Below, one piece after another: positions 1 to 64,000 of a stretch of 64,000 nucleotides of DNA. Source of the DNA: Candidatus Nomurabacteria bacterium RIFOXYD2_FULL_35_12 (GTDB taxonomy: Bacteria; Patescibacteriota; Minisyncoccia; Phycocordibacterales; UBA9973). Where the stretch lies: contig MFWK01000022.1 of assembly GCA_001786365.1 (NCBI GenBank), positions 15,087-79,086 on the forward strand. Reading direction: 5' to 3'. Both the position numbers and the translations under genes were made by a program. Under the pieces are notes generated by a model, which saw nothing but the letters and a program-made list of their open reading frames with translations, had not been told where the DNA came from and did no database searches. Position 1 is the first letter of the stretch. The number at the start of each line of letters is the position of its first letter.

Positions 1-1320
1 GTTATCTTTCCATTTGAAACCTTGCGCCAATGCTTTTTCTTTTGAAAGTGGCATATATTCGTTTACTATTGATTCATTATATGCAAATGGGCTCATCCAA
101 ATTGGAAAGAAGTTGCCCCAATCTCCATTTTTCTTCATGTTTTTAATAATTTGTGGAGCAAGTTTTTCATATTCTTCTTTTGAATATTGTTTATTTAAAA
201 TACAATATGATTTTTTACGAAGTCCATAACAACCAAAAATATTATTGCAATTAAAACATGCCTCAGAATAAAAAACATCGTGAGAATCAACAATAGTTTG
301 TGAACTAATAACTTTATTACTTCCTAATATTGTTAAACATTGATAGCATTCTGATAAATTTCCCGTAAAAGATATATCATAAGAATCTATGGCTTCACGA
401 ACAGTAAAGCAAAATCTCGAATTTTCGCCACTTTTTATGTCAAAAGAATTATGAATATTGTGACCATTATATATATGATTTCCTGAAACATTGTTATTAT
501 GCGAACCAAAAAAAGAACGCTGGGGAAGCTTTTTACGTAAAGTATTTTGTTCCTCTAAAATATATTCTAAGGTTGATTTTTCATTAAGTGGATGTTTAAT
601 TAAGAATTCTTTATATTCTTCTTTTGTAACAGGCTTATTAAAAATATAATAAGATTTATTTACTTGACCTACACAACCAATACAATTTAAACAATTTCTA
701 CAATCAAAAAGACCTATTCCATCGACACAAGCTTCGCATTCTTGCGAGTAAAAAAGTTTTGTGCTTCCTAGACAATCGATACATTCATAGCATGATTCAC
801 TTTTGAATAAATATAAGTTATCTAACGAATCTCTAGAATTCCAAACAATGTGTCCATAATCACAATCTTCATCATTTAAACCGCCGAAAATAAGATAACA
901 ATTTCTACTATTATCAATTTGATTAGAATATTGGCAATTTTCTGACCGCACACTCCAAATAGCAAGATGTGGGACCTTATTAAAAAGTTCTGAAATTTGA
1001 GTAAAAAAAGATTTTTTTAGATCAAGATTTATCCCGTAAGAGATGGCATCCCAATTGTCACTCCACCATTCTGTAATATCATAAACAGGAAAAGGCGCAT
1101 TAGGATTATAAGCTGAAATAATCATTTTACCCGACATACTTGATGGTCTTTTATAAAGTGTCTTAAAATTTCTAAAAAGTGTACGAAGTTGTTGACGACA
1201 TTCAGGACATTTTCCCGGCATTGGCACTTGTATTTTTTCATAAAATCCAAAATCATCTTCTTCTATAATGAATTTTTCTTTACAATTTTTACAATTTTTT
1301 ATTTCAGCTTCAGTTTTCAT
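1..1320 (-). CDS. Cys-rich multi-zinc-ribbon protein, paralog 1 (partial; C-terminal part lies beyond window start)
   Basis: Minus-strand ATG at 1320..1318 overlaps the purL stop (TAATG) and the frame stays open to position 1. Translation MKTEAEIKNCKNCKEKFIIEEDDFGFYEKIQVPMPGKCPECRQQLRTLFRN... shares the N-terminal CxxC..FYEK..CPECR motif and the internal CxxCxxCxGC...YCILNKQYSKEEYEKL repeats with ORFs 34418..36169 and 38054..39736. It is missing from the ORF track because it is truncated by the window edge. Confidence 0.6.
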   Translation of the reverse strand, partial: MKTEAEIKNCKNCKEKFIIEEDDFGFYEKIQVPMPGKCPECRQQLRTLFRNFKTLYKRPSSMSGKMIISAYNPNAPFPVYDITEWWSDNWDAISYGINLDLKKSFFTQISELFNKVPHLAIWSVRSENCQYSNQIDNSRNCYLIFGGLNDEDCDYGHIVWNSRDSLDNLYLFKSESCYECIDCLGSTKLFYSQECEACVDGIGLFDCRNCLNCIGCVGQVNKSYYIFNKPVTKEEYKEFLIKHPLNEKSTLEYILEEQNTLRKKLPQRSFFGSHNNNVSGNHIYNGHNIHNSFDIKSGENSRFCFTVREAIDSYDISFTGNLSECYQCLTILGSNKVISSQTIVDSHDVFYSEACFNCNNIFGCYGLRKKSYCILNKQYSKEEYEKLAPQIIKNMKKNGDWGNFFPIWMSPFAYNESIVNEYMPLSKEKALAQGFKWKDN

Positions 1321-4241
1321 TATTTTTGCGAATTAGAGAATTTGTGATAAATAGCAGTTAGTTTTTTTACAGTTGTTTCTACCACTTTTATAGTGGACAC
1401 TCGGTGTCCACTATTCTTAGTATCAGTAATAATAAACCTTCCCGCTGTTGTCACTTTCCCTAGTTTAACATAATAGATATCTTTCATTATTTTTTCAAAA
1501 ACTTTTACGTTTTTAGGAGCTACTGACACGAGTATCCTGCCTTGACTTTCGGAAAAAAGCTTGGCATCAGCTGTCAAACACCCGATGTTTGACACAGATA
1601 TATTGCATCCGATATTTCCTCCCACACAGGCTTTGGCTAAAGCAATTCCGAGTCCGCCAGAATTTACTGATATAGAAGAAGCTAAAAGTTCTTTCTGAAT
1701 AGCTTTTTCTGTAGCTAAATATGTTTTGATATTTTTTTCTAAATTAACTTTCGGTACACTATTACCAACTGCACCTAACATTTTAAAATATTCCCCTCCC
1801 CCGAGTTCGTCATTTGTTTCACCTAACAAATAAATTACATCTCCATTGTTTTTAAATTCAGGTGAAACGGTTTTGTATAAATCCGGCATTACACTTATTG
1901 CTGAAATTAAAAGTGTCGGTGGAATAGAAATAGCGACTTCATTGCCCTTTTCATCATAGCCTTTAAAATCATTAAACATGCTGTCTTTTCCTGATATAAA
2001 TGGTGTTCCATAGCCTATAGAGTAGTCATAACAGGCTTTTACGGCGTCTACGAGTTGTCCTAGGCGTTTTGGGTCATTTGATGAGCACCAACAGAAATTG
2101 TCCAAAATAGCGAGTTCTTTGAGGGTTCCACCACAAGCAATAGAATTTCTAATAGCAGTATCTAATGCGCAGGATGCCATGTGGTAGGTGCTGATGTCTC
2201 CATATGATGGATAAACTCCTGTTGATAAAACGACTCCTTTGTTTGAATTTAAAACTGGACGAAAGACTTGGGCGTCGGTATTTATTAGTCCAGCACCAGT
2301 GGTGGGTTTTAATACGGATGATGATTGCACTTCGTGGTCATATTGCTGTGAGATAAAATTAAATCCACTGATATTATTTTGGGCGAGCAGATTTTCAAGA
2401 GTTTTTGTAGAATTTTTATTCCCATCCTTATGGAGGAGGGGTGCAGGGGTGGTGATTTTATATGGCTCAGTAATTAAATGATGTTTTGGTAGGCCATTGT
2501 GCAGGAATTCCATATCTAAATTCATTATTTTTTTTCCTTGATAACTTATTACAACTTTTCCGGAATTAGTAAATTCACCTATTACTGTGGCTTCTACTCC
2601 ACGACTTTTCATTAAATTATAAAATATTTTCCATTTATTTTTTGGAACAGAGAGAGTCATACGTTCTTGTGATTCGGAAATCCAGATTTCCCAAGGACTT
2701 AAGCCAGGATATTTTAGTGGTACCTTATCTAAATATATTTTCACTCCTCCGCATTCCCTTGCCATTTCTGCCACAGATGAAGAGAGTCCACCTGCTCCAT
2801 CGTCGGTAATGCTGTTATATAAATTCATGTTGCGAGCCTCTTTGATTATCGCGTCGCTTAATTTCTTTTGAGTTATTGGATCACCGATTTGGACAGCGGT
2901 GGCAGGCGAAGTGGAGTCTATTCTTACCGAAGAAAACGTCGCCCCATGAATACCGTCGAGCCCAACTCTTCCACCAACCATGACTACATAATCTCCTGCT
3001 TGAGCTTTTTTCTCGTGAGAAGGTCGCTTTTTACCTCCATCTGCAGGTAAATTTCTGGGAATTAACCCTATTGTGCCAGCAAATACTAAAGGTTTACCCC
3101 TATATCTGTCATCATATTTTACAAATCCAGACAAAGTGGGTATTCCGGAGCAATTTCCACCAACATTTATTCCTTTTATTACGCCATCCATAATCCTTTT
3201 TGGAGAAAGCATTTTTTGTGTTTTTCCCTTATCTCGGAAAAGAGGCCTTTTATCATTTGGCTCACCAAAACAAAAACCATATGCATTTACCACTGGTTTA
3301 GACCCTAGTCCAAATCCTATTATGTCGCGATTTACTCCACCTATCCCTGTGACTGCCCCACCAAATGGGTCAAGAGCCGAAGGACTGTTGTGTGTTTCCA
3401 CTTTATGGGTGATTAAATAATTTTTATCAAAAATTATTCCGCCGGCGTTGTCAGAAAATACTGAAACACAGAAATCATCCTTGCCTTTTTGTTTTCGAAT
3501 CAAGTTTGTTGCACCTTTTATGTAAGTTTTATACAAGCCGTCCTTGATATCATCAATAGGATTAGCAAAAATCGTGTGTTTGCAGTGTTCGGACCATGTC
3601 TGTGCCAAAGACTCTAGCTCTATATCTGTGGGATTTCTTTTTAATTTAGAAAAATACTCTTTGATAACCTTCATTGAAGACAAATCTAGTGCTAGTGGCC
3701 CTCTGCGTGATCCATCTTCATTTTTTATCCCTTTTTCCCCTATTTCAATAAGTTCAGCATCTTCCACATCTAAAGATACACTTATAACTGGCTTTTTCTT
3801 TTTGAGAATAACTTTAGGAATTTCATTCGGTAAGTTTATTTTATTTGATTTTATAGGCACAATGTTAGCCCTTTCAATGAGCGGGTTATAAAGGGTTAAT
3901 GAATATTCTCGTACTTTTTCAATTTCTTTCTCTTTTATAAAGAAAATTTTTGAGGTGTATACATTAAAGTTAAAATCTTTTTTTAGATGAAGTAAATCAG
4001 TGGCAATTTCTTTGACTGTATGGCCGACATTGTCTGTAACACCCGGTAAAAAACCTATCTCAATAGCACATTGATAATTGTTTATTTTTGGAGATTCATT
4101 AATAAAGTAATCTTCTAATGTTGGATTAGTGAGCATTTCTGCGAGCTTTATGAGTTCTTTTTTAGATAATTTTGAGTCAATTAGATATGAATCTGCCTTG
4201 GTTGATACTTTTTTAGGCGCAATATATATCCGAGAAATCAT
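1320..4241 (-). CDS. purL: Phosphoribosylformylglycinamidine synthase, synthetase subunit (large-type PurL with N-terminal domain, no glutaminase domain)
   Basis: 973 aa. Hallmark motifs are present: AQTWSEHCKHTIF, and the AIR-synthase-related GATNLIRKQKGKDDF...THNSPSALDPFGGAVTGIGGVNRDI. Confidence 0.85.
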   Translation of the reverse strand: MISRIYIAPKKVSTKADSYLIDSKLSKKELIKLAEMLTNPTLEDYFINESPKINNYQCAIEIGFLPGVTDNVGHTVKEIATDLLHLKKDFNFNVYTSKIFFIKEKEIEKVREYSLTLYNPLIERANIVPIKSNKINLPNEIPKVILKKKKPVISVSLDVEDAELIEIGEKGIKNEDGSRRGPLALDLSSMKVIKEYFSKLKRNPTDIELESLAQTWSEHCKHTIFANPIDDIKDGLYKTYIKGATNLIRKQKGKDDFCVSVFSDNAGGIIFDKNYLITHKVETHNSPSALDPFGGAVTGIGGVNRDIIGFGLGSKPVVNAYGFCFGEPNDKRPLFRDKGKTQKMLSPKRIMDGVIKGINVGGNCSGIPTLSGFVKYDDRYRGKPLVFAGTIGLIPRNLPADGGKKRPSHEKKAQAGDYVVMVGGRVGLDGIHGATFSSVRIDSTSPATAVQIGDPITQKKLSDAIIKEARNMNLYNSITDDGAGGLSSSVAEMARECGGVKIYLDKVPLKYPGLSPWEIWISESQERMTLSVPKNKWKIFYNLMKSRGVEATVIGEFTNSGKVVISYQGKKIMNLDMEFLHNGLPKHHLITEPYKITTPAPLLHKDGNKNSTKTLENLLAQNNISGFNFISQQYDHEVQSSSVLKPTTGAGLINTDAQVFRPVLNSNKGVVLSTGVYPSYGDISTYHMASCALDTAIRNSIACGGTLKELAILDNFCWCSSNDPKRLGQLVDAVKACYDYSIGYGTPFISGKDSMFNDFKGYDEKGNEVAISIPPTLLISAISVMPDLYKTVSPEFKNNGDVIYLLGETNDELGGGEYFKMLGAVGNSVPKVNLEKNIKTYLATEKAIQKELLASSISVNSGGLGIALAKACVGGNIGCNISVSNIGCLTADAKLFSESQGRILVSVAPKNVKVFEKIMKDIYYVKLGKVTTAGRFIITDTKNSGHRVSTIKVVETTVKKLTAIYHKFSNSQK

Positions 4242-4281
4242 ATAGACATATTAATATATCTATAGGCTAAAGACAAATAAA

Positions 4282-5118
4282 TTATTTTTTATTATCGTGT
4301 AAGAAACGAACCCAGTTATTATAGAAAACTTGGCCGTTGGCGCCCCATGTTTTTGCTGGAAACTTCTTGTCATCATTATTTGGGAAATAGTGCAATGGAA
4401 CATTTATCTTGATTCCTTTATTTTTATCTCGAAAATATTCTCCACCAATATCATCGCGATCATATTCTGGATGACCTTGGATATATATCTCTCGGCCTTT
4501 TCTGCCGACAATAATGTGTGGTCCTACTTCAGGGCTTTCAACGAGAATTTCTAAATCTTTACATTTTTCAATAAGTTTTTTATTTTCTCCACGCCAACGT
4601 GAATGTGGAGCAAAGATTTGTTCATCCATGCCTTTAATAAATGGCGAATTTGATGCAATATCTACCTTGTGGTCAAAGATTCCAAACTGCTTGCAAGTAT
4701 TCATTACAGGCTCAATATTATAGAAATATTTAAGCGCAGCATGTGTAGCCCAACAGCTGTAAATAGTAGAAGAAACATTTTTTCTAACCCAATCAAGGAA
4801 TGAAGTGAACTCTTTCCAATATTTTACTTCTTCAAAAGAAACTTGTTCGAGGTTGGCCCCAGTAATTATCAGCCCATCGAGCCCATGTTTTTCAATGTCT
4901 GCAATTTTCTCGTAGTTTTTGTCAAAATATTCTTGATTGGAGTTTGATTTATGTTTATCAAAATAAAAGAAAATAGGTTTTACTGGAAATGGAGCGTTCT
5001 CAAGAAAATATTTGAACTGCTTTTCGGTACGTTCTACGACAGCGCTCGGCATAAGCATAAGAATACCCACTTGGAGCGGTGTTATACTCTTTTCTTTCGT
5101 TGTTTTTTTATCAGTCAT
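4282..5118 (-). CDS. metA: Homoserine O-acyltransferase (MetA/HTS family)
   Basis: 278 aa. Strong MetA motifs: PLQVGILMLMP, GLDGLIITGA, SCWATHAAL (catalytic Cys), APHSRW, QGHPEYD, HYFPNND. Confidence 0.8.
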   Translation of the reverse strand: MTDKKTTKEKSITPLQVGILMLMPSAVVERTEKQFKYFLENAPFPVKPIFFYFDKHKSNSNQEYFDKNYEKIADIEKHGLDGLIITGANLEQVSFEEVKYWKEFTSFLDWVRKNVSSTIYSCWATHAALKYFYNIEPVMNTCKQFGIFDHKVDIASNSPFIKGMDEQIFAPHSRWRGENKKLIEKCKDLEILVESPEVGPHIIVGRKGREIYIQGHPEYDRDDIGGEYFRDKNKGIKINVPLHYFPNNDDKKFPAKTWGANGQVFYNNWVRFLHDNKK

Positions 5119-5123
5119 GTTTG

Positions 5124-5690
5124 CTATCTTATCATAATTACAGAACCATCAGGTAAAGTTTTTTGTGCATCATTAAAACCTATTGCTTGTGCAAATCCTA
5201 TACTTCCGGCGTTTTCTTTTTTAATTACTGCTGAAAATTTAACATTAGGTATCTTGGAAGCATAAATATTCATTGCAAACTTTCCAAATTCTTTCATTAA
5301 TCCTTTACCTCGAAATTCTGGATAAGCGCGCCATGCGGATGCATGAAAATCCTCTTTTATTTCGTCTAATGATTTAGGTCCGAACCAAATTATGGCCGCT
5401 AATTTATTTGTATTTTTTTGCACAAGTACAAAAGGAGTTCTATTTTTCTTATACCAATCTTCATATTTTCCAAGCCCGAAACGTTTTCTATCGGAAGTAT
5501 TCTTTTGGATTTCTATGTCACTCTCATCTAATGACAATGCTTTTAATTGAATGACTTTTTCTTTATCCAAGCCCACAAAAACAGAAAAATTATCTCCTTC
5601 TTTACTTGTCGCATCTGCGATATTTATATTCGTATACATAAGCAAAGGCAAACTCGGCAATACTATATTTTCTTTTTGATTTATTATCAT
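5124..5690 (-). CDS. GNAT-family N-acetyltransferase (putative)
   Basis: 188 aa. Acetyl-CoA binding-like motif RGKGLMKEFGKFAM; size and context fit GNAT. Confidence 0.5.
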   Translation of the reverse strand: MIINQKENIVLPSLPLLMYTNINIADATSKEGDNFSVFVGLDKEKVIQLKALSLDESDIEIQKNTSDRKRFGLGKYEDWYKKNRTPFVLVQKNTNKLAAIIWFGPKSLDEIKEDFHASAWRAYPEFRGKGLMKEFGKFAMNIYASKIPNVKFSAVIKKENAGSIGFAQAIGFNDAQKTLPDGSVIMIR

Positions 5691-5716
5691 AGTTATAAGA
5701 TTATATCATAATTTTT

Positions 5717-7591
5717 TTACTCCACAGTCACGCTTTTGGCCAGATTGCGGGGTTTGTCGACATCGTTACCTCTTTCTACTGATATATAGTATGCCAAAAG
5801 TTGCATTGGAACAAAAGCCAAGATTGGAGTCAGGATTTCAAGAGTCTTTGGAATATATATCACGTCATCAGCTATATTATTTAATTCTTTATTGCCTTCA
5901 GTTGTGAGTGCGATGACTATACCTCCACGAGCTTTTATTTCTTGGATATGAGATTTATTTTTTTCATACATACTATCTATTGGCGCGATAACGAGCGAAG
6001 GAAAATCCTTATCAATTAAAGAAATCGGTCCATGCTTTAGTTCTGCAGAATTGCATCCTTCGGCATGAATATATGAACATTCTTTTAATTTTAATGCTCC
6101 TTCCATCGCTGCACCAGTATTATATTTACGTCCTAGAAAGAAAAAGTTTTCACTCTTTTTATATTTTTTTGCAAGCTGTTTTATGTGTTTAGAATTTTTT
6201 AAAATAATTTCTACTAGAGCTGGAAGTTTCTCTATTTCTTTCAAGATTTCCTGACTTTTATTTTTTGAAAGATTGCCGCGCATTCTTCCTAAATAAATTG
6301 CGAGCATAATTAAAAGGAGAACTTGCGAGGTGGATGCTTTTGTTGAGGCTACAGCAGTTTCTGGTCCAATATGATTGTAAATACCGGCATCGACTTCCCT
6401 TGCTATGGTTGACCCTATAACATTCACGACGCCGAGCGTTAGCATCTTATCTCTTTTTGCTTTTTTGATGGCATTTAATGTGTCGGCGGTTTCGCCAGAT
6501 TGCGAAATTGCGATTAATCCAGCCCTATAAGGTGTCGCAACATCACGATAAGTGAATTCTGAACCATATTCTACTTTTGTTCTTATTCCAGACAACTCTT
6601 CGATGGCATATTCACCTATTAAACCAGCAAAACGAGCTGTTCCCATTCCCACTATTGTGAGATGATTTAAATTTTCTAATTCTTTTTTAAATTTTTCCAA
6701 GCCCCCAAATTTAACATTCCCTTTTTCCAACACAATTCTTCCACGCATAGTGTTTCTTAGAGATTCTGGCTGTTCAAATATTTCTTTCAACATAAAATGT
6801 GGAAAACCACCTTTTTCTAGTTCTTCTATTTTTATTTTTAATTGATGAATGTAAGGAATCTTTACGGTTTTATCTGTTATTGTTTTTATTTTTAAATTAA
6901 ATTTTTTGTTTTTATTATTTATTACAGCCATTTCTCCGTCTTCTAAATAAATAACTTTTTTTGTGTGCTCAATGATGGGTGTAGCGTCAGAAGCAATAAA
7001 AAACTCATTTTTTCCTACTCCAATAACGACAGGACTGCCGAGCTTGGCTATTACCATAGTGTCCGGTTCTTCTTTTGAGATAACTAATATGGCATAAGCT
7101 CCATTTACTTCATTTAATGCCAACCGTACAGCCTCATCAATGGATACTTTTGCATGTTTTTTTACATCTTCAATTAAATTTGCCAAAACTTCGGTATCGG
7201 TATCGCTTTTAAACTTATATCCTTTATTAATTAATATCTTTTTTATAGAAAGATAATTTTCAATAATGCCATTGTGCACTATCGCAATCGTCCCATCATT
7301 TGATAAATGCGGATGAGCATTTGAATCTGAAGGTATACCATGTGTGGCCCAACGTGTGTGTGCTATGCCTATTTTTCCAGAAAGATTTTTTTTAATTTCT
7401 TCTTTATTTAAATTTTTTATAAATTTAGACAACTCTACTACTTTGCCTTTCTTTTTACAGACAAAAAAAGCTCTGTCATTCATTAAAGCAATTCCCGCAG
7501 AATCATATCCGCGATATTCGAGGCGTTCTAATCCCTTGATTAAAATAGGCCAAGCTTCCTTTTTCCCAATGTATCCGACAATGCCACACAT
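5717..7591 (-). CDS. glmS: Glutamine--fructose-6-phosphate aminotransferase
   Basis: 624 aa. N-terminal MCGIVGYIG (Ntn amidotransferase) followed by two SIS domains. Confidence 0.9.
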   Translation of the reverse strand: MCGIVGYIGKKEAWPILIKGLERLEYRGYDSAGIALMNDRAFFVCKKKGKVVELSKFIKNLNKEEIKKNLSGKIGIAHTRWATHGIPSDSNAHPHLSNDGTIAIVHNGIIENYLSIKKILINKGYKFKSDTDTEVLANLIEDVKKHAKVSIDEAVRLALNEVNGAYAILVISKEEPDTMVIAKLGSPVVIGVGKNEFFIASDATPIIEHTKKVIYLEDGEMAVINNKNKKFNLKIKTITDKTVKIPYIHQLKIKIEELEKGGFPHFMLKEIFEQPESLRNTMRGRIVLEKGNVKFGGLEKFKKELENLNHLTIVGMGTARFAGLIGEYAIEELSGIRTKVEYGSEFTYRDVATPYRAGLIAISQSGETADTLNAIKKAKRDKMLTLGVVNVIGSTIAREVDAGIYNHIGPETAVASTKASTSQVLLLIMLAIYLGRMRGNLSKNKSQEILKEIEKLPALVEIILKNSKHIKQLAKKYKKSENFFFLGRKYNTGAAMEGALKLKECSYIHAEGCNSAELKHGPISLIDKDFPSLVIAPIDSMYEKNKSHIQEIKARGGIVIALTTEGNKELNNIADDVIYIPKTLEILTPILAFVPMQLLAYYISVERGNDVDKPRNLAKSVTVE

Positions 7592-7597
7592 GACAAA

Positions 7598-8611
7598 ATG
7601 ATAGCAAAATTCATTGATTTAGGCTATTATTTAATGATGAAAAATATTGTTAATATCGGCGGTGGAACTGGAAGATATACTGTTTTATCTGGCCTTAAGA
7701 ATATTCCAAACATTTCCCTTACAGCCCTTGTCACTATGGCTGATGATGGCGGATCTACTGGCGTACTTATGGATGAACTAGGTGTCTTGCCTCCTGGAGA
7801 TGTAAGGCAATGCCTTGTAGCTCTTTCCGAGCACAGTGATGTGGTGCGTAAATTAATGAATTATAGATTTGAAAATGGAGGACTTGGTGGGCATAATTTC
7901 GGCAATATTTTCCTAGCAGCGCTGGAAAAAGTTACTGGGGATTTTGCTAAGGGTGTAGAAATTGCCTCAGAAATTCTAAAAGTAAAAGGTAAAGTGATAC
8001 CGATAACAAAAGACAGGGCAAAATTATCTGTTTCATTTTTAAATGGAAAATCTGCCGAGGGTGAAAATAGAATTGACCACATGAATCTACAGAAGTCTGG
8101 GGTTGATAATATTTTTTATAAAGACAAAGTAAAACTAAATGAAAATGCTAAACGCGCAATCCTAAAAGCAGATTATATAATCCTTGGCCCTGGTGATTAT
8201 TTTACTTCCATAATTCCGAATTTAATTGTGAATGGTTTTAAAGAAGCATTTAAAAAAAGTAAAGCGAAGATAATTCTACCGATAAATCTCACAAATAAAA
8301 AAGGCCATACGACGCACTGGAAAGTGAGCGACTATGTAAAATTTATGGAAAAATATCTTGAAAAGCCTGTTGATTTTATTCTCGTTAATACCGAGATGCC
8401 TTCCAAAGAGCAGATAAAAAAATACAAGATAAAAGAAGGAGACGATGTGCTCGTAGAGGATGATTTTAAAGATTCGAGAGTAATTAGAGGATCTCTTTTA
8501 TCACATGCATCTATTGTAAGCAACAAAGCCGATAAATTAGCTGATACACGAAGTTTTATTCGTCACGATTCAGAAAAATTAGCAGAGTGTATTAATAAAA
8601 TAATTTCTTAA
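7598..8611 (+). CDS. YvcK/CofD-like (UPF0052) gluconeogenesis-factor family protein
   Basis: 337 aa. MKNIVNIGGGTGRYTVLSGLK...TMADDGGSTG...PPGDVRQCLVAL is typical of the YvcK/CofD family. Divergent from glmS. Confidence 0.7.
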   Translation: MIAKFIDLGYYLMMKNIVNIGGGTGRYTVLSGLKNIPNISLTALVTMADDGGSTGVLMDELGVLPPGDVRQCLVALSEHSDVVRKLMNYRFENGGLGGHNFGNIFLAALEKVTGDFAKGVEIASEILKVKGKVIPITKDRAKLSVSFLNGKSAEGENRIDHMNLQKSGVDNIFYKDKVKLNENAKRAILKADYIILGPGDYFTSIIPNLIVNGFKEAFKKSKAKIILPINLTNKKGHTTHWKVSDYVKFMEKYLEKPVDFILVNTEMPSKEQIKKYKIKEGDDVLVEDDFKDSRVIRGSLLSHASIVSNKADKLADTRSFIRHDSEKLAECINKIIS

Positions 8612-8612
8612 T

Positions 8613-9170
8613 ATGAAATTTATTTTTGATTTTGATGATGTGTTGTTTAATAATACGAGACTATTCAAAGAACATATGTATTTGTGTTTAGAAAAAGCTG
8701 GTGTATCACGTAGTAAAGCAGAAGAATATTATAAAACTGTAAGAGAAAATCAATTAAATGGTATTTGGTTGAAAAAATTACTCGCTCATTTCTCTCTAAA
8801 AGATGATTTATATGAAAAAATTTTAGGTAAAAGTAAAGATTTTATAAATAAAGAATTATTATTATTAATAAAAAAGATAGGGAAAGAGAATTGTTATATT
8901 GTGACTCATGGATACGAAGAATGGCAAAGAGATAAAATTAAAAGAGTTTGTATTGAACCGTTTTTCTCTGAAATTGTTGTAGTTCAAGGAACTAAGAATG
9001 AAGCTGTAGAGAAAATATGTGCTAAGCATAAAGATGAGGAAGTAGTATTTATAGATGATAAAGCTAAACATTTTGAAAATTTGGATTTCAAAAAATGTTC
9101 CAACCTAAAAACTATTCTTTTTGATGATGAAGGTTTAGGGAAATTAAAAGCTATTTTATCATCCGAGTAA
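8613..9170 (+). CDS. HAD-superfamily hydrolase (putative)
   Basis: 185 aa. N-terminal FDFDDVL (DxD motif I) and a later VFIDDK (motif IV-like). Confidence 0.5.
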   Translation: MKFIFDFDDVLFNNTRLFKEHMYLCLEKAGVSRSKAEEYYKTVRENQLNGIWLKKLLAHFSLKDDLYEKILGKSKDFINKELLLLIKKIGKENCYIVTHGYEEWQRDKIKRVCIEPFFSEIVVVQGTKNEAVEKICAKHKDEEVVFIDDKAKHFENLDFKKCSNLKTILFDDEGLGKLKAILSSE

Positions 9171-10239
9171 GCACTAGATCTGTATCAGTCAATATCACAT
9201 TGAATCGTAAAATACCAATGGTTTGATTTTGTTCTGTTTTTATGTTTACTCTCCATTTTCCAGTCGTTAAATTTGTGCGCATTGAATATGTTCGGAAACC
9301 GCCACCACGTCCACCATTTACAGAAAGATTTATAAGACTTTCAGTTGTCCATTTCCTTGATGCTTCATTATAGTGTTGCCACTCATGTACTATGTTTAGA
9401 TTTATGTCTTTTGGAGAAAAAATAGCGCTAAAAGCATATATGGGCTTTCCTAGAGTCTCTTTAAAGTCCGGATATAGCTTGAAATACCCTCTCCAACCTT
9501 GATTTTCATAAGTAACATCATAATTTCCTTCTGCATTTTTTTGAATTGAATGATATGCGCCGGCATCTTTTAAAGAAAGAGGAATGGGTGGAATTAAATT
9601 AGTAAAATATAAAGCATTAATTAGTGTAAAAATACCTGAAATTAATAAAATTATTAATCTTCTACTCTGAAAGTATTTATCTTTTATTAAATAAATTAAA
9701 ATTTTAATAAAAACAAAAATAAAGATTAAACTAAAAAGTCCAGCAAGTAAAAACATCCATACGCTTATTTGGCGGAAAATAATCGGCACTAAAAAAATCA
9801 TAAATGAATAAATAGAAAGGAAGAATAAACTTATTTGAAAACTAAGCCTAATATAATGTCTTTTCAAAGATTCATTTGCAATAAAAGCAATAACAAGCAA
9901 GGCAATAAACGGCCAAGTGGTAAAAATATCAGAACTTCTAAAATAAAATACTAGATAAGCTGAAAGAGTTCCTCCAAAGAAAAATTGTAATATATTTACA
10001 TACCAAAAATGAGCTTTTTTTGGATTCCCTTCACTTCCTGCCTCATTCTCTTTGATATGAATTAGTATTATAAAAATCCCAAGTATAATTAAATGCCCTA
10101 AAATCCAGACATTTTCAAATAGAGTGTCTACGCGCCGAAGCGTAAAAGCATCAAAAACGAATCCTAAAATAAGTGACAAAGATGAAATAGGACGTTCAAA
10201 TCGTCCATAAAAATTACGAATAGGTTCTATAAAAAACAT
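9151..10239 (-). CDS. Integral membrane protein with C-terminal extracytoplasmic domain (hypothetical)
   Basis: 362 aa. Several hydrophobic helices in the N-terminal two thirds and a Gly-rich soluble C-terminal domain. No recognisable catalytic motif. Confidence 0.4.
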   Translation of the reverse strand: MFFIEPIRNFYGRFERPISSLSLILGFVFDAFTLRRVDTLFENVWILGHLIILGIFIILIHIKENEAGSEGNPKKAHFWYVNILQFFFGGTLSAYLVFYFRSSDIFTTWPFIALLVIAFIANESLKRHYIRLSFQISLFFLSIYSFMIFLVPIIFRQISVWMFLLAGLFSLIFIFVFIKILIYLIKDKYFQSRRLIILLISGIFTLINALYFTNLIPPIPLSLKDAGAYHSIQKNAEGNYDVTYENQGWRGYFKLYPDFKETLGKPIYAFSAIFSPKDINLNIVHEWQHYNEASRKWTTESLINLSVNGGRGGGFRTYSMRTNLTTGKWRVNIKTEQNQTIGILRFNVILTDTDLVLTRMIK

Positions 10240-10269
10240 GTTTTTAGTATAACATCAATAAAGATATTT

Positions 10270-10965
10270 TTATATTCCAATAACGCCAAATATTTCTCCG
10301 ATGCCATAAGTTACAAGCATTGCAAGTAAGCCACCTATCACAACCCTCACGGTCGCGTTAATTTTTTTAGCTCCCCCTGCATGCGTGCTTAAGATTCCTA
10401 TTACAATGAGCACACATAATACTGTAAAAAATGTCACCGGGACACGAATTGAAGGAGGGGAAATCGTTATGGTGAAAAGTGGTATTATTCCCCCAAATAA
10501 AAAAGCAATAGCAGAAGCACAAGAAGCATGTAAAGGATTAGTCAGGTTGTTTGGGTTAATTCCCAATTCAGCATGAAAATGCGCAGCGTGTACATCATGG
10601 GCGGTGAATTCTTTCGCGACCAAAAGAGCTGTTTCTTTTGATAAACCTTCTTTTTCATAAATAGAGACAAGCTCTTTTAGTTCTTCTTCAGGGTTGTTAT
10701 TTATTTCATGACGTTCTTTTTCAATAAGCGCTTTCTCAGTATCACGTTGAGAACTTACAGACACATATTCTCCGACAGCCATAGATAAAGCTCCAGCGAT
10801 AAGGCTCGCCACACTGGCCGTCAAAATGATTTTTAAGTCATTTGTGGCGCCTGCCATTCCCACCACAACTGCGGAAATTGAAACTATGCCGTCATTACCT
10901 CCTAAAACTGCAGCTCGAAGCCAATTTAATTTTTGGTTAATATTTTCCATATATCTATAAATCAA
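10270..10965 (-). CDS. VIT1/CCC1-family iron/manganese transporter
   Basis: 231 aa. GGNDGIVSISAVVVGMAGA motif and a C-terminal TM bundle typical of the VIT family. Confidence 0.6.
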   Translation of the reverse strand: MIYRYMENINQKLNWLRAAVLGGNDGIVSISAVVVGMAGATNDLKIILTASVASLIAGALSMAVGEYVSVSSQRDTEKALIEKERHEINNNPEEELKELVSIYEKEGLSKETALLVAKEFTAHDVHAAHFHAELGINPNNLTNPLHASCASAIAFLFGGIIPLFTITISPPSIRVPVTFFTVLCVLIVIGILSTHAGGAKKINATVRVVIGGLLAMLVTYGIGEIFGVIGI

Positions 10966-11297
10966 TTCAACTTTCCACCTATAACTGCATTTTCTTTATC
11001 TGGAACCAGTAAGATTACTTTATCTTCTTTGTCCGGCACGCCGAGAGTTAAAACTTCTGATTCATAAGAGCCTATTTTCCTAACAGGAAAATTTATGACA
11101 CCTACTACGAGCTTCCCTATCAATTCTTCTTTTTGGTAAAAAATAGCAATTTGAGAAAATGAATTTTTAATCCCAACTTCAGGACCAAAGTCTATTCGAA
11201 GCTTGTATCCAGGCTTTCTGGCTTCGGGGTGGTCATTTACCTCAATTATTTTTCCAACTCTTATATCTAATTTTTCAAAATCTTCTATTGTTGCCAT
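10962..11297 (-). CDS. tRNA-binding protein (CsaA/YgjH, EMAP-like OB fold)
   Basis: 111 aa. LDIRVGKIIEVNDHPEARKPGYKLRIDFG matches the tRNA-binding domain of CsaA and the MetRS C-terminus. Confidence 0.7.
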   Translation of the reverse strand: MATIEDFEKLDIRVGKIIEVNDHPEARKPGYKLRIDFGPEVGIKNSFSQIAIFYQKEELIGKLVVGVINFPVRKIGSYESEVLTLGVPDKEDKVILLVPDKENAVIGGKLN

Positions 11298-11308
11298 TTT
11301 ACAAAAAA

Positions 11309-11827
11309 TTATTTTATTAAATTTGCTAAAGCTATGACACTATTTATTGGTTCAGAAGTATCTTTTTTTACAGCTAAAGCGCCAATATCAGTAAATTTTT
11401 TATTGTAAAAAGCACTACTTGAAAAACCAACTATTTTTCCGCTAAAGCCTTCATAAAGTAATAATCTTGCTAAATCGTCACCCTTGATGCCGTTTTCTAA
11501 TGTGTAATCAATTAGAACAATATCTGGTTTGACTTCTAAAATTTTTTTTACAAAAGTAGCCAAGCTTTGATCTTTATGTAAGATAAAAGACATATTTCCA
11601 TTTGTAGCAATCATGAAATGAGGAATAAAAGCTTCACCAATATTTGCGGAGTCATCTACCATAGCAATATTCATATTCTCTAATGGTTTATATTCGGGCA
11701 AGGCTTCATAGGCGCGCCTGTATGTAGCACTACTTCCTAAAGATTTTAAAGCTGCATTAATTTTTGCTAAAATTTTTAATCTATGAGCTTCTTCTGGGTT
11801 TATTGGTGTTGTTGGTTTTTCTTCCAT
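11309..11827 (-). CDS. Stand-alone CheY-like receiver-domain protein (putative)
   Basis: 172 aa. IAMVDDS...DIVLIDYTL...GFSSS pattern (acidic pocket, phospho-Asp, Ser/Thr) with an N-terminal ~50 aa extension. Confidence 0.45.
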   Translation of the reverse strand: MEEKPTTPINPEEAHRLKILAKINAALKSLGSSATYRRAYEALPEYKPLENMNIAMVDDSANIGEAFIPHFMIATNGNMSFILHKDQSLATFVKKILEVKPDIVLIDYTLENGIKGDDLARLLLYEGFSGKIVGFSSSAFYNKKFTDIGALAVKKDTSEPINSVIALANLIK

Positions 11828-11871
11828 ATTTTTATTATATCAGATACTAAATGTAAAGATATTATTAAGAA

Positions 11872-12081
11872 TTAAGATTTGTCGTTTAAGTATTTACTGG
11901 CAACACTCAATACAAATGAAGGCAATATGATAAATACAGTAGTAAATAAAAGCTTAATTAATATTTCACTTATGTTTGAATCTGGGGTATTTGGCCCAGA
12001 AGCAGTCAAGACAACCAAAATGCCGATAATTCCAAAAACAATAGATGAATAAATAAAAACTCGTGTTACTATTTTTTGCAT
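11872..12081 (-). CDS. Small membrane protein (hypothetical)
   Basis: 69 aa with two predicted TM helices. Overlaps the next ORF by 13 nt. Confidence 0.3.
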   Translation of the reverse strand: MQKIVTRVFIYSSIVFGIIGILVVLTASGPNTPDSNISEILIKLLFTTVFIILPSFVLSVASKYLNDKS

Positions 12082-12299
12082 AATTTTATTATAGCAGATT
12101 TAGCTGTGTCTAAGATAAAGGTATCTCTTTCCTTGATAAAACGACCCGCATAATTATTTGGTTTACTTTCTGATATGAATTTAAGTGCCTTCTCAAAAGG
12201 AATCCATACAGGCTTTTTAAAACCTTGTCTAATTTCGTGCTCGGTAAAAGCAACTTTGTCAGCAATATTGTCTTGATTTATAATTTTGAGTATTTTCAT
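12069..12299 (-). CDS. Hypothetical protein
   Basis: 76 aa ORF immediately 3' of tRNA-Gln. No recognisable motif. Confidence 0.3.
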   Translation of the reverse strand: MKILKIINQDNIADKVAFTEHEIRQGFKKPVWIPFEKALKFISESKPNNYAGRFIKERDTFILDTAKSAIIKLCKK

Positions 12300-12310
12300 A
12301 ATATTCTACT

Positions 12311-12383
12311 TCCACGCAAGGCTGGGGGACTAGGATTCGGACCTAGATAGTGGGATCCAAAATCCCAAGTCCTACCGTTAGAC
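12311..12383 (-). tRNA. tRNA-Gln (anticodon UUG)
   Basis: Reverse complement reads TGGGGGATCGTCTAACGGTAGGACTTGGGATTTTGGATCCCACTATCTAGGTCCGAATCCTAGTCCCCCAGCC. Acceptor stem is 7 bp, anticodon loop is TTTTGGA, T-loop is TCCGAAT, and discriminator G is followed by CC. The overall pattern is close to E. coli tRNA-Gln. Confidence 0.8.
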
Positions 12384-12406
12384 GATCCCCCAGCTTTGCG
12401 AATAAG

Positions 12407-13108
12407 TTATTTATTATTGGCAATTTTTTCAAAAATCCCGTCTGACCATCCTGCTATTTTTCTAACTAAATTAGAACTTCTTCTAACCATTATTTTTAAT
12501 ACTCCATGATATTTTTCTCCGGTATTTTTTCTATTTGTTTTCTTAATTTTATTATTTTTAAGATAAACTTTAGAGAAGTTATCGACCGAAAAACCAGTAG
12601 TTTTAGACCAGAATTGCCTTACTTCATCTATCCTTTCCTTATGACTCGCATGAATCATTATTTCAAATAATATCATATTATTTGGTATTTTGCATATTTC
12701 ATCAAGCCATTTTAGGAATAAAATTATCATTTTAGGATCCATATTAGAAAAAGCAGTTGGAGACCCAGGGCGATATTGTTTTTCTTTGGTACCTTCAGCC
12801 CAATAAAGAACAACCCCTATAAGAAAAAATTCTTTTATAGATAAATTTTTTATCTCAGATTTTGCTTCAAAAAATATCTTTTCTTGCTTTTCAATTCTTT
12901 GTTTCTTTTTTGCTTGTCCACCACGAAGCGATGCAAGTCTTTTAGCCTTAGTAAATATTTGTTTTTGAGCTTTAGCCATACCGACACTTCGTAACCAAAT
13001 TGAGAGAGTTGATTTAGCTACGGGAATAGCTCTCAAAATGTCTGAATAGGTTTTACCTTCTTTGCGTAAAGCAATAGCTTTTTCTTTTTCTTTCACCTTT
13101 TTTATCAT
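12407..13108 (-). CDS. HTH-domain protein with LAGLIDADG-like C-terminal domain (possible homing-endonuclease-like / mobile-element remnant)
   Basis: 233 aa. The N-terminal KEGKTYSDILRAIPVAKSTLSIWLR is an HTH. The C-terminal region carries FLIGVVLYWAEGTKE, resembling a degenerate LAGLIDADG motif. Sits directly upstream of tRNA-Gln. Confidence 0.35.
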   Translation of the reverse strand: MIKKVKEKEKAIALRKEGKTYSDILRAIPVAKSTLSIWLRSVGMAKAQKQIFTKAKRLASLRGGQAKKKQRIEKQEKIFFEAKSEIKNLSIKEFFLIGVVLYWAEGTKEKQYRPGSPTAFSNMDPKMIILFLKWLDEICKIPNNMILFEIMIHASHKERIDEVRQFWSKTTGFSVDNFSKVYLKNNKIKKTNRKNTGEKYHGVLKIMVRRSSNLVRKIAGWSDGIFEKIANNK

Positions 13109-13153
13109 AGGTAGGATATTAGTATTATAGCACTCTACCTATGTAGTAATCAA

Positions 13154-14239
13154 CTATTTATTTGAAATATCTACTTCTTTGGCTATTATCTTCACCAAAG
13201 CAAGCTCTAAAGGCAATTCGGCAATAAAAGTATTTTCTATATTTTGATAAGCTTCCAATAAGGTAGAAAGAGATAATGAATGAAACATTCCTGCTTTACC
13301 GGGTAAATCTTTTTTAATAAGAATTTTTAGGAAATCAATATCGGTCTTAGATAAATCCCCTACCATCTTATCTTCTAATCCTGGGGCTGATTTTAAAATT
13401 ATGGCCATACGGAATTTATTAATAATTAATTTTAAATACAATTTCATATCTAAATTAAGAGTTGAAGCTGAACGCACGGTGCTAATTCCCTTTTCTAAAT
13501 TCCTTTCGGCGATTGCGGAAATAAAATCATTCACAAGAGTCGTTTTCGGTGCGCCAGTGATAGATTCCACACCTTCGCGGGTAACCTTTGAAACTTTCTT
13601 TCCTTTTTTGTCTTTACCAATGAAATTTAGAACCTTTTGAAGTTCACCGAGTCCATCACGAAACGAACCATCAGCTAGGATAGCTAGAAGTTCAGCCGAG
13701 TCTCCATCTAATTCAAAGCCTTCACCTTTTGCCACATCTATCAGCATCTTCTTGCAAACAAGGTCTGAAGCTTTTTTAAATGTGAAAACCTGACAGCGAG
13801 AAATGATAGTTTCTGGCACTTTATGAAGCTCTGTCGTCGCTAAAATAAAAATAACATGCTTTGGCGGTTCTTCTAAGGTTTTCAATAATGCGCCCCAAGC
13901 GTCTTTGGAAAGCATGTGCACCTCGTCTATTATGTAAACTTTATATTTTGAATCAAAAGGAAGCACTCGCGCGCCATCACGCAGAAGTTTTATGTCCTCG
14001 ATGCCCCTGTTTGATGCAGCATCTATCTCATACATATCATTTACTGATACGCCTATGCGGGTGGCAAAAATTCTAGCCACAGAAGTCTTGCCTGTGCCTC
14101 TAGAGCCGACAAAAAGGTAAGCATGCGAAACTTTATTCGTCTCCACCGAACTTTCTAAGACTTTTACAATATGATCCTGACCTAAGACTTCCTTGAAGCT
14201 CTTTGGTCTGTATTTTCTATATAATGCCAAATCGTGCAT
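13154..14239 (-). CDS. dnaX: DNA polymerase III subunit gamma/tau (short form)
   Basis: 361 aa. YRPKSFKEVLGQDHIV, Walker A GSRGTGKTS, and the clamp-loader box TLEEPPKHVIFILATT. Confidence 0.9.
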   Translation of the reverse strand: MHDLALYRKYRPKSFKEVLGQDHIVKVLESSVETNKVSHAYLFVGSRGTGKTSVARIFATRIGVSVNDMYEIDAASNRGIEDIKLLRDGARVLPFDSKYKVYIIDEVHMLSKDAWGALLKTLEEPPKHVIFILATTELHKVPETIISRCQVFTFKKASDLVCKKMLIDVAKGEGFELDGDSAELLAILADGSFRDGLGELQKVLNFIGKDKKGKKVSKVTREGVESITGAPKTTLVNDFISAIAERNLEKGISTVRSASTLNLDMKLYLKLIINKFRMAIILKSAPGLEDKMVGDLSKTDIDFLKILIKKDLPGKAGMFHSLSLSTLLEAYQNIENTFIAELPLELALVKIIAKEVDISNK

Positions 14240-14301
14240 ATGAGGATTATACTCTAAAAAAGAAAAAATCTAAAGAATTTTAAGCGTCGTGGGTTCCCTA
14301 A

Positions 14302-14811
14302 CTAATCGTCTTCGTAATCTCTATTTTTAGGTAAAGTAGGGTTTGGATTTGCTACAGGTGGAGTAGTTGGATTACTAGAACTAGTTGCTACTGTCTGATT
14401 TAAATCTCCTATATAATAAGCAGAGAGCAGAGCATGGGCAGAAGAAGAATGCGCCCCAGTGCCACCTCTATTTGCATAAATTGTCGTCGCATCGGTGCCA
14501 CAAGTCGGCAAAATAGCGCTGACACCTCCAGGGTGTTGGTTGAAATAAGAAGTAACATCATAGATTTTACCGGAAACAAGGAGCCAGCAACTCTGTCTTG
14601 AATTATGTTTTGTAAGTTAAGTTTTATTTAAGAGTAAACTAGAATTTCCAGATTTTGTGCCAGAAGTATTATTAAGATTATTATTTCCAAGAACATTTTC
14701 TCCATTTGTTATTGTTCCAGTATTTTGATTATATAAAATGAGCCCAGCCACGATAATGGCCACAGTCACTGCCCAGAAAATAAATAAAGACATCGTTACG
14801 TATTTTTTCAT
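14302..14811 (-). pseudogene. Secreted/membrane-anchored cytochrome-b5-like heme-binding domain protein interrupted by an in-frame TAA
   Basis: ORFs 14617..14811 (signal/TM MKKYVTMSLFIFWAVTVAIIVAGLILY plus an Asn/Thr/Gly-rich linker) and 14302..14511 are in the same frame, separated by a single TAA (14617..14619). Reading through the stop gives ...LVSGKIYDVTSYFNQHPGG..., the cytochrome b5 fingerprint, which starts upstream of the annotated TTG start of the second ORF. Confidence 0.45.
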
Positions 14812-14817
14812 AAAATT

Positions 14818-16125
14818 TTAAAGACTAAATTCTTCTGAATGAATTTTATTATTAATAAAACCTAAATTTATAAACTGTTCTCTTAAACTCTTCATAAACT
14901 TTTTAGGTCCGCATAAGAATATATCTATATTTATGTCCTCATTTTTTGAAACTAAACTTACAGAAATATAACTATCTTTTTCTGAAAGATATGGGTGAAA
15001 TTTAAAATTATTATTTTGCCTAGCTATTTGTTCAAATTCTATAGCGAAAGCCAACTCAGAAGTATTCTTTACACTATAATATAGGTCTATATTATAAGAA
15101 TTAAACTCTGCTTTTTTTGTATTAATCTGCCTCGCCATACTCAAAAATGGAGTGATGCCGATACCTCCAGCTATCCATATTTGCCTTTTTGACTCCCCTT
15201 TTAAATAAGAAAAAGAACCAAAAGGTCCTTCGATTGAGCAAGTAACTCCCGGCTTTAAAAGATAAATCATCGAAGTGTAGTCTCCTAATGTTTTTATACC
15301 TAAAGATAAATGATCATCACTAGGAGAAGATGTTATAGAAAATGGGTGAGATTCAGAAAGGATACCTTTTTCTTGGAATCTCAGAAAAACAAATTGTCCT
15401 GGTAGAAATCGCATTCTTTTACTCAATGATGAAAGTTTTAATTCCGCTATGTCATCATTTACTCTTATTATTTCTTCTAATTTATATTGATACTCATCCT
15501 TTTTATAAACTTGCAAAATAGTTCTGTAAATATAAGAACAGGCACCCAGCATTGCTAAAATTATCATGTAGTATTTTAATGTCGTATTGTTAGAAATGTC
15601 GCTAGGTATCAAAAACATATGCAGGCCACTTAAAAACAAAACAATTCCTAGATATTTGTGAGTATTTTTCCAATTTTCATATTTAAATTTTAAATAAAAA
15701 GTAATTACCATCAAAACAATAAATACAAGGATAGCAATTTTACCGAGGTTTAAAGCTAGATCTTGAAAAGAGAAAACAAAGAGAAAAGAAGCTTTCAGGG
15801 AGATAAATAAATATTGAATAATAAGAAAAACTGGGTGAAAAAGTATGAGGCAAAAAGCTAATGCTCCGATAGTGTGGTGTTTAATATAAACTCTATTCAG
15901 TCCATTGAATAATTTATCTAAAAATTTAAAACGAGCAGCTAAAATAAAATTAATGGAAAGTAGTGCCATACCTAAGAGTCCAGTTATCTGCCCGAGACTA
16001 CGAAATGTCATTCCAAATGAAGTAAACCTATCAGCTAGTGGCTTCATAAAAAGCCAAATGATTATAGGAATGATAGACAAAATTATAACGAGAATAAGAC
16101 CTGAATTATTTTTGAACAATTTCAT
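14818..16125 (-). CDS. Ferric-reductase/NADPH-oxidase-like flavocytochrome (TM bis-heme domain + FAD + NAD(P)H domains)
   Basis: 435 aa with six N-terminal TM helices. Paired His pattern HHTIGALAFCLILFHP / HKYLGIVLFLSGLH (bis-heme); FAD motif HPFSI; NAD(P)H motif GGIGITPF; C-terminal CGP. Confidence 0.7.
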   Translation of the reverse strand: MKLFKNNSGLILVIILSIIPIIIWLFMKPLADRFTSFGMTFRSLGQITGLLGMALLSINFILAARFKFLDKLFNGLNRVYIKHHTIGALAFCLILFHPVFLIIQYLFISLKASFLFVFSFQDLALNLGKIAILVFIVLMVITFYLKFKYENWKNTHKYLGIVLFLSGLHMFLIPSDISNNTTLKYYMIILAMLGACSYIYRTILQVYKKDEYQYKLEEIIRVNDDIAELKLSSLSKRMRFLPGQFVFLRFQEKGILSESHPFSITSSPSDDHLSLGIKTLGDYTSMIYLLKPGVTCSIEGPFGSFSYLKGESKRQIWIAGGIGITPFLSMARQINTKKAEFNSYNIDLYYSVKNTSELAFAIEFEQIARQNNNFKFHPYLSEKDSYISVSLVSKNEDINIDIFLCGPKKFMKSLREQFINLGFINNKIHSEEFSL

Positions 16126-16157
16126 AATTATGATTTTATTATATTAAAAACTTATTT

Positions 16158-17240
16158 TCAACTTAATTTATTATTTTTAATAAAAGTATTAATTGTCTTT
16201 TCTACTTGTTTAGAATTTTCAGTTTCCATTAATTTTATTCGAAGCTCTTTTGCACCATCAAAACCGTTCACGTAAGCTTTAAAATGTTTTTTCATCACAT
16301 CAAAACCTTTATGTTTTGGTTTAGCGAGTTCTTCATCAAAAATCTGTGTATGCTCTATTAGAACTTCAAGCTTTTCTTTAATGGAAGGAAGAACAGCATC
16401 AAAAGAGACTTGGGAGCGCGACGGCGCGAGCACGAGGAATTTTTCAGTAGAAAAATATCCGTGCTCTTCGGATGCTGTTCTTCCTGAAAAAAACCAAGGA
16501 TTTCCAAAAACTCCCCTGCCTATCATCACTCCATCACAGCCATACTCTCTAGCTTTATCTTCTGCATCTTTCAAACTCGCAACATCACCATTACCAATGA
16601 GTAAAATATCTTTACCACTCTTCTCTATGCATTTTTTAACTTTTTTAATAAGTTCCCAATTTGCCGGAACGAGTGAAAGTTCTTTTGTGGTTCTCAAATG
16701 AATCGTCAAAGCTGAAATGTCTTCTTTTAATAATTCAGGTATCCAATTATCTATATCTTCTTTATTAAAACCAACTCTCGTCTTCACTGACACAGGAGTA
16801 TTTAGGCCAGCTGATTTTATTCCCGCATGAGCCGACTGAATAATTTCTCGCGCAAGCTTCGGATTCTTTATCAAAGCCGAACCAGCTCCTTGGCTGATTA
16901 CTGATTTATCCGGACAGCCCATATTTATGTCTATGCCATCAAAACCAAGGCTCGCAATATACTGACAAGCCTTCTTCATATTTTCCAGATTAGCGCCAAA
17001 AACTTGCGCCACAATAGGCCTTTCACGTTCTTTATATTTTAAAATATGCGCTAGCTTTTTTCTGCCAAGCTTGTCCGCAAGGCCATCTGCAGCCACGAAC
17101 TCAGTCCAGAAAACAACTTTGTCTTTGTTTTCCCTATTCTTGCCATATTTTGCCAACATATAGCGAAAAGCGATATCAGTGACATCTGACATCGGCGCAA
17201 GGCAGAAGAAAGGTTTATCTAGTTTTGTCCAAAAATTCAT
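16158..17240 (-). CDS. dusB: tRNA-dihydrouridine synthase (Dus family)
   Basis: 360 aa. FFCLAPMSDVTD, DINMGCP, TIM-barrel FMN motifs. Confidence 0.8.
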   Translation of the reverse strand: MNFWTKLDKPFFCLAPMSDVTDIAFRYMLAKYGKNRENKDKVVFWTEFVAADGLADKLGRKKLAHILKYKERERPIVAQVFGANLENMKKACQYIASLGFDGIDINMGCPDKSVISQGAGSALIKNPKLAREIIQSAHAGIKSAGLNTPVSVKTRVGFNKEDIDNWIPELLKEDISALTIHLRTTKELSLVPANWELIKKVKKCIEKSGKDILLIGNGDVASLKDAEDKAREYGCDGVMIGRGVFGNPWFFSGRTASEEHGYFSTEKFLVLAPSRSQVSFDAVLPSIKEKLEVLIEHTQIFDEELAKPKHKGFDVMKKHFKAYVNGFDGAKELRIKLMETENSKQVEKTINTFIKNNKLS

Positions 17241-17253
17241 TGCTTTGAAAAAC

Positions 17254-17340
17254 TCGGGGGTAAAAAATTTCTTAAAACTGCGCCCTCGAGGTCATAAGGA
17301 CAGGGAACCCACACGTTTTTTAAAATTCTTTACCCCCGAG
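17254..17340. repeat. Family D 32-nt repeat core (17281..17312) inside an 87-nt extended hairpin (12-bp perfect outer stem CTCGGGGGTAAA/TTTACCCCCGAG)
   Basis: Core CGCCCTCGAGGTCATAAGGACAGGGAACCCAC recurs as a reverse complement at 59949..59980. A partial copy CGTGGGTTCCCT lies at 14287..14298. The outer flank inverted repeats are visible directly. Confidence 0.7.
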
Positions 17341-17344
17341 TTTC

Positions 17345-18199
17345 CTATCGAGTGAACTTGTAATATACCTTATTTCCGAACCTTAAATCAATATATTGTA
17401 ATAAGGTGTATTTATTCTTTAAATTAGACAAGAGAGGTTCTGTACTGATGGCTGACTCTAAATTTTCAGCCACATTTTTGAAATCAGAATCAATTTTAAA
17501 AATTAAATATGGTTCTTTTGATATTTTATTTTTAACGGAAAGGAATATTTTTACATCACCATTATTTAAAATATACAAAGAAATAGGCTTGAATCCCATT
17601 GTTACCAACACATCTTTAAAATCAACTAGTTGCTTAAAATTTTCCTTTGAGAAATAGTTTTCATTATCTACCGGACCATAAAACTTAAAATATACTTCTC
17701 CAGAGAAATATGGCGCTTCGTCAAAAATATAACCACTTTCATCCACAAAATAACACTTTTTATCAGAAGAAATTAAATCTTCCTTTACATTTCCACACCA
17801 TGTATACAATGCTTCCCTCTCAGTCAAAGATATTTCTAAAGTTTTTATGTTTTTTACACCAACACTGATGTCTTTGATTCTTTTAAAAGAATTTTCTAGA
17901 TTAGTTTTTATTATATTCTGTGGATAAAACAAAAAATTAGTCTTTGGGAAAAACCAGAAATAATTTCCCGCAAGCTCTTTGTCTACAATCTCTTTGATTA
18001 GTTTTGTTTCAATGGCCTTATTTCCATTTATCTCTATTTTATTTATATTTAAATTAGAATCACGAGAAATAAAAACAATAGAACCTAGAATAACTGCAAT
18101 TAAGAATAAAGAAATAAAAATTTTATATAAAAAAATTCTTCTTCGACGTTTTTTTAACTCCAAAAGACCGGGAGAATTTAAAATATATCTTTTTCGCAT
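17345..18199 (-). CDS. ftsQ: Cell division protein FtsQ/DivIB-like (TM anchor + POTRA)
   Basis: 284 aa. RRRRIFLYKIFISLFLIAVILGSIVFI TM anchor followed by a POTRA-like I..IEINGN...I region. Confidence 0.55.
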   Translation of the reverse strand: MRKRYILNSPGLLELKKRRRRIFLYKIFISLFLIAVILGSIVFISRDSNLNINKIEINGNKAIETKLIKEIVDKELAGNYFWFFPKTNFLFYPQNIIKTNLENSFKRIKDISVGVKNIKTLEISLTEREALYTWCGNVKEDLISSDKKCYFVDESGYIFDEAPYFSGEVYFKFYGPVDNENYFSKENFKQLVDFKDVLVTMGFKPISLYILNNGDVKIFLSVKNKISKEPYLIFKIDSDFKNVAENLESAISTEPLLSNLKNKYTLLQYIDLRFGNKVYYKFTR

Positions 18200-18228
18200 T
18201 CTATTTACTTTATAACTTTAAGAACTTT

Positions 18229-19494
18229 CTACTTTATAAACTCTCTATTACCCATATACTTTCTCAAAACTTCTGGAATTTTTACAGAGCCATCAGCTTG
18301 CTGGAAATTTTCCACTATTGCCTCAATTATTCTAGGAGTAGCCACAGCTGTATTGTTTAAAGAATGAGCATATTTTAATTTTCCATCTGCATCTTTATAT
18401 CTAATATTCAAACGTCTAGTTTGAAAATCATGAAAATAAGAAGCTGAATGAGTCTCTCTGTATTTGTTTTGAGAAGGCATCCAAACTTCGATATCGTATT
18501 TCTTTACTTGTCCGAGGCCTAAGTCTCCACCACAGTTTGCAACTATATGATAAGGCAAATTTAATGCTATAAGTAAATCCTCTACATTTTTTGTAATTTC
18601 TTCGTGAAATTTTACACTCTCTTCATGATTAGCTTCACACAATACTACTTGTTCTAGTTTATAAAACTCATGCACTCTAAAAAATCCTTTAACATCTTTA
18701 CCATGACTTCCTGCTTCTCTACGAAAACAAGTAGAAAATGCGGCAAATTTTATAGGAAATTTTGTTTTATCCAAAACCTCATTTGAATAATAAGACATAG
18801 TTGCGACTTCCCCAGTACCAGCCAAATAATCACCGTCTTGAGTCTTATATAGGTCATCTTCTCCACCTGGAATGTATCCTGTACCAACCAAAGAAGCCTT
18901 TTTTACGAGCGATGGCACAATCATCGGAATAAAACCCTTACTAACTAAACTATCAAAAAAGAATTGCCATAATGCAAAAGCCAAGAGTGCCCCTTCATTT
19001 TTCAAAAAATAACCTCTAAAGCCTGCAACTTTCGTGCCACGCTCAAAATCTGCAAGATCCAAGTCACTTATTAAAGTTAATTGATTCTTTATTTCAAAAT
19101 TAAAAATAGGTTTTTCTCCGCCAACTTTTACTTCTTTATTTTCTGCATCACTGGATCCTTCTGGCACAGATATATCTGGCACATTTGGCACACTCAGCAT
19201 CATCTTCTGCCATTCTTCCATTATTGTTTTCAGTTTTTCTTCTTTTGATTTAATATCTTCCTTCACCACCCGCATTTCTTCAATGAGCTGAATTTTTAGC
19301 GCTGAATCTTGATTGCGAACTATGTCGTTTGAAACTTTGTTTACTTCTGAACGGAGCTCTTCTACTTCTTTTAATATTTTTAAGCGTTCATCATCGAGAG
19401 CTATGAGTTTAGTTATGTCTATATCCACGCGCTTTTTCTTTGCGCCCTCTTGCACTATCTCTTTATTTTCACGAATAAATTTGATGTCTAGCAT
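18229..19494 (-). CDS. serS: Seryl-tRNA synthetase
   Basis: 421 aa. N-terminal coiled-coil arm MLDIKFIRENKE...; class II motifs FRREAGSHGKDVKGFFRVHEF and GLGQ. Confidence 0.9.
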   Translation of the reverse strand: MLDIKFIRENKEIVQEGAKKKRVDIDITKLIALDDERLKILKEVEELRSEVNKVSNDIVRNQDSALKIQLIEEMRVVKEDIKSKEEKLKTIMEEWQKMMLSVPNVPDISVPEGSSDAENKEVKVGGEKPIFNFEIKNQLTLISDLDLADFERGTKVAGFRGYFLKNEGALLAFALWQFFFDSLVSKGFIPMIVPSLVKKASLVGTGYIPGGEDDLYKTQDGDYLAGTGEVATMSYYSNEVLDKTKFPIKFAAFSTCFRREAGSHGKDVKGFFRVHEFYKLEQVVLCEANHEESVKFHEEITKNVEDLLIALNLPYHIVANCGGDLGLGQVKKYDIEVWMPSQNKYRETHSASYFHDFQTRRLNIRYKDADGKLKYAHSLNNTAVATPRIIEAIVENFQQADGSVKIPEVLRKYMGNREFIK

Positions 19495-19560
19495 AAATTA
19501 GGTTCTAGCTTCTAGTAGCTAGGTTCTAGTATTATACATTAATACTGTTATAATTACAAA

Positions 19561-20424
19561 ATGCAAATCAGAAAATTACCAAAAAGTAAATTTCCAAAGG
19601 CACTTTTGGAAATTCCTCAACCTCCGGAGAATCTCTGGATTATTGGAGAATTACCAACTGATAAAAATCTAATTTACTTGAGTGTCGTGGGTTCGCGCAA
19701 GTTTACCACCTATGGACGCGAAGCCTGTGAAAAAATAATTACCGGATTAAAAGGCTATCCTATAGTGATTGTTTCCGGTTTTGCTATGGGTATAGATACT
19801 ATTGCGCACAAAGCAGCAATGCGAGCCGGACTCAAAACAATGGTTTTCCCCGGTTCCGGACTTTCTGATAAAGCAATCTATCCAAAAACAAATGTACAAC
19901 TAATGCGTGAAGTTGTAGAAAATGGCGGATGCCTTCTATCAGAATTTGAACCGGATTTTATGGCAACACAATGGGGTTTCCCGATGAGAAATAGATTGAT
20001 GGCAGGAATCTCAAAAGCTGTACTCATAATAGAAGCGGAAGAAAGGTCTGGCACCCTCATTACCGCTCGACTAACTACAGAATACAACAGAGATTTATTA
20101 GTTGTGCCTGGATCAATTTTTTCTTCAAATTCAAATGGAACAAATAGATTATTAAAACAAGGAGCAACGCCTGTCGCCAATTCCGAAGACGTTTTAGAAG
20201 CGCTTGGTTTTGAATTACCAAAAGATGAAGAAAAACAAAAAAAGCTTTTTGCTGATTTATCACCGGAGGAGAAAAAAATTGTAGCCCTACTTCGTGAACC
20301 AATACCTCGAGATGATTTAATTCGAGAAATGAAGATACCAATACCTACTGCAAATGCCATGCTGACTGTGATGGAAATCAAAGGACTAATCAAGGAAGAA
20401 ATGGGTGAAGTGAGACTCATATAA
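19561..20424 (+). CDS. dprA: DNA processing protein DprA/Smf
   Basis: 287 aa. VVGSRKFTTYGRE...IVSGFAMGIDTIAHKAAMRAG Rossmann-like DprA core. Confidence 0.85.
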   Translation: MQIRKLPKSKFPKALLEIPQPPENLWIIGELPTDKNLIYLSVVGSRKFTTYGREACEKIITGLKGYPIVIVSGFAMGIDTIAHKAAMRAGLKTMVFPGSGLSDKAIYPKTNVQLMREVVENGGCLLSEFEPDFMATQWGFPMRNRLMAGISKAVLIIEAEERSGTLITARLTTEYNRDLLVVPGSIFSSNSNGTNRLLKQGATPVANSEDVLEALGFELPKDEEKQKKLFADLSPEEKKIVALLREPIPRDDLIREMKIPIPTANAMLTVMEIKGLIKEEMGEVRLI

Positions 20425-20468
20425 TTTGCATTGTAAAACTATTTCGTGTAATACTGTGTGAAATGAAT

Positions 20469-20584
20469 CCCGTTAGAAGTCGCGGTCGCGAATTTTATTT
20501 GGGATAATTGTATAAATTGTTTATTAAATTAATTAGCGGGGATAGGTTTTTCAAAAGAAAGACCGCGACCTGCTTCTAAGCGGG
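20469..20584. repeat. Family A MITE-like element, copy A1 (TIRs CCCGTTAGAAG...CTTCTAAGCGGG)
   Basis: cccgttagaagtcgcggtc at 20469.. and gaccgcgacctgcttctaagcggg at ..20584 are imperfect inverted repeats about 75 nt apart. The right end directly abuts the topA ATG (20585). Confidence 0.75.
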
Positions 20585-22870
20585 ATGAAATTATTAATTG
20601 TTGAGTCACCATCAAAAGCAAAAACAATCGAGAAATACTTGTCCGCCGATTCAGGGGCGGATCGAGATCATTTTACTGTGCGTGCATCGGTGGGACACAT
20701 TCGCGATTTACCGAAATCAAATAAAATAGCAATAGACATAGAAGCAGGCTTTGTCCCCCATTATGAAATTTCAAAAGGAAAAGAAAAAATTGTTCACGAA
20801 TTGCAAAGCTTGGCTGAAAAAGCGACTGAAATATTACTAGCGACAGACCCCGACCGTGAAGGAGAAGCTATCGCTTGGCATATAGAAACTCTTTTAAAGG
20901 CTGATAAAAAAGTGGAAGCTCCTATTAAGCGAGTGACTTTTCATGAAATCACCAAAGAAGCAGTTCTCGAAGCCATAGAACATCCTCGCAAGATTGATAC
21001 AGCCTTACGCAAAGCCCAAGAAGCGCGTAGAGTCTTGGATCGTCTTGTAGGCTATGACCTTTCTGGTTTAATTTGGAAAAAGGTTCGTTATGGACTTTCT
21101 GCCGGGCGTGTTCAATCCCCTGCGCTTCGCATAATCATGGAACGTGAGCGTGAGATACGAGCATTCGTGCCGGAAAAATTCTGGAAGCTTTTAGGATTAT
21201 TTGAAACTGTTAAAAAAGAAAAAATAACTTTAGAATGTTCAGAAGAACCAAGAGACAGAAAACTTGTAGACAAAATACTTGAAAATGGTAAAAAGGGAAC
21301 TTGGATAATTAACAACGTAAAAGAATCCGAACAGAAACGTTCCCCTCGCGCACCTTTTACTACTTCTACCTTGCAACAAACTGCTAGCTCTCGACTCGGC
21401 TACTCGCCTTCCCGCACAATGCAGATAGCGCAGAAACTTTATGAAGCCGGACATATCACATATATGCGAACCGATAGCACAAACCTTTCCGCTATAGCGC
21501 AAGGACAAATTGTTTCTTTTATTAAAAATAAATATGGAAAAGAATATGCAGAAGGAAGAATTTATAAAACTAAATCAAAAAATGCGCAGGAAGCCCATGA
21601 AGCAATTCGCCCTACACATATAGACAAACTTATCGCTGGGACTGAAGACCAAGATAGGTTATATAGATTAATATGGGAACGAGCTATTTCTTCCCAAATG
21701 ACTGACGCAAAGTTATTAAAAACAAAAATTTCTGCAATTATTAAAGATCACGAAGATTTACCAAACTTTTCTGCTAACGGCTCCCGTTTACTTTTCCCTG
21801 GATGGCTCAAAGTAGATGCTGATGCTCGTGGCGATGATGTAGAATTACCTAAATGTAATGTCGGAGAAGAATTAAAACTGATAAATCTTTCAAGTGAAGA
21901 AAAATTTACTGAACCTCCAGATAGATATAGCGAAGCAGGCCTTGTCAAAGAATTAGAAGCTAGAGGAATCGGAAGACCATCCACCTATGCGTCTATTATG
22001 AGAACAATAGAAGACAGGGGCTATGTAAACAAAGAAGGAAAAACATTATTCCCTACTGATGTTGGCGAAGTTGTTTCTGATTTCTTAGAAAAACATTTTA
22101 TGAATTACATCTCCGATAGCTTTACGGCAGAGATGGAAGATGAACTCGATGAAATCTCTCGAGGTGAACGTGAATATGAGAAAACATTGAAAGATTTCTA
22201 TGGACCATTCTTAAAAGATGTAAAATCAAAAGAAAAACTAGAAAAAGCTACAAATTTGGGTGATGCTCCAGAAAATATAAAATGTCCAAAATGTAGATCA
22301 ACTATGATTATAAAACTCTCACGCGGAGGGAAATTTTACTCTTGTTCAAAATATCCGGATTGTGATGGAGCCTTGATGCTCGATGGAACAGAATTAAAAG
22401 GACCAGAAGAAACTGGAGAAAAATGTCCTGAATGTGGCGACCCCGAAGGAAAACAAACTTCCAACGGGGCAGGGGAAAAAGGAAAATCTAAATCAAAAGG
22501 AGGTGTGTTAGTTATTAGACAGAGACGAGATGGCACCGGTACTTTTATTTCTTGCTCGCGTTATCCAAAATGTAAATTTATAAAAAGTGACAAAGCAGAC
22601 GAAGAAAAAAAGAAAACGGGTGTACTTTGCCCTATTTGTAAAACTGGAGACATCAGCGAGCGTCGTGGACGATTCGGAATTTTTTATTCCTGTTCAAATT
22701 ATCCAAAATGCAAATTTGCCATAAAAGCAAAACCAACAGGTAAAATATGTAAAGAATGCGGAAGCTTGATGATGGAAGGCACAAAAACCATTCCCGAAAG
22801 ATGCAGTAATAAATCTTGCCCTCAACACAATCCACATAAATTACTCAAGAAAGGTTTAAGCATTGAGTAA
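20585..22870 (+). CDS. topA: DNA topoisomerase I with C-terminal Cys4 zinc ribbons
   Basis: 761 aa. Toprim MKLLIVESPSKAKTIEKYL...TDPDREGE; at least four C-terminal CxxC...CxxC ribbons. Confidence 0.9.
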   Translation: MKLLIVESPSKAKTIEKYLSADSGADRDHFTVRASVGHIRDLPKSNKIAIDIEAGFVPHYEISKGKEKIVHELQSLAEKATEILLATDPDREGEAIAWHIETLLKADKKVEAPIKRVTFHEITKEAVLEAIEHPRKIDTALRKAQEARRVLDRLVGYDLSGLIWKKVRYGLSAGRVQSPALRIIMEREREIRAFVPEKFWKLLGLFETVKKEKITLECSEEPRDRKLVDKILENGKKGTWIINNVKESEQKRSPRAPFTTSTLQQTASSRLGYSPSRTMQIAQKLYEAGHITYMRTDSTNLSAIAQGQIVSFIKNKYGKEYAEGRIYKTKSKNAQEAHEAIRPTHIDKLIAGTEDQDRLYRLIWERAISSQMTDAKLLKTKISAIIKDHEDLPNFSANGSRLLFPGWLKVDADARGDDVELPKCNVGEELKLINLSSEEKFTEPPDRYSEAGLVKELEARGIGRPSTYASIMRTIEDRGYVNKEGKTLFPTDVGEVVSDFLEKHFMNYISDSFTAEMEDELDEISRGEREYEKTLKDFYGPFLKDVKSKEKLEKATNLGDAPENIKCPKCRSTMIIKLSRGGKFYSCSKYPDCDGALMLDGTELKGPEETGEKCPECGDPEGKQTSNGAGEKGKSKSKGGVLVIRQRRDGTGTFISCSRYPKCKFIKSDKADEEKKKTGVLCPICKTGDISERRGRFGIFYSCSNYPKCKFAIKAKPTGKICKECGSLMMEGTKTIPERCSNKSCPQHNPHKLLKKGLSIE

Positions 22871-22924
22871 AACTCAATATTAAAAAAAATTGAAGCTTAG
22901 CCCACCTTGGGCTATAATGCCTTT

Positions 22925-24394
22925 ATGGCAAATGTTAAGGAAGTAATAAACCTTATTTCTGGAGGAATAAGTAAAAAGGAGAAAGAACTTATAGAAAAAG
23001 CCTATAAATATGCAGAAGATGCGCATGAAGGTCAAAAAAGATTAAGCGGAGATCCATATTTTATTCACCCCTTTGAAACTGCAAAGATTTTAGCTTCACT
23101 CGGAATGGATACCCAAACTATCGTGGGTGGATTTTTACATGATATTTTAGAGGATACAAAAATTACAGAGAAAAATGTAGAAGAAGAATTTGGTTCTGAA
23201 GTATTATTTTTGGTTAAAGGCGCGACAAATTTAGGTAAATTAAAATATCGAGGACGAGAAAGATATGTAGAAAGTTTGAGAAAATTTTTCTTTGCGATGG
23301 CAAAAGATCTACGTGTAGTTATAATAAAATTTGCAGACAGACTTCATAATTTAAGAACATTACAATATCAAAGAGAAGACAAAAGGAAAAGAATTGCCAT
23401 AGAATCTATTGAAGTTTATGCTCCACTTGCAAACCGTCTTGGAATGGGAAAACTAAAAGGCCAATTAGAAGATGCCGCTTTTCCATATGCTTATCCAAAA
23501 GAATATGCGCAAACTGAAGAAATAATAAAAGAAAAAAAAGATTTATATAAAAAAAATCTATCTGAAATACAAAAACAACTTGAAAAAGAACTACTAAAAA
23601 ATAAAGTGAAAATAATTGAGGTAGACCACAGAATGAAACGCAAATATAGTTTATGGAAAAAACTTGTAAAACGTGAAATGGATTTAGAGAAAGTATATGA
23701 CATAATTGCCTTACGTATCGTGCTCGAAACTGTGGAAGACTGTTATAAAGTGCTCGGAATAATTCATTCTATTTGGAATCCATTACCCGGAAGAATAAAA
23801 GATTATATAGCTCTTCCAAAGCCAAATGGCTATCGTTCCATTCACACTACAATCTTTACCGGTTCAGGTGATGCGGCTGAAATCCAAATAAGAACGAAAG
23901 AAATGCATGCCGAAGCGGCGCATGGCATTGTCGCGCATTTTGCTTACAAAGAAGATAAAGAAAAAAAAGTTAAAAACGACAAATTAAAATTTAAGTGGCT
24001 TGAAGAACTAAAAGAAATAAACTATACACCGAGTGAACCTCAAAAATTTCTAGAGCATTTAAAAACAGATTTCTTTAATGACCGTATTTTTGTCTTTACT
24101 CCCGAAGGAGATGTCATAGATCTACCTGAAGATTCGAGTCCTATAGATTTTGCTTATTCAATACATTCAGCTATTGGAGACCATATTTCTGGCGCAAAAA
24201 TTAATGGAAAGATGAGTCAAATTTATTCAAAATTAAAAAATAGAGATATTGTGGAAATAATTAAGAAAAAAGATGCTCACCCATCAGGAAAATGGCTCGA
24301 ATATGTGAAAACAACCATTGCAAAAAAACATATAAAGTCATATTTAGAAAAAAATAATCTAGCAAACAAGCTTAAATCTTTTGGTAAATCTTAA
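22925..24394 (+). CDS. Small bifunctional (p)ppGpp synthetase/hydrolase (Rel/SpoT homolog; HD + synthetase domains, no TGS/ACT)
   Basis: HD motif HPFETAKILASLGMDTQTIVGGFLHDILEDT. Synthetase motif DIIALRIVLE...YRSIHTTI. The ORF track starts at TTG 22907; the in-frame ATG at 22925 is preceded by TATAAT. Confidence 0.8.
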   Translation: MANVKEVINLISGGISKKEKELIEKAYKYAEDAHEGQKRLSGDPYFIHPFETAKILASLGMDTQTIVGGFLHDILEDTKITEKNVEEEFGSEVLFLVKGATNLGKLKYRGRERYVESLRKFFFAMAKDLRVVIIKFADRLHNLRTLQYQREDKRKRIAIESIEVYAPLANRLGMGKLKGQLEDAAFPYAYPKEYAQTEEIIKEKKDLYKKNLSEIQKQLEKELLKNKVKIIEVDHRMKRKYSLWKKLVKREMDLEKVYDIIALRIVLETVEDCYKVLGIIHSIWNPLPGRIKDYIALPKPNGYRSIHTTIFTGSGDAAEIQIRTKEMHAEAAHGIVAHFAYKEDKEKKVKNDKLKFKWLEELKEINYTPSEPQKFLEHLKTDFFNDRIFVFTPEGDVIDLPEDSSPIDFAYSIHSAIGDHISGAKINGKMSQIYSKLKNRDIVEIIKKKDAHPSGKWLEYVKTTIAKKHIKSYLEKNNLANKLKSFGKS

Positions 24395-24395
24395 A

Positions 24396-25391
24396 CTATA
24401 AACTGAAATTTGAGATGTTGTATAAATCTACATCATCTTCTTTTTTTTCTTCATTAGATCTGTCGTCTAAAAGTGCATTTTCTGTTTTTTGATCAGTTTC
24501 ATTTACTGCCTGTGAAGATAAATTTGCAATATGGTTTTCCAACATGTCATTTGGCTTTTTTTCACTATTTGATTTTTGTATTAAATCTAAAATAGCGCGA
24601 AGGTCTTCAGTAGAAAAATAATCGATTTTAATTTGCCCGCCAAGCTCTTTTCTATCTATATGCACTCTGGTGCCCAATTTTTCTTGAAATTCTTCTTCTA
24701 ATTCTACTATTTCTGGATCCGGCATAAATTCTTTCTTGCGAACTCTATCAAAAGCTATTTTTCTAGCCAACCTCTCTGCTTCTCTAACTGTAATTTTCTT
24801 AAAAACAATTTCTTTAAAGAGCACTAATTGCTCTTCGGGATGATCAGCGAGCATTAAAATAGGCCTAGTGTGACCTTCGGTAATCTTGCCATCTCTTAGA
24901 CCAGTCAAAATTTCTTCCGGTAAAGTCAAAATACGCAAGGAATTTGAAACATATTCCCTACTTCTACCCATTTTCTTCGCAATTTCATTATGCGTAAACT
25001 TAAACTCGCTAGCTAAGCGAAAAAAAGCTCGAGCACGATCAACTACATTTAAATCTTCTCGTTGTAAATTTTCAATAATAGCTAATTCTAGCTTCATTAT
25101 AGCTGTATCTCCAGTTCGGATTATCACAGGCACTTGTGAGACATGAGCCAAAATAGCTGCACGAAGTCTACGTTCTCCGGCAATGAGTTCATATTCAGTA
25201 AGTAAACCACCTCCTTCTTTTTCCACTTCTACTCTAGAAACTGTGAGGGGTTGGAGCACTCCGTATTGTTTTATGGAATCCGCTAAATCTTGTAAACGTA
25301 CTTCATCAAAATCCCGTCTAGGCTGATAAGGGTTTGGTTTTATTTTATCGGTGTCAACCCAAAAAATTGAATTTGAATATAAATTAGACAT
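24396..25391 (-). CDS. parB: ParB/Spo0J-family partition / nucleoid-occlusion protein
   Basis: 331 aa. ParB box YELIAGERRLRAA and N-terminal KPNPYQPRRDF...LADSIKQYGVLQPLTV. Confidence 0.8.
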   Translation of the reverse strand: MSNLYSNSIFWVDTDKIKPNPYQPRRDFDEVRLQDLADSIKQYGVLQPLTVSRVEVEKEGGGLLTEYELIAGERRLRAAILAHVSQVPVIIRTGDTAIMKLELAIIENLQREDLNVVDRARAFFRLASEFKFTHNEIAKKMGRSREYVSNSLRILTLPEEILTGLRDGKITEGHTRPILMLADHPEEQLVLFKEIVFKKITVREAERLARKIAFDRVRKKEFMPDPEIVELEEEFQEKLGTRVHIDRKELGGQIKIDYFSTEDLRAILDLIQKSNSEKKPNDMLENHIANLSSQAVNETDQKTENALLDDRSNEEKKEDDVDLYNISNFSL

Positions 25392-25465
25392 ACAATTATT
25401 TTAGCATATTTTTTTTATTTGCAATAATTGATTTCAGCTTGATTTTCTAGTATATTAAATAAATT

Positions 25466-25549
25466 GCCGGGGTGGCGAAATTGGTAACCGCAATTGACTC
25501 AAAATCAATCGGGGGCAACCCCTTGGGAGTTCGAGTCTCCCCCCCGGCA
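25466..25549 (+). tRNA. tRNA-Leu (anticodon CAA), long variable arm
   Basis: GCCGGGGTGGCGAAATTGGTAACCGCAATTGACTCAAAATCAATCGGGGGCAACCCCTTGGGAGTTCGAGTCTCCCCCCCGGCA. 7-bp acceptor stem, anticodon loop CTCAAAA, extra arm GGGGGCAACCCC, T-loop TTCGAGT. Confidence 0.8.
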
Positions 25550-25608
25550 CTAAGTTGGTATTTATAACAAAAAAAATAAGAAGGACTTATCCACAGCCTA
25601 TTTGCATT

Positions 25609-25624
25609 ATCTCATATATGAGAT
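25609..25624. promoter_or_regulatory. Perfect 16-bp palindrome ATCTCATATATGAGAT just upstream of the HTH-MurA gene (candidate operator)
   Basis: The sequence is its own reverse complement. It ends about 12 nt upstream of the ATG of an ORF whose N-terminus is an XRE-type HTH. Confidence 0.4.
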
Positions 25625-25636
25625 ATACTATTGAAT

Positions 25637-27154
25637 ATGAAAAAAGAGACTGAACAACAAAAGATAGGCTACTTTATAAAAGAGCTCCGCGAGCATCGCG
25701 GAATGACTCAAGAAGAATTTGCTAAAGCACTCAATACTTCTCAAAGTTCTGTCCCCCGAATGGAAAAAGGAGAACAAAATTTCACCACTGAATTACTTTT
25801 TAAAATAAGCAACGTCCTAAACCATCAAATAGTTTCTATAAATGATTCTATTGATTTCCAAGTAAATGGAGGAAAGAAATTAAGTGGAACCATAAAAACA
25901 AACTTTTCAAAAAATGGTTCAGTGGGACTTTTGTGTGCATCTTTATTAAATAGTGGAATAACGACTCTACATGGCATCGCACGAATTGAAGAAGTTTATC
26001 GAGTAATTGAAATTTTAGAAAGTATTGGAGTTACCATCAAATGGCTCGATCATAATACTTTAACTATAACGCCTCCAAAAAAATTCACTCTAGAAAATAT
26101 AAATATAGAATCAGCAATAAAGACACGTTCAGTTGTTATGCTAATAGGACCGCTCATTCACAAATTATCATCTTTCTCTATTCCCCATCCACATGGCTGT
26201 AATCTAGGTAGACGCACTATCGCTGCTCATATTTATGCTTTAGAAAATTTCGGAGTAAAGATAAAAACAACTAGTGTAAATTATGAAATTAAAGCCAAAA
26301 AATTAAAACCAACAGAGATAGTAATGTACGAATCCGGAGACACAGCCTGCGAAAATGTTTTGACGGCTTCTGCCCTTATCCCTGGTATCACGAAAATAAA
26401 TTTTGCTAGTGCAAATTATATGGTGCAGGAAGTATGCTTTTTCCTTGAAGCTTTGGGTGTAAAGATTGATGGCATCGGTACTGCATCACTAACCATTCAT
26501 GGAATTTCTGAAATAAATAAAAATATTGAATATTGGAATAGTGAAGACCCAATAGAATCAATGATGTTTATTTCTGCCGGAATTATTACTGACTCAAAAA
26601 TCACAATAACACGCTCCCCGATTGATTTCCTATCTCTTGAATTAGAAAAATTAAAGAGAATGAATTTGAAATATAAACTTTCAAAAGTCTATTATTCATA
26701 CAACGGTAGAACAAGACTTATAGATATAGAAATCTTTCCAAGTAAATTAAAAGCGTTAAATGACAAACTTCACTCAAATCCTTATCCTGGAATAAATATA
26801 GACAATTTACCCTTTTTTGTACCGATTGCCATAAAAGCCAAAGGTCAAACAATGATTCACGACTGGGTTTATGAAAATAGAGCAATATATTTAACTGAAT
26901 TGAACCGTCTAGGAGCAGATATAACTCTAGCTGACCCGCATCGCCTCTATATCAATGGTGGAACATCACTAAAGGCAGCACAAATTGTTTGTCCTCCAGC
27001 CCTACGCCCATCTATGGTTATACTCATCTCAATGCTTGGAGCTAGTGGAACCTCAATTCTACGAAATGTTTATATGATAAATCGCGGATATGAAGAGATA
27101 GCTGGACGTTTAAATTCTATTGGTGCTGACATAAAAATAATCAAGGGGAATTAA
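25637..27154 (+). CDS. murA: UDP-N-acetylglucosamine 1-carboxyvinyltransferase fused to an N-terminal XRE-family HTH domain
   Basis: HTH: IGYFIKELREHRGMTQEEFAKALNTSQSSVPRMEKG. MurA core from ~residue 73: FQVNGGKKLSGTIKTNFSKNGSVGLLCASLLNSGITTLHGIARIEEV... Both lie in one uninterrupted frame. The ORF track starts at TTG 25631; the ATG is at 25637. Confidence 0.8.
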   Translation: MKKETEQQKIGYFIKELREHRGMTQEEFAKALNTSQSSVPRMEKGEQNFTTELLFKISNVLNHQIVSINDSIDFQVNGGKKLSGTIKTNFSKNGSVGLLCASLLNSGITTLHGIARIEEVYRVIEILESIGVTIKWLDHNTLTITPPKKFTLENINIESAIKTRSVVMLIGPLIHKLSSFSIPHPHGCNLGRRTIAAHIYALENFGVKIKTTSVNYEIKAKKLKPTEIVMYESGDTACENVLTASALIPGITKINFASANYMVQEVCFFLEALGVKIDGIGTASLTIHGISEINKNIEYWNSEDPIESMMFISAGIITDSKITITRSPIDFLSLELEKLKRMNLKYKLSKVYYSYNGRTRLIDIEIFPSKLKALNDKLHSNPYPGINIDNLPFFVPIAIKAKGQTMIHDWVYENRAIYLTELNRLGADITLADPHRLYINGGTSLKAAQIVCPPALRPSMVILISMLGASGTSILRNVYMINRGYEEIAGRLNSIGADIKIIKGN

Positions 27155-28003
27155 ATGCAAAAAGAAAAAATTATCATCATTCTAGGCCAAACTGCCACTG
27201 GTAAAAGTAATTTGGCTGTAAAAATCGCCAAAAAAATAAACGGAGAAATTATCTCCGCAGACTCAAGACAAGTCTATGTAGGGCTTGATATAGGCACCGG
27301 CAAAATTACACAAAAAGAAATGAAAGGAATTCCCCATCATTTAATTGATATCGTAAAACCAAAAAATAAATTTACAGTCGCAGAGTATAAAAAATTAGCA
27401 GAAGAAAAAATAAAAGAAATAATTTCTCGTGATAAAACACCAATTATCTGCGGAGGCACAGGATTCTATATTGATGCTATCACCAAAGGTGTCATTTTTC
27501 CGAAAGTTCCACCAAATTCTAAATTAAGAAAAATTTTAGAGAAAAAATCTACAGAACAATTATTAAAAATATTAAAAAAATTAGATCCCACAAGAGCAAA
27601 AAATATAGATTCAAAAAATAAAGTCAGACTAATTAGGGCAATTGAAATAGCTAAAGCTCTCGGTAAAGTCCCGAAAATTACAGCGGTGAAACCGCTGTAT
27701 AAATTTATAAAGATTGGTTTATATCTGCCACAAGATAAATTAAAGAAGAAAGTAGAAAAAAGAGTTAAAAAAATGTTTACCGATGGTTTACTGAATGAAA
27801 TTAAAAAGCTTAAAAAAGCCAGTATATCCCAAAAAAGGCTTTCTGAGCTAGGTTTTGAATATAACAATCCTACTTATGAAAAAGTAGTCAGAGGGACTCT
27901 ACAATATGCCAAGCACCAGATGCAATGGTTTAAACGCGATAAAGAAATAAAATGGTTTGATGCGTCAAAGAAAATATTTGACATAATTATGATGAAGTTG
28001 TAA
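27155..28003 (+). CDS. miaA: tRNA dimethylallyltransferase
   Basis: 282 aa. P-loop IIIILGQTATGKSNLAVKIAKK, SADSRQVYVGLDIGTGK. Confidence 0.85.
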   Translation: MQKEKIIIILGQTATGKSNLAVKIAKKINGEIISADSRQVYVGLDIGTGKITQKEMKGIPHHLIDIVKPKNKFTVAEYKKLAEEKIKEIISRDKTPIICGGTGFYIDAITKGVIFPKVPPNSKLRKILEKKSTEQLLKILKKLDPTRAKNIDSKNKVRLIRAIEIAKALGKVPKITAVKPLYKFIKIGLYLPQDKLKKKVEKRVKKMFTDGLLNEIKKLKKASISQKRLSELGFEYNNPTYEKVVRGTLQYAKHQMQWFKRDKEIKWFDASKKIFDIIMMKL

Positions 28004-28093
28004 GGTTTCCAAAGAACCAAACGCGTGAAAACGGATACGTCCGACACGCATGCACATAACAACGCCGCCTTAAAAACGGCACAATAGAGGAGA

Positions 28094-28795
28094 TTGAAAA
28101 TGGACACGTCCATCAATCATCAAGATAGTTGCAAAGAAGGATTGGGAGAACAACAACGAAACAAGAGAACCATCATAACGACTGTCCTTGTAGAGGACTT
28201 TCTTTTTGACGGAGGACAAGGAGTCGATGCGGATCGTCTGTCACCAGAAACGAAAATTAAGGTGATCAAACGTGTTCTCGCAGAATCGAAGCCTTATCTC
28301 AAATACATGTTCGCTCACACACTTCGTGACGACCCCACATTGCTCAAAGCAGTTGGCGGGGATTGGAACGAGAGAAGCATGTGTTCTAATGTGTGGAACT
28401 CAGGAGTAGACTTGTGCTGGGAGACGAGAATTGGCTATCTGTTTGGATCCAAACGACAATCCCTGTATTCACCGGAGATGGCTCAAAAGACACCAGATCG
28501 AGATGAGTGGGTTAAGTCGCTGTTCTTCATCTCAGACAAGGGCTGTCTCGTTGAGGTAAAGCTCGTGTCAAAGATATCAAAAGGATTCCTCATTGAATAT
28601 CCATGCTTGATGGAGGCTAAAATGCTCACTGATGAGAGGCTCACCGAGCTTTTTGTTAGTCACGAGTTCTTTTTCCAGGGTTTACTGGAATGCATCGAAG
28701 CCCACTACACCGCTCGTATAAGTGACCAGGAAGCTCGAGCGAATAACATGCGCCGAAACAGAACGAACATCAGGAGGATTCTTTCTCTGGTTTAA
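28094..28795 (+). CDS. Hypothetical protein encoded in a GC-rich island
   Basis: 233 aa ORF with a GGAG RBS 8 nt upstream and a rho-independent terminator downstream. Local GC is near 48% against a ~30% background. No recognisable domain. Confidence 0.4.
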   Translation: MKMDTSINHQDSCKEGLGEQQRNKRTIITTVLVEDFLFDGGQGVDADRLSPETKIKVIKRVLAESKPYLKYMFAHTLRDDPTLLKAVGGDWNERSMCSNVWNSGVDLCWETRIGYLFGSKRQSLYSPEMAQKTPDRDEWVKSLFFISDKGCLVEVKLVSKISKGFLIEYPCLMEAKMLTDERLTELFVSHEFFFQGLLECIEAHYTARISDQEARANNMRRNRTNIRRILSLV

Positions 28796-28819
28796 TCAGT
28801 AAAAAACCGCTCAACAACT

Positions 28820-28848
28820 TAGACCGTTGGAGGGCGGTCTTTGTTTTT
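28820..28848 (+). terminator. Rho-independent terminator (AGACCGTTGGAGGGCGGTCT + TTGTTTTTT)
   Basis: 6-bp GC stem, 8-nt loop, U-tract. Directly 3' of the 28094..28795 gene and next to the convergent aldehyde dehydrogenase stop. Confidence 0.6.
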
Positions 28849-30212
28849 TACCCAAAATAAACGTTTTTTATATTTACGAATTCCTTGATTCCATAAGTTC
28901 CGAGTTCACGGCCGTAGCCAGACTTTTTAATGCCTCCAAATGGCGCTCGCGGATCAGACTTAACCATATCATTCACACACACATTCCCCGCTTCAATTTG
29001 CGGAATAATTCGTTTTGCTTTTTTCATATCGGAAGTAAAAATAGACGCACCTAAGCCATATCTAGTGTCATTAGCTATTTGTATCGCCTCTTTTTCATTT
29101 TTAAAAGAAATAATCGGCATAACTGGACCAAAAACTTCCTCATCATAAACAGGCATACCCTTTTTCACATTCGTCATGACAACAGGCGAATAGAAATACC
29201 CTTTTTTATTTTTTTGAACGCCTTTATAAACAATTTTTGCTCCGAGGGATACTGATTTTTCTACTTGTTTTTCTACATCCAGTAAAATTTGTTCTGTTGC
29301 CAAAGGCCCTATGTCTATCTTTGAGTCACTAGGATCACCAATTGATAATTTTGAAAGTTCTTTTACTACATTTTTTATAAAAATATCTTTTATACTCTCC
29401 TCGACAATAAAACGTTTAGCAGAAATACAACTTTGCCCAACATTTCCTTGCAACCTTGCTGTGACAGCGATTTTCGCTGCTTCATCGATGTCCGCATCAG
29501 CAAAAACAATAAATGGATCACTACCACCGAGTTCAAGCACCACTTTTTTTATTTCCGCCCCAGCGACACTCGCAACCTCGCTTCCCGCTTTCTCACTGCC
29601 CGTCAAAGTAACTGCAGAAATTCTATTATCACGAATTAAATCAGCAACTCGAGACGACGAAAGAAATAAATTTTGGAATACGCCCTCGGGGAAACCACAA
29701 GCTCTAAATGATTCTTCTATTGCTTCCGCGCACTGTGGCACATTTGAAGCATGTTTAAGAAGCCCGACATTTCCTGCCATTAGTGCTGGTACAGCAAAAC
29801 GATAAACTTGCCAAAAAGGAAAATTCCAAGGCATTATTGCCAAAACTATTCCGAGCGGATCAAATTCCACATATTGTTCTTTCTTGCCCGTATCTAATTT
29901 TTCATTCTTTAAGATAATTTCCGCATTATCAGCATAATAATCACACAAAAGCCCGCATTTCTTTATGCCAAATGGACCAGACTTCATGGTCTTGCCCATT
30001 TCAAGCATTTGTAATTTTGAAAACTCTTCCGCATGGTTATTTAAATATTCTCCCAGCTTGTGCATTAAGGTAGCGCGCTCTTTAAAAGAAGTTCTCTTCC
30101 AAGACTCAAAAGCTTTCTTTGCTAGAGAAAGTTTCTTTTCTAATTCTTTTTCAGAAACTTCTTTAAAACTTTTTAAAACTTCTTCTGTTGCTGGATTTTT
30201 TGATTGAATCAT
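28848..30212 (-). CDS. NAD(P)-dependent aldehyde dehydrogenase (succinate-semialdehyde dehydrogenase-like)
   Basis: 454 aa. ELGGSDP, catalytic Cys context GQSCISAKRFIV, GxxxxG NAD site. Confidence 0.8.
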   Translation of the reverse strand: MIQSKNPATEEVLKSFKEVSEKELEKKLSLAKKAFESWKRTSFKERATLMHKLGEYLNNHAEEFSKLQMLEMGKTMKSGPFGIKKCGLLCDYYADNAEIILKNEKLDTGKKEQYVEFDPLGIVLAIMPWNFPFWQVYRFAVPALMAGNVGLLKHASNVPQCAEAIEESFRACGFPEGVFQNLFLSSSRVADLIRDNRISAVTLTGSEKAGSEVASVAGAEIKKVVLELGGSDPFIVFADADIDEAAKIAVTARLQGNVGQSCISAKRFIVEESIKDIFIKNVVKELSKLSIGDPSDSKIDIGPLATEQILLDVEKQVEKSVSLGAKIVYKGVQKNKKGYFYSPVVMTNVKKGMPVYDEEVFGPVMPIISFKNEKEAIQIANDTRYGLGASIFTSDMKKAKRIIPQIEAGNVCVNDMVKSDPRAPFGGIKKSGYGRELGTYGIKEFVNIKNVYFG

Positions 30213-31870
30213 ATGTTTTTTACAGTTCCTAAAACTTTATTTGCTTCATCATAATTTATCGGACAAGCAATAATATGCACACCCTTAGAATTAAACGCCT
30301 TTTTCAAAAGTAGAGCAAGGTCTTCTGTTTTTTCAACCTTGTGTCCTACTGCGCCAAAACTCTCTGCCAGCCTTATAAAATCAGGGTTATTAAAGGAAAG
30401 ACCAAATGAGGACAAGTTCATATTTTTCTGTTTCCATCGAATCATTCCGAAACCAGCATCATCCATCACAAGCACGACTAAATCCAGCTTTAAACGCACG
30501 GCTGTTTCTAATTCTCCGATACTCATCATCATTCCTCCATCGCCAGCTACAACTAAAACTTTTTCGTCTGGATGAAGAATTTTTAATGCAATACCGGAAG
30601 GCAAACCTGCACCCATAGTGGCAAGAGCATTATCTAAAAGAATACTATTTGTATTTTTTGTAATAAAGTTGCGAGCAACCCAGAGCTTATACATACCGTT
30701 ATCTAATGCGAGGATACTATCTTCAGGCATTATTTTATTTATATCAGAAACAATACGTTCTGGACGAAGTGGAAAATCAGATGATTGAGAAAATTTAGCT
30801 ATGTCTTTTTTGAGAACATCTCGCACTTTGAAAAAATAATTAAAATCCCAAGCAGGATTTCCGCCAGAGGCGGATCCGCCTTGGGCGGATATTTTTTTAG
30901 TAAAAGCCGAAAGAGTTTTGGAAATATCTCCAATAACTTCATGTGTTGGAACATAAACTTCCGGCACAACAGAAGAAAAATAATTTATATGGATAATTTT
31001 CTTCCCTGAATTTTTATCTAAAATAAATGGAGGCTTTTCTACAACATCATGACCGATTAAGATGATGGTGTCTGCATGATTTAATGCCTGATGCACATAG
31101 TCTCCTGATGACAGAGCAGTAGTGCCAATATATAATTTAGAATTCTCGTCAAACGACCCTTTCCCCATCTGAGTAGAAATGAAAGGTATGCCAGACTTTT
31201 CTATAAGCAATTTTAACTCTTTGCTGATAGATTTATTATTTGCGCCCCTGCCTAAAACAATAATGGGATGTTTTGATTTTTCTATTTCCAAAATAGCTTG
31301 ATTAATAATTTTTTCATCTGAAATAGGGTAATTTATTTTTTTAACAATTTTTATATCCGCATTACAAGATTCACTTGCTACATCTTCGGGTAATTCTAAA
31401 TGCACTGCGCCAGCGCGTTCCATCTCAGCTAGGCTTATAGCTTCAGCCACTAAACTAGACACATTTTTGCCGGATGTGATAGTTTTAGAAAATTTTGTAA
31501 TTGGCTTCATCATCGCTACGATATCAACAATTTGGAATTTTCCTTGTTTGTTATTTTTTATCGCTTTTTGGCCAGTAATAACCAAAAGAGGAAAACCACC
31601 CAACTGTGCATAAGCCACGCCTGTAAGCAGATTTGTGGCTCCAGGGCCGAGAGTAGACAATGCCACACCGACTTTGCCCGTCATTCTGCCAAATGTAGAG
31701 GCCATAAATACGGCGCCTTGCTCAATGCGAGTAGTGATAAAACTTATTTTAGATTTTCGAACGGCCTCTAAAAAAACTAAATTCTCCTCCCCTGGTACAC
31801 CAAAAATATGAAAAACTCCATTAGCTTCTAAACATTCCACCAACACTTCAGCTGTATTTTTCTTTTGCAT
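30209..31870 (-). CDS. Thiamine-diphosphate enzyme of the acetolactate synthase large-subunit family
   Basis: 553 aa. TPP-binding GDGGMMMSIGELETA and N-terminal pyrimidine-binding domain. Overlaps the aldehyde dehydrogenase by 4 nt (operon). Confidence 0.75.
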   Translation of the reverse strand: MQKKNTAEVLVECLEANGVFHIFGVPGEENLVFLEAVRKSKISFITTRIEQGAVFMASTFGRMTGKVGVALSTLGPGATNLLTGVAYAQLGGFPLLVITGQKAIKNNKQGKFQIVDIVAMMKPITKFSKTITSGKNVSSLVAEAISLAEMERAGAVHLELPEDVASESCNADIKIVKKINYPISDEKIINQAILEIEKSKHPIIVLGRGANNKSISKELKLLIEKSGIPFISTQMGKGSFDENSKLYIGTTALSSGDYVHQALNHADTIILIGHDVVEKPPFILDKNSGKKIIHINYFSSVVPEVYVPTHEVIGDISKTLSAFTKKISAQGGSASGGNPAWDFNYFFKVRDVLKKDIAKFSQSSDFPLRPERIVSDINKIMPEDSILALDNGMYKLWVARNFITKNTNSILLDNALATMGAGLPSGIALKILHPDEKVLVVAGDGGMMMSIGELETAVRLKLDLVVLVMDDAGFGMIRWKQKNMNLSSFGLSFNNPDFIRLAESFGAVGHKVEKTEDLALLLKKAFNSKGVHIIACPINYDEANKVLGTVKNI

Positions 31871-31874
31871 TTTT

Positions 31875-31946
31875 GCGGGCGATGAAGGAATCGAACCTTC
31901 GACTGTTCTTTTGGAGAGAATTATGATGCCACTTCACCAATCGCCC
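31875..31946 (-). tRNA. tRNA-Trp (anticodon CCA)
   Basis: Reverse complement GGGCGATTGGTGAAGTGGCATCATAATTCTCTCCAAAAGAACAGTCGAAGGTTCGATTCCTTCATCGCCCGCA. 7-bp acceptor, anticodon loop CTCCAAA, T-loop TTCGATT. Confidence 0.75.
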
Positions 31947-31986
31947 GTAACCTTATTTATACCTTAATTTTGGAAAAAGGGCAAAA

Positions 31987-32010
31987 GAAAACCCCTATTT
32001 AAGGGGTTTT
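31987..32010. terminator. Bidirectional hairpin AAAACCCCTATTTAAGGGGTTTT
   Basis: 5-bp G/C stem flanked by A- and T-runs, immediately 3' of rpmG. Confidence 0.55.
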
Positions 32011-32020
32011 CTGAGAAAAT

Positions 32021-32179
32021 CTATTTCTTTATCTCTTTATGCTTTGTCTGCTTTCGGCACCATTTGCAATACTTTTTGAGCTCGATCTTTTTAGTGACGA
32101 GTTTCTTGTTTTTACTGGACCAGTAATTTACGCGTTTGCAGGTTCCGCAGGCGAGTTTTATAAGTCTATCTTGTGACAT
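32021..32179 (-). CDS. rpmG: 50S ribosomal protein L33
   Basis: Not in the ORF track (52 aa). Translation MSQDRLIKLACGTCKRVNYWSSKNKKLVTKKIELKKYCKWCRKQTKHKEIKK carries the L33 CxxC...LELKKYCxxCRKHTxHKExK signature. Confidence 0.75.
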   Translation of the reverse strand: MSQDRLIKLACGTCKRVNYWSSKNKKLVTKKIELKKYCKWCRKQTKHKEIKK

Positions 32180-32204
32180 ATCTATATATTAGTATAAAAA
32201 ATCT

Positions 32205-32235
32205 TAAATTGCAACCCCGAAGCAGAGCCTAGGCT
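32205..32235. repeat. GC-rich palindromic element (family E; ends resemble family C)
   Basis: CCCCGAAGCAGAGCCTAGGCTCGCTACGGGG contains the perfect 12-bp palindrome GAGCCTAGGCTC, flanked by CCCCGAAGC/GCTACGGGG. It begins CCCCG and ends CGGGGCAGG like family C copies. Confidence 0.55.
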
Positions 32236-32256
32236 CGCTACGGGGCAGGCTCCCAT

Positions 32257-33405
32257 TTATGTGTAAAATCTTTTAATAAGAGGGTTAATTCGAGTAATAG
32301 TTTCATACCAAGATAAATCTAAAATATTACTAATCCCTTCCATAGAACAAGACGAATTGCTATCATTTCCAATAACTACAACTTCATCTCCTGCATATAG
32401 ATTTTTTACTTCACTTACATCAATACAAACCATATCCATAGAAACCCTACCGATGACTTTACATTCTTCCCCTTTGACAATCATCCTGCCGATTGAAGAA
32501 AGAGAGCGAGGATATCCATGCCAATACCCCACAGGCACGATAGCTATCAAGCCATCTTTGGCTAATGATTCTGTTAGATCATAGCCCATTCGATTACCCT
32601 TTGGTTGTTTTTTGATTTCAGTAATTAATGATTTCCAAGAAAGGATTGGCTTAAGTAAAATCTTGTCTTGCAAAGCAGCCTTAGTTTCTTTTGAAGGCCA
32701 TAAACCATAAAGTCCTATGCCTATGCGCACCATATCAAAATGAGAATTTGGGAAAAGTAATGCACCAGCTGTGGCTCCCGCATGAGCTATTGGTTTCAAA
32801 CCCTCTTGCTTAAAATCATGAATCCATAATTTGAAATCTTTTATCTGCCCTTCAGTATCTGCAGGAAAAGATGGATTTTTTGCAGAAGCAAAATGAGTAA
32901 ATAATCCTTCGACATAAATATTGTCATTTTTCTGTGAGCTCAAAATTTTTAACAATTTTTTACGGTCTTCCATTTGAAATCCTTGACGATGCATGCCTGT
33001 ATCAACCTTTATATGAATATTCAAAGGTTTAATAAAATGTTTTTGATTAGCAATTATGTATTCTAATGATTCAAAATTTGATACAGATAAAGAAATATTA
33101 TTACTGGTAGCTAAATTAACCATTTCTGGAAGCGTATAACCTAACACCAAAATAGGCGTTTTAATTCCTTCTTTCCTTAAAGCTAAACCTTCCACTATCG
33201 AATCTACACCCAAAAAATTAGCCCCTAAATTCTCCATTTCTCGCGCAAAATCAATAAGACTGTGGCCATAAGCATTAGATTTTATTACTGCCATGAGCTT
33301 AGTTTTTTTAGAAATCAAAGATCGAAAGACTGAAAAATTGTGAGCAACAGCTTTTCGGTCAATTTCAATCCAAGTCCTCAAGCCTTTTCTTTGTTCTTTA
33401 TTCAT
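32257..33405 (-). CDS. alr: Alanine racemase
   Basis: 382 aa. PLP-Lys motif AVIKSNAYGHS and a C-terminal beta domain. Confidence 0.85.
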   Translation of the reverse strand: MNKEQRKGLRTWIEIDRKAVAHNFSVFRSLISKKTKLMAVIKSNAYGHSLIDFAREMENLGANFLGVDSIVEGLALRKEGIKTPILVLGYTLPEMVNLATSNNISLSVSNFESLEYIIANQKHFIKPLNIHIKVDTGMHRQGFQMEDRKKLLKILSSQKNDNIYVEGLFTHFASAKNPSFPADTEGQIKDFKLWIHDFKQEGLKPIAHAGATAGALLFPNSHFDMVRIGIGLYGLWPSKETKAALQDKILLKPILSWKSLITEIKKQPKGNRMGYDLTESLAKDGLIAIVPVGYWHGYPRSLSSIGRMIVKGEECKVIGRVSMDMVCIDVSEVKNLYAGDEVVVIGNDSNSSCSMEGISNILDLSWYETITRINPLIKRFYT

Positions 33406-33408
33406 TCT

Positions 33409-34377
33409 TTATTTAACTGTAGTTTTTAATTTCTGTTCTCTTTCAAAACGAGCTATTGCAAAACTTATCAATTTGTCTAAAAGAATCGTCTGTGATATTC
33501 CGTCTGCCTCCCATAACTTTGGATACATGCTGATGTTTGTGAATCCAGGGATGGTATTTATCTCATTCGCTATCACTTCTCCATTTTCCTTCAAGAAAAA
33601 GTCAACTCGGCCCATTCCTTCGCAAGATAACACTTTAAATACTTTCACAGCCAACTCTTGGACTTTTTTAGAAGTTTCCTTGCTGATTTTTGCAGGAATA
33701 TTTATAACATATCCATCGTCTATATATTTTGCATCATATGAATAGAAATCTTGATTCGCAATAATTTCCCCCGGAGTTGAAGCAATAGGATTCTCATTAC
33801 CCATGACAGAACATTCTATTTCTCGCCCATCAATAAATTCTTCAATAACTATTTTACTATCAAACTTAAATGCTTCTGTGACAGCTTTTTTAAAATCTTT
33901 TTCATTTCGTACTTTACTGATTCCAACAGAAGAACCCATATTTGCCGGTTTGATGAATAATGGCAAACCCAATTTATTTTTAACTTCATTAAAATTTATT
34001 TTTTCATTATTCCTAATAGTTATAAATTTCCCTATCGGAATACCTGCATCTCGGAATAATCTTTTCATCACATCTTTGTCCATACCCACAGCCGAACCGA
34101 GCACACTCGGACCCACAAATGGAACACCAGCCAACTTGAGCAAACCTTGCATGCTACCATCTTCGCCAAAAGGTCCGTGCATTACCGGAAAAATCACATC
34201 AAATTTTTTAACTAAATTGAAATCAAAATTTCCATCCCGTCCTATTTTTATTGGAGTTATTTCATATTTCGTCTTATCTAGGGCATTTATTACATTTTTA
34301 GCGGACAACAAAGACACATCATGTTCTGCTGATTTGCCTCCAAAAAGCACCCCAATTTTTAATTTCTTCTTTGCCAT
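33409..34377 (-). CDS. ddl: D-alanine--D-alanine ligase
   Basis: 322 aa. ATP-grasp motifs IGVLFGGKSAEHDVSL, EEFIDGREIECSV. Confidence 0.85.
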   Translation of the reverse strand: MAKKKLKIGVLFGGKSAEHDVSLLSAKNVINALDKTKYEITPIKIGRDGNFDFNLVKKFDVIFPVMHGPFGEDGSMQGLLKLAGVPFVGPSVLGSAVGMDKDVMKRLFRDAGIPIGKFITIRNNEKINFNEVKNKLGLPLFIKPANMGSSVGISKVRNEKDFKKAVTEAFKFDSKIVIEEFIDGREIECSVMGNENPIASTPGEIIANQDFYSYDAKYIDDGYVINIPAKISKETSKKVQELAVKVFKVLSCEGMGRVDFFLKENGEVIANEINTIPGFTNISMYPKLWEADGISQTILLDKLISFAIARFEREQKLKTTVK

Positions 34378-34417
34378 AGGGTGTAGTATACAATAATTAT
34401 TTTAAAAATACACTTTT

Positions 34418-36169
34418 CTAATATACTTCTTTTTTGTAACAACTGTCACAGTAAATAATTTCTGGTCTGTCGGGAGCATAGGAAGTTTCAAATTCATTTT
34501 TGCATCCTTGGTTCATACACTTCCTGTGATAAAGTTTTGGTGGGTTTAATATTTCTATTCTTTCCATATGTCTACAATTTGGACAAAGTTTTGGTAATGG
34601 CACTTCTAATATTTTAGAAATGTTTAATTCATTTTGAATTATACGAAAAGCAGTGGTGCATTTATGATTACAATCACCATTATGTTCGCATTGTATTATT
34701 TCTTTTAAAATATTATCGTCAGCATTTTTTATTACTGGTAGTTTATCAAAAGTAATTGTCGGCTTATAATTTTTTACTTCAGGCTCTTTATACTTATATC
34801 CTTTTCTTAAAATTTCTTCTTTAGTTAATGGAAAATATTCTGAAACCACCGAATCATTATAAGCGAAAGGAATAATTTCAAATGGAAAAAATTCTCCATA
34901 TTTGTATATTCTCCCTTTTTTATCAATAAAAGGCATCTCTTCCATACTTTTTTTAATTTTAAGTACAAATTCATCATATTCTTCTTTACTATATTGTGTA
35001 TTTAAAATACAATATTGCTTTTTACGTAATCCAGCACAAGCAAAAAGATACTCAGAATTATAACAATCATCAGAATATTCAACATTGTGAGAATAATAAA
35101 CTCTGGTAGAAAATTTCACTCTATTATCTCCAAAACCGCTATGTACTTCACAGCATTCTGTTGACCCGAGGCCCACATGGTCAATATCAAAACAATCCTT
35201 TGAATTTGTCCCTGCACAGAAAAAAACGTAATTCATATTTTCACCATCGGGAACAAGAAAAGCATGATGACAGTCTTTGACATTCTCCAAATTATCACCA
35301 GTAGAATTAATTATATTTTTTATGTTTGCGTATTTTCTTGGAAAATTTAAAGAATGTTGCCAAAATTCTTTTTTCATTTTTTCCAGACTTTCTCGGTCTG
35401 ATAAATTCATTTCTTTTACTCTTCTTTCATACTCGTCTTTTGAATATTGTATATTAAAAATACAGTGAGTTTTACCAACTAAATTTGTACACCCAACACA
35501 ACTAGAGCAATTTCTGCAAGCATAAATAAACCATGAATCCATACAATTTTCCGAAAAATATCCATATTTTACTTTATAGCAATTTATTACCCGCAAAGAT
35601 TCATAACAAAGCTCATTATTATGAGAAAAATCTACATCCGAAGAACTTTTTAGATAAAAATTTTGAGCAGAATAATTTGAATCCTCATAATGATGCCCGC
35701 CAAAACAAAGATAAGAATTTTTTATATAAACAATTTGATTCGTGTATTCACTGTTTTCCGCAAAATCCTGATATAACGCACGCCTAGGAATTGATTTTAA
35801 AAGTTCTCCAAGTTGTTCAAAAAAGGATCGGAAAAAATCAATTTTTTTACCAAATTTAAATGGATCCCAATTATCTGAATTGTAACAATCAATACAGTAA
35901 ACTAGATATTTTTGCTCCGGATCATACATAGAAATCACGGATTTCTTACAAAGACCGCAATCCTGTTTATAGAGAGAACGTTCATTTCTAAAAAGCATTC
36001 TTCTCACCATCCGACACTCTGGGCACCAAGTAGGCGGAGGAACTTGGATTTTTTCGTAAAATTTGAAATCATCCGGAAAAATTGTAAATTCTTTTTTGCA
36101 GTTTTGACAATTTTTAGTTTCAACTTTCATAATTTTTTTTTCAAAAGGGCATCTCTTGGAACCATCCAA
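34418..36169 (-). CDS. Cys-rich multi-zinc-ribbon protein, paralog 2
   Basis: 583 aa and at least 45 Cys. N-terminal CQNCKKEFTIFPDDFKFYEKIQVPPPTWCPECR; internal tandem CxxCxxCxGC..L....YCIxNxQYSKxEY repeats; C-terminal CPNCRH...CMNQGCKNEFETSYAPDRPEIIYCDSCYKKEVY. Confidence 0.6.
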   Translation of the reverse strand: MDGSKRCPFEKKIMKVETKNCQNCKKEFTIFPDDFKFYEKIQVPPPTWCPECRMVRRMLFRNERSLYKQDCGLCKKSVISMYDPEQKYLVYCIDCYNSDNWDPFKFGKKIDFFRSFFEQLGELLKSIPRRALYQDFAENSEYTNQIVYIKNSYLCFGGHHYEDSNYSAQNFYLKSSSDVDFSHNNELCYESLRVINCYKVKYGYFSENCMDSWFIYACRNCSSCVGCTNLVGKTHCIFNIQYSKDEYERRVKEMNLSDRESLEKMKKEFWQHSLNFPRKYANIKNIINSTGDNLENVKDCHHAFLVPDGENMNYVFFCAGTNSKDCFDIDHVGLGSTECCEVHSGFGDNRVKFSTRVYYSHNVEYSDDCYNSEYLFACAGLRKKQYCILNTQYSKEEYDEFVLKIKKSMEEMPFIDKKGRIYKYGEFFPFEIIPFAYNDSVVSEYFPLTKEEILRKGYKYKEPEVKNYKPTITFDKLPVIKNADDNILKEIIQCEHNGDCNHKCTTAFRIIQNELNISKILEVPLPKLCPNCRHMERIEILNPPKLYHRKCMNQGCKNEFETSYAPDRPEIIYCDSCYKKEVY

Positions 36170-36186
36170 GGGATGCCCTTGGATTC

Positions 36187-37323
36187 TTAAAACAATTTAA
36201 CTATATCGTGATATGTGACAGCGAGCATCAAAATAATTAAAATACCAAAACCAATCATATTCGCAGTATTGGCAAATTTTGGATTTATGCGTGAACCTTT
36301 TATTTTTTCAATAAGTAAAAAGAAAAGTCGTCCACCGTCTAATGCTGGAAATGGCAATAAATTTATGATTGCGAGGTTCACAGAAATAAGCGCAGTAAAA
36401 GATAAAAGATAAACAAAACCGAATTGATAGGCATCACCCACGATGCCCACCATACCGACAGGTCCAGTAACTGATGAGAAGCTTCCTTTACCCTGTATAC
36501 CCTCTGCAATAAGCGTATAAAGCCCTAAAACAGTACCTTTAGTGATAAACCAAGTTAATGACATTCCCTCTTTTAAGGCTGAAAATAGGGGTAATTTGAC
36601 AGTTCCGATCATGTCCATAGATATGCCAATTTCTGGGATATTATTTGTTTTATTTATTACTGGAGTAACGACAGCTAAATTTATATTTTTGTCTTGTCCG
36701 CGTATGTATCCAACGGTTATTTCCCCGCCTGCAACGCTTTGCGTAGCATTGCGGGCAGGTTTTTTACTATGAGATAATATAAAAGATTTCAAAGTGTCAG
36801 GATTTATATCTGAAACAGAATCTTTACCACTTGCGAGTGAAATAATTTTATCACCAGACTTAAGTCCTGCTATTTGTGCTGGAGATTTCTCTAACACAGA
36901 AACAACTGTTAAATTTATATTACTCAATTTATAACCGGCAGACTCTCCACTCACAGAAGTTGGCAATCCAGACATAAAACCAATTGAAAATAAAAACCAT
37001 GCTAATAAAAGATTCGCAAAAACCCCGGCAAATAAAACTATGGCTTGTTGCCATTTTGGTTTATTAACAAAACTCCTACTCGCATCAGGTCCAAAAGTAT
37101 TTTCATCATCAGGATTCTCACCAAAAATTTTAACAAAACCACCGATAGGTAAAAGATTTAAACTATATTCAGTCTCTCCGTATTTCTTACCATAAATCTT
37201 TGGTGGAAAACCAAAACCAAATTCATCAACCCGAATACCAAACTTTTTTGCAGTAAAAAAATGCCCAAACTCATGGACCAGTACGAGGACGAGAAGTATT
37301 ATTATGAAAATTAATATATTCAA
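36187..37323 (-). CDS. rseP: RIP metalloprotease RseP (site-2 protease) with PDZ domain
   Basis: 378 aa. HEFGHFFTAKKFG (HExxH) and C-terminal LDGG. Contains the in-frame family C element (KPARNATQSVAGGE). Confidence 0.8.
   Translation of the reverse strand: MNILIFIIILLVLVLVHEFGHFFTAKKFGIRVDEFGFGFPPKIYGKKYGETEYSLNLLPIGGFVKIFGENPDDENTFGPDASRSFVNKPKWQQAIVLFAGVFANLLLAWFLFSIGFMSGLPTSVSGESAGYKLSNINLTVVSVLEKSPAQIAGLKSGDKIISLASGKDSVSDINPDTLKSFILSHSKKPARNATQSVAGGEITVGYIRGQDKNINLAVVTPVINKTNNIPEIGISMDMIGTVKLPLFSALKEGMSLTWFITKGTVLGLYTLIAEGIQGKGSFSSVTGPVGMVGIVGDAYQFGFVYLLSFTALISVNLAIINLLPFPALDGGRLFFLLIEKIKGSRINPKFANTANMIGFGILIILMLAVTYHDIVKLF
36723..36759. repeat. Family C GC-rich quasi-palindromic element, copy C1 (in-frame inside rseP)
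   Basis: CCCCGCCTGCAACGCTTTGCGTAGCATTGCGGGCAGG is near-identical to 54214..54250. It sits in a coding region at ~70% GC against ~30% surroundings. Confidence 0.7.
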
Positions 37324-37350
37324 TTCGTAATTCTTAATTCGTAATTAACT

Positions 37351-37902
37351 TTACCCCATTACTTCTTTCTGTTTTTTCTCAAAACTTGCTTCTAGGTTTC
37401 TATTTGCCTCATCAATGATTTTTTGTAGTTCGTCTTTTGCTCGGAATTTTTCATCTTCGGTCAATTTTCCTGCTTTTTCTTTCTCTTCCACATCTCTCCA
37501 AATACGTTCTCGTTCTCGACGAACTGTAATTCTTTGTTCCTCTAATTTTTCTTTTAAGACTTTTACGAGGTTTTGCCTCGTTTCTGTAGTTAACTGAGGA
37601 AAAATAACTCTGATACCTAAGTCATCAGTAGCCACAGAGAGACCCAAGTTTGCAGCCACTATCGCCTTTTCAATATCTTTTACCTGACTTTTGTCCCAAG
37701 GCGTGATACGCAGAGTCTTTGAATCTTCTATGTTAATATTTGCAACATTTTTAAGCGGAACTCGTGAGCCATATGACTCTACTGATACTCCGTCTAGAAC
37801 CATAGGCGACGCACGGCCTATATTTAACTGACCGTATTCTTTAGTCAAAAATTTCCCTACTTTTTTTAACTCTGTTTTAAATTGTGAAAAGTTGTATTGC
37901 AT
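37351..37902 (-). CDS. frr: Ribosome recycling factor
   Basis: 183 aa. ...LNIGRASPMVLDGV...; typical Frr length and charge pattern. Confidence 0.9.
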   Translation of the reverse strand: MQYNFSQFKTELKKVGKFLTKEYGQLNIGRASPMVLDGVSVESYGSRVPLKNVANINIEDSKTLRITPWDKSQVKDIEKAIVAANLGLSVATDDLGIRVIFPQLTTETRQNLVKVLKEKLEEQRITVRRERERIWRDVEEKEKAGKLTEDEKFRAKDELQKIIDEANRNLEASFEKKQKEVMG

Positions 37903-38020
37903 CCCGTTAGAGATAGAGAATCTTTAGATTCTCGTAATTTTATTTAATAATTCGACAAAACATACTATCATTATTATTTACATACCCGTTTGATTTTTTA
38001 ACAATATGATCTCTAACGGG
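37903..38020. repeat. Family A MITE-like element, copy A2 (TIRs CCCGTTAGAGAT / ATCTCTAACGGG)
   Basis: Perfect 12-bp terminal inverted repeats about 94 nt apart. The left end directly abuts the frr start codon (37902). Confidence 0.75.
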
Positions 38021-38053
38021 ATTGCATATTTCCATTGTAGCACTATTTTTCAT

Positions 38054-39736
38054 TTAGTAAACCTCTTGCTGATAGCATTTCTCACAAAAAATTATCTCTG
38101 ACCGGTCTGGAGAATATGGTGTCTCAAATTTATTTTTACATCCACCCTTCATACATTTCCTATGCCAAAGTTTATTTGGTCCCCTATTTTTAAATCGTCT
38201 TGTATGTCTACACTCAGGGCAATTTCGCGGAATCGGTATATTCATTCTTTTATAAAAAATAAGTTCGTCTGTAATTATCCGATAATTTTTTTCACATTCT
38301 ATGCATACAAAAACTTCTTTATTCACGTCAAAATCTTTTGGTAATTCCAAAATAGAATCTGGAAAATTTTTCCAATCTATGGTTTCTTTACCAAAAGTGC
38401 CACGTGATGTGTCTTCCCATTTAAATCCTTGTTTTAGAGCTTCTTCTTTATTTAATGGAAACTCATCCATTACCGAAGATTCATTGTATCCAAGCGGAGC
38501 AAATTCTTTAGGGAAAAATTCCCCATAAATTCCTTCCTTTTTCATTTTCTCAATAATTTCAACGCGCAATTTCTCATATTCTTCTTTTGTGTATTGCTTA
38601 TTTAAAATGCAATAAGAGCCTTGAATCAAACCTGCACACCCAAAACAATTATTAGAATTAGGACAATTTAAACAATATTCCATAAAATTAGATTCCCAAC
38701 AATAATAACTGCAAATCACATTAGCGCATTGCATTCCAATGTTTAAAGAGTTGTAAATTAGTTCAGCTGTACGTCCGGCAGTATTACAATCCATACAATT
38801 TTTTGCTTCACGCCAAACATGAATAGAATAAGCATTATCTTCCGCATCATAAGAATGAAAACAATGCTTATTATTTCTAACATTCTTCATATAATTACCC
38901 GTAGAATTGACAGCATTTGTAATTTCCGCAAATTTTCTGGGCTTGTCTTTAATAAAATCTGCGAATTCTTTTTTAAAACTCTCAACACCAGAATAAGTGT
39001 CTAGCTTAAAAGATTTTAATTTTTTCTCGTATTCTTCTTTTGTGTATGGTTTATTAAAAATATGATATTTTTGTTCCCTTAAATTTATACATCCAAGACA
39101 GCTTGTACATCCCCTACAATCAAGCAGAAAAAAACTATCTAGACAGTTGTAACAACCTTTTGACCAACGCAAAGAATGACAATCATAACAATCGTCGACT
39201 TCATAAGAAAGTTCAACTTGATTCGTAAAAGAACAATCTGTTAAATCTTTTGAAAGCTGTATCCAATAGCAGTTCGTGCAATTTTCATTGTTAGAAGATT
39301 CCATAATCATGTAACAATTTTTTGTATCAGCAGTATGGTTAAGATATTCAGAATTAACACTGTTCATATGGACGAGAGCAGGTTTTGGAACTTTCTGCCA
39401 CAATTCATTGAACTGCTCAAAAAAAGATTTTTTAGGATTATATTCCAACGCATAATCTTTACCCTGCAAATCATCACTACGCCAACATTTGTGACACCAT
39501 ACGGGATAAGTCTTGTTGGCGCTAAACATAGAGATGGTGTTTTTTTTACAATTATCGCAGACACGTTTATATAGAAACCTTTCATTCCTAAAAATTAGCC
39601 GAAGCTGTGAACGGCACTCTGGACAAAGCTTTGGTGGAAGTACTCCCATCTTTTCATAAAATCCAAAGTCATTCGGCTCTATAGTAAAGTATTTTTTGCA
39701 GTTCTGACATATTTTATTTTCTACTATATACGCCAT
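38054..39736 (-). CDS. Cys-rich multi-zinc-ribbon protein, paralog 3
   Basis: 560 aa. N-terminal CQNCKKYFTIEPNDFGFYEKMGVLPPKLCPECR; internal repeats ending YCILNKQYTKEEYEKL; C-terminal CPECRH...CMKGGCKNKFETPYSPDRSEIIFCEKCYQQEVY. Confidence 0.6.
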   Translation of the reverse strand: MAYIVENKICQNCKKYFTIEPNDFGFYEKMGVLPPKLCPECRSQLRLIFRNERFLYKRVCDNCKKNTISMFSANKTYPVWCHKCWRSDDLQGKDYALEYNPKKSFFEQFNELWQKVPKPALVHMNSVNSEYLNHTADTKNCYMIMESSNNENCTNCYWIQLSKDLTDCSFTNQVELSYEVDDCYDCHSLRWSKGCYNCLDSFFLLDCRGCTSCLGCINLREQKYHIFNKPYTKEEYEKKLKSFKLDTYSGVESFKKEFADFIKDKPRKFAEITNAVNSTGNYMKNVRNNKHCFHSYDAEDNAYSIHVWREAKNCMDCNTAGRTAELIYNSLNIGMQCANVICSYYCWESNFMEYCLNCPNSNNCFGCAGLIQGSYCILNKQYTKEEYEKLRVEIIEKMKKEGIYGEFFPKEFAPLGYNESSVMDEFPLNKEEALKQGFKWEDTSRGTFGKETIDWKNFPDSILELPKDFDVNKEVFVCIECEKNYRIITDELIFYKRMNIPIPRNCPECRHTRRFKNRGPNKLWHRKCMKGGCKNKFETPYSPDRSEIIFCEKCYQQEVY

Positions 39737-39751
39737 GGCTGATATATAATT

Positions 39752-40474
39752 TTATAATTTTTCTGGAATAATCAAAGCTACTGATTCCATCAAAGTTTTA
39801 GCTGAACTTCCCGGCATACGCAAAAACTCGCGAACTTTGAAAATATGCTCAAAAATTCTAGTGTCAAGGGGCATCCTTGACATCTTGCTATGTAAAACGG
39901 ATTCTAGTGTGTTTAAGAGCTTTAGGGCTTTTGAACGATTAGATTCTATACTTATTTCTTCCTCACTTTCCTCTTCTTTCTTTGGTAATAATTCTTTTAT
40001 AAAATCAATCCTTCTTTGCAAAGGCATATTTATAAATTTCTCCCCGACGTTTTCAGTCGGGGCCCCGACCTCTTCGAGCGTCGGGGCTGCCTTTATTAAA
40101 TAAAATCTAGAAACTAAAGTTTTTAAAAGAGTATTAATATCTGGCACCACAAGAAAAAAATGCGTATTTTCTATCGGCTCTTCAAACATTTTCAATAAAA
40201 CATTTTGCGCATCTAAAGAAAAACTATTTACACTAATCACAAATACTTTTTTAAAAGAAGAAAAAGCTTTGTTGGTAGACATTGAGCGTAAATCAAAAGC
40301 CTCATCAATTTTAAAATTATCTATCGAAATATGGCAAAAATCAGGATTGCCAGAAGTTTTTATATCTAAACTTTCACAAAATTCTAAAATCTCAGGCACA
40401 ACTTTTTCCCTATCTCCTTCTATGAGGTATGCATGATGCAAATTATCTTTATTTAAATGCCTAGCTAAGTTCAT
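39752..40474 (-). CDS. holB: DNA polymerase III delta-prime subunit-like clamp-loader protein
   Basis: 240 aa. HAYLIEGD...LLKMFEEP...VSRF pattern of HolB. Carries the in-frame family B element (APTLEEVGAPTENVG). Confidence 0.65.
   Translation of the reverse strand: MNLARHLNKDNLHHAYLIEGDREKVVPEILEFCESLDIKTSGNPDFCHISIDNFKIDEAFDLRSMSTNKAFSSFKKVFVISVNSFSLDAQNVLLKMFEEPIENTHFFLVVPDINTLLKTLVSRFYLIKAAPTLEEVGAPTENVGEKFINMPLQRRIDFIKELLPKKEEESEEEISIESNRSKALKLLNTLESVLHSKMSRMPLDTRIFEHIFKVREFLRMPGSSAKTLMESVALIIPEKL
40032..40076. repeat. Family B GC-rich double-hairpin element, copy B1 (in-frame inside holB)
   Basis: CCCCGACGTTTTCAGTCGGGGCCCCGACCTCTTCGAGCGTCGGGG: two tandem CCCGAC/GTCGGG hairpins, highly GC-rich. 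Confidence 0.75.
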
Positions 40475-40529
40475 AAAGTTATAAAGTTCTTAAGGTTGTA
40501 AAGTTTGAAAAATTAAATAGTTCTTAAGA

Positions 40530-40649
40530 AAAGCCTTGCGCAGGAGCTTAGAAAATAAATGAGGTAATCCGAATATTATTTTCTTGAGCGACGAGCAGTT
40601 CGCTGGCGAAGCTTCGCCAGATAGATTGCTTTTCGAGAGAAGCTATTTA
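40530..40649. repeat. Family F ~120-bp repeat, copy F1 (candidate structured RNA or MITE)
   Basis: AAAGCCTTGCGCAGGAGCTTAGAAAATAAA...TATTATTTTCTTGAGCGACGAGCAGTTCGCTGGCGAAGCTTCGCCAGATAGATTGCTTTT. About 90% identical to 48327..48445 and to the reverse complement of 61409..61511. Confidence 0.8.
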
Positions 40650-40662
40650 GTTTTTCAAAGAA

Positions 40663-41676
40663 CTACTTTTTGCTTAAAACTGTTTTTTTATACACGTCCA
40701 AATGATCGAGAGCTATACCTGTGCCTTTTACTACACAGAAAAGAGGATCCTCAGCCAAAGCAGCCTTTACTCCAGTCTTTCTATAAACCAAATCAGTGAA
40801 ATTTCGAAGTTGAGAAGAACCTCCAGTCATGATTATTCCTTGATCAATAATATCTGAGGCTAATTCTGGCGGAGTTTCTTGCAATACATCTTTGATAGCT
40901 TGAATTATTTGTTTTAGTTCTCCATCTATCGCTTTGACTATTTCATTTGTTCCCACTCGCGCTGACCTAGGCAAGCCTTGAATAAAATCCCTACCTTTTA
41001 TCGTCACACTGAGCTCTTCTTCTAAAAGCACCGCTGCACCGATTTTAATTTTTACTTCTTCGGCTGTCCTATCACCGATAGCTAAGTTAAAAGTTTTTTT
41101 AATATAATCAGCTATAGCGCCATCTATTTTATTTCCAGCGCACTTTACTGATTTAGAGGCCACAATTCCGCCAAGCGAAATGACTGCTACGTCTGTCGTG
41201 CCCCCACCTATGTCCACAACCATATGCCCTTTCGATTCATAAATTGGAATTCCCGCGCCGATGGCTGCTAAGATAGGCTCTTTGACTACATAAGCATTCT
41301 TTGCACCAGCGCGAATTGCAGCTTCTATGACTGCTCGCCTCTCTGTACTCGTGACTCCTGCAGGAACCGAAACCATCACATCCGGTTTGAAAAAATTAAA
41401 TTTCCCCATCGCTTTATTTATAAAATAACGAAGCATTGCCTCAGTCACACGATAATCTGCTATGACTCCATCTTTCATCGGGCAATAAGTAATGATAGAT
41501 TCTGGGGTCTTTCCAATCATATCTTTGGCTTCAAAACCAATAGCTAGAATTTTATTGTCTTGTTCAGAAACCGCTACAACAGAAGGCTCGTTTAGAATAA
41601 TTCCTTTTCCAGGTAAAAAGACCAAAGTATTGGCTGTTCCTAAATCTATGCCTAGTTTTTTCGTAAAAATACCCAT
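40663..41676 (-). CDS. mreB: Rod shape-determining protein MreB
   Basis: 337 aa. GIDLGTANTLV, DIGGGTTD actin-fold motifs. Confidence 0.9.
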   Translation of the reverse strand: MGIFTKKLGIDLGTANTLVFLPGKGIILNEPSVVAVSEQDNKILAIGFEAKDMIGKTPESIITYCPMKDGVIADYRVTEAMLRYFINKAMGKFNFFKPDVMVSVPAGVTSTERRAVIEAAIRAGAKNAYVVKEPILAAIGAGIPIYESKGHMVVDIGGGTTDVAVISLGGIVASKSVKCAGNKIDGAIADYIKKTFNLAIGDRTAEEVKIKIGAAVLLEEELSVTIKGRDFIQGLPRSARVGTNEIVKAIDGELKQIIQAIKDVLQETPPELASDIIDQGIIMTGGSSQLRNFTDLVYRKTGVKAALAEDPLFCVVKGTGIALDHLDVYKKTVLSKK

Positions 41677-41794
41677 CCCGTTTAGAAGCAGGTCGCGGTC
41701 AACAAACCTCGACTTTGCTTAGTTATGTTATTAAATTTTTTATCTTTTATAAACATGATTCTTATATAAAACTGCGACCGTGGCTTCTAACGGG
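41677..41794. repeat. Family A MITE-like element, copy A3
   Basis: CCCGTTTAGAAGCAGGTCGCGGTC...GCGACCGTGGCTTCTAACGGG. The left end directly abuts the mreB start codon (41676). Confidence 0.75.
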
Positions 41795-41836
41795 ACCCAT
41801 GAGCCTATGTTATCATATTTATGTTAAAATCAAAGA

Positions 41837-42172
41837 ATGGATGACGAAGAAAAAAATGATATAGAAAACAATCTCAAAAACCCATTTATAGGATATTTGG
41901 CAAATTTAAAGAAACATAAACAAGCCATAAACCCTGTTCATGAAATTGTAAATTGCTATTATAAAATGAATGGCTGGGAAAAAATGCCAAAAGATTTTTA
42001 TACCGGTAGATATGCTTATAATAAGCTCGCGAAAGAAGCAAAAATGCTCTACCAAGCTTGTAATGAAGTTTTAGATGATGCTATTTGGGCTTTAGACAAA
42101 ATGAAATACCTCGCCGAGAAAGGCAAATTCGACTGGTCTATAATCACCTGTTTGAAACACAAATTAAAATAG
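41837..42172 (+). CDS. Hypothetical protein
   Basis: 111 aa ORF, no recognisable motif. Confidence 0.3.
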   Translation: MDDEEKNDIENNLKNPFIGYLANLKKHKQAINPVHEIVNCYYKMNGWEKMPKDFYTGRYAYNKLAKEAKMLYQACNEVLDDAIWALDKMKYLAEKGKFDWSIITCLKHKLK

Positions 42173-42173
42173 T

Positions 42174-42878
42174 TTAAGAAACAATTACTGTAAATTCCCC
42201 TCTTTGCTTGTCAGGATTTTTATTGAAATATTCTAAAATTTCGTGTGGTAAACCAGTTTTAAATTCTTCATAGATTTTTGTCAATTCGCGAGCTACGCAG
42301 ACTTTTTTATGAGGGCAAAATTCAACAAGCGATGCTAATGTTTTTAAAATTCTGTGAGGAGATTCATAAAATACCATCGTGCGTTCAGAAATTGCTATTT
42401 CTTTAAATAAAGTTTCTCTGCCTTTCTTGTGCGGAAGAAAACCAAGAAAAGTAAATTCATGAATAGGCATTCCTGATGCAGAAAGCGCGGCAATAACGGC
42501 TGAAGCTCCAGGGATTGGAATCACTTGAACTTCTTCATTGGTAAATTTTTCTTTTATTCTAGAAACGAGCATTGAGCCCGGGTCTGATATTGTGGGAGTG
42601 CCAGCATCAGAAACCAATGCAACATTTTTCCCGTCGTATAATAATTTAAAAATTTTATCTAATTTCTCATTCTTTCCGAGTTTATAATCAGCTCCAGCTA
42701 CATCGTCAGACGGATAGCTCATCGTTTCTTTATTTATTTCATATTTATTTAAAATTTTCTTTGTCTCTCGCGTATCTTCACACAATATCAAATCCACGCT
42801 TTTAAGCGTCTCGATAGCTCGGAGTGTGATGTCTCCCATATTTCCTATCGGCGTCGCCACAACATAAAATTTAGACAT
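42174..42878 (-). CDS. rsmI: 16S rRNA (cytidine1402-2'-O)-methyltransferase
   Basis: 234 aa. FYVVATPIGNMGDITLRAIETLKSVDLILCEDTR tetrapyrrole-methylase fold of RsmI. Confidence 0.85.
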   Translation of the reverse strand: MSKFYVVATPIGNMGDITLRAIETLKSVDLILCEDTRETKKILNKYEINKETMSYPSDDVAGADYKLGKNEKLDKIFKLLYDGKNVALVSDAGTPTISDPGSMLVSRIKEKFTNEEVQVIPIPGASAVIAALSASGMPIHEFTFLGFLPHKKGRETLFKEIAISERTMVFYESPHRILKTLASLVEFCPHKKVCVARELTKIYEEFKTGLPHEILEYFNKNPDKQRGEFTVIVS

Positions 42879-42883
42879 AAATT

Positions 42884-43330
42884 TTATTTCCTATACTTTC
42901 TAGTTCTCCACTTGTCTGCAATCTTAACACGAGTGAGTGAACGTTCGAGTTCAGCTTCAAAATGCTCAAAGTCCACATGGTCTTTGTTTTCCATTTGTTT
43001 TTCCAATTCAATAGCACGAGCTTTTGCTTTTTCTATTTTTTCATCTGAAATTTCAGACACATGTTCGGCAAAGTCCGCCAAAATAGCGACTTCGGTAATT
43101 TTATTTTCACCTTGTTTTATTTCCATAAACCCTCCAGCAACTGCCATCGGAACATGTTCACCATTTACGACAGCCACAATATCTCCAGATGCAAGACCTG
43201 CAATGAGTGGAATATGTTCCGGCAAAATGGTTATCTCACCTTCCGTAGTAGGCAAAGTGACTTGATCTACCATTTCTTCCAGAACTAGTCTTTCTGGGGT
43301 GATTATTTTAAGTTTTAATTGTTTTGACAT
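42884..43330 (-). CDS. atpC: F1 ATP synthase epsilon subunit
   Basis: 148 aa. LKLKIITPERLVLEEMVDQVTLPTTEGEITILPEH... beta-sandwich plus C-terminal helices. Confidence 0.8.
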   Translation of the reverse strand: MSKQLKLKIITPERLVLEEMVDQVTLPTTEGEITILPEHIPLIAGLASGDIVAVVNGEHVPMAVAGGFMEIKQGENKITEVAILADFAEHVSEISDEKIEKAKARAIELEKQMENKDHVDFEHFEAELERSLTRVKIADKWRTRKYRK

Positions 43331-43455
43331 AAATTTTTGACTTTAAAATTTTTAAATAGTGCTTTTAAAAATCGTACGGAGGCCGACGGGCCGAAGTCTT
43401 AGCAAAAATTTAGTAAAATTTTATGCGGGTTTTTAAAAGTACCTATTTAAAAATT

Positions 43456-44856
<1,401 letters not shown>

Positions 44857-45861
44857 TTAACTTACACTTGCCATACCCGCACTGATTTCTGATATTTCCC
44901 TAGTAATGTTTCCCTGCCTTGCTTTATTGAACACCAGGGTCAGATCATCTATCATTTCTCCTGAAGCATCAGAAGCATTTTTCATTGCGACCATTCGACT
45001 CGACTGTTCAGAAGCATTTGATTCGAGCAACATTTGATAAATCTGCATCCTTGTAATCTTCTCCGCGAGTGACCCTATCAATGTGTTCATGTCTCCTTCT
45101 ATTAAATAACTTATACTTTTTTCTCTCCCGACGCTTTCGGTCGGGACTCCGACCTCTCCAGGCGTCGGAGCTAAATTGTTTATTAAATCTTGTAATTCTG
45201 TTTTAGATACAGGCAATATTTGTTTTATATTTGGCTTCTGATTTAAAGCGGAAATAAAATCAGTATAAGCTACTAAAACTTTATCGTAATGAAGAAGGAT
45301 ATATTCATCTATGGTAAATTTTGAAATTGGAACAACTTCTGTCAAAGAAATATTATTGCTCAAATCTGCAAAAGTGGCAACGACATTTACTCCGAGTCTG
45401 CGCATCGCCACATCTCCTTTTTTACCGACAGAAACAATATCTACCCCGTTAGAAGCAGGTCGCCCCGAGGTGACCGTAGCACTCTCGTGCTCGAGAGAGC
45501 GGCTTCTAACGGGGTCTAAATTTATGTTTTGACTTTTTAAAAATGAAATCGTTTTTTTAATAACTTGCGCATTATAAGATCCACACAAACCCCTGTTTGA
45601 TGTAATGAGCACAAGCAACACATTTGCTTTTACCCCACCTTTCTTTTCTCTTTCAGTAAAAAGTGGATGGGAATTCTCCTCTATATTTTTAGCTATTGAT
45701 GTAAGAACTTCCCACGAATATCCAGCATAAAGACGTGACGCCAAAGTAGAAGCCACCGCACGCTTCATCTTACTAGCAGCCACGAGCTCCATCGCTTTCG
45801 TGATTTTCTTTGTGTTCTTTACAGACTTTATGCGTCGTTTTATTTCTTTAGTTCCCGCCAT
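44857..45861 (-). CDS. atpG: F1 ATP synthase gamma subunit (with two in-frame repeat-element insertions)
   Basis: Conserved N-terminus MAGTKEIKRRIKSVKNTKKITKAMELVAASKMKRA at 45861 (the ORF track's upstream extension to 45954 is unlikely). Inserts encode LDPVRSRSLEHESATVTSGRPASNG (family A) and APTPGEVGVPTESVG (family B). Confidence 0.85.
   Translation of the reverse strand: MAGTKEIKRRIKSVKNTKKITKAMELVAASKMKRAVASTLASRLYAGYSWEVLTSIAKNIEENSHPLFTEREKKGGVKANVLLVLITSNRGLCGSYNAQVIKKTISFLKSQNINLDPVRSRSLEHESATVTSGRPASNGVDIVSVGKKGDVAMRRLGVNVVATFADLSNNISLTEVVPISKFTIDEYILLHYDKVLVAYTDFISALNQKPNIKQILPVSKTELQDLINNLAPTPGEVGVPTESVGREKSISYLIEGDMNTLIGSLAEKITRMQIYQMLLESNASEQSSRMVAMKNASDASGEMIDDLTLVFNKARQGNITREISEISAGMASVS
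45127..45168. repeat. Family B element, copy B2 (in-frame inside atpG)
   Basis: CCCGACGCTTTCGGTCGGGACTCCGACCTCTCCAGGCGTCGG. Same architecture and reading frame (A-P-T...VG..TE.VG) as B1 and B4. Confidence 0.75.
45444..45514. repeat. Family A element, copy A4 (in-frame inside atpG)
   Basis: CCCCGTTAGAAGCAGGTCGCCCCGAGGTGACCGTAGCACTCTCGTGCTCGAGAGAGCGGCTTCTAACGGGG. Termini match A1/A3, and the interior holds nested palindromes. Confidence 0.7.
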
Positions 45862-45922
45862 TTGATATTTCTTTTGCCTGTCCCGTACGAAGCTTTGCTT
45901 TCGTTCGGGATACCGGCCATAA

Positions 45923-47425
45923 TTATTTACTAAAACCCATCTTAAAATCACCAATTACTTTTTTTAATTCTACTTCGCCTTTATCTGTCCACATTTTGGA
46001 CTCTTTGATTTCTTTGTAGAAAGTTTTTGCATGACGCTCACTGTATTCTATAAGTCCTTGCTCAAATTCTTTTATTTTATCAATAGAAACATCATCCATA
46101 AGCCCTTTTGTGAGAGCATAAAGTGTAACAATTTGATTTTCAATTTTCATCGGAGAATATTGAAGTTGTTTCAAAACTTCCACAGCTCTTTTACCCCTTT
46201 CAAGTTGTTTCTTTGTAGATTCATCAAGGTCGGAACCGAATTGAGCAAATGCTTCAAGTTCGCGGAATTGCGCAAGGTCAAGCTTTAATGTTCCAGCCAC
46301 TTTTTTCATTCCTTTTATTTGCGCGCTAGAACCGACACGAGAAACAGAAAGACCGACGTTTACAGCCGGACGGATACCTTTATAGAAAAGATCTGTTTCC
46401 AAAAAGATTTGTCCATCGGTAATAGAAATAACGTTTGTCGGAATATAAGCAGACACGTCGCCAGCTTGCGTCTCCACTATCGGAAGCGCAGTGATAGAAC
46501 CACCGCCATATTTTGCATTTCTTCGGCAAGCGCGTTCTAGTAAACGAGAGTGTAAATAGAAAACATCTCCTGGATACGCTTCACGTCCTGGTGGTCGGCG
46601 GAGAAGAAGAGAAATTTCACGATATGCCACAGCATGTTTAGAAAGATCATCATAAATAATTAAAACATCTTTTCCTTGATCCATAAAATATTCCGCAATA
46701 GAAACTCCGGCATAAGGAGCAATATATGACATTGAAGCAGCTTCTGATGCTCCAGCTGAAACTATAACTGTATAATCCATAGCACCACCGGCTTCCAACC
46801 TTGCTCCTAATTTTCGAAGCTTGGAATCCTTTTGACCAATAGAAACATAAACGCAAATCATATTTTGACCCTTTTGATTTAAAATTGCATCGATAGCGAT
46901 AGCTGTCTTTCCTGTTTGTCTATCACCAATGATGAGCTCACGTTGACCACGGCCGATTGGAATAATGGCATCGATAACTTTGATACCGGTAGCAACCGCT
47001 TGGTCCACACTTTGTCTAGTGACAACTCCTGGAGCCACCTTTTCAATTGGATATGTTTTTGAGGCTTTGATTGCTCCTTTTCCATCAATCGGCGCACCAA
47101 TAGCATTTACCACTCTGCCTAAAATACTGTCTCCTACTGGTATTTCCAAAATTTTTCCGGTTGCTTTTACTTCATCTCCTTCTTTAATTTTTGAAAAGTC
47201 TCCTAGAATAATTACTCCGACTGCATCTTCTTCCAAATTGAGCGCCACACCGACTTCACCATTTGGAAAAGTCACCATTTCGGATGATTTGATATCGGAA
47301 AGTCCAGAAACCTTCGCAATACCATCAAAAACCTCTATTACTTGACCTACCTTTTCAACTTTTAATTGAAGTGAAAAATTATCTATCTCCTTTTTTAAAT
47401 TTTCTACTATTGTGTTGCTGTTCAT
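45923..47425 (-). CDS. atpA: F1 ATP synthase alpha subunit
   Basis: 500 aa. Walker A GDRQTGKT. Confidence 0.95.
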
Positions 47426-47829
47426 ACTTTTATTAAATATTCTTGTAATTTTTCAATTTTATTTTTAATCGATAGGTCAATAACTTCATCATTCACTTCT
47501 ATTTTTAATCCACCTAATAATTTTTTATCTATATATTCCTTGAGAACAACTTCTTTTACTAAATAACGTTTCTTTAAAGTTTGTTCTAGATGTGTTTTAA
47601 CCTGATGACTGAGTGCTTCCACACTTGATATCTTCACTTCTAATCTCCCATCTGCATTGTTTATTATTTTTTTTAATCTAGAAAGTATATCAGGAGCTTT
47701 AGAAAGTAAACGTCTACGAAATAAAAATTTAACAACTTTTTCAGATATATTTTTTTGCTCAGAACTACTCTTATCTTTAAACATAAGGTAGATTGCGCGA
47801 GCTATGTCATTGTTTGATGTTGTTGTCAT
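47422..47829 (-). CDS. atpH: F1 ATP synthase delta subunit (OSCP)
   Basis: 135 aa, position between atpF and atpA, helical N-domain. Short for delta, hence moderate confidence. Confidence 0.65.
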
Positions 47830-48290
47830 TATAAATTATTCAAGTCTTTTTTACTCCCAAGTATCTTTTCTGTAGCTTTCATCGCAATATCAACAATTTC
47901 TTTTCTTGCTGATTCGACTATGGCTTTTTTATCAATCTCCATTTGTATAATTCTTTTCTTATTCCATTCATCATTGTCTTTCTTTATCCTCTCGAGATTT
48001 TCTATTTTTAATTTTTCCAAGTCTTTTTGAAGTTCTTTTTGAGCATCTGCAGAAATTTTTCTAAGTTTAATTGTATTTTCCTTATATTCTTCGCCAGCTT
48101 TCTCTAATAATCCGTTGGCTTTTTTTGAATCAATTAAACCTTTCTTTATCTTTTCTGTACGCTCGGCCATCAACTTGCCTAGTGGCTTTAAAGCAAACAT
48201 ATACAAAACAACAAAGACAATAATAAAATTTATCGCTTGAGCGATGATAATTTTCCAGTCTATGTGAAATGTAGAAATAATTGAATCCAT
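47829..48290 (-). CDS. atpF: Fo ATP synthase subunit b
   Basis: 153 aa. Single N-terminal TM helix then a long charged coiled coil. Confidence 0.75.
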   Translation of the reverse strand: MDSIISTFHIDWKIIIAQAINFIIVFVVLYMFALKPLGKLMAERTEKIKKGLIDSKKANGLLEKAGEEYKENTIKLRKISADAQKELQKDLEKLKIENLERIKKDNDEWNKKRIIQMEIDKKAIVESARKEIVDIAMKATEKILGSKKDLNNL

Positions 48291-48326
48291 TGTTTTTATT
48301 TAAAAAAATTAAAATAGTTCTTTTTA

Positions 48327-48445
48327 AAAGCCTTGCGCAGGAGCTTAGAAAATAAAAATGGTATTCCATTTATTATTTTCTTGAGCGACGAGCAGTTCGC
48401 TGGCAAAGCTTTGCCAGATAGATTGCTTTTTAAAAGAAGCTATTT
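48327..48445. repeat. Family F ~120-bp repeat, copy F2 (between atpE and atpF)
   Basis: Same sequence as F1. Its central palindrome reads CTGGCAAAGCTTTGCCAG here. Confidence 0.8.
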
Positions 48446-48457
48446 TAAATTTTCAAA

Positions 48458-48735
<278 letters not shown>

Positions 48736-48771
48736 TTAATAATAATAATTTCGACTAATAATTTATAATAA

Positions 48772-49662
48772 TCACACTGATACTACCACATTTTCTTCAT
48801 GCTTTTCATGCTCATCATGTGCATCATGATCCGTGGCTGAAATTGTAAAATAAACAACCAAAAGCATTGAAAATATGAGAGCTTGAATGACTCCAACCAA
48901 TATTTCTAAAAATACGAATGGAATAGGTAAAATATAAGCAAAAATGGCTGCCATTGACGCCAAAAGGACTTCTCCGGCAAAAACGTTACCAAAAAGTCGG
49001 AACGACAATGATGCTATTTTTGCAAACTCACCGACAAGCTCGAGTAGACCGACAAAGAACGTGATTGGGGCGACAATAATTATCGTTTTGTCTTTTTTTA
49101 TCTTCGTAAATATCTGCCCCAGCGCTTTTAGATTAACATACTTGTTAAAAATTTTCCATATACCGATTGAAAAAATACCGAACAAATTTGCTCCAATAAC
49201 AGCCATGATGGCGAGAGCAATAGTGGTGTTCACATCGGCTGTGCCACCACGAAGAAATGGGATAAAAGCTAAACCGTGTTCACCTTTTTCTAAAAGTCCT
49301 AAACCACCGATCGGTAAAAGCCCTAGCCAATTGTTTATAAGAATAAAAAAGAAAACGGAAATAGCTATTGGAAAAACGATAACTGAGAGTGACCTATTGT
49401 TTGTCACTTGATCACATAGATCAAGCGCGCCTTCTACAACAATTTCAAAAACATTTTGTAAAACATTTGGAACTTCTTTTAATTTTTTTCGTAAAATTAC
49501 AGCAAGAATTATTATTATCAAAACTGCTAACCAGCTCGTGACGAGAGCATTTGTAAAAGTAAAATTATTTGTATGAAAAACAGGTTCTGCAAAAAGAGTA
49601 GTCTCGTAACTAATTTCCCCTCCTGTTTCTGTATTTACGTTTATTTCTTTTGCTTCTATCAT
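48772..49662 (-). CDS. atpB: Fo ATP synthase subunit a
   Basis: 296 aa polytopic membrane protein. Conserved Arg context LSFRLFGNVFAGE. Confidence 0.85.
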   Translation of the reverse strand: MIEAKEINVNTETGGEISYETTLFAEPVFHTNNFTFTNALVTSWLAVLIIIILAVILRKKLKEVPNVLQNVFEIVVEGALDLCDQVTNNRSLSVIVFPIAISVFFFILINNWLGLLPIGGLGLLEKGEHGLAFIPFLRGGTADVNTTIALAIMAVIGANLFGIFSIGIWKIFNKYVNLKALGQIFTKIKKDKTIIIVAPITFFVGLLELVGEFAKIASLSFRLFGNVFAGEVLLASMAAIFAYILPIPFVFLEILVGVIQALIFSMLLVVYFTISATDHDAHDEHEKHEENVVVSV

Positions 49663-49664
49663 TT

Positions 49665-49931
49665 TTATTTCTTGTCTTTTTTATCTTCTATTTCTAAAGT
49701 TTTCATATATTTAAATACTACTCGCACTATGCCATATGAAGAGATTATGAATCCTAAACCAGTGCATCCTAAAAATATCCAAGGGTCTGTGCCGTAATGA
49801 CTGTCTAATGCTTTACCTATTATGAGCGCCAAAACTATAGGCACTACAACCCAAGTCGAAACCCTGCTGAATACATCAAAAGCAGGCTTCCAATCTATTT
49901 TTTTATTACTTTCATTAGTCACAAAAAACAA
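49665..49931 (-). CDS. Small membrane protein at the head of the atp operon (AtpI/AtpZ-like)
   Basis: 88 aa, two TM helices, immediately upstream of atpB. Confidence 0.4.
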   Translation of the reverse strand: MFFVTNESNKKIDWKPAFDVFSRVSTWVVVPIVLALIIGKALDSHYGTDPWIFLGCTGLGFIISSYGIVRVVFKYMKTLEIEDKKDKK

Positions 49932-49984
49932 AGCCCTTACGGCTTTACCCTAGTATAAGATAAAAATATATTGGATGCAAATGT

Positions 49985-50137
49985 AAAGTTATTTACCCTC
50001 TTCTGGTGGAAAATCTTCTTGGTATCTTTTCAATGCTTCTTTTAATGCTGCTTCTGTATCTCCAAATAAATCTTCTTCCTTAGGAATTTCATCCTGAGGC
50101 TTTTTTTCTCCCATATTTTGTGGTGCACCTTCGTTCA
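49985..50137 (-). CDS. Small acidic hypothetical protein (50 aa)
   Basis: MNEGAPQNMGEKKPQDEIPKEEDLFGDTEAALKEALKRYQEDFPPEEGK. Not in the ORF track. A hairpin AAAGCCCTTACGGCTTT follows. Coding status is uncertain. Confidence 0.25.
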
Positions 50138-50145
50138 TAAAATTT

Positions 50146-50655
50146 CTATTTTTTATCTACAAAACGTCCGCCATTAATTTTTTTGCACTTATCCCAATCA
50201 TAAATTCTTCCATTTAAAGCAATAAAAATACCTTTATCTAAAACATTAAGAGCGCCAATAGCTACACCGATATTAAACTCAGCATCCGATTCTCGAAACC
50301 TCCACGGCTGAGAAGCACCAGTCAAAATTATTACTTTATCTTTTATATCACTCAAAACTTTCGCTGTTTCAACCATTGTATCCGTTCCGTGAGTAATCAA
50401 AATTTTATTTTCTTTAGTTTTCAAACATGCTTTTTTAATTGTTTGTCTATCTCCTTCATTCATATAAAGACTGCTTTTCATTTTAAGACTGTCTTTAGCA
50501 AAAAGAGGTTCTATTTTATAGCCAAAATTTAGCTTGACTTTATCACGATATATTTCATTGATAGCAGGCTCTCCAAAAGAAAAGTTATAGATTCCTTTAG
50601 TTTCTAGATAAATTTTATCTATCGTTCCGCCACAGGTAAAAACTTTTATTTTCAT
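50146..50655 (-). CDS. L-asparaginase N-terminal-domain-only protein (type I asparaginase/GatD-like)
   Basis: 169 aa. Asparaginase motifs FTCGGTI and HGTDTM. No C-terminal domain. Confidence 0.55.
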   Translation of the reverse strand: MKIKVFTCGGTIDKIYLETKGIYNFSFGEPAINEIYRDKVKLNFGYKIEPLFAKDSLKMKSSLYMNEGDRQTIKKACLKTKENKILITHGTDTMVETAKVLSDIKDKVIILTGASQPWRFRESDAEFNIGVAIGALNVLDKGIFIALNGRIYDWDKCKKINGGRFVDKK

Positions 50656-50694
50656 AATATCTATTTATACCAGACATAGCTCATAAAATCAATG

Positions 50695-50766
50695 TGAGTG
50701 TGGAAGGAATCGGACCTTCGACCTCTGTCTTATCAGGACAGCGTTCTACCACTGAACTACACACTC
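50695..50766 (-). tRNA. tRNA-Ile (anticodon GAU)
   Basis: Reverse complement GAGTGTGTAGTTCAGTGGTAGAACGCTGTCCTGATAAGACAGAGGTCGAAGGTCCGATTCCTTCCACACTCA. Anticodon loop CTGATAA. Confidence 0.75.
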
Positions 50767-50890
50767 AAAAACTGTTTAAAAAACTATAACAGAAAATATT
50801 GAGTAAAGCAAAATTCCCCTCACCCCTTGCTTTCCCCTCTCCATTTTAAAAATAAATGGAGAGGGGTTGGGGAGAGGAAAGAGATTAAAC

Positions 50891-50915
50891 AAAAAACCAC
50901 CCAAGGTGGTTTTTT
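50891..50915. terminator. Rho-independent terminator AAAAAACCACCCAAGGTGGTTTTTT (bidirectional)
   Basis: Perfect GC stem with A- and T-tracts, 3' of the RRM-protein gene. Confidence 0.7.
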
Positions 50916-50940
50916 GTTTAATCTGAAATCTAAATTTAAA

Positions 50941-51261
50941 TTAGTATTCTCGGCGTCCGCCTCCTCCCCCATAACCTCCTCGGTCATTGCCTCCACTTCG
51001 TGGTGGGCGAGCTTCCATTGGGCGAGCTTCGTTGACAGTAAGTTTGCGTCCTTCGAATTCTTGATCGTTGAACATCGAGATAGCTTTTGCAGCTTCATCT
51101 TGAGATGACATTTCTACGAATCCAAAACCTTTTGAACGACCAGACATCTTGTCCATGATAATAACAGCGGAAACAACGTTTCCAGCCTGTGCGAAGAGCT
51201 CTTTTAGGGCACCTTCGACTGTGCTGTAAGGGAGTCCCCCTACATATAGCTTTGTAGCCAT
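50941..51261 (-). CDS. Glycine-rich RNA-binding protein (single RRM)
   Basis: 106 aa. RNP2 KLYVGGL, RNP1 KGFGFVEM, C-terminal GGYGGGGGRR tail. Confidence 0.8.
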   Translation of the reverse strand: MATKLYVGGLPYSTVEGALKELFAQAGNVVSAVIIMDKMSGRSKGFGFVEMSSQDEAAKAISMFNDQEFEGRKLTVNEARPMEARPPRSGGNDRGGYGGGGGRREY

Positions 51262-51393
51262 TTTCTTTACTTCTCCCGTTTTTAAAAATCGGGCAAAAAC
51301 TACTTAATAAAACGTAGAAACTCTTTTCGCTAAGTGAGAAACTACGATGAAAAGCATAACATATTTAAAATGAAAAGTAAATAAAGAGAATCT

Positions 51394-52359
51394 TTACTCC
51401 TCCGTTTCATTTCCCACTGCACCTGTTTCAATATCAGCAATTATTTCCCCTATTCCGCCTTCCATTATTTTCGGCAAATTGTGCCAAGATTTCTTTATAC
51501 GATGATCCGTCACGCGGTCTTGAGGGAAATTATAAGTGCGGATTTTTTCTGATCTATCTGCTGTACCTATTTGCTCTTTGCGTTCTCCGGCATATTTTTT
51601 TGCTTCTTTTTCTTCTTCTAATTGCTGAAGTTTAGCAGTCAAAATAGCCATCGCTTTTTCTCTGTTTGCGAGCTGACTGCGTTCATTTGTAGAACGGACA
51701 TCAAGTCCGGTAGGCTTGTGAATGATACGTACAGCCGTTTCAACCTTGTTCACATTTTGTCCTCCTTTTCCACCAGAACGAGAATATTCCAACTCAAACT
51801 CCGAAGGATCAATTTTTACTGTTACTTTTTTCCTTATCGGCAATACTGCCACAGATGCAGTGGAAGTATGAATCCTGCCGTTTTTTTCTGTCGCAGGCAT
51901 TCTCTGCACCCTGTGCACACCCGTCTCATATCGCATTTTACTGTAAACATCTTTACCTTTTATTTCAAAACTCGCTTCTTTATAACCATTCAAATCACTC
52001 TTTGATTCATAATTTACTTTCCAGCTCCAGCCTTGTGCTTCTGAAAACTTCTCATACATATGGGCGAGTTCCCAAGCAAAAAGAGATGCTTCGTCTCCAC
52101 CGGCACCAGCTCGCACTTCTAAAACTATTTCATTCGTCATCTCTTCCTCTTCTTTGTCTTTGTCAAAAATTTCTTGTACTTGTTTTTCTATTCTTTCTCT
52201 TTCTTCTTGAATAAATTTTAATTCCTTTACTGCCATTTCATGCAAACTATCATCGCTCGCGAGCATTTCTCGCACTTCCGCTTCTTCTCGGACAAGTTTT
52301 TCCAACATGTCAGCTAAATAGCTTGTATTATGATTTCTTTTAAGTTCTTCTAAATCCAT
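51394..52359 (-). CDS. prfA: Peptide chain release factor 1
   Basis: 321 aa. GGQ motif SGGKGGQNVNKVETAV; RF1-type tripeptide region RVQRMPATEKNGRIHTS (PxT). Confidence 0.85.
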   Translation of the reverse strand: MDLEELKRNHNTSYLADMLEKLVREEAEVREMLASDDSLHEMAVKELKFIQEERERIEKQVQEIFDKDKEEEEMTNEIVLEVRAGAGGDEASLFAWELAHMYEKFSEAQGWSWKVNYESKSDLNGYKEASFEIKGKDVYSKMRYETGVHRVQRMPATEKNGRIHTSTASVAVLPIRKKVTVKIDPSEFELEYSRSGGKGGQNVNKVETAVRIIHKPTGLDVRSTNERSQLANREKAMAILTAKLQQLEEEKEAKKYAGERKEQIGTADRSEKIRTYNFPQDRVTDHRIKKSWHNLPKIMEGGIGEIIADIETGAVGNETEE

Positions 52360-52438
52360 ATAATTATATTATACAAAAATAAATCGTTGAGTCGTAACTC
52401 TTTGCAGGGGTTTCGAGGCTGACGAGCCGAGAATTTCA

Positions 52439-52463
52439 GGATTTTTTAAGCTTCAAAAAATCC
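52439..52463. terminator. Hairpin GGATTTTTTAAGCTTCAAAAAATCC (9-bp stem) between rpmE and prfA
   Basis: Perfect inverted repeat GGATTTTTT/AAAAAATCC. Confidence 0.5.
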
Positions 52464-52494
52464 GTACCGAAAAAGAGTTATGACGAGAAAGATT

Positions 52495-52719
52495 TTATTT
52501 CTTTGCTTTAGCAGTTACGGTTGCAGCACGTCGCTTGTTGAATCTCTCTACGCGTCCAGCAGTGTCCATAATTTTTTCATTACCAGTATAAAAAGGATGG
52601 CAATTACTGCAGATTTCCATAGCAATTTCAGGCATTGTGGAACCAACTTCAAAAACCGCCCCGCAAGCGCAAGTGGCTTTTGTCTTTATATCGTATTTTG
52701 GATGTATCTCTTTTTTCAT
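52495..52719 (-). CDS. rpmE: 50S ribosomal protein L31
   Basis: 74 aa. MKKEIHPKY...CxCG...CSNCHPFYTG signature. Confidence 0.85.
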   Translation of the reverse strand: MKKEIHPKYDIKTKATCACGAVFEVGSTMPEIAMEICSNCHPFYTGNEKIMDTAGRVERFNKRRAATVTAKAKK

Positions 52720-52748
52720 TGCTCAAAAAGATTATCACGAATTCTATT

Positions 52749-54158
52749 TTAAAGCAAATCTATATCAGCTTGAATTTTTAATTTCAATTTTTGAACGCTT
52801 CGGCTATAAGAACAAGAAGTTCCCGTGCCTTTTTTTACTGTTTCATATTTTTTTGTTTTTGTATTATATATTTGGTTAAGACCTGTTCCATAGTAACTGC
52901 AAGCTGCTTTGTTTTGCTTACTAGTGCTCGTGCCCACTGCTCCAAGATCTGATAAAAACATTCCTGAAGCCATAAATGCATCTCTCGGAGCCCACGGATT
53001 GGCAACAGAACCCAAAACATCTTTCAGACGACTAGCAAAAATCTTCCAAGTAGAAGGAATAAATTGTGCCGGCCCCATAGCCCCGCCATAGCCTTTTATA
53101 TTTGCCACCGGACAAGAAACAGCAGTTTTATAAGCATTAAATCCCAGCTCCACAGTCATACTCAAAAATACCGGAACATCACGCGTAGGATTCATCACAT
53201 TTGCAAAAACTTTTCCAGTATTTTTACCGACGCCAGCCCCTGTATCAGGATTCGTCAGATAACACTGCCCGACATTTGCGCCAAGGCTGGACTCTTGAGT
53301 TAAAATCGCCAACAAAAATGCCGGATCAACTCCTAATTTACTTTTTACTTCATTTGCATATTGCAACGCTGTTCCGAAATCAATTTTTTGCGAAATACCG
53401 GCAAGACTAAAAAGAGCACTGCGAATTTTATTTGCTTGAACTTTTTTTGCATCTGCTAATTTTTGATATTCTGCCTCTTTATTTTTTGAAATAGATAAAA
53501 GTTGTTTTTTCTCTGCTTCGGATTTCGCCACAGTTTTCTGAGCACTTTCTAACTCAGCTTTTGCATCAAGTTCGGCACTTTGTTTATTTTCTAAATCTTT
53601 TTTTGCAACTTCAGTTTGTGTTTTGGCTCCATTGACTATATCAATCGAAGATTTTACAGCTTGCTTTATCGAAGTGTAAGATTCTAAATCACTATAAAAA
53701 TCTGAAACGCTTTTATTTGAAAGAATTAAACTGACTAAATTCCCATCATCAAATTCATTTGTATTTCTGAGCAATTGAGCTAAAGATTCATGTTCACGCT
53801 CTATCTTGTCGGAAAGTGATTTGATGGTATTAACTTTTTCAGTAATATTTACTTTTAATTGAGCTATTGTGAGAGCTCTGGCTTTTATTTTTGCTTTTAA
53901 TGTATTTATCTTGCTAGTTAGATAATCCACATCCCCTTTCAAAGTTCCAGAAGTTTTTTGTTGCTCTTTTTGTTGTTCCAATAAAGCTGAAAGCTGAGCT
54001 TCTATCTGAGAAAGTTCATTTTGGCAATAATCTTTATCGGACTGAGCGGAAGATACTGTAAGCGTCAAACAATCAAAAACAGCATATGTTTTATGCCCTG
54101 AAAGACTAAAAAATAAAGATATTATAAAAATAAAAGCTATGACTGCGTTTCTCGTCAT
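52749..54158 (-). CDS. Secreted coiled-coil protein with C-terminal lytic-transglycosylase-like (SLT) domain
   Basis: 469 aa. Signal peptide MTRNAVIAFIFIISLFFSLSGHKTYA, ~250 aa coiled coil, then AFLLAILTQESSLGANVGQ (the E-S catalytic context of SLT domains). Confidence 0.45.
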   Translation of the reverse strand: MTRNAVIAFIFIISLFFSLSGHKTYAVFDCLTLTVSSAQSDKDYCQNELSQIEAQLSALLEQQKEQQKTSGTLKGDVDYLTSKINTLKAKIKARALTIAQLKVNITEKVNTIKSLSDKIEREHESLAQLLRNTNEFDDGNLVSLILSNKSVSDFYSDLESYTSIKQAVKSSIDIVNGAKTQTEVAKKDLENKQSAELDAKAELESAQKTVAKSEAEKKQLLSISKNKEAEYQKLADAKKVQANKIRSALFSLAGISQKIDFGTALQYANEVKSKLGVDPAFLLAILTQESSLGANVGQCYLTNPDTGAGVGKNTGKVFANVMNPTRDVPVFLSMTVELGFNAYKTAVSCPVANIKGYGGAMGPAQFIPSTWKIFASRLKDVLGSVANPWAPRDAFMASGMFLSDLGAVGTSTSKQNKAACSYYGTGLNQIYNTKTKKYETVKKGTGTSCSYSRSVQKLKLKIQADIDLL

Positions 54159-54190
54159 AGCTTTTATTATACCATAATTTTATAAAATTT

Positions 54191-54916
54191 TTACTTCTTT
54201 TCTGCCTTCTTTTCCCCGCCTGCAACGCTATGCGCAGCATTGCGGGCAGGTTCTTTAGCTGGTGTGGTGGTGGCTGGTTCTGCTCCAGGCACTCCTTCTT
54301 CTTCTTTCTTGCCTTTCTTCTCTACTTCAATAGCGGACAAATCAGGAGCAACTACGACTTCTTCTTTTTCTTCAACTTGAGCAACGACAGAAGCTACGAC
54401 ATCGCCTGTATTTGTGATGACGACGACTCCGGATGGCAATTTTATATCAGAAACGAAAACGTTATTATCCAAGGTTTCAAGTTTTGAAATATCTACAACT
54501 AAATTGTGCGGTAAATCTGCAGGCAAAGCTTCGATTTCTATTTCATGAAGAACTTTCACAAGATTTCCAATACCACTCTTTACCGCATTTGAAATACCTT
54601 CGAATACAAGAGGAACCTTGACTCGAATTTTCTTTTTCATATCAATAACCAAAAAATCCACATGGATTGGCTCATCGGTGACTGGGTCTACTTGCACTTC
54701 ATGAATAAGAGCATTCACATCGCCAGCAGGAGTAGAAATCTTGATAGCAGAAGACTCTCCGGCATCTCGCCAGATTTTCTTGAATTCAACGATAGAAAGT
54801 GTTACAGATGTGGTCTTTTCCCCTGCTCCGTAAAAAACAGCTGGGATTTTCCCAGACTTTCTCAAAACACCCAATTTTGTATCTAAATCTCTTTTATCAG
54901 CTTTAATTACAAACAT
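54191..54916 (-). CDS. rplY: 50S ribosomal protein L25 / general stress protein Ctc (with C-terminal repeat-containing tail)
   Basis: Conserved start MFVIKADKRDLDTKLGVLRKSGKIPAVFYG at 54916 (the ORF track's 54976 start is probably too far upstream). The C-terminal tail ...EPARNAAHSVAGGEKKAEKK is encoded by the family C element. Confidence 0.75.
   Translation of the reverse strand: MFVIKADKRDLDTKLGVLRKSGKIPAVFYGAGEKTTSVTLSIVEFKKIWRDAGESSAIKISTPAGDVNALIHEVQVDPVTDEPIHVDFLVIDMKKKIRVKVPLVFEGISNAVKSGIGNLVKVLHEIEIEALPADLPHNLVVDISKLETLDNNVFVSDIKLPSGVVVITNTGDVVASVVAQVEEKEEVVVAPDLSAIEVEKKGKKEEEGVPGAEPATTTPAKEPARNAAHSVAGGEKKAEKK
54214..54250. repeat. Family C element, copy C2 (in-frame at 3' end of rplY)
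   Basis: CCCCGCCTGCAACGCTATGCGCAGCATTGCGGGCAGG: 35 of 37 positions identical to C1, same frame (PARNA.HSVAGGE). Confidence 0.7.
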
Positions 54917-55045
54917 ATAACTTAATACAATATTATCTCCTCGACTCGGAAATGGAAAAAGAAAGATATTTTCCATTTCCCTCGCCTTACGTCGCTAATA
55001 AAGATAGTATATATAAAAATACTAAAAAAGCAAATATAAATTCAA

Positions 55046-56044
55046 CTATTTATATTTCCCAATAGATGCCAGGCTATTATTTTGAGCAGATTGCAAGAGA
55101 AGCTCTTGCGCACCTGATACATCATTTGGATTCTTTGCCCAAGATTTAAAAGCAGGATTTTGAATCGCTCGGCCATAAGAAAATGAAAGTGGCCAAGGAA
55201 GAAAATTATTCTTATGCATTGCATTCAAATTCATTGTCGCCTCGAGATCGAACTGCCCACCGGAGAGAAAAACAATTCCACCGATATCCTCCGGCACATG
55301 TTCCTTTAAACATCTCAAAGTTATTTCGGCTACTTTTTCCGGAGAAGATTTTTCTTTTGATTCTTTTCCAGAAATAACCATGCTGGTTTTCAAAATCATC
55401 CCCGGTAAGAAAACATTCGCATCTTTAAGCTTGGCAAAAACCATTTCCAGATTGCGAGCAGTCACTTGATAGCATTTTTCTAAAGTATGATTTCCATCTA
55501 TTAAAATTTCTGGTTCAACGATTGGTACAATGTCATTTTCTTGGCACAATATCGCATATTTTGCGAAAATTTCCGCATTTACTTTCATACAATCAAAGCT
55601 AGGAATATGCACACCTATAGTATAAACTGCGCGCCATTTTGCAAAAGTCGCGCCGAGTTTCTTATACTCTTTTAACCTCTCACTTAAACCTTCTAAGCCT
55701 TTAGTTATTTTTTCTCCATCATGATTCGAAAAATCTGTAGTGCCAGCATCAACTTTTATTCCAATTTCTATTCCTTTTGAATTTAAAATTGAAACAAAAC
55801 TTTTCCCATCAACGGTTTTTTGTTTTATTGTTTCATCAAAAAGGATATAACCGGAAATATACTTTTCTATCTTTGGCGCGGTAATAAGAAGTTCACGATA
55901 CTCTCTGCGTTTTTCCTCTGTATTTGGGACACCAAGCTTTAGAAAACGTCCAGCACTCGTATTTAAACTCTCATCAATGGCAAGTATCCCTTTTGGTATC
56001 TTCATCAAACGAGCAACTGTTTTGGTGAGAATTTTTTTATTCAT
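55046..56044 (-). CDS. fba: Fructose-bisphosphate aldolase, class I
   Basis: 332 aa. GILAIDESLNTSAGRFLKLGV...EKRREYRELL matches class I (Schiff-base) FBA. Confidence 0.8.
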   Translation of the reverse strand: MNKKILTKTVARLMKIPKGILAIDESLNTSAGRFLKLGVPNTEEKRREYRELLITAPKIEKYISGYILFDETIKQKTVDGKSFVSILNSKGIEIGIKVDAGTTDFSNHDGEKITKGLEGLSERLKEYKKLGATFAKWRAVYTIGVHIPSFDCMKVNAEIFAKYAILCQENDIVPIVEPEILIDGNHTLEKCYQVTARNLEMVFAKLKDANVFLPGMILKTSMVISGKESKEKSSPEKVAEITLRCLKEHVPEDIGGIVFLSGGQFDLEATMNLNAMHKNNFLPWPLSFSYGRAIQNPAFKSWAKNPNDVSGAQELLLQSAQNNSLASIGKYK

Positions 56045-56126
56045 CCCGTTAGAAATAGGAAATGCTTTGCATTTCCATTGTTATATTACTTTTAATAAAA
56101 ATTTTAACCATATGATTTCTAACGGG
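56045..56126. repeat. Family A MITE-like element, copy A5
   Basis: TIRs CCCGTTAGAAAT / ATTTCTAACGGG, with an internal palindrome GGAAATGCTTTGCATTTCC. The left end abuts the fba start codon (56044). Confidence 0.75.
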
Positions 56127-56135
56127 ATTCATTAA

Positions 56136-57650
56136 TTATTTAAGTAAATCTATTAAGACCTGTTTTGTCACAGCCGGATTTGCAGAACCTTTTGTTTCTT
56201 TCATTATCTGACCGACGAGAGACATGAGTGCCTGTTCTTTACCACCCTTGTAGTCAGCAACAACTTTCGGACTAGCGTCAATAATCTTTTTTGCAATTTC
56301 TTTCAACGCTCCAGTATCGCTACTCTGAAGAAGGTTTTTCTCTGTCGCGATTTTCATCGGTGATTCATCTTTGCTATTAGTTTTTTTTGCAATCATCGCT
56401 AAAATATCTTTTGCCACGCGAGAAGAAATTTTATTTTCTGAAACAAGATTTATTAATTCTGCAAAATTTCCAACAGACGGCAGTTTTACCTCGCTTTTTG
56501 CTCTGAGTCCTATAAAATCTGTCGTAACATAATTAGACGCTATCTTTATTTGATCCTTATTTTTCAAAATTTTAGCCACTTCTTCAAACCAAGCTCCCAA
56601 ACTAGGCTCATTTATATAGCTTTCTATGTCTTCATCTTTTATTCCAAAATCTTTCTTGTATCTTGCACGTTTTGCCTGTGGAAGTTCTGGTAATTCTTTT
56701 TCAATTTTTTCTAAGTCAAATGCTTCGTGTAATTTCATCTTTGGCAAATCGGGTTCTGGAAAATATCTATAGTCTGCGCTTCCCTCTTTTTTTCTCTGAG
56801 AAAAAGTTTTTTGTTTACCATCATCCCAACCTCGAGTTTCCTGCACTATTTCTGAGCCTTTGCCTTCTTCTACTAATTTTATCATCCGATCGACTTCGTA
56901 TTTTATAGCTCGTTCAACGCTTCGGAAAGAATTTAAATTCTTTACTTCTACTTTTGTGCCTAATTTTTTTAGATCCGTAGAAACAGAAATGTTTGCTTCC
57001 ACGCGCATTTCACCTTTCTCCATATTCGCTTCGGAAACTCCAAGATACCAAAGTATAAGCTGGAGTTCTTTGGCAAATTTTGTCGAGCCTTTTGCCGCTT
57101 CTTCATCACTTTGAAAAGTTGTCGCTTCTGTCACAAGCTCCATCAAAGGTATACCTGCTCTGTTAAAGTCTACTAAACTATATCCGCCACGGTCACCTGC
57201 CCCGTACCGAGCTTGCTCTGGTTCGGGGTGCTTGTTGTTTGCTGTGTCTTCTTCCAAATGCACGCGAGTTATGTCAAAATCTGCCAAATGTCCACCAGAA
57301 ACTATTGGAAATTTATATTGAGAAATCTGATAACCTTTTGGAATATCCGGATAAAAATAATTCTTACGATCAAATTCCGTAAAGTCCGCAATTTTTCCAT
57401 CTACCGCCAAGCCGACTTTTATAACATTTTCTATCGCTTTTTTATTTATAACTGGCAAAGCTCCCGGATGCGCCATGCAAACTGGGCAGACATTTACGTT
57501 TGGCTTTTCTTCATCTGGGTCATTCTTGCAACCACAAAACATTTTTGTATTTGTCGAAAGTTCCGCATGTATTTCTAAACCAATTGTCGGGTAATACTTT
57601 TTTTCCATTATTAAAATAATAGCATATTTATAAAATATAATGAATTCCAC
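56136..57650 (-). CDS. gatB: Asp-tRNA(Asn)/Glu-tRNA(Gln) amidotransferase subunit B
   Basis: 504 aa. YYPTIGLEIHAELSTNTKMFCGC... C-terminal YqeY-like domain. Confidence 0.9.
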   Translation of the reverse strand: MEFIIFYKYAIILIMEKKYYPTIGLEIHAELSTNTKMFCGCKNDPDEEKPNVNVCPVCMAHPGALPVINKKAIENVIKVGLAVDGKIADFTEFDRKNYFYPDIPKGYQISQYKFPIVSGGHLADFDITRVHLEEDTANNKHPEPEQARYGAGDRGGYSLVDFNRAGIPLMELVTEATTFQSDEEAAKGSTKFAKELQLILWYLGVSEANMEKGEMRVEANISVSTDLKKLGTKVEVKNLNSFRSVERAIKYEVDRMIKLVEEGKGSEIVQETRGWDDGKQKTFSQRKKEGSADYRYFPEPDLPKMKLHEAFDLEKIEKELPELPQAKRARYKKDFGIKDEDIESYINEPSLGAWFEEVAKILKNKDQIKIASNYVTTDFIGLRAKSEVKLPSVGNFAELINLVSENKISSRVAKDILAMIAKKTNSKDESPMKIATEKNLLQSSDTGALKEIAKKIIDASPKVVADYKGGKEQALMSLVGQIMKETKGSANPAVTKQVLIDLLK

Positions 57651-57670
57651 AAATATAGATTGTTAATTTA

Positions 57671-57710
57671 TCTACCATCTAGAACATATGTAAAAGTTAG
57701 TAGAAATAAT
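57671..57710. promoter_or_regulatory. Promoter-like ~30-bp motif (TTTACA-N17-ATAAAT on minus strand), copy 1, upstream of gatB
   Basis: TAGAACATATGTAAAAGTTAGTAGAAATAAT is repeated directly (2 mismatches) at 58315..58353. On the minus strand it reads TTTCTACTAACTTTTACATATGTTCTA and lies ~35-60 nt 5' of the gatB ATG. Confidence 0.4.
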
Positions 57711-57715
57711 ATAAC

Positions 57716-58285
57716 TTAACTTTTTGATTTCAAAGTTCCATTTTTTGTAACTTCCAAGATTTCCACATAATCTAAAATGCCTAGCTTGCTTAAATCAGTA
57801 ATAAATCTTTCAGGTAGCTCTACCTTGCCCACCCAAACACTCTTGTGAACTAAATTAAAATCAAGCATTTGCAACATACCTCTTAAAATATTTCTCTCTC
57901 TATTGAAAGAAACTGGGATATCATAACTAATTACCACAACCTTATTTCCTAATTTTGATTTATATAAATCCTTATTTAAGGAAAAAGAATTTTGAAAATT
58001 ATTTAATTTATGTTTTCCTTTTTCGCTCAAATAAATTTGATTTAAGTCATTTTTAAAAATCAACCCTTCACTTTTTAATTTGGACAAATATTTTTTTAAC
58101 TTATCCATTTTCTGTTTGTCTAATTGTAAATTTATTCTTTTGTTTTGTATTTTTGAAAACTCGTATCTTATTTTATTACTCGTTGCGCCATATCCTGCTT
58201 GTAAAAAAGAATTTGCAAAATCAACATAATCAATCACTTCATCACCCAATAAATTAAAAATTTTATAAATAATTTCTCCTTTCAT
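57716..58285 (-). CDS. Hypothetical protein (flanked by the 30-bp direct repeats)
   Basis: 189 aa, no recognisable motif. Confidence 0.3.
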   Translation of the reverse strand: MKGEIIYKIFNLLGDEVIDYVDFANSFLQAGYGATSNKIRYEFSKIQNKRINLQLDKQKMDKLKKYLSKLKSEGLIFKNDLNQIYLSEKGKHKLNNFQNSFSLNKDLYKSKLGNKVVVISYDIPVSFNRERNILRGMLQMLDFNLVHKSVWVGKVELPERFITDLSKLGILDYVEILEVTKNGTLKSKS

Positions 58286-58314
58286 GCCATATATTATACA
58301 TCATAATTAATATT

Positions 58315-58353
58315 CTACTAATTTAGACATATGTAAAAGATAGTAGAAAATAT
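58315..58353. promoter_or_regulatory. Promoter-like ~30-bp motif, copy 2, upstream of the 57716..58285 gene
   Basis: TAGACATATGTAAAAGATAGTAGAAAATAT, a direct repeat of 57671..57710. Confidence 0.4.
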
Positions 58354-58394
58354 TTAATTTATTTTTTAAAAAATTTAATTACATAAAAAGAAAA

Positions 58395-58422
58395 TCGCCC
58401 CGGCTGGAGTGTCGGGGCGACA
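58395..58422 (-). terminator. Rho-independent terminator (TCGCCCCG-loop-CGGGGCGA + T-tract on minus strand), preceded by a second hairpin CTCGC-GCAGG-GCGAG
   Basis: Inverted repeat TCGCCCCGGCTGGAGTGTCGGGGCGA. The minus-strand reading is followed by TTTTCTTTTT. Lies 3' of the 58455..58802 gene. Confidence 0.6.
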
Positions 58423-58454
58423 ATCTCCTCGCGCAGGGCGAGATACAACATGAT

Positions 58455-58802
58455 TCATGACTGAACATACAGAGCTCCTTTCTCAAGGAGACCAGGAAGC
58501 TCTTTTTTACAGCAGTAGCATCTGAAAGATGAGCCAGCTCGAATAGTGTTGAGATTTCCACATTCCGAACAAGCTTCGCACTCCTCCAGGAAAAGGATTG
58601 GGTATGTTTGCCAAGCGTTCAAGAACACCCCAACAAGTGCACGGTCTATGATGAAATAAAGTGACGCTTCAGGTATGAAGCCTTCCCTGTCCACTTCCTT
58701 CATCATTCGATCCCAAGCTACCTTGATACTTTCCTGCGCTAATCCCCACTCTCGCAAAAAGTATAACAGACTCATTGCGTGATATGACATAGGATACGAC
58801 AT
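58455..58802 (-). CDS. Hypothetical protein with C-terminal CxxC...CxxC motif, encoded in a GC-rich island
   Basis: 115 aa. ...EECEACSECGNLNTIRAGSSFRCYCCKKE... Local GC ~45-50%, own terminator. ORF 58379..58561 overlaps and is probably spurious. Confidence 0.35.
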   Translation of the reverse strand: MSYPMSYHAMSLLYFLREWGLAQESIKVAWDRMMKEVDREGFIPEASLYFIIDRALVGVFLNAWQTYPILFLEECEACSECGNLNTIRAGSSFRCYCCKKELPGLLEKGALYVQS

Positions 58803-58904
58803 AAAGTTTGCTCCTTCCGTATTTTGATTTAACTTGTGAACACCTAAACTAAAAAAGATTATATCACAAATATAAGAGGTTGTCTATAAAAATATGGGGA
58901 AAAT

Positions 58905-59915
58905 TTACGCTTTCTTTAGAATCTTTACTAACGAGTCACTGAATTTTTTTACCATTTTGTCATCAAACAGAGAAAGAATAAAAACGTTCTTGCTGATTTT
59001 TTTGAAATCTGCTACTTTTTTAGCGATAATTTTAGCATCATTAACAAAATCAGATTTAGTTAAAATAATTATTTCTTCTTTTACAGACAAACCTTCATTA
59101 CCCAAGCCCAAAGTCTTGTCGTATTTTTCCAATTCTTTCCGTATTTCTTTATAACTTTTCATCATACCAGTAGAACCTTTAGAAAGATTTTCAAAAGAAA
59201 TGAGGTGCGCAATCATTTTCGTTCGTTTAATATGACGCAAGAATTTCACACCGAGGCCCTTGCCTTCTGAAGCCCCTTCAATGAGCCCAGGAATGTCCGC
59301 AATGATGTAACCATGAAAATCCCCCAAGTTTGGATCGAGCGTAGTAAAAGGATAATCTCCAACTTTTGCATCTGCATTTGTCAGTGCATTTAATAAAGAA
59401 GATTTACCCGCATTTGGAAGTCCAATAAAACCAATATCAGCAAAAAGCTCCAGCTCTATTTTAAAATCTCCTTTTTCACCAGGCCCACCGACATTTGATT
59501 CTTGTGGAGTCGTATTTACGGAACTTTTAAAATGTTCATTTCCAAAACCACCGAAACCACCCCTCAAGAGAAGAATCTTTTCTCCTTCTTTCATTAATTG
59601 CCATTTTTCATCAGTTGCAAGATTTGTAATAATAGAGCCAACAGGTAATTCTAAAATAAAATCTTGCCCATTTGCTCCATGCAAGCTCTTGCTTCCGCCG
59701 TCTTCCCCTCTGCCAGCAATAAAACTTTTCTTGGCTTTATATTTTAAAAGTATGTGCACGTCGCGGACAGCTTGCACATAAAAATTCCCGCCTCGTCCGG
59801 CATCTCCTCCGGCCGGGCCACCTTTTGGCTCAAATTTCTGCCTGTGCCACCTGACAACACCGTTTCCACCGGCTCCAGCTTCTGCATATATTTTAATTTC
59901 ATCAATGAATGCCAT
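58905..59915 (-). CDS. obg: GTPase Obg/CgtA
   Basis: 336 aa. Obg fold MAFIDEIKIYAEAGAGGNGVVRWHRQKF...; G1 GLPNAGKSS; G3 DIPG. Confidence 0.9.
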   Translation of the reverse strand: MAFIDEIKIYAEAGAGGNGVVRWHRQKFEPKGGPAGGDAGRGGNFYVQAVRDVHILLKYKAKKSFIAGRGEDGGSKSLHGANGQDFILELPVGSIITNLATDEKWQLMKEGEKILLLRGGFGGFGNEHFKSSVNTTPQESNVGGPGEKGDFKIELELFADIGFIGLPNAGKSSLLNALTNADAKVGDYPFTTLDPNLGDFHGYIIADIPGLIEGASEGKGLGVKFLRHIKRTKMIAHLISFENLSKGSTGMMKSYKEIRKELEKYDKTLGLGNEGLSVKEEIIILTKSDFVNDAKIIAKKVADFKKISKNVFILSLFDDKMVKKFSDSLVKILKKA

Positions 59916-59948
59916 ATGAAAAGTATAAAAATGAAAAATTAAGGAGCC

Positions 59949-59980
59949 GTGGGTTCCCTGTCCTTATGACCTCGAGGGCG
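59949..59980. repeat. Family D 32-nt repeat, copy D2 (reverse orientation)
   Basis: GTGGGTTCCCTGTCCTTATGACCTCGAGGGCG is the exact reverse complement of 17281..17312. Confidence 0.7.
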
Positions 59981-60016
59981 AAGGTGGGAGAATTTTTTAT
60001 TTTTACATTTTTCATA

Positions 60017-60916
60017 TTAACCTAATAATGCCAATTCTGCTAATTTAATTGCCCCTTCTTTTGATTTTGCGACTGCAAGAAAAAGCGCCCGATGACAGAA
60101 TACCGCATCCTTTACTCCTGTTATTTTTTGCAAATCTTCATATGAATATCCACCCCAAGAAACAGGAAAGTCCTTCCTATTTCCAAAACTACTTTTGCTT
60201 TTCCTCATAGATACAACAGACCAATCATCTTTATCACCATAAACTACAAAAAGGGGTTCTTCAAAGTCTTGCAACGCATCCCAAATCTCAAATCTAGAAA
60301 CCTTTGGCTTGTCTATAACGATAAGCCTCTTGTCTTCCGACTTTTTATAATAACCTTTAATAATTTTTGTGATTTCTATTTGATCACTTGCTCTTTTAAT
60401 TTCTCTCTTTAAAATTTCTTTCGCCCACACCAACACTTTCAAAAACTGCTTGTCTTTCTCTACATCCTCTAATGCAGTCGGAGAAAAAATAGAAAAAACA
60501 TCCTGTAAAGTATATGGGAAAATATTCGAAAAATTACTCTTATACAAATCGATTCCGTTATCATTTGCATCCACCGGCATCACTAGTTTACGTTCAATCA
60601 CATCTGCGACTTCTTTACTACCGGAGATTTCTTTGCCAAATTTTTTCCAAATAAGACCAAAAGACGAATAAGGTATACCCTCCCTTTCACCTGCTCCGCC
60701 CTTCTGATGATGATCAAATCTATTTAGATCTTCACTATATATTCTTCCCACATCAAAGACATAATCTCCACTTTTTTTAATCTCAATATCTCTCGTGCGA
60801 ATTATTTTAAAATTCTCACCTCGATTCTCAAGCATGATTAAAAGCGTCGCAGCCGCAAAAATATCATCGGGGTGAAACGAACCATCATGTGTTACTAATT
60901 TTGTCAGTTTTTTCAT
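60017..60916 (-). CDS. MYG1/UPF0160-family metal-dependent hydrolase
   Basis: 299 aa. THDGSFHPDDIFAAATL N-terminal motif typical of MYG1. Confidence 0.65.
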   Translation of the reverse strand: MKKLTKLVTHDGSFHPDDIFAAATLLIMLENRGENFKIIRTRDIEIKKSGDYVFDVGRIYSEDLNRFDHHQKGGAGEREGIPYSSFGLIWKKFGKEISGSKEVADVIERKLVMPVDANDNGIDLYKSNFSNIFPYTLQDVFSIFSPTALEDVEKDKQFLKVLVWAKEILKREIKRASDQIEITKIIKGYYKKSEDKRLIVIDKPKVSRFEIWDALQDFEEPLFVVYGDKDDWSVVSMRKSKSSFGNRKDFPVSWGGYSYEDLQKITGVKDAVFCHRALFLAVAKSKEGAIKLAELALLG

Positions 60917-60930
60917 CCAAGTGCAAAAAT

Positions 60931-61380
60931 TTAAAATAATGAATCTACGACTTCTTTGACCAAAGTGCCATCCGCTTTACCTTTTAATTCTTTCATAACA
61001 GCAGACATCAACATACCCTTTTTTGTGGCATCAGTAATTGCAAGCTCGGCCTTTTTTGCTTTGGCGACCTTTTCAATATCTCCTTTGCTCATCATTTTCG
61101 GAAGATAAGTTTCTAGAATGGAAAGTTCTGCTTGTTCTTCTTTTACCAAGTCTTCTCTATTTCCTTTTTTGAACTGTTCAATAGAATCCTTGCGTTGCTT
61201 GGCGAGCCTATTTATCACAGCTAAAGCTTCTTCATCTTTGAGCATTTCTTGAGGCTTTTTATTTTTTGCTACAAGCTCATTTGTAAAAGCTGCAGACATA
61301 GCCCGAAATGCTTTCAGCTTTAATGCATCGTGTGCCATCATCGCTTCTTTTATTCCATTTTTTATTTGTTCGTGTAACAT
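60931..61380 (-). CDS. GatB/YqeY-domain protein
   Basis: 149 aa. MLHEQIKNGIKEAMMAHDALKLKAFRAMSAAFTNELV... is YqeY-like. Confidence 0.7.
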   Translation of the reverse strand: MLHEQIKNGIKEAMMAHDALKLKAFRAMSAAFTNELVAKNKKPQEMLKDEEALAVINRLAKQRKDSIEQFKKGNREDLVKEEQAELSILETYLPKMMSKGDIEKVAKAKKAELAITDATKKGMLMSAVMKELKGKADGTLVKEVVDSLF

Positions 61381-61408
61381 AAATTTATATAGGAATATCT
61401 ATTTTTAT

Positions 61409-61511
61409 AAAGCAATCTATCTGGGCAAGCTTGCCCAGCGAACTGCTCGTCGCTCAAGAAAATAATAAATAGAATACTATTTTTATTTTCTAAGCTCCTG
61501 CGCAAGGCTTT
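61409..61511. repeat. Family F ~120-bp repeat, copy F3 (reverse orientation, between divergent genes)
   Basis: Reverse complement matches F1/F2. The central palindrome here is CTGGGCAAGCTTGCCCAG. Confidence 0.8.
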
Positions 61512-61564
61512 CTAAAAACAATATTCCTATATAAATTATAACAGAATTGTGTTAAAATAGCACT

Positions 61565-62302
61565 ATGTCTAAATTAATATTTTTTGATACAGAAACCACC
61601 GGTAATACAGACAAAGATTTTCTTTGTCAGATTGCTTACAAAACAGATAAAGAAACTTTTACAGGCTTATATAAACCAGAAATCAAAATCCCTCCGGAAG
61701 CTTCTGCTGTGCATCACCTAACGAATAAAATGCTTACTGATAAACCCTCTTTTAAAGATTCCGGTGATCAGCAAAAAATCAAAAAACTTTTTGAAGATAA
61801 AGATTCAGTAGTTGTAGCTCACAACGCACCTTTTGACTTGATAATGATAAAAAAAGAAGGCATTGAGCCTAAAAAATTCATCTGCACCCTACGAGTCGCC
61901 AGACATTTAGATAAAGAAGAAAAAATAGAAAGATATAATTTACAATATTTGCGTTACTTGCTCGAAATAGAAGTAGATGCCACAGCTCACGACGCACTCG
62001 GTGACGTGCTCGTATTGGAACAACTTTTTGAAAGGCTATATAAAAAAGTGAAAGAAGAAATAGCCCCGACGTCTAAAGGAGTCGGGGTCACGACCGAAAA
62101 CGTCGTGAATAAAATGATAGAAATTTCCTCGCACCCCTCCCTTTTGCGTTCTTTTGGTTTTGGTAAACATAACGGTAAAAGAATAGAAGAAGTGGCAAAA
62201 ATGGATAGAGGTTATCTGGAGTGGCTCCTAGCCCAAAAACTCGCGGGAGACCAAATGGACGAGGATTGGATTTATACCTTGAAGCATTACTTAGATAAAT
62301 AA
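61565..62302 (+). CDS. DnaQ-like 3'-5' exonuclease (DEDDh) with C-terminal extension
   Basis: 245 aa. Exo I FFDTETTG, Exo II VAHNAPFD, Exo III HDALGD. The extension includes in-frame family B element B4 (APTSKGVGVTTENVV). Confidence 0.75.
   Translation: MSKLIFFDTETTGNTDKDFLCQIAYKTDKETFTGLYKPEIKIPPEASAVHHLTNKMLTDKPSFKDSGDQQKIKKLFEDKDSVVVAHNAPFDLIMIKKEGIEPKKFICTLRVARHLDKEEKIERYNLQYLRYLLEIEVDATAHDALGDVLVLEQLFERLYKKVKEEIAPTSKGVGVTTENVVNKMIEISSHPSLLRSFGFGKHNGKRIEEVAKMDRGYLEWLLAQKLAGDQMDEDWIYTLKHYLDK
62065..62107. repeat. Family B element, copy B4 (in-frame inside the dnaQ-like gene)
   Basis: CCCCGACGTCTAAAGGAGTCGGGGTCACGACCGAAAACGTCGTG. Confidence 0.7.
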
Positions 62303-62379
62303 ACCTACTTGGATAATTATAAAACGTGTGTTAGCATCTTAGGAGAAATGTTAGCGCGTTAGCGAAAAAAAAAGGAACA

Positions 62380-62544
62380 ATGCAAAGCAAATGCAAAAAA
62401 CACCCTAATTACACGCCGGTTCCCAGGTTTCATCCACAACGGACAGAACCTCGAAACAAATGCCCTACTTGTTGGGACATATGGGAACATCGGTTTGATT
62501 TTCTAATCAAACGAAGGAGGAATCATATTGACGTTCCCAGATAG
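62380..62544 (+). CDS. Candidate small zinc-ribbon ORF inside a GC-rich intergenic island
   Basis: 54 aa. MQSKCKKHPNYTPVPRFHPQRTEPRNKCPTCWDIWEHRFDFLIKRRRNHIDVPR, preceded by AAAGGA. The region 62330..62620 is ~45% GC. Coding status is unproven. Confidence 0.2.
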   Translation: MQSKCKKHPNYTPVPRFHPQRTEPRNKCPTCWDIWEHRFDFLIKRRRNHIDVPR

Positions 62545-62640
62545 ACAAATTATGCGCATCGCCGCCGTGAGAGCCGAGCTTTCACAGGCGGCTTCTCATT
62601 TCTACTCGATTATTTGGGGAAATAATATATAATATAAGTT

Positions 62641-63387
62641 ATGAAGGAAAGTCCAAACCATTTTAATCCTATTAAAAAACTCGGTAATGTGAACCAAATA
62701 AGTCTTGGAGCTGATTCAAGAGTTTTTCGTGTTGTAAATCCTAAAGAAGATGTTGATATCGTCGCAAAAGAATATAGTGAGATAAAAATTAAACCAGAGG
62801 TTGTAAAAGAAATTATAGAACAATACTATGCCGACACAGAAAGAGCTAAAAAAATAACTAATGAACAACCAAACCCCCTAAATCAAAGGGTTAAGATAGA
62901 AGATAAAATATACTCTTTGGAATATAGGATAACTTCTCAGGGTACAATTATTTTAAACATTCCAATGGTATCTAATCAATCAACTAGAATGTGGGAAATA
63001 ATGCATGGAATTCCTAAAAAGAAAAAACACCAAGAAAAAATAGAAAATAAAACATCTTTAGGACAAGAATTTATTGATGGATATGACCTTAATCTCTTAA
63101 TGAACTATGAAGGAGAATTTCAATCATTACCTAAAGGAATTACTGATGCACAAGAACCTTTTCTAGAACGTAAAGAACTTGGAAAAGTGTTATGTAGTAT
63201 GATTGAAGAATTTTTTAGTTATTTATCAAAAATACTCAACATAAATCTTTCTTTTGATTCTATTAATATAAAACCTTTCTTAGATAAAAGAAATGGAAAA
63301 ATAACCTTAATTATAACAGACTTAGCTTCTAGTTTAGAGGATTATTATAAAAATAGTCCAAAATTTAAAAAACCTAAAGAAAAATAA
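62641..63387 (+). CDS. Hypothetical protein
   Basis: 248 aa ORF, no confident motif. Confidence 0.3.
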   Translation: MKESPNHFNPIKKLGNVNQISLGADSRVFRVVNPKEDVDIVAKEYSEIKIKPEVVKEIIEQYYADTERAKKITNEQPNPLNQRVKIEDKIYSLEYRITSQGTIILNIPMVSNQSTRMWEIMHGIPKKKKHQEKIENKTSLGQEFIDGYDLNLLMNYEGEFQSLPKGITDAQEPFLERKELGKVLCSMIEEFFSYLSKILNINLSFDSINIKPFLDKRNGKITLIITDLASSLEDYYKNSPKFKKPKEK

Positions 63388-63403
63388 TGTTAATATAAAT
63401 ATA

Positions 63404-64000
63404 TGGAAAATGTAATTTGGATAATATTAGGAATAGTCGTAGGAGGCGCAGTAGCCTACTCTATTTTAAATAAAAAAAAGGAAGAGAAAAAAGACGACAT
63501 TGGGCTCAACCTTATTCTCACGCAAATAAACGAACTCTCACGAACAGTAGACAGCAAAATCGGCGAAAGTCATAAACAAGTAAACGAAAGCTTGAAATTT
63601 CATTCAAGTGAATCAAACAAAATTATTCGAGACGTGACGGAGCGACTGACTAGACTGGATGAGACGAATAAACAAGTCATTTCTTTTGCCGACCAATTGC
63701 AAAGCTTGGAAAATATCTTAAAAAATCCAAAACAACGTGGAATCTTGGGTGAATATTATCTGGAAACAGTTTTAAAAAACGTCCTTCCACCCGGCAGTTA
63801 CCAAATGCAATATGAATTCCCTGATAAAACTATCGTGGACGCCGTCGTCTTTGTGAAAGATAAAATTATTCCTATTGACTCAAAATTCTCGCTGGAGAAT
63901 TACAACAAGATGGTGGAAGAGCGTGATGGAGCAGAAAAGAAAAAATTAGAAACTATTTTCATAAACGATTTAAAAAATAGAATTACCGAAACTGCAAAAT
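63404..64000 (+). CDS. rmuC: DNA recombination protein RmuC (partial, runs off window end)
   Basis: ATG at 63404. N-terminal TM MENVIWIILGIVVGGAVAYSIL, coiled coil, then the RmuC motif NPKQRGILGEYYLETVLKNVLP. Confidence 0.75.

Follow-up and report, generated by a model that had tools for sequence, protein, structure and literature searches.

MurA catalyses the committed step of peptidoglycan synthesis and is the target of fosfomycin; the enzyme is normally monomeric, clamps shut on UDP-GlcNAc and forms a tight 'dormant' complex with UDP-MurNAc. Control of canonical MurA is post-translational, through feedback by UDP-MurNAc and, in Firmicutes, through ClpCP-dependent degradation, and the setting of MurA levels is an active question, as in the case of proteolytic control in Firmicutes. 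Small repressors of the XRE family bind as dimers to short palindromes over their own promoters and act as negative autoregulators, and the enzyme-regulator NadR, too, has an N-terminal domain of the XRE (HTH_3) class. The Patescibacteria have tiny genomes and few regulators, and gene regulation in this group is almost unexplored. Among enzymes that double as transcriptional regulators, BirA is both a ligase and a repressor (PMC6391492; PMC4462617) and RbkR is an archaeal enzyme-repressor (PMC5397151). A full-text search found no description of a MurA fused to a helix-turn-helix (HTH) domain, or of an operator for such a protein, although absence there is not proof of novelty; PMC8066302 deals with an unrelated Mucilaginibacter MurA.

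The gene analysed here lies in a 64-kb window, by which we mean the whole stretch of 64,000 nucleotides under study. A preliminary description of this DNA had proposed that an XRE-type HTH domain is joined in frame to a complete MurA, and this is confirmed by the intact open reading frame, which runs from the ATG at 25637 to the stop codon at 27152–27154 with no break, together with the Pfam domains found in its product (Table 1). A TTG codon, in frame with HTH-murA, is also present at 25631, 5′ of the ATG. From codon 44 to the start of the MurA domain we found no in-frame ATG, GTG or TTG, and there is thus no internal start from which a canonical MurA of 420 residues could be made. The stop codon of murA and the start codon of miaA abut (TAA-ATG), so that the two genes are probably co-transcribed from a common promoter/operator; murA also adjoins miaA in locus L001. 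HTH-murA shares its synteny with the housekeeping genes miaA, alr and ddl.

Table 1. Features of the HTH-murA locus, in coordinates of the 64-kb window.
Feature	Position	Strand	Remarks
-35-like element	25601..25607	+	TTTGCA 25601-25606 or TTGCAT 25602-25607
Perfect 18-bp palindrome TATCTCATATATGAGATA	25608..25625	.	putative operator of the fused HTH
-10-like hexamer TATACT	25624..25629	+	overlaps the right arm of the palindrome; ends 7 nt 5′ of the ATG
HTH-murA CDS	25637..27154	+	505 aa + stop; single uninterrupted ORF
XRE/Cro-C1-type helix-turn-helix	25676..25822	+	aa 14-62; Pfam HTH_3
Linker, HTH to MurA	25823..25849	+	aa 63-71, about 10 residues
MurA (UDP-GlcNAc 1-carboxyvinyltransferase) domain	25850..27151	+	aa 72-505; Pfam, NCBIfam
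Cys188 codon (fosfomycin-target Cys)	26198-26200	+	
miaA (tRNA isopentenyltransferase)	27155..28003	+	Pfam IPPT, E 1.6e-60

The C-terminal part of the protein is matched almost from end to end by the Pfam family EPSP_synthase (PF00275; aa 76–490, E 3.6e-39, profile positions 1–415 of 417). The score against the NCBIfam MurA subfamily NF006873 (308 bits) exceeds the cut-off of 297, whereas those against the murA equivalog TIGR01072 (295.5 bits, cut-off 392.7) and NF009470 (203, cut-off 552) do not reach theirs; the TIGR01072 score marks the window protein as a divergent MurA. Matches to MurA structures in the PDB cover aa 74–504, at 25–28% identity to the solved enzymes. In the AF2 model of the full protein (pLDDT 94.7) the HTH forms a bundle of helices and is joined through a short linker to a domain with the MurA fold, and the model superposes on solved MurAs, with their two-lobed fold, at a TM of 0.92–0.93; a fold search returned no solved HTH-MurA, the matches being ordinary MurA, NikO and AroA structures. 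Eight catalytic or substrate-binding residues are kept, K92, N93, R164, C188, R193, D389, R415 and R457 (equivalent, in our own numbering of the E. coli enzyme, to K22, N23, R91, C115, R120, D305, R371 and R397), and judged by its sequence the window protein is likely to be catalytically competent. No further EPSP-synthase-like gene was found among the 20 larger annotated ORFs of the window.

The N-terminal domain matches Pfam HTH_3 at E 4.8e-14 (52.6 bits, cut-off 23), as well as HTH_31 and HTH_19; the RodZ-type HTH_25 is not among the matches. Four helices are predicted by AF2 (aa 6–20, 25–31, 38–43 and 51–61; pLDDT 92–96), followed by a segment without secondary structure at 62–71, for which the mean pLDDT is about 67 (residues 61–70). 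By sequence, the nearest solved relatives of the domain include the ICEBs1 Xre-family regulator, C.Esp1396I, HipB and PezA; two designed proteins head the list of these relatives. Among fused proteins at 36–91% identity the residues T34-S35-Q36-S37...R41.E43.G45.Q47-N48 are unchanged, and the corresponding stretch, TSQSxxxRxExGxQN, is the putative recognition helix of the fused HTH.

The region across the junction between the HTH and MurA is matched in at least 586 GTDB species, nearly all of which are Patescibacteria; Nonomuraea (Actinomycetota) also carries the fusion. Both HTH and EPSP_synthase are present in each of the best 120 database matches (120/120, at 81–100% identity). Complete orthologues from 75 distinct GTDB species, 51–100% identical to the window protein, are 492–533 aa long, and none of them has lost any of the eight catalytic residues (75/75). 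The comparison indicates that the HTH-MurA fusion is genuine and under selection. The same fusion is thus carried by MurA orthologues of related genomes, a point that the preliminary description had left to be checked, and the view put forward there that the arrangement is unusual holds relative to model bacteria but not within the Patescibacteria, where it is widespread.

A perfect 16-bp palindrome, ATCTCATATATGAGAT, had been reported upstream of the ATG; it is present at 25609–25624 and extends to a perfect 18-mer, TATCTCATATATGAGATA, formed by the half-sites ATCTCA and TGAGAT, with centres 10 bp apart and the 3′ end of the site 11 nt from the ATG. The window contains five perfect 18-bp palindromes against 0.64 expected, and at least one occurs in 48% of simulations under a first-order Markov model. 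As chance 18-mers are not improbable in an AT-rich window, we dropped a statistical argument based on the window alone, and the significance of the palindrome comes from its conservation in other genomes. At one mismatch or fewer, the motif ATMTCANNNNTGAKAT has a single match in the 64 kb, the murA site itself, and a search for a regulon in the window returned 12 other matches, all at two mismatches and chance-like; with one site in 64 kb, therefore, only autoregulation can be claimed for this window.

A promoter scan identified the arrangement TTTGCA-17 nt-TATACT upstream of HTH-murA, and a weak T.TTG signal is seen across loci at −10 to −6 relative to the palindrome site. We found no Shine-Dalgarno sequence upstream of the HTH-murA ATG. 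Because just 6/53 genes of the window have a Shine-Dalgarno sequence, and a TATAAT-like box lies 6–10 nt 5′ of many start codons, leaderless mRNAs appear to be common in the window, and the murA-miaA transcript would itself be leaderless or nearly so. The right arm of the palindrome (TGATATAAT or TGAGATATACT) coincides with the extended −10 consensus of the organism, and TGATATAAT is also found upstream of at least two other genes of the window; since this arm doubles as a −10 element, promoter and operator are not cleanly separable. Upstream of the palindrome lies a tRNA-Leu gene, on the same strand as HTH-murA. That the palindrome is a hairpin, or the terminator of tRNA-Leu, was considered and rejected: no T-run follows it, it has no loop, and the hybrid arms found in relatives are not complementary.

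In a first set of 79 loci with a fused gene, an exact match to ATMTCANNNNTGAKAT (ATMTCA-N4-TGAKAT) lies within 120 nt upstream of the gene in 58, and a match with two or fewer mismatches in 72; four further exact sites lie 136–174 nt upstream. Across 75 loci the motif, T-ATATCA-TATA-TGATAT-A, carries 1.5–2 bits at each of its 18 positions and the flanks are at background, and the distance from the end of the site to the ATG peaks at 9 and 12 nt. The 961 kb of locus sequence contain 120 exact sites, where 0.3 would be expected on the basis of shuffled sequence. In L001, where the protein is 89% identical and the upstream neighbours are others, a 29-nt block, CTTGCATTATCTCATATATGAGATATACT, is identical, and the TTGCAT adjoining the palindrome is unchanged while the remaining intergenic DNA differs. 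Among the relatives of the closest unfused MurA, a site with at most two mismatches accompanies 48/59 fused genes vs 1/17 unfused ones (Fisher p = 1.7e-8), and at one mismatch or fewer the counts are 36/59 and 0/17; the palindrome is absent from unfused murA genes divergent from mreB. The site, then, tracks the HTH rather than murA as such. In Nonomuraea, an exact site, ATCTCATATGTGAGAT, lies 13 nt 5′ of the fused gene within GC-rich DNA, which suggests that the operator travels with the fused gene across phyla. A second, intragenic copy of the site, at +143, is found in Saccharibacteria-type genes and in Nonomuraea; this copy is conserved and shows a codon bias. No recognisable site was found within 120–200 nt in 7/79 fused loci of the first set and in 11/59 of the second. 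The presence of one palindrome family in the same position in most fused loci thus lends strong comparative support to the suggestion, made in the preliminary description, that the palindrome is an autoregulatory operator.

Some sites are hybrids in which an ATATCA arm is paired with a GAGAT arm (L002, L008, L012, L015 and L030); these count against a hairpin, because the complementarity of the arms is broken while recognition by a protein would still be possible. A co-variation between the operator arm (ATCTCA or ATATCA) and the recognition helix (SQSSVP or SQSAVA) was also considered and is unsupported, as L027 pairs ATCTCA with SQSAVA and hybrid sites exist.

Other mur genes lie close to the site in relatives. 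In about a dozen loci murB, divergent from HTH-murA, starts 2–12 nt to the left of the palindrome, and in L037 a second exact site is found 4 nt 5′ of a gene for a MurC-type ligase. Moreover, HTH-MurA-like paralogues that lack the Cys loop, R91, R120 and R397 (E. coli numbering) still have the HTH, and in four of the five examined the operator is present at 0–1 mismatch, L087 having a match at two mismatches. Three of these five dead paralogues are divergent from an operon with a canonical murA, namely murA-murB in L086 and L087 and murA-Mur ligase in L083, and the site between paralogue and operon is exact in L086 and L083 and a 2-mismatch match in L087. The retention of HTH and operator by dead paralogues near canonical murA operons argues that proteins of this architecture serve to regulate mur genes, and the loss of catalytic residues just where a canonical murA adjoins argues that catalysis is under selection in the window protein.

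On this evidence we favour, with a probability of about 0.68, the reading that the window protein is a bifunctional trigger enzyme, a BirA-like MurA that would bind the palindrome and repress its own leaderless murA-miaA operon. The N-terminal XRE-type HTH would bind the palindrome, presumably as a dimer in which each HTH contacts one half-site, the half-sites being one helical turn apart; the palindrome would occupy the promoter spacer and overlap the −10 box of the leaderless murA-miaA transcript. Because the bound site would cover both spacer and −10 box, RNA polymerase would be blocked and MurA synthesis negatively autoregulated. The sequence data show directly that the fusion exists, that the catalytic residues are intact, that operator and HTH are conserved together and where in the genomes the target sites lie; we infer from them that the protein binds DNA, represses and dimerises, and that the mRNA is leaderless. 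As the site of relatives is also found at murB and, in one locus, at murC, the circuit would govern the first, cytoplasmic stage in the making of peptidoglycan precursors. For a sensor that may couple the status of the pathway to DNA binding, as BirA does for biotin, the MurA body is the obvious candidate; ligand control of DNA binding and its direction are speculative and drawn by analogy.

It is unlikely, in our view, that the palindrome is a promoter alone, formed by back-to-back extended −10 elements (TGnTATAAT) for divergent leaderless genes, ancestrally murB and murA, with the HTH unbound. The right arm and the bases next to it do fit TGnTATAAT, the start of murB adjoins the left arm in the divergent loci described above, and apparently leaderless genes, with TATAAT 6–10 nt 5′ of the ATG, abound in the window. 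However, the left arm is perfect where there is no leftward transcription, both in the window, with its co-directional tRNA-Leu, and in L001, L088 and L005; it is also perfect in Nonomuraea, where the site lies just 3′ of a co-directional gene in GC-rich DNA. Moreover, the palindrome is missing from the unfused murA genes (0/17, at one mismatch or fewer), those divergent from mreB among them, and a promoter would leave the codon bias of the +143 copy unexplained. We also find it improbable that the fused protein is a regulator only, with a MurA-fold body that senses a ligand and a separate canonical MurA that makes the precursor, in spite of the catalytically dead fused paralogues next to canonical murA, of the TIGR01072 score under the equivalog cut-off and of a view of the genome that spans 64 kb. 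Neither the window protein nor any of its 75 orthologues, down to 51% identity, has lost one of the eight catalytic residues, and decay of these residues is confined to lineages with an adjacent canonical murA; the absence of a second EPSP-synthase-like gene among the larger window ORFs and the housekeeping synteny with miaA, alr and ddl point the same way.

The XRE-like HTH of RodZ contacts MreB, and the window contains mreB and other wall genes; on this precedent the HTH could be a protein-protein module that tethers MurA to the wall machinery or to a partner regulator, the palindrome being bound by another factor. We regard this as very improbable, since the Pfam matches are not to the RodZ-type family and the invariant putative recognition helix is paralleled by a DNA motif that is just as invariant; this motif is associated with the HTH (p = 1.7e-8) and accompanies the gene from one phylum to another. 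Practically negligible is the chance that a frameshift or a missed stop in assembly or annotation has merged a small XRE gene with murA, a caution raised together with that of an internal start when the locus was first described: the frame is single, open and without a suitable internal start, a 505-aa protein identical to the window HTH-MurA is present in another, public dataset (P0001), hundreds of independent assemblies have the same architecture and length, and the junction, a short linker in the AF2 model, is conserved.

If the autorepression reading is true, HTH-MurA would be a new trigger enzyme on an essential pathway, and few cis-regulatory sites known to us in the superphylum would be as widely conserved as the 18-bp site, found from Paceibacteria to Saccharibacteria; members of the family would also form a natural gradation between active enzyme-regulators and pseudoenzyme-regulators. 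A broader proposal, which we hold tentatively and consider rather doubtful, is that a feedback loop of BirA type acts on the synthesis of wall precursors in the Patescibacteria and, by transfer, in some actinomycetes. Under this proposal MurA would itself be the transcription factor, and its open, closed or 'dormant' state, as set by UDP-GlcNAc, PEP and UDP-MurNAc, would determine the strength of repression through the XRE domain; the palindrome would at the same time supply the two back-to-back −10 elements for leaderless promoters of murA and murB and, in one locus, of murC, some lineages would have pure pseudoenzyme regulators of canonical murA operons, and the +143 operator of Saccharibacteria and Nonomuraea would serve for looping or as a roadblock. 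Nonomuraea is culturable, and Saccharibacteria such as Nanosynbacter are grown on host bacteria.

The features of a trigger enzyme are found here in that a DNA-binding domain and an enzyme domain, the latter competent as judged by its residues, are part of one polypeptide, and in that the operator lies at promoters of the enzyme's own pathway, in the window itself at its own promoter only. Canonical MurA, for which we take PDB entries 1UAE, 1NAW and 3SU9 (E. coli, Enterobacter cloacae, etc.) to be representatives, shares the two-lobed fold and all eight checked residues with the window protein, but is about 420 aa long and lacks a DNA-binding domain, whereas the window protein is longer by about 70 residues at its N terminus. 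The small XRE repressors, i.e. the C-proteins of restriction-modification systems, HipB, PezA and the ImmR-like Xre of ICEBs1, are among the nearest solved relatives of these residues; unlike HTH-MurA they are stand-alone proteins of about 70–160 aa, or paired with a toxin, and none is fused to a biosynthetic enzyme. As in HTH-MurA, BirA combines an N-terminal DNA-binding domain of HTH type with a pathway enzyme in one polypeptide; its operator is palindromic and lies over divergent pathway promoters, an arrangement comparable to that of the loci in which murB and HTH-murA diverge, and its DNA binding is set by the ligand state of the enzyme, as may, by analogy, be the case for HTH-MurA. However, the HTH of BirA is winged and that of HTH-MurA of the XRE/Cro type, enzyme fold and pathway are unrelated, and BirA of E. 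coli, for which the corepressor and the mechanism of dimerisation are known, does not repress its own gene, whereas the primary target of HTH-MurA would be its own promoter. NadR, PutA and RbkR likewise join a DNA-binding domain to an active metabolic enzyme and regulate genes of the same pathway, PutA autoregulating from the divergent putA-putP region; none of them involves MurA or peptidoglycan synthesis, and their operators and ligands are unrelated to those of HTH-MurA, which has, in addition, a phylogenetic spread of its own, widespread in the Patescibacteria and with a representative in Nonomuraea.

The preliminary description had presented the window gene, HTH-murA, as MurA fused in one frame to an N-terminal XRE-type helix-turn-helix (HTH) domain, and this is borne out: its 505 codons encode a Pfam HTH_3 domain followed by an EPSP-synthase domain. 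An in-frame TTG lies two codons 5′ of the ATG, at 25631. An internal start was also looked for, but the window sequence has no in-frame ATG, GTG or TTG from codon 44 to the MurA domain, and a MurA of canonical length is therefore not obtainable in this way. The protein passes the cut-off of the NCBIfam MurA subfamily NF006873 (308 bits vs 297) but not that of the strict murA equivalog TIGR01072 (295 vs 392.7), which by sequence makes it a divergent MurA. Solved MurA structures align with residues 74–504, and K92, N93, R164, C188, R193, D389, R415 and R457, the equivalents of E. coli K22, N23, R91, C115, R120, D305, R371 and R397, are all present. The AlphaFold2 model (input alignment of 77 sequences) was confident (pLDDT 94.7, pTM 0.86), with four helices (residues 6–61), an unstructured linker (residues 62–71, pLDDT about 67) and a MurA fold that superposes on solved MurAs with a TM of 0.92–0.93; a fold search with this model found no HTH-MurA fusion among solved structures. 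Its fold, its curated subfamily score and its catalytic residues place the protein in the MurA family, if as a divergent member. It also belongs to the XRE HTH family, and the nearest solved relatives of its HTH by sequence include dimeric XRE repressors, which target short palindromes over their own promoters.

Coordinates and arrangement of features in the window and in related loci
Feature	Position	Strand	Remarks
HTH-murA ORF	25637–27154	+	single unbroken frame, 505 codons
XRE/Cro-C1 helix-turn-helix (HTH_3)	aa 14–62		Pfam, E 4.8e-14
EPSP-synthase/MurA domain	aa 76–490		Pfam, E 3.6e-39
16-bp palindrome noted earlier	25609–25624		inside longer 18-mer
Perfect 18-bp palindrome TATCTCATATATGAGATA	25608–25625		ends 11 nt 5′ of ATG
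CT(N)TCTAACGGG-type motif	20560–20584		before topA
CT(N)TCTAACGGG-type motif	41677–41701	–	before mreB
CT(N)TCTAACGGG-type motif	37903–37927	–	
CT(N)TCTAACGGG-type motif	56045–56069	–	
GC-rich 18-bp palindromes	40603–40620, 48400–48417, 61421–61438		window, intergenic
Intragenic ATATCAGYCTTGAKAT site	about +143 to +158 of fused CDS		L043, L048–L050, L053, L055, L058, L063, L115–L158
Intragenic site, 1 mismatch to ATATCAGYCTTGAKAT	L084, 6140–6155		GC-rich Nonomuraea
Dead paralogue, L083			divergent from 164-aa gene–Mur ligase–canonical murA; exact site, 25-nt intergenic
Dead paralogue, L086			divergent from canonical murA-murB, ddl and Mur ligase after; exact site, TTGACA abutting
Dead paralogue, L087			divergent from murA-murB; 2-mismatch site
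Dead paralogue, L088			3′ of murB and relA; exact site
Dead paralogue, L085			last gene of NUDIX-nucleotidyltransferase operon; 1-mismatch sites

A DNA-binding domain on MurA had been considered unusual, which did not hold: the fusion is a real and widespread Patescibacterial form of MurA. All of the 120 closest protein clusters (81–100% identity, 500–521 aa) carry both domains, so that the orthologues do share the fusion; their named sources are Paceibacterota, Nomurabacteria or Patescibacteria, and they are annotated as MurA or 'helix-turn-helix domain-containing protein'. Scanning GTDB species representatives with the junction pattern TSQS[AS][VI][ANP]R[IM]E, confirmed by tblastn, located the HTH-MurA junction region in at least 586 species; by record title, the best 80 of these include Paceibacterota, Nomura-, Zambryski-, Uhr-, Doudna-, Lipton- and Taylorbacteria, as well as Saccharibacteria, among them Ca. 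Nanosynbacter. An artefact as the source of the fusion is excluded by the single frame and by the recurrence of the architecture in these species. The eight catalytic residues were found in 75/75 complete ORFs (492–533 aa, 51–100% identity to the window protein), and the HTH stretch T34-S35-Q36-S37...R41.E43.G45.Q47-N48 is invariant in fused proteins of 36–91% identity. An exhaustive search of representatives also returned a fused cluster from Nonomuraea (Actinomycetota; 246 members, 50% identity, catalytic residues intact) and unfused close relatives, such as P0121 (443 aa, 59% identity).

The palindrome reported just upstream of the gene is present, as part of a perfect 18-mer. Since a consensus promoter scan detected TTTGCA-17 nt-TATACT at 25601–25629, the palindrome occupies the spacer and overlaps the −10 box, which ends 7 nt before the ATG. 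No Shine-Dalgarno sequence precedes this ATG. A Shine-Dalgarno-like sequence is found in only 6 of the 53 window genes; in many, the start codon follows 6–10 nt behind a TATAAT-like box, frequently TGnTATAAT (for example at 5690–5715, 11827–11852, 13108–13133 and 54158–54183). This suggests that genes of this genome are expressed mainly from leaderless mRNAs; murA fits this pattern, and we infer a leaderless start. The miaA ATG immediately follows the murA stop (TAA-ATG), and the two genes are probably co-transcribed. The surroundings (serS, dprA, topA, relA/spoT, parB, tRNA-Leu, murA-miaA, alr, ddl, mreB, ATP synthase genes) form a small, AT-rich stretch of housekeeping chromosome with about 35% GC. 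In the window, five perfect palindromes measuring 18 bp or more were observed vs 0.64 per window in simulations, and the window alone gives the palindrome no significance.

Other elements of the window were noted. A motif, ...CT(N)TCTAACGGG (or ...GACCTGCTTCTAARCGGG), lies directly 5′ of the ATG of four genes without a nearby −10 box, and also before murA in the related loci L003, L004 and L094; in L003 and L004 it stands in place of the leaderless arrangement, with the operator 136–151 nt upstream. It may be a conserved 5′-leader or translation-initiation element. Three related GC-rich perfect 18-bp palindromes (CTGGCGAAGCTTCGCCAG, CTGGCAAAGCTTTGCCAG and CTGGGCAAGCTTGCCCAG), set in an AT-rich genome, may represent a terminator hairpin that recurs, or else a further site of protein binding. 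Directly 3′ of miaA is a 233-aa ORF (28094–28795, +) in which no Pfam match was found; the 28–32 kb region (GC 0.39 vs about 0.34) adjoins aldehyde dehydrogenase and TPP-enzyme genes and could be an acquired segment.

In L001, a related locus with an 89% identical protein and other upstream neighbours, a 29-nt block, CTTGCATTATCTCATATATGAGATATACT, is identical and the remaining intergenic region is unrelated. In the 79 GTDB loci whose upstream sequence was long enough, ATMTCANNNNTGAKAT is found exactly within 120 nt 5′ of the fused gene in 58, and with up to 2 mismatches in 72; four more loci have an exact copy 136–174 nt upstream. Alignment of 75 sites gave T-ATATCA-TATA-TGATAT-A, with 1.5–2 bits per position and flanks at background; the two outer positions are conserved though absent from the search pattern, and the spacing between the end of the site and the ATG has sharp maxima at 9 and 12 nt. 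Over all 168 loci (961 kb), 120 exact sites were observed vs 0.3 expected from shuffles, 84 of them directly 5′ of a fused ORF. In a control set of metagenomic relatives of the unfused P0121 (63 fused, 17 unfused), the site (within 200 nt upstream) occurs with up to 2 mismatches in 48/59 fused vs 1/17 unfused loci (Fisher p = 1.7e-8), and with up to 1 mismatch in 36/59 vs 0/17 (p = 2.5e-6). Unfused murA is typically divergent from mreB, with ordinary −10 boxes and no palindrome. In Nonomuraea, GC-rich DNA surrounds an exact ATCTCATATGTGAGAT, which lies 13 nt 5′ of the fused gene and just 3′ of the preceding, co-directional one. The fused/unfused contrast and the Nonomuraea site indicate that the palindrome goes with the HTH domain and not with murA generally, and that it moves with the fused gene between phyla. 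The conservation upstream of the gene and the same contrast support the earlier suggestion of an autoregulatory operator.

The Nonomuraea locus (L084; Nonomuraea sp. NEAU-A123, JAHFZZ010000002.1, 383304–396833) adjoins phage-type integrase and AMP-binding/formyltransferase genes. In many Nonomuraea species an HTH-MurA with intact catalytic residues is found together with the same AT-rich operator. It is probably an accessory second MurA gained by horizontal transfer; that it serves, for instance, in resistance is speculative. Saccharibacteria-type fused genes contain a second operator-like site, ATATCAGYCTTGAKAT, inside the HTH-coding region (codons N-I-S-L-E). In the 20 loci with these codons, synonymous codon usage favours the motif: Ile is ATC in 19/20 (background 0.44) and Leu is CTT in 13/20 (background 0.18). 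The site could act as a supplementary operator, through looping or as a roadblock; it is missing from the clade of the window (3 mismatches by eye). Saccharibacteria loci (L066–L079 and others) also have an extra half-site, TTATATCATTG, about 20–35 nt 5′ of the main site, close to the −35 region; in these loci glyA (SHMT), not murB, is the divergent gene, 40–70 nt away.

About a dozen loci of the Paceibacteria type have murB (Pfam MurB_C and FAD_binding_4) divergent from HTH-murA, with its start codon 2–12 nt left of the palindrome; there the palindrome is the core that two back-to-back, apparently leaderless promoters share. A second exact site in L037 lies 4 nt 5′ of a MurC-type ligase gene, and in L005 a small P-loop gene stands between the site and HTH-murA. 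The more distant fused paralogues P0128, P0129, P0138, P0141, P0147, P0193 and P0247 (31–43% identity) no longer have the Cys loop or most of the catalytic arginines, but the HTH is still there. We examined five such loci (L083, L085, L086, L087 and L088; proteins P0128, P0138, P0129, P0147 and P0247), and the palindrome is present at 0–1 mismatch in four, L087 having 2. Mur ligase or ddl genes come after the dead copies of L083, L086 and L087. In the canonical MurAs next to them, K, N, R, C, R and D are all retained, and identity to the dead copy is only 22–23%. From these loci it appears that the HTH/MurA-fold architecture works as a mur gene regulator, and that catalytic residues decay where another MurA is present. 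Their full conservation in the window-type protein thus argues that it is a working enzyme, and it is probably the only MurA. The dead paralogues give the impression of a family of pseudoenzymes that regulate genes for peptidoglycan precursors.

The half-site centres are 10 bp apart, which puts the half-sites on one helix face. In the most economical model, we infer, two HTH-MurA molecules would bind the palindrome as a dimer, covering the spacer and the −10 box beside the transcription start; RNA polymerase would be excluded, resulting in negative autoregulation of murA-miaA in the window and, at other loci, in repression of murB and murC. MurA undergoes a large open-to-closed transition upon UDP-GlcNAc binding; with UDP-MurNAc and a PEP-Cys adduct it enters a tight 'dormant' complex, as for example in 3SU9 and 3SWD. 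Given this transition and this complex, the MurA body might be a ready-made sensor of pathway flux, and coupling of ligand state to DNA binding would give BirA-like feedback; which ligand acts, and with what sign, is speculative.

A promoter function alone, with the palindrome formed by two back-to-back extended −10 boxes, has some basis in the match of the right arm to TGnTATAAT and in the frequent adjacency of murB. There are, however, three points on which it fails: the left arm is kept without leftward transcription in the window, L001, Nonomuraea, L088 and L005, and neither the absence of the palindrome from unfused murA nor the codon-embedded copy at +143 is explained. That the fused protein is a regulator only is disfavoured by the catalytic residues, conserved in every complete ORF, and a RodZ-like protein-interaction role for the HTH by both the type of Pfam match and the co-conserved DNA motif. 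HTH-MurA as both enzyme and repressor is the reading we prefer.

MurA is an essential drug-target enzyme, found here in a poorly understood superphylum; the comparative support is unusually clean, and the question is a specific one that lends itself readily to experiment. HTH-MurA proteins are present in public databases under generic names, and full-text searches of a paper library found no description of the fusion, the operator or the pseudoenzyme paralogues. We class HTH-MurA as a probable enzyme-repressor fusion, a known kind and not a categorically new system. It functionally resembles the trigger enzymes BirA, PutA, NadR and RbkR, and BirA is the closest: its DNA-binding domain is likewise N-terminal, and its palindromic operator lies over divergent promoters of the pathway.

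Follow-up and report, generated by a model that had tools for sequence, protein, structure and literature searches.

A GC-rich orphan gene between miaA and an aldehyde dehydrogenase gene in a Nomurabacteria genome: an insert of foreign composition that probably predates a species split

How did a single gene of deviant, GC-rich composition come to lie between two chromosomal housekeeping genes, and how long has it been there? The question is raised by a locus in a Nomurabacteria genome (Patescibacteria/CPR) from groundwater of the Rifle aquifer, of which we analysed a stretch of 64 kb, referred to here as the window. A convergent pair of genes, miaA (IPPT, 1.6e-60) and an aldehyde dehydrogenase gene (3.7e-140), bound with their stop codons (28001-28003 and 28848-28850, respectively) an insert at 28004..28847 on the plus strand, and the genes within 6 kb on either side are topA, relA/spoT, parB, a murA-like gene, miaA, the aldehyde dehydrogenase gene, a TPP enzyme gene, L33, alr and ddl. 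Foreign in composition, the 844-bp insert carries one gene of 231 codons, which is preceded by a Shine-Dalgarno site and followed by a bidirectional intrinsic terminator. The features of the locus are as follows.

27978..28006, plus strand: putative promoter-like site, read from the sequence as TTGACA (27978-27983), 17 nt and TAAGGT (28001-28006)
28004..28847, plus strand: the whole GC-rich insert, marked by GC content, tetranucleotides and the empty site in relatives
28013..28099, plus strand: conserved 5' leader of about 87 nt, marked by identity to the sister species L089 and by its fold, with a 5' end estimated from the promoter-like site
28023..28049, plus strand: hairpin P1, GCGUG-AAAA-CGGA[UACG]UCCG-A-CACGC, from folding, -10.4 kcal/mol
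28064..28080, plus strand: hairpin P2, GCCG-N9-CGGC, from folding
28089..28092, plus strand: Shine-Dalgarno site GGAG, 7 nt before the ATG, read from the sequence and conserved in L089
28092..28118, plus strand: hairpin P3, GAUUGA-AAA-UGGA[CACG]UCCA-UCAAUC, from folding, -9.6 kcal/mol in the window and -8.2 in L089
28100..28795, plus strand: protein-coding gene of 231 aa plus stop, from the open reading frame, its orthologue (P0002) and the chance probability of its length
28802..28847, both strands: bidirectional intrinsic terminator, common to the orphan gene (plus) and the aldehyde dehydrogenase gene (minus)

The open reading frame is a genuine protein-coding gene with a soluble product (26.7 kDa, pI 6.9, no transmembrane segment by hydropathy), which has already been deposited as 'hypothetical protein' (KKP89576.1, OGJ04758.1 and others). 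A stop-free stretch of this length arose in 0.06% of Markov simulations of the island (probability 0.0006). The original prediction described a single 233-aa frame at 28094..28795 preceded by a GGAG ribosome-binding site; both the frame and the GGAG are present, but the TTG at 28094 sits 1 nt past the GGAG (28089-28092), so the real start is likely the ATG at 28100, which has a 7-nt spacer and yields 231 aa. The same ATG was chosen by gene callers in independent assemblies and opens the L089 orthologue. At the other end of the gene, a stem at 28821-28840 is followed by TTTGTTTTTT, and both strands of the element fold (z = -2.7 and -3.1), in agreement with the predicted canonical rho-independent terminator and extending it, by fold, to the minus strand. 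The terminator is 98% identical to that of L089 over 44 nt, and related terminators adjoin the aldehyde dehydrogenase gene in two further species, L009 and L062.

Measured composition sets the island apart. GC content is 45.8% in 28004-28847 against 35.0% in the window (z = 3.0 over all 844-nt windows), with 0.11% of 844-nt windows equally GC-rich, and in tetranucleotide distance the island ranks first of 632 windows of 844 nt (z = 5.7), which excludes a uniform composition and bears out the GC-rich island of the original prediction; of the values given there, about 48% in about 30%, the contrast stands, while the figures themselves do not. The codons are, as had been claimed, GC-rich and unlike those of the neighbours: GC3 is 0.50 in the orphan versus 0.16-0.36 in 54 of the 55 other genes, and the codon adaptation index against the remaining genes, 0.516, is the lowest of 56. 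Third positions are evenly filled (A.26, C.25, G.25, T.24; host A.38, C.13, G.13, T.37), GC1 and GC2 are host-like whereas GC3 is not, and codon usage correlates better with that of unrelated GC-rich orphans (r 0.41-0.45) than with that of the host (r 0.18).

Database searches uphold the view, first taken by eye, that the gene is an orphan. Profiles of Pfam, PHROGs, NCBIfam and PADLOC (the last to an E of 1) gave zero matches to the protein and its orthologue, and the protein found none among PDB sequences in a profile search run to an E of 10. Neither phmmer against 1.84 billion cluster representatives nor k-mer and HMMER searches (single sequence and two-sequence profile) against 5.8 billion proteins returned a relative outside the gene's own clade, and neither those proteins nor IMG/VR, INPHARED phages or PLSDB plasmids offered a donor or a donor-side homologue. 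All homologue searches together, which also covered JGI metagenome contigs and GTDB genomes, yielded, besides the protein itself, only the L089 orthologue and one chimeric fragment; the family consists of two known lineages only. For Nomurabacteria and CPR, the literature searched had nothing relevant to say about GC-rich orphans or islands.

That the gene was inserted is supported by relatives in which the site is empty. Among 14 related species in which miaA converges on the aldehyde dehydrogenase gene, five (L013, L020, L033, L048 and L060) have the two stop codons about 0-35 nt apart, and the other nine carry inserts, at least six of which are mutually unrelated. These empty sites, together with the deviant composition, uphold the original claim that foreign DNA was acquired horizontally. 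No homologue turned up in 80 GTDB species representatives, even by profile search of six-frame translations, and synteny places the gene in one sister species, L089, rather than at the same locus in all relatives. No other copy of the island occurs in the window or in any locus compared. Mobility signatures were absent as well: there is no integrase or transposase among the genes within 6 kb, there are no terminal direct or inverted repeats at the insert ends, and the insert adjoins no tRNA gene. We rejected an insertion sequence or MITE, there being no terminal inverted repeats, no target-site duplication and a single copy. An integron cassette was likewise rejected. The attC site spans about 55-141 nt and is bounded by R'' (RYYYAAC) and R' (GTTRRRY); in the hairpin at the 3' end, GCTCAAC and GTTGGAG stand 10 nt apart, the latter does not end in a pyrimidine, and the hairpin is an ordinary terminator. 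No integrase (IntI) or cassette array lies within 6 kb of the orphan, with at most two orphans in tandem (L089). A clade-wide hotspot of GC-rich inserts downstream of miaA is weakly supported, since the 5 of 81 loci with z above 2 are about what a max-of-three-windows test gives by chance. As a separate observation, the second orphan of L089, which stands in tandem with the orthologue, encodes 174 aa with a GC3 of 0.48 and is related to a 100-aa frame in L009 (29-36% aa identity), this family being itself clade-restricted; kinship with the 231-aa orphan was rejected (hhalign probability 0.1).

The L089 orthologue provides the measure of age. It lies at the same position, with the same right-hand junction, leader and terminator, and the junction between terminator and aldehyde dehydrogenase gene is identical in the two species. 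The proteins share 40% aa identity and the genes 55% DNA identity, the frame is kept with every gap a multiple of 3 nt, and the GC3 of the orthologue is 0.47. From this pair of diverged sequences, for which there is no outgroup copy, we obtained pN 0.39, pS 0.67, a dS of about 1.7 (near saturation) and a dN/dS of 0.32, so that the protein is under purifying selection despite its fast change; its dN of 0.54, against 0.04-0.15 in the neighbours, makes it about 4-12 times faster. Flanking genes have a dS of 0.7-1.55 between the two species, and four-fold sites have kept an S/W memory of 0.24 in the orphan (from 42 sites) and of 0.243 in the flanks (from 826). The shared junction of the orthologue and an S/W memory equal to that of the flanks argue that the gene entered before the two species split. 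This is where the original prediction fails: the acquisition was called recent, and the orthologue, its 40% identity, the dS of about 1.7 and the flank-like memory all speak against that. A tree built from the MurA-like protein, MiaA and aldehyde dehydrogenase joins the window species to L089 as its sister and leaves L009 outside, and a single insertion in the common ancestor of the two sisters would have followed the branching off of the L009 lineage. We infer one ancestral acquisition from a GC-richer donor, vertically inherited since then and now partly ameliorated, the GC-rich third positions being, most simply, a half-decayed legacy of that donor. A neutral two-state model fitted to the flanks needs a four-fold GC of 0.66-0.72 at the split to give the GC4 of 0.48 seen today. 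The account as a whole, namely an old foreign insert, inherited vertically, ameliorating, and with a leader that would act in translational control, we regard as probable.

An unlikely alternative is that the high GC3 is no relic, and that some force maintains it in this and similar orphans. Such a force might be selection for rare codons by which translation of a dosage-sensitive product is slowed, gene conversion biased towards GC at a site prone to recombination, or the repeated replacement of alleles, by way of the conserved flanks, from an outside GC-neutral pool. There is room for one, because simple amelioration would bring GC3 to the host value before GC1 and GC2, and here the opposite is seen. 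Both orthologues have stayed at 0.47-0.50 although their synonymous sites are nearly saturated, the almost exactly uniform third positions fit a maintained state, the 174-aa orphan of L089 has a similar GC3 although it has diverged widely from its L009 counterpart, and the codon usage shared with unrelated GC-rich orphans is not that of the host; the AUG-occluding leader described below likewise suggests low expression. On the other hand, the neutral model, with its 826 flanking four-fold sites, allows the present value without any such force, the coding sequences show no excess of RNA structure (z = -0.39 and -0.46 in the two orthologues), the flanking genes lack the GC elevation that a local gene-conversion hotspot might produce, and two sequences give no direction of change. 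We continue to favour decay from a GC-richer donor.

How the inserted gene might be expressed is suggested by the conservation of its 5' end. The promoter-like site overlaps the last codons and the stop of miaA, and its -35 box and a G-TA-GGTTT block are kept in L089, there within intergenic DNA. A promoter consensus scan gave no call at 27978-28006, as the -10 box matches the consensus at only 3 of 6 positions, and since no terminator follows miaA, transcription might also run on from the upstream operon. The leader is 86% identical to that of L089 over aligned positions (28007-28099) and about 92% in its core (28020-28099), with a single substitution in 28020-28057, whereas other spacers between the two genomes are 42-55% identical and four-fold sites 53%. 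It folds in both species (z = -2.9 in the window, -3.1 in L089). P1 holds the first copy of GGAYACGTYC (28033-28042) and has one L089 substitution, in an internal loop; the stem of P2 is longer in L089 (GCCGUUU/AAACGGC, -8.7 kcal/mol) through CC to UU changes; P3 encloses the start codon (28100-28102) and codons 2-6, contains the second copy (28102-28111), and differs from L089 in its stem by one C to U change that retains a G-U pair. Of the first 18 coding nucleotides, 17 are identical between the orthologues, synonymous positions included, against the pS of 0.67 for the whole gene. GGAYACGTYC has two matches in 64 kb against an expected 0.07, and both lie in the leader or start of the orphan.

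These features suggest that the leader, with a third hairpin that buries the AUG, probably controls translation. Three hairpins, the last of them over the start codon and the first six codons, would limit initiation, and the leader may be the translational operator of a factor that binds RNA (or DNA), perhaps the orphan's own product. A fast-changing protein between a leader and a terminator that are nearly frozen points to a putative new translational control element. As a joint proposition, that 28013-28118 is a new cis-regulatory leader in which two GGA[YACG]UCC stem-loops, the second over the start codon, let the orphan protein or some other factor gate its translation, or that the GC3 of this and similar fast-evolving Nomurabacteria orphans is kept at about 50% by selection or a GC-biased process, we consider the case quite unlikely.

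The structure models of the protein are of low confidence (pLDDT 39 and 45) and lend support to no biochemical function. By predicted secondary structure it is a mixed alpha/beta protein of about 27 kDa. It may be a very divergent nuclease of the PD-(D/E)xK type, for instance a solitary modification-dependent restriction enzyme or a toxin, which would be compatible with the main account and which we hold to be improbable. A predicted beta-strand begins with the invariant D135-E136; after it come a D-x-G turn and the strand C-L-V-E152-V-K154, and D135...E152-V-K154 resembles 'D ... hhhExK', which we take to be the PD-(D/E)xK pattern, at the level of the motif. Restriction enzymes typically evolve fast, are orphans and have deviant codon usage, traits that the gene shares. 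However, the lysine is replaced by arginine in the orthologue (E-I-R), the Pfam, NCBIfam, PADLOC and PDB profile searches gave no match, even at an E of 10, and no methyltransferase gene adjoins the orphan. Since most relatives lack it, the gene is dispensable, and our best guess, weakly held, is a putative accessory gene for conflict or niche adaptation whose expression is low and controlled.

A different history, in which the window species and L089 recently and independently acquired diverged alleles, would explain the strong deviation in composition and codon usage, the orphan status and the variation of the site among species. We find it very improbable, given the identical right-hand junction, the leader and terminator held in common, the confinement of the gene to two sister species and an S/W memory equal to that of the flanks. 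The window species is, moreover, clonal across the locus in all assemblies compared, and no gene-free variant was seen among them.

That there is no gene at all, and that the island is a structured non-coding RNA, a pseudogene, an assembly chimera or a contaminant, is scarcely credible: GC-rich islands in AT-rich genomes do often mark RNA genes, draft assembly GCA_000991075.1 ends within the frame at 28194, and a 1-kb contig (L092) fuses 126 nt of the orphan to unrelated DNA, but the frame is conserved as described, and the insert is contiguous with both flanks in every assembly examined, by several assemblers, and so is not an assembly artefact. In that check the exact flanking proteins were found in 52 and 58 collection blocks; of the contigs concerned we read 24 per flanking gene, and the gene was present at all the places shown. 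With k = 127 the overlap of 126 nt in L092 is k-1, suggestive of a graph artefact, and the contig was rejected as donor context as a probable de Bruijn graph chimera. A structured RNA was rejected too: Rfam gave only tRNAs at the gathering score in the window and nothing relevant at E up to 10 in 27800-29000, and the coding sequence has no excess folding energy.

Much of this is ordinary, a lineage-restricted hypothetical gene in a variable intergenic site. It also shows cleanly that a composition can deviate strongly without being a sign of recent transfer: the deviation has outlived a speciation over which three quarters of the S/W memory at neighbouring synonymous sites was lost. The gene represents a family without detectable relatives or fold assignment, in a group whose accessory biology is mostly unknown. 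If GC3 were maintained after all, a 'foreign-looking' composition in reduced genomes such as these would be the sign of a functional class of genes rather than of recent arrival.

Phage 'morons' are self-contained promoter-gene-terminator units that have come to lie between two older genes and often deviate in base composition. Among known systems, the unit may be likened to such a 'moron', having one gene with a promoter-like site (putative), a Shine-Dalgarno site, a terminator and a deviant composition, wedged between genes that abut in relatives. Unlike phage 'morons', it sits between chromosomal housekeeping genes with no phage genes within 6 kb on either side, it has no PHROG match, and it has no relative in IMG/VR or the phage collection. 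It resembles the lineage-specific orphans of CPR/Patescibacteria in being clade-restricted and in evolving faster than its neighbours at a dN/dS of about 0.3. As in the amelioration described by Lawrence and Ochman, its composition is intermediate between that of a presumed donor and that of the host; most acquired and orphan genes, however, are richer in AT than their host, and this one is richer in GC. Unlike in ameliorating genes, it is GC3 that has stayed remote from the host value, GC1 and GC2 being host-like, and the regulatory ends are better conserved than the protein.

For the leader, which has no sequence or Rfam relationship to any described translational operator, the likeness would be one of function, to the MS2 coat protein-replicase operator, ribosomal-protein autoregulation and RNA thermometers. 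As is usual for cis-regulatory leaders, it is conserved above the neutral level and stably folded, in the two sequences compared. As in AUG-occluding leaders, a hairpin of about -8 to -10 kcal/mol contains the start codon, and here this hairpin is conserved at synonymous positions and preceded by a second copy of the stem-loop upstream.

The GC-rich island at 28004-28847, which occupies the space between the stop codons of miaA (IPPT, 1.6e-60) and a convergent aldehyde dehydrogenase gene (3.7e-140) in this Candidatus Nomurabacteria bacterium from the Rifle aquifer, is real and protein-coding, and not an artefact. The index of the assembly collection has the exact proteins of miaA and the aldehyde dehydrogenase gene in 52 and 58 blocks, respectively. 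In the 24 contigs examined for each, which come from JGI, ENA, NCBI and Logan and from several assemblers, the same 231-aa gene stands between both flanks at every place shown, with zero sequence variation across the island. A stop-free stretch of its length arises in 0.06% of island Markov simulations. Alignment with the orthologue P0002, encoded in the sister species (locus L089), keeps the frame, all gaps being multiples of three, and yields pN 0.39 and pS 0.67, meaning a dN/dS of ~0.32. A structured RNA, the classic alternative reading for a GC-rich patch within an AT-rich genome, was rejected because no Rfam family matched, even at an E of 10, and because folding is no stronger in either coding sequence than in its shuffles (z = -0.39 and -0.46).

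The ORF at 28094-28795 is present as originally predicted, and so is the GGAG motif (28089-28092), but the TTG start and the resulting 233 aa do not stand. Since GGAG lies 1 nt from this TTG and 7 nt from the ATG at 28100, which is the start chosen by gene callers in independent assemblies and the one found in the orthologue, the product is 231 aa long. Its database entries, among them KKP89576.1 and OGJ04758.1, bear the name 'hypothetical protein'. The gene's own terminator is real (stem 28821-28840, then a T-run), and folding predicts that it also serves the aldehyde dehydrogenase gene, which converges on it from the other strand.

Some further observations concern this gene and its neighbour. 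The folding control, a segment of the miaA coding sequence (27155-27850, +), folds far better than its shuffles (z = -3.9, 20 shuffles only), which the orphan does not. A terminator-like hairpin, GTCCTTGTAGAGGAC then TTTCTTTTT, lies within the orphan coding sequence ~85 nt past the start (28184-28198, +); it has no clear conserved counterpart in the sister species, and in the draft GCA_000991075.1 contig LBQY01000013 begins at 28194, breaking the ORF within it. A metagenome contig of 1008 nt (L092, JGI 3300025154) matches the gene at 100% over its first 126 nt (window 28620-28745), after which, without transition, comes unrelated DNA (56% GC) carrying a weak metallo-hydrolase-like ORF; rather than a second genomic context it is probably a graph chimera, since the overlap of 126 equals k-1 for k = 127.

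The GC-rich contrast drawn in the original prediction also stands, although both of its figures (~48% in a ~30% GC genome) were slightly off: the island has 45.8% GC vs 35.0% for the 64-kb window (z = 3.0 against all 844-nt windows, 0.11% of which are equally GC-rich), and in tetranucleotide frequencies none of 632 windows deviates more (z = 5.7). This deviation is one of codon choice, not of amino acids. GC1 (0.50) and GC2 (0.37) are ordinary within the host genome, whereas GC3 is 0.50, against 0.16-0.36 in 54 of the 55 other window genes, with uniform third positions (A.26, C.25, G.25, T.24; host A.38, C.13, G.13, T.37). As predicted, the codons are unlike those of the neighbours, the CAI relative to the remaining genes (0.516) being the lowest of 56. 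Two other window genes are compositionally unusual:

58455-58802 (-): second GC3-rich orphan, 115 aa, GC 45.1%, GC3 0.457, CAI 0.539 (second-lowest in the window), with a Cys-rich C-terminus (CEACSEC...CYCC) and a GC-rich hairpin downstream; without sequence relationship to the 231-aa orphan and unmatched in Pfam, PHROGs, NCBIfam, PADLOC and viral contigs
50941-51261 (-): RRM-type RNA-binding protein (NF058537, E = 2e-28), at 48.6% GC the highest among the window's small genes; a foreign origin was rejected, as its GC stems from codon positions 1 and 2 (GC1 0.63), i.e. from amino-acid composition

When the orphan protein was compared with Pfam, PHROGs, NCBIfam and PADLOC, there were zero matches. 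phmmer, run over all 1.84 billion cluster representatives, picked out three proteins, namely the orphan itself, P0002 (217 aa, 40% identity, E = 2e-36) and an 83-aa fragment. A profile built from the orphan and P0002 added nothing, whether among 5.8 billion proteins or in JGI metagenome contigs, IMG/VR, phage and plasmid collections and PDB sequences. Apart from P0002 and the fragment, these searches uphold the predicted lack of recognisable homology. Together with P0002 the orphan makes up a new protein family with two members, of a well-known type: the lineage-specific acquired orphan.

Among 80 GTDB species representatives with miaA, none has a relative of the orphan, either by tblastn or by unfiltered profile search of six-frame translations. 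In 13 of them miaA and the aldehyde dehydrogenase gene converge; five of these (L013, L020, L033, L048, L060) have an empty site, with stop codons ~0-35 nt apart, and the remainder carry assorted unrelated inserts. P0002, however, lies at exactly the orphan's site, in the order miaA, a 174-aa orphan, the 217-aa orthologue and the convergent aldehyde dehydrogenase gene, and the right-hand junction (terminator, then aldehyde dehydrogenase stop) is identical in both species. The MurA-like protein, MiaA and aldehyde dehydrogenase sequences give a tree in which the two species are sisters (89% aa identity) and L009 branches next.

Divergence between the window species and its sister species
Amino-acid identity: flanking genes 78-92%, orphan 40%
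dS: flanking genes 0.73-1.55, orphan 1.69
dN: flanking genes 0.04-0.15, orphan 0.54

The retained four-fold memory of strong and weak bases is equal in the flanks (0.243, 826 sites) and the orphan (0.24, 42 sites), so both copies diverged over the same time as the surrounding genomes. These comparisons point to a single insertion in the common ancestor of the two species, followed by vertical descent. The feature was described essentially correctly, and its horizontal acquisition is supported; a recent one is not, and the acquisition would be ancestral.

No terminal repeats, duplication, integrase or adjacent tRNA were found at the island, and an attC (integron) reading was rejected, with candidate R'' and R' boxes 10 nt apart and no integrase. 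The terminator is similar to those that L009 and L062 have beside the aldehyde dehydrogenase gene, and to one following the 174-aa orphan; it is therefore probably either older than the insertion or a duplicate made by it. The miaA/aldehyde dehydrogenase junction can defensibly be called a variable site. A clade-wide GC-rich hotspot after miaA was not upheld (z > 2 in 5 of 81 loci, about chance level in a crude test). Other Nomurabacteria carry mutually unrelated GC-rich orphan ORFs beside miaA or in the spacer between a TPP-enzyme gene and alr:

L089 (sister species): 9285-9809 and 14164-14613
L009 (next branch): 4562-4864 and 8418-9038
L012 (related species): 6878-7345, 155 aa, GC3 0.71
L018 (related species): 7427-7915, 162 aa, GC3 0.62

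The 174-aa orphan is related to a 100-aa ORF of L009, in a family that is itself clade-restricted.

The sister copy is likewise GC-rich (46.3% GC, GC3 0.47, in a 35.9% GC locus). In a two-state neutral model calibrated on the flanking genes (per-lineage decay factor 0.49), the present GC4 of 0.48 would need ~0.66-0.72 at the species split, a value that, given the relation between GC3 and genome GC, a donor of some 55-60% GC could have had. Incomplete amelioration of GC-richer donor DNA is therefore sufficient and is our default explanation, though not a proven one: GC1 and GC2 are already host-like and GC3 is not, the 174-aa orphan also keeps a high GC3 (0.48) despite a L009 counterpart diverged to 29-36% aa identity, and codon usage of unrelated GC-rich orphans correlates with this gene (r 0.41-0.45) and not with the host (r 0.18). 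A force maintaining the orphan's GC3 is an unlikely but serious alternative.

The most interesting part of the island is its conserved leader and terminator. Coding sequences of the orphan and its orthologue are 55% identical, and other intergenic spacers 42-55% with large indels, whereas the leader (28007-28099) is 86% identical over aligned positions, its core (28020-28099) ~92% by our count with one substitution in 28020-28057, and the terminator 98% over 44 nt. The putative orphan promoter, TTGACA-17-TAAGGT, extends over the miaA stop codon and has been retained in the sister species, there in intergenic sequence; its -10 box is weak, and it went uncalled in a consensus scan. The folded leader has three hairpins (z = -2.9 in the window, -3.1 in the sister species):

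P1: 28023-28049
P2: 28064-28080
P3: 28092-28118, enclosing AUG and codons 2-6 (-9.6 and -8.2 kcal/mol in the window and sister species)

Of the first coding nucleotides, 17/18 are identical between orthologues, synonymous positions included, and the sole change in the P3 stem, C to U, preserves pairing. GGAYACGTYC occurs exactly twice in 64 kb (0.07 expected), as the P1 inner stem-loop and on the start codon. From these two sequences we infer a translational control element, acting like an operator hairpin, through which synthesis of the orphan would be kept under tight translational control; the leader is the single feature worth testing.

Further observations concern parts of the window outside the island:

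25631-27154 (+): upstream of miaA, XRE-type HTH fused to a MurA/EPSP-synthase-like enzyme (HTH_3 4.9e-14, EPSP_synthase 3.7e-39)
25587-25629 (+): 43-nt block just 5' of that gene, containing the palindrome TCTCATATATGAGA and conserved in the sister species, the remainder of the spacer not; possibly an autoregulatory operator
25466-25550 (+): tRNA-Leu(CAA) in the parB-murA-like spacer, on the opposite strand in L089 (6651-6737, -); a local, one-gene inversion
~20466-20584: ~110-nt stretch of the dprA-topA spacer, missing from L089, with GC-rich inverted arms (20484-20507 / 20547-20570) and outer CCCGTTAGAAG.../...CTTCTAAGCGGG; perhaps a small element, either mobile or structured

As to function, a PD-(D/E)xK-type nuclease is very improbable and is kept as a lead only: D135/E136 ... 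E152-V-K154 on a predicted beta-hairpin resemble the motif, but the orthologue has R in place of K154, and neither profile nor fold searches support this reading. The orphan and its signals are best described as a moron-like accessory unit encoding a fast-evolving, presumably cytoplasmic protein, comparable to the autonomous promoter-gene-terminator units of phages that are wedged between two older genes.

Follow-up and report, generated by a model that had tools for sequence, protein, structure and literature searches.

In-frame GC-rich hairpins in rseP and rplY of a Nomurabacteria bacterium belong to a widespread family associated with GIY-YIG genes at tRNA genes

Two near-identical hairpins, here called family C, interrupt two essential genes, rseP and rplY, in the 64,000-nucleotide stretch of Candidatus Nomurabacteria DNA analyzed here (the window), and both segments are insertions, not ancestral protein sequence. 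They are probably solo copies of a short mobile element resembling REPs and Rickettsia palindromic elements (RPEs), which was filtered by selection and may have been mobilized in trans by a GIY-YIG nuclease.

Hairpin copies in rseP and rplY

An earlier note on this DNA had placed 37-mers at 36723..36759 and 54214..54250, in one orientation and frame and 35/37 identical. The coordinates are exact, both copies are read from the same minus (coding) strand in the same frame, and 2 of the 37 positions differ, an identity with no match in 100 dinucleotide-preserving shuffles. The 37-mers translate as KPARNATQSVAGGE (rseP) and EPARNAAHSVAGGE (rplY); the inserted unit proper is 36 nt, the 37th base being flank. 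ORFs were called mechanically as the longest open frame, and the true start of rplY is probably M21, which matches the 241-aa database form.

36187..37323, minus strand: host gene rseP (site-2 protease; Pfam Peptidase_M50), 378 aa versus 366 aa in relatives
36724..36759, minus strand: family C hairpin copy 1, 36 nt, CCTGCCCGCAATGCTACGCAAAGCGTTGCAGGCGGG, encoding PARNATQSVAGG, RseP residues 189-200
54191..54916, minus strand: host gene rplY (ribosomal protein L25/TL5 by Pfam), with the probable start at M21; the mechanical ORF extends to 54976
54215..54250, minus strand: family C hairpin copy 2, 36 nt, CCTGCCCGCAATGCTGCGCATAGCGTTGCAGGCGGG, encoding PARNAAHSVAGG, in the L25 C-terminal tail

The copies are GC-rich and imperfectly palindromic, and on either strand the 37-mers form an imperfect hairpin of three tiers with a folding energy of -11.5 to -12.9 kcal/mol (z = -2.2 to -4.0 versus shuffles). 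In an AF2 model of RseP, which is poor overall, the insert lies in an unstructured stretch of the PDZ-like region with pLDDT below 50, flanked by a helix and a strand.

The segment of 14 aa that the earlier note proposed to look for in orthologs corresponds to 12 residues that are exactly missing in 17 of 17 aligned RseP orthologs (75 to 88% identical), and among the best 120 RseP hits the motif occurs only in three 378-aa, 100%-identical clusters. Empty sites were found in orthologous DNA: AAA/GAA (slash, insertion point) for rseP in two relatives, L122 and L123, and AAAGAA/GAAAAG for rplY in a third, L124 (L25 93% identical). Filled and empty sites differ by exactly 36 nt in both genes, the target is not duplicated, and no microhomology is visible at the junctions of either gene. 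No insertion polymorphism was seen within a population, as all three near-identical RseP clusters are filled.

The comparison of L25 gave a mixed outcome. The nearest relatives (90 to 93% identical) are without the segment, but it is present in about 16 of 120 L25 orthologs from other lineages, at the same site, as PARNASHSDAGG, PARNAAHSAAGG, and short forms such as PARAGG and PARPTGAGG. Because of this recurrence, the L25 tail is a recurrent or old insertion site. The recurrence touches the possibility, raised earlier, that the segment is conserved in RseP or L25 of unrelated bacteria; however, it does not amount to such conservation, because the L25 carriers are related CPR bacteria with a patchy distribution. 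A local duplication of one gene fragment does not account for the two copies either, since the sequences flanking them are unrelated to each other and at least 118 other loci carry the 37-mer.

Family breadth and related hairpins in the window

Family C was found at at least 118 loci in an exact-pattern scan. Among the matches listed, its lineages include Saccharibacteria, Paceibacteria, Nomura-, Moran-, Magasanik-, Berkel-, and Doudnabacteria, Microgenomates, and Levyibacteria, and it also occurs in metagenome-assembled genomes (MAGs) labeled Lentisphaerae, Verrucomicrobiota, Desulfobacterota, Gammaproteobacteria, and Aminicenantes, although such labels may be wrong. Flanks are unrelated between the loci listed. 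By the exact pattern, copies per genome seem few (2 in the 64 kb analyzed here and 1 to 2 per large contig among the matches listed), unlike those of burst-type elements, and nested insertion of family C into other hairpins was observed. The outer stem CCTGCCCGC...GC[A/G]GGCGGG is kept, and the hairpin inside it is variable. Stem positions covary among 52 distinct variants: pair 16:26 is T-A in 25, A-T in 12, and G-C in 2, and pair 12:30 is T-A in 34 and C-G in 10.

The intergenic palindrome CCCCGAAGCAGAGCCTAGGCTCGCTACGGGGCAGG to which the earlier note had pointed does exist, but its position is 32215..32249 (35 nt), shifted ten bases to the right of 32205..32235. Its suspected relationship to family C is borne out, as its CCTGCCC start is common to two further intragenic hairpins of the window, where each of the five CCTGCCC heptamers marks the start of a hairpin.

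32215..32249, minus strand: sister-family hairpin, 35 nt, CCTGCCCCGTAGCGAGCCTAGGCTCTGCTTCGGGG, intergenic, 8 nt past the alr stop codon
57196..57228, plus strand: sister-family hairpin, 33 nt, CCTGCCCCGTACCGAGCTTGCTCTGGTTCGGGG, antisense inside gatB (Pfam GatB), encoding PEPEQARYGAG
22441..22473, minus strand: sister-family hairpin, 33 nt, CCTGCCCCGTTGGAAGTTTGTTTTCCTTCGGGG, antisense inside topA (Pfam topoisomerase I), encoding PEGKQTSNGAG

The intergenic hairpin sits immediately upstream of a promoter-like site for rpmG (TTGCAA-17-TAATAT) and is kept at the same place in L123. The 11-aa insertion in GatB is missing in L124 (GatB 91% identical) and in L001, and the topA and gatB copies are read in the same frame.

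Reading-frame rule

The frame PARNA..AGG is used by 56 of 75 independent copies inside long ORFs (binomial p = 3e-24 versus 1/5) and by 50 of 60 in AT-rich loci. Stop codons in the alternative frames, suggested earlier as a possible cause, fail as an explanation because each copy is stop-free in five of the six frames. The frame in use is the sole open frame that is both hydrophilic and cysteine-free. Such a strong bias implies that the insert stays in the RNA and is translated. By Pfam, the hosts of intragenic copies include GAPDH, MurD/E, RNR, AtpG, LigA, TGT, and ArgRS, and, by inspection only, RpoB, SecA, IleRS, FtsK, and GyrA; these genes are essential. The 12- to 13-aa insert in GAPDH of another MAG is missing from all solved GAPDH structures.

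About one-third of the copies are noncoding or in other frames or orientations, and the noncoding copies of the module described below face both ways (30 forward and 26 reverse) with lengths of 35 to 44 nt. Insertion itself would be blind to reading frame, as the noncoding copies lie in both orientations with lengths that are not multiples of three, and between the selection filter and the insertion bias considered in the earlier note, the filter is the best reading. We infer that the frame bias is caused by this filter. The intragenic copies would then be what purifying selection lets pass: units of 36 nt (33 nt in the sister family), read as a hydrophilic, cysteine-free peptide with Pro first and Gly-Gly last, and placed where housekeeping proteins, conserved elsewhere, have surface loops, tails at either terminus, or linkers rich in Lys and Glu. 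The earlier note had ascribed the phenomenon to this genome, but it is not a property of it, since the near-identical element is common to many CPR lineages and to MAGs labeled as other phyla.

Association with GIY-YIG genes at tRNA genes

Family C copies adjoin genes for 78- to 80-aa GIY-YIG proteins (Pfam E = 1e-15 to 1e-18) at tRNA genes in L047 (twice), L058, L006, L107, and L104. Residues invariant in seven of these proteins include Tyr5, Tyr16, Gly18, Arg26, His30, and Glu62, which are the active-site positions of I-TevI-type enzymes. In an independent test on 80 metagenome loci picked by the GIY-YIG protein alone, a strict family C hairpin was within 200 nt in 39, and a relaxed pattern placed a hairpin 7 to 67 nt upstream of the GIY-YIG ATG in 56 of 78; as a control, the relaxed pattern gave 4 matches in 132 kb from the same loci. 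In 59 of the 80 loci a tRNA gene is within 150 nt of the GIY-YIG gene, which it nearly always follows closely in the same orientation. In 25 of 31 loci, the first ~20 nt of this tRNA are present as an additional copy that the hairpin interrupts, and removal of the hairpin leaves contiguous tRNA sequence. Between Saccharibacteria- and Nomurabacteria-labeled MAGs, the first ~190 nt of the hairpin and GIY-YIG cassette are near-identical, and the proteins are 83% identical. A survey of horizontal gene transfer lists a GIY-YIG catalytic domain protein among the genes predicted to have been donated by Patescibacteria to other bacteria (PMC12455944). The 64-kb window contains no GIY-YIG gene.

The element consists of an unpaired 5' CCTG tag and a 32-nt GC-rich imperfect hairpin, 36 nt in all, inserted precisely with no duplication of the target. 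Its home is probably a module in which a duplicate of the tRNA 5' fragment, split by the hairpin, is followed by the 78- to 80-aa GIY-YIG gene and then by the intact tRNA gene. The domain-only nuclease, probably transcribed within the tRNA leader, may supply nicking in trans, by which hairpin copies would spread, and the rseP and rplY copies would relate to it as REPs do to RAYT. The known activities of GIY-YIG enzymes are those of nickases and homing endonucleases, not of transposases, and we know of no chemistry that would let such an enzyme insert a 36-nt hairpin at nonhomologous sites.

Alternative explanations

It is possible, although we consider it rather unlikely, that no dedicated enzyme is involved and that the element spread passively, by replication slippage or template switching where hairpins form, by foreign DNA being taken up, and by gene conversion between copies. 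The hairpin would then serve the GIY-YIG cassette, and its adjacency could reflect stabilization of the mRNA 5' end by a stem-loop, the breaking of a ~25-nt direct repeat that would delete the cassette, or destruction of the nuclease's own cleavage site. Unless some activity cuts and inserts independently of the site, precise insertion of the same 36-nt unit at dozens of unrelated, nonhomologous coding sites across different phyla would be difficult to achieve, and the junctions show no microhomology. Passive spread is nevertheless consistent with the equal orientations upstream of the GIY-YIG gene, which fit a purely structural role, with the position of the hairpin always within the duplicated tRNA fragment and not at a fixed distance or sequence, and with interiors that vary widely inside a kept outer stem. 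In addition, the two window copies are closer to each other than to L25 copies from other lineages, a possible sign of conversion.

An ordinary REP/REPIN-type element, mobilized by a RAYT or IS200/IS605-family tyrosine (Y1, HUH) transposase encoded elsewhere and only incidentally adjacent to GIY-YIG genes, is improbable. All-against-all ORF clustering of the 118 listed loci (~900 kb, ±4 kb per copy) revealed no recurrent transposase-like neighbor, and GIY-YIG is the only family repeatedly adjoining the element. The build is REP-like, with an unpaired 4-nt tag, an imperfect GC-rich hairpin of 20 to 40 nt, and a target that is not duplicated. Family C also shares with REP/REPIN and RAYT systems a nonautonomous element, a dedicated neighbor gene that is itself repeat-flanked, and clustering and nesting of hairpins. 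The nested insertions would agree with a mechanism that acts on hairpins in single-stranded DNA. Intragenic REPs, occasional as they are, have been documented (PMC3733652). However, the tag is CCTG and not GTAG, the neighbor is a GIY-YIG nuclease and not a Y1/HUH transposase, most of the copies found are intragenic, and exact-pattern copies look few per large contig. The near-identical copies cross phyla, whereas REP families are species-specific or present in a limited set of species (Di Nocera et al., PMC3733652).

Selection at the protein level on PARNAxxSxAGG as a functional peptide module (a linker, a site of modification, or a motif for binding), with the palindrome as a by-product, is very improbable and largely refuted. 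While the bias to one frame and the recurrence of the motif in the L25 tail of several lineages agree with it, the share of copies that are noncoding or in other frames and orientations does not, synonymous positions are conserved across phyla, and stem positions covary as base pairs. The host proteins are functionally unrelated, close orthologs work without the segment, and Pfam gives only host-gene domains for the carriers. An assembly or sequencing artifact or a misplaced CRISPR repeat, suggested by the length of 36 to 37 nt, the partial palindromy, and a best Rfam match to CRISPR-DR20 (14 bits against a threshold of 42, E = 1.6), is refuted by identical insert-bearing RseP recorded on 29 and 17 contigs from several sources, by copies that vary through compensatory changes and keep frame in essential genes, and by the finding of no arrays, the only close pair of copies (L047) being a tandem duplicate of the GIY-YIG cassette.

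Relation to known systems

The Rickettsia palindromic element RPE-1 was reportedly described by Ogata et al. in 2000. Like RPE-1 and the short RPE-4 and RPE-6, family C would be palindromic selfish DNA of small AT-rich genomes, lying in frame in housekeeping genes that are conserved and adding to their proteins a surface segment that close orthologs are without. Unlike RPE-1, which is 100 to 150 bp long and not known outside Rickettsia, family C is 36 nt long, near-identical across many phyla, and tied to a GIY-YIG/tRNA module. RPE-4 and RPE-6 bear a CGTC tag (PMC3733652), whereas family C bears CCTG. CGTC-tagged REPs, which are reported to have no dedicated transposase, are present in several phyla but mainly in Alphaproteobacteria, and some of their copies interrupt genes for replication, repair, and tRNA synthetases (Di Nocera et al. 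2013, PMC3733652). Family C likewise spans several phyla and has intragenic copies, but CGTC-tagged REPs have an 8- to 9-bp stem starting with AT, a 4- to 5-nt loop, and a CCA tail (PMC3733652). As a separate observation, a GIY-YIG gene at locus L062 lies between inverted CGTCATTGCGAGG...CGAAGCAATCTCG repeats, the end of which resembles the family C end GCATTGCGGGCAGG; one or two loci in this analysis connect CGTC-tagged REPs with GIY-YIG.

Seg proteins include a DNA-binding domain, and they spread when a double-strand break is repaired between co-infecting genomes, whereas the module proteins are bare 78-aa catalytic domains, chromosomal, and accompanied by a hairpin and a duplicated tRNA fragment. 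In phage T4, segB is a free-standing GIY-YIG homing endonuclease gene in a tRNA gene cluster (PMC2330249). Similarly, the GIY-YIG gene of the module lies between or beside tRNA genes and appears to behave as selfish DNA. Mitochondrial GC clusters occasionally insert in frame in coding sequence (var1). In yeast, these clusters, like other mitochondrial hairpin repeats, are short GC-rich palindromes of AT-rich genomes with nested insertions (PMC4478555, PMC2800124). Family C resembles them in spreading as such palindromes and in nesting, but the mitochondrial clusters are organellar, unrelated in sequence, and without an identified enzyme.

The occurrence in more than 100 unrelated bacteria of a hairpin that sits inside genes and beside the gene of a miniature nuclease at tRNA sites suggests a kind of mobile DNA of which no description was found in the literature.

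Family C and related hairpins in the window

Family C is a 36-nt GC-rich hairpin unit tagged with CCTG. The window, whose G+C content is ~35%, contains two copies of it and three of a sister family whose hairpins start with CCTGCCC. Below, L numbers denote DNA loci of other genomes or metagenomes, and P numbers denote protein clusters.

36724..36759, minus strand: family C copy 1, within the Peptidase_M50/RseP gene (rseP)
54215..54250, minus strand: family C copy 2, within the last 60 nt of the L25/TL5 gene (rplY)
32215..32249: sister copy, in the alr-rpmG intergenic region, immediately ahead of a promoter-like TTGCAA-17-TAATAT site; conserved in a relative
57196..57228: sister copy, gatB, 33 nt encoding PEPEQARYGAG, absent from a 91%-identical orthologue
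22441..22473: sister copy, topA, 33 nt encoding PEGKQTSNGAG, in the same antisense frame as the gatB copy

The two 37-mers reported in the earlier note are present at the coordinates claimed, with 2 mismatches between them, and shuffles of the window gave no match to either. They are also in the same frame as claimed, encoding PARNATQSVAGG and PARNAAHSVAGG on the minus strand, which is the coding strand of both genes; translation would give peptides spanning ...KKPARNATQSVAGGEIT.... Both strands fold into a three-tier imperfect hairpin (CCCGC/GCGGG, TGC/GCA and NCGC/GCGN') with the unpaired CCTG ahead, and this hairpin occupies 32 nt of the 36-nt unit, with folding energies of -11.5 to -12.9 kcal/mol and covarying stem pairs.

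The sister form is CCTGCCCCGT-hairpin-TTCGGGG. All five CCTGCCC heptamers of the window begin a hairpin, and their number alone is not significant (5 observed, 2.2 expected). An intergenic palindrome does exist beside alr, but ten bases to the right of where it had been placed, and the kinship proposed from its CCCCG...CGGGGCAGG ends is reasonable; the CCTG tag and a stem starting with CCC are common to both families. A near-consensus sigma-70-like promoter (TTGCAA, 17 nt, TAATAT; 32180..32214) starts at the 3' foot of this hairpin and precedes rpmG, and the hairpin might also act as a 5' boundary element or as a terminator for alr. The gene separating this hairpin from the tRNA at 31876..31946 is rpmG, not a GIY-YIG gene. 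The GatB loop that holds the sister hairpin in the window (gatB, 56136..57650) carries another insertion, IDGDAS..TSLSAG, in the lineage of L003 (5637..7124), and the window GatB has an extra KKTN.

The window also contains GC-rich hairpins from other families, single or as tandem doubles, most of them inside genes:

40040..40093: DNA polymerase III delta'-like gene
45125..45172: atpG
30858..30891: TPP enzyme gene
58390..58443: intergenic
16404..16441: dus
about 20641..20666: 5' end of topA

Their sequences include CCCCGAC..GTCGGGG twice and TCCGCC..GGCGGA twice, and hairpins of the latter kind adjoin family C copies in other genomes (L064 and L104). The delta'-like protein is variable among relatives in the region of 40040..40093, which is not a clean insertion. 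In the relative L123 (2155..2925), the delta'-like gene has a 17-aa insertion, LPGVPVGTHTVQNSLET, missing in the window and in L122, which may be another in-frame element.

Insertion in rseP and rplY

The window RseP (378 aa) is identical to a protein of the Nomurabacteria-like CPR organism named Parcubacteria group bacterium GW2011_GWC1_35_8 at NCBI, and most of the 117 database homologues that follow have 366 aa. Among the best homologues compared, only the three 100%-identical clusters have the motif, and the comparison with orthologues proposed in the earlier note revealed a gap of exactly 12 residues in all 17 that were aligned (75-88% identity). At the DNA level, the empty rseP site of two relatives reads ...AAAAAA|GAAAT..., where the window has an additional 36 bases, CCTGCCCGC...GCAGGCGGG, with no target duplication relative to either. 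A 93%-identical L25 orthologue has AAAGAG|GAAAAG without the 36 nt. A target-site duplication is absent at three kinds of empty site. Judged by this comparison of filled and empty sites, the window copies are insertions in rseP and rplY. In the AlphaFold model of RseP, which is poor overall (mean pLDDT, 58), the insert is predicted with very low confidence (pLDDT <50) as a coil that follows the better-modelled PDZ-like region (pLDDT 73-83) on either side, where it is flanked by a helix and a strand. The insert in the GAPDH of another MAG is missing from every solved GAPDH structure.

The same comparison for L25 held in part: the nearest relatives lack the insert, but about 16 of 120 homologues carry something at the same tail position, either full forms (PARNASHSDAGG and PARNAAHSAAGG) or short forms (PARPTGAGG, PARAGG and PARPSGG). 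The DNA of these variants shares the outer stem, and the interior is different or missing:

L001: CCTGCCCGCAATGCTTCGCATAGCGATGCGGGCGGGG
L003: CCTGCCCGCCCTACGGGAGCAGGCGGGG
L208: CCTGCCCGC|GCAGGCGGA

The window L25 copy is nearer to the window rseP copy than to L25 copies elsewhere. Because the nearest relatives are empty and the copy most resembles its own rseP counterpart, the sequences point either to a permissive site that has gained or lost inserts repeatedly or to conversion among the copies. In addition, the L25 tail of P0159 (L207, ~913..935) contains a second small palindrome, TTGCCTGCGCAGGCAGGA, translated as DLPAQAGE, after KKGKK, and similar peptides occur in P0161, P0164 and P0211; its different position indicates that the L25 tail collects several hairpin insertions. 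The mechanically called L25 ORF of the window runs 20 codons upstream of the likely start M21 (54917..54976). One database cluster, P0121, has this longer ORF, with GGG changed to TGG (G to W) within the element.

Distribution and diversity of family C

A scan of one genome per species for the exact pattern CCTGCCCGCAAYGC-N13-GCNGGCGGGG matched at least 118 loci, which shows that the element is not special to this genome. The matches listed span many CPR lineages and extend to MAGs labelled Lentisphaerae, Verrucomicrobiota (one Akkermansia), Desulfobacterota, Gammaproteobacteria, Bdellovibrionales and Aminicenantes, and some of these non-CPR-labelled matches lie on contigs with a G+C content of 56-62%. 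The labels and the binning of MAGs could be in error, and pattern scans detect exact matches alone. The flanks of the copies are unrelated among loci. Three sequence types dominate, distinguished by the inner stem (ACGC/GCGT, the window type; TCGC/GCGA; and CTCGC/GCGAG), and stem positions covary across the family. A hand count of stem mismatches gave no clear strand asymmetry between G·T and A·C, which bears on whether the hairpin acts as RNA or DNA.

At the gathering threshold, Rfam found only 4 tRNAs in the window, and a permissive search with the element returned only CRISPR-DR20 (14 bits versus a threshold of 42). The consensus had no BLAST match in phage or plasmid collections and a pattern scan of IMG/VR found 2 contigs only, which indicates that the element is not mainly phage or plasmid borne. 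A profile search of proteins, with the 12-aa motif set in contexts of 44 aa, yielded 7 matches from 151 word-index candidates, which is not a census.

Several copies are nested within the loops of other copies, some of them reversed (L130, L131, L142, L153 and L162, upstream of GIY-YIG genes, and L096 and L041), and this nesting suggests that hairpin tips may be preferred insertion sites. A sequence-specific target was rejected because no motif is common to the noncoding and tRNA-fragment sites, even though those in coding sequence are Lys/Glu-rich (AAA|GAA). Copies in L113, L091, L120, L019, L080 and L082, often of the CTCGCTTGCGAG subtype, are embedded in tandem repeats of ~7 nt (e.g., CAGCATC, TCATTAG/TCATTGG and GAAAATT), sometimes within very long ORFs read on the antisense strand.

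Coding frame and host genes

After removal of duplicate loci, and with mechanical ORF calls, 75 copies from the at least 118 matches in other genomes were inside long ORFs. The sense frame PARNA..AGG was used in 56 of the 75 (binomial P = 3e-24 versus 1/5) and in 50 of 60 (83%) at loci of <46% G+C. This frame bias itself argues that the inserted segment is translated. Stop codons, which the earlier note had raised as a possible filter, are not the cause of the rule, since five of the six frames are stop free in each window copy. The other open frames are hydrophobic and/or contain Cys (LPAMLRIAMQA, PACIAMRSIAGR and PPASLCEALRA), and the frame used is the only open one both hydrophilic and Cys free, with Pro at its start and Gly-Gly at its end. 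Noncoding copies occur in both orientations and are 35 to 44 nt long. Between insertion bias and selection, the simplest reading is a selection filter: insertion would be blind to the reading frame, and selection would retain copies of 3n length in the benign frame, in loops and tails.

Codons flanking the in-gene copies are enriched for Lys, Glu and Asp, and many of these copies are near protein ends. The host proteins are core housekeeping enzymes, identified by Pfam (GAPDH, MurD/E, RNR, AtpG, LigA, TGT and ArgRS) or by inspection only (RpoB, SecA, IleRS, LeuRS, FtsK, UvrC and GyrA).

Association with GIY-YIG genes and tRNA genes

Clustering of all ORFs at the at least 118 loci of up to 8 kb (±4 kb; flanks of ±4 kb or ±1.5 kb were inspected per match) revealed no recurrent transposase. 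Several family C copies instead lie within ~20 nt of the start of genes encoding 78-80 aa GIY-YIG proteins, each with a tRNA gene immediately after it. These proteins, one of which (78 aa) begins with MFYTYVLKSLKDGKLYIGFSENLKNRLREHNKG..., match the GIY-YIG domain (Pfam PF01541; E = 3e-15 to 6e-18) and no NCBIfam family at its cutoff. Residues Y5, Y16, G18, R26, H30 and E62, which include the conserved Tyr, Tyr, Arg, His and Glu of the catalytic domain, are invariant, and by their length and sequence the proteins appear to consist of the catalytic domain only. In these loci, a duplicate of the first ~20 nt of the downstream tRNA is split by the hairpin, as in L047:

GGGCGGTTA-(hairpin)-GCTCAGTTG-aaaaaat-ATG...TAG-GGGCGGTTAGCTCAGTTGG..., the last stretch being tRNA-Val

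In L047 (6869..7528), the hairpin and GIY-YIG gene are tandemly duplicated with a 297-nt period before tRNA-Val(gac), and each ORF's TAG stop runs into the first G of the tRNA, or fragment of it, that follows.

The association was examined independently in 80 metagenome loci chosen by protein alone, with four closely related GIY-YIG proteins as seeds. A strict family C hairpin was found within 200 nt of the gene in 39 of the 80, and a relaxed pattern 7-67 nt upstream of the ATG in 56 of 78, compared with 4 matches in 132 kb of control sequence from the same loci; visual inspection showed variant or nested hairpins at several of the others. The 56 upstream hairpins are in both orientations (30 forward and 26 reverse). 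Of the 80 loci, 59 have a tRNA gene within 150 nt (for Gln, Lys, Asn, Ile, Leu, Met, His, Glu, Arg, Thr or Pro), nearly always just downstream on the same strand. The hairpin cleanly interrupts a 5'-end copy of that tRNA in 25 of 31 loci, and the point of interruption within the acceptor/D-arm region varies. The hairpin is thus tightly and orientation-independently associated with a GIY-YIG gene, encoding the catalytic domain only, upstream of tRNA genes.

In the genome-scan set, ~6-8 of the 121 copies listed are in tRNA-like 5' fragments, and the 64-kb window contains no GIY-YIG gene. Between MAGs labelled Saccharibacteria and Nomurabacteria, the hairpin and GIY-YIG cassette is near-identical over its first ~190 nt. 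One survey (PMC12455944) predicts that a gene for a GIY-YIG catalytic domain has passed from Patescibacteria to other bacteria. A 99-aa GIY-YIG gene of another clade in L062 (reverse strand, 4908..5205) is flanked by an inverted CGTC-type REP-like repeat, CGTCATTGCGAGGAGG...CGAAGCAATCTCGTTG, and L038 has a similar gtcattctgaggagc...cgacgaagaatctc beside its GIY-YIG gene; these flanks may hint at what the CGTC REPs have as a partner.

Comparison with known elements

Palindromic inserts read in frame have been described in Rickettsia (RPEs) and, occasionally, as intragenic REPs. Family C resembles RPE-1 in its in-frame insertion in conserved protein genes whose orthologues lack it (RseP, L25 and GAPDH; GatB for the sister family). 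However, RPE-1 is 100-150 bp long and is not known from outside Rickettsia, whereas family C is 36 nt long and has no Rickettsia label among the matches listed. Family C shares with GTAG-tagged REPs the GC-rich stem-loop and an imperfect palindrome of 20-40 nt, but those REPs have an unpaired GTAG at one end, where family C and the sister family have CCTG. In REP/RAYT systems, repeats flank a RAYT (Y1/HUH transposase) gene, and the recurrent neighbour of family C in loci of up to 8 kb is a GIY-YIG gene. As to the high copy number and mostly extragenic location of those REPs, the sequences here give 2 copies and 3 sister copies in 64 kb, and 75 of the at least 118 copies from other genomes inside long ORFs. 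REPs have been sorted into GTAG- and CGTC-tagged superfamilies, and CGTC REPs are reported to lack a dedicated transposase (Di Nocera et al., PMC3733652). None of the CGTC-REP traits (CGTC tag, 8-9 bp stem beginning with AT, 4-5 nt loop and CCA tail; PMC3733652) is found in family C.

Seg-like free-standing GIY-YIG homing endonucleases combine a catalytic and a sequence-specific DNA-binding domain, whereas the proteins here are predicted to have the former only. MITEs have IS-derived terminal inverted repeats, a target-site duplication and lengths of 70-300 bp, in contrast to a 36-nt unit with no duplication. CRISPR repeats form regular arrays with unique spacers, unlike the single copies of family C, and the one pair 297 nt apart is not such an array because it is the tandem duplicate of the GIY-YIG cassette.

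Family C is RPE-like in behaviour but far shorter and not lineage bound, and it lacks the defining tags of either REP superfamily and any RAYT within ±4 kb. Literature searches by nucleotide string, peptide string and topic found no published description of it, the peptide-string matches being swamped by surnames, and no paper linking GIY-YIG with repetitive extragenic palindromes. Family C is placed among REP/RPE-like hairpins inserted in genes, with a substantial chance that its GIY-YIG link sets it apart as a new element class.

Possible mobilization and implications

Insertion is precise and without target duplication, and copies nest in other hairpins. The GIY-YIG nuclease, likely expressed within the tRNA leader from the tRNA promoter, may nick hairpin or cruciform DNA and so let copies move in trans; the rseP and rplY copies would then be solo derivatives of the GIY-YIG-linked hairpin. 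Actual mobilization by this enzyme is a tentative proposal, possible rather than probable. The chief rival reading has the hairpin serving the cassette, as an mRNA 5' structure, by breaking the direct repeat or in self-immunity, and spreading by other means. With mobilization by the nuclease, family C might represent the non-autonomous partner in a bacterial mobile element of an undescribed class, whose only protein is a ~78-aa GIY-YIG nuclease in a tRNA 5' leader that mobilizes tagged hairpins in trans, and whose hairpins cross phylum boundaries and are tolerated in essential genes in one benign frame; we consider this a minority prospect, about a one-in-three matter.

In-frame palindromic DNA in proteins has so far been regarded mainly as a Rickettsia curiosity with scattered intragenic REPs. 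Here, one 36-nt unit is nearly unchanged across dozens of CPR lineages and also in MAGs that bear the labels of other phyla, which provides a natural experiment on the peptide insertions that essential proteins tolerate, a marker of DNA passing between ultra-small epibionts and other bacteria, and a practical warning for CPR protein annotation and phylogenomics. Since the hairpin/GIY-YIG/tRNA module names a candidate enzyme that is small and easy to express, together with a defined substrate, it makes testable the long-standing question of what mobilizes REP-like hairpins that have no RAYT. If the proposal is true, GIY-YIG mini-nucleases could be the "missing transposase" of other REP-like families, namely CGTC REPs and RPE-4/6.
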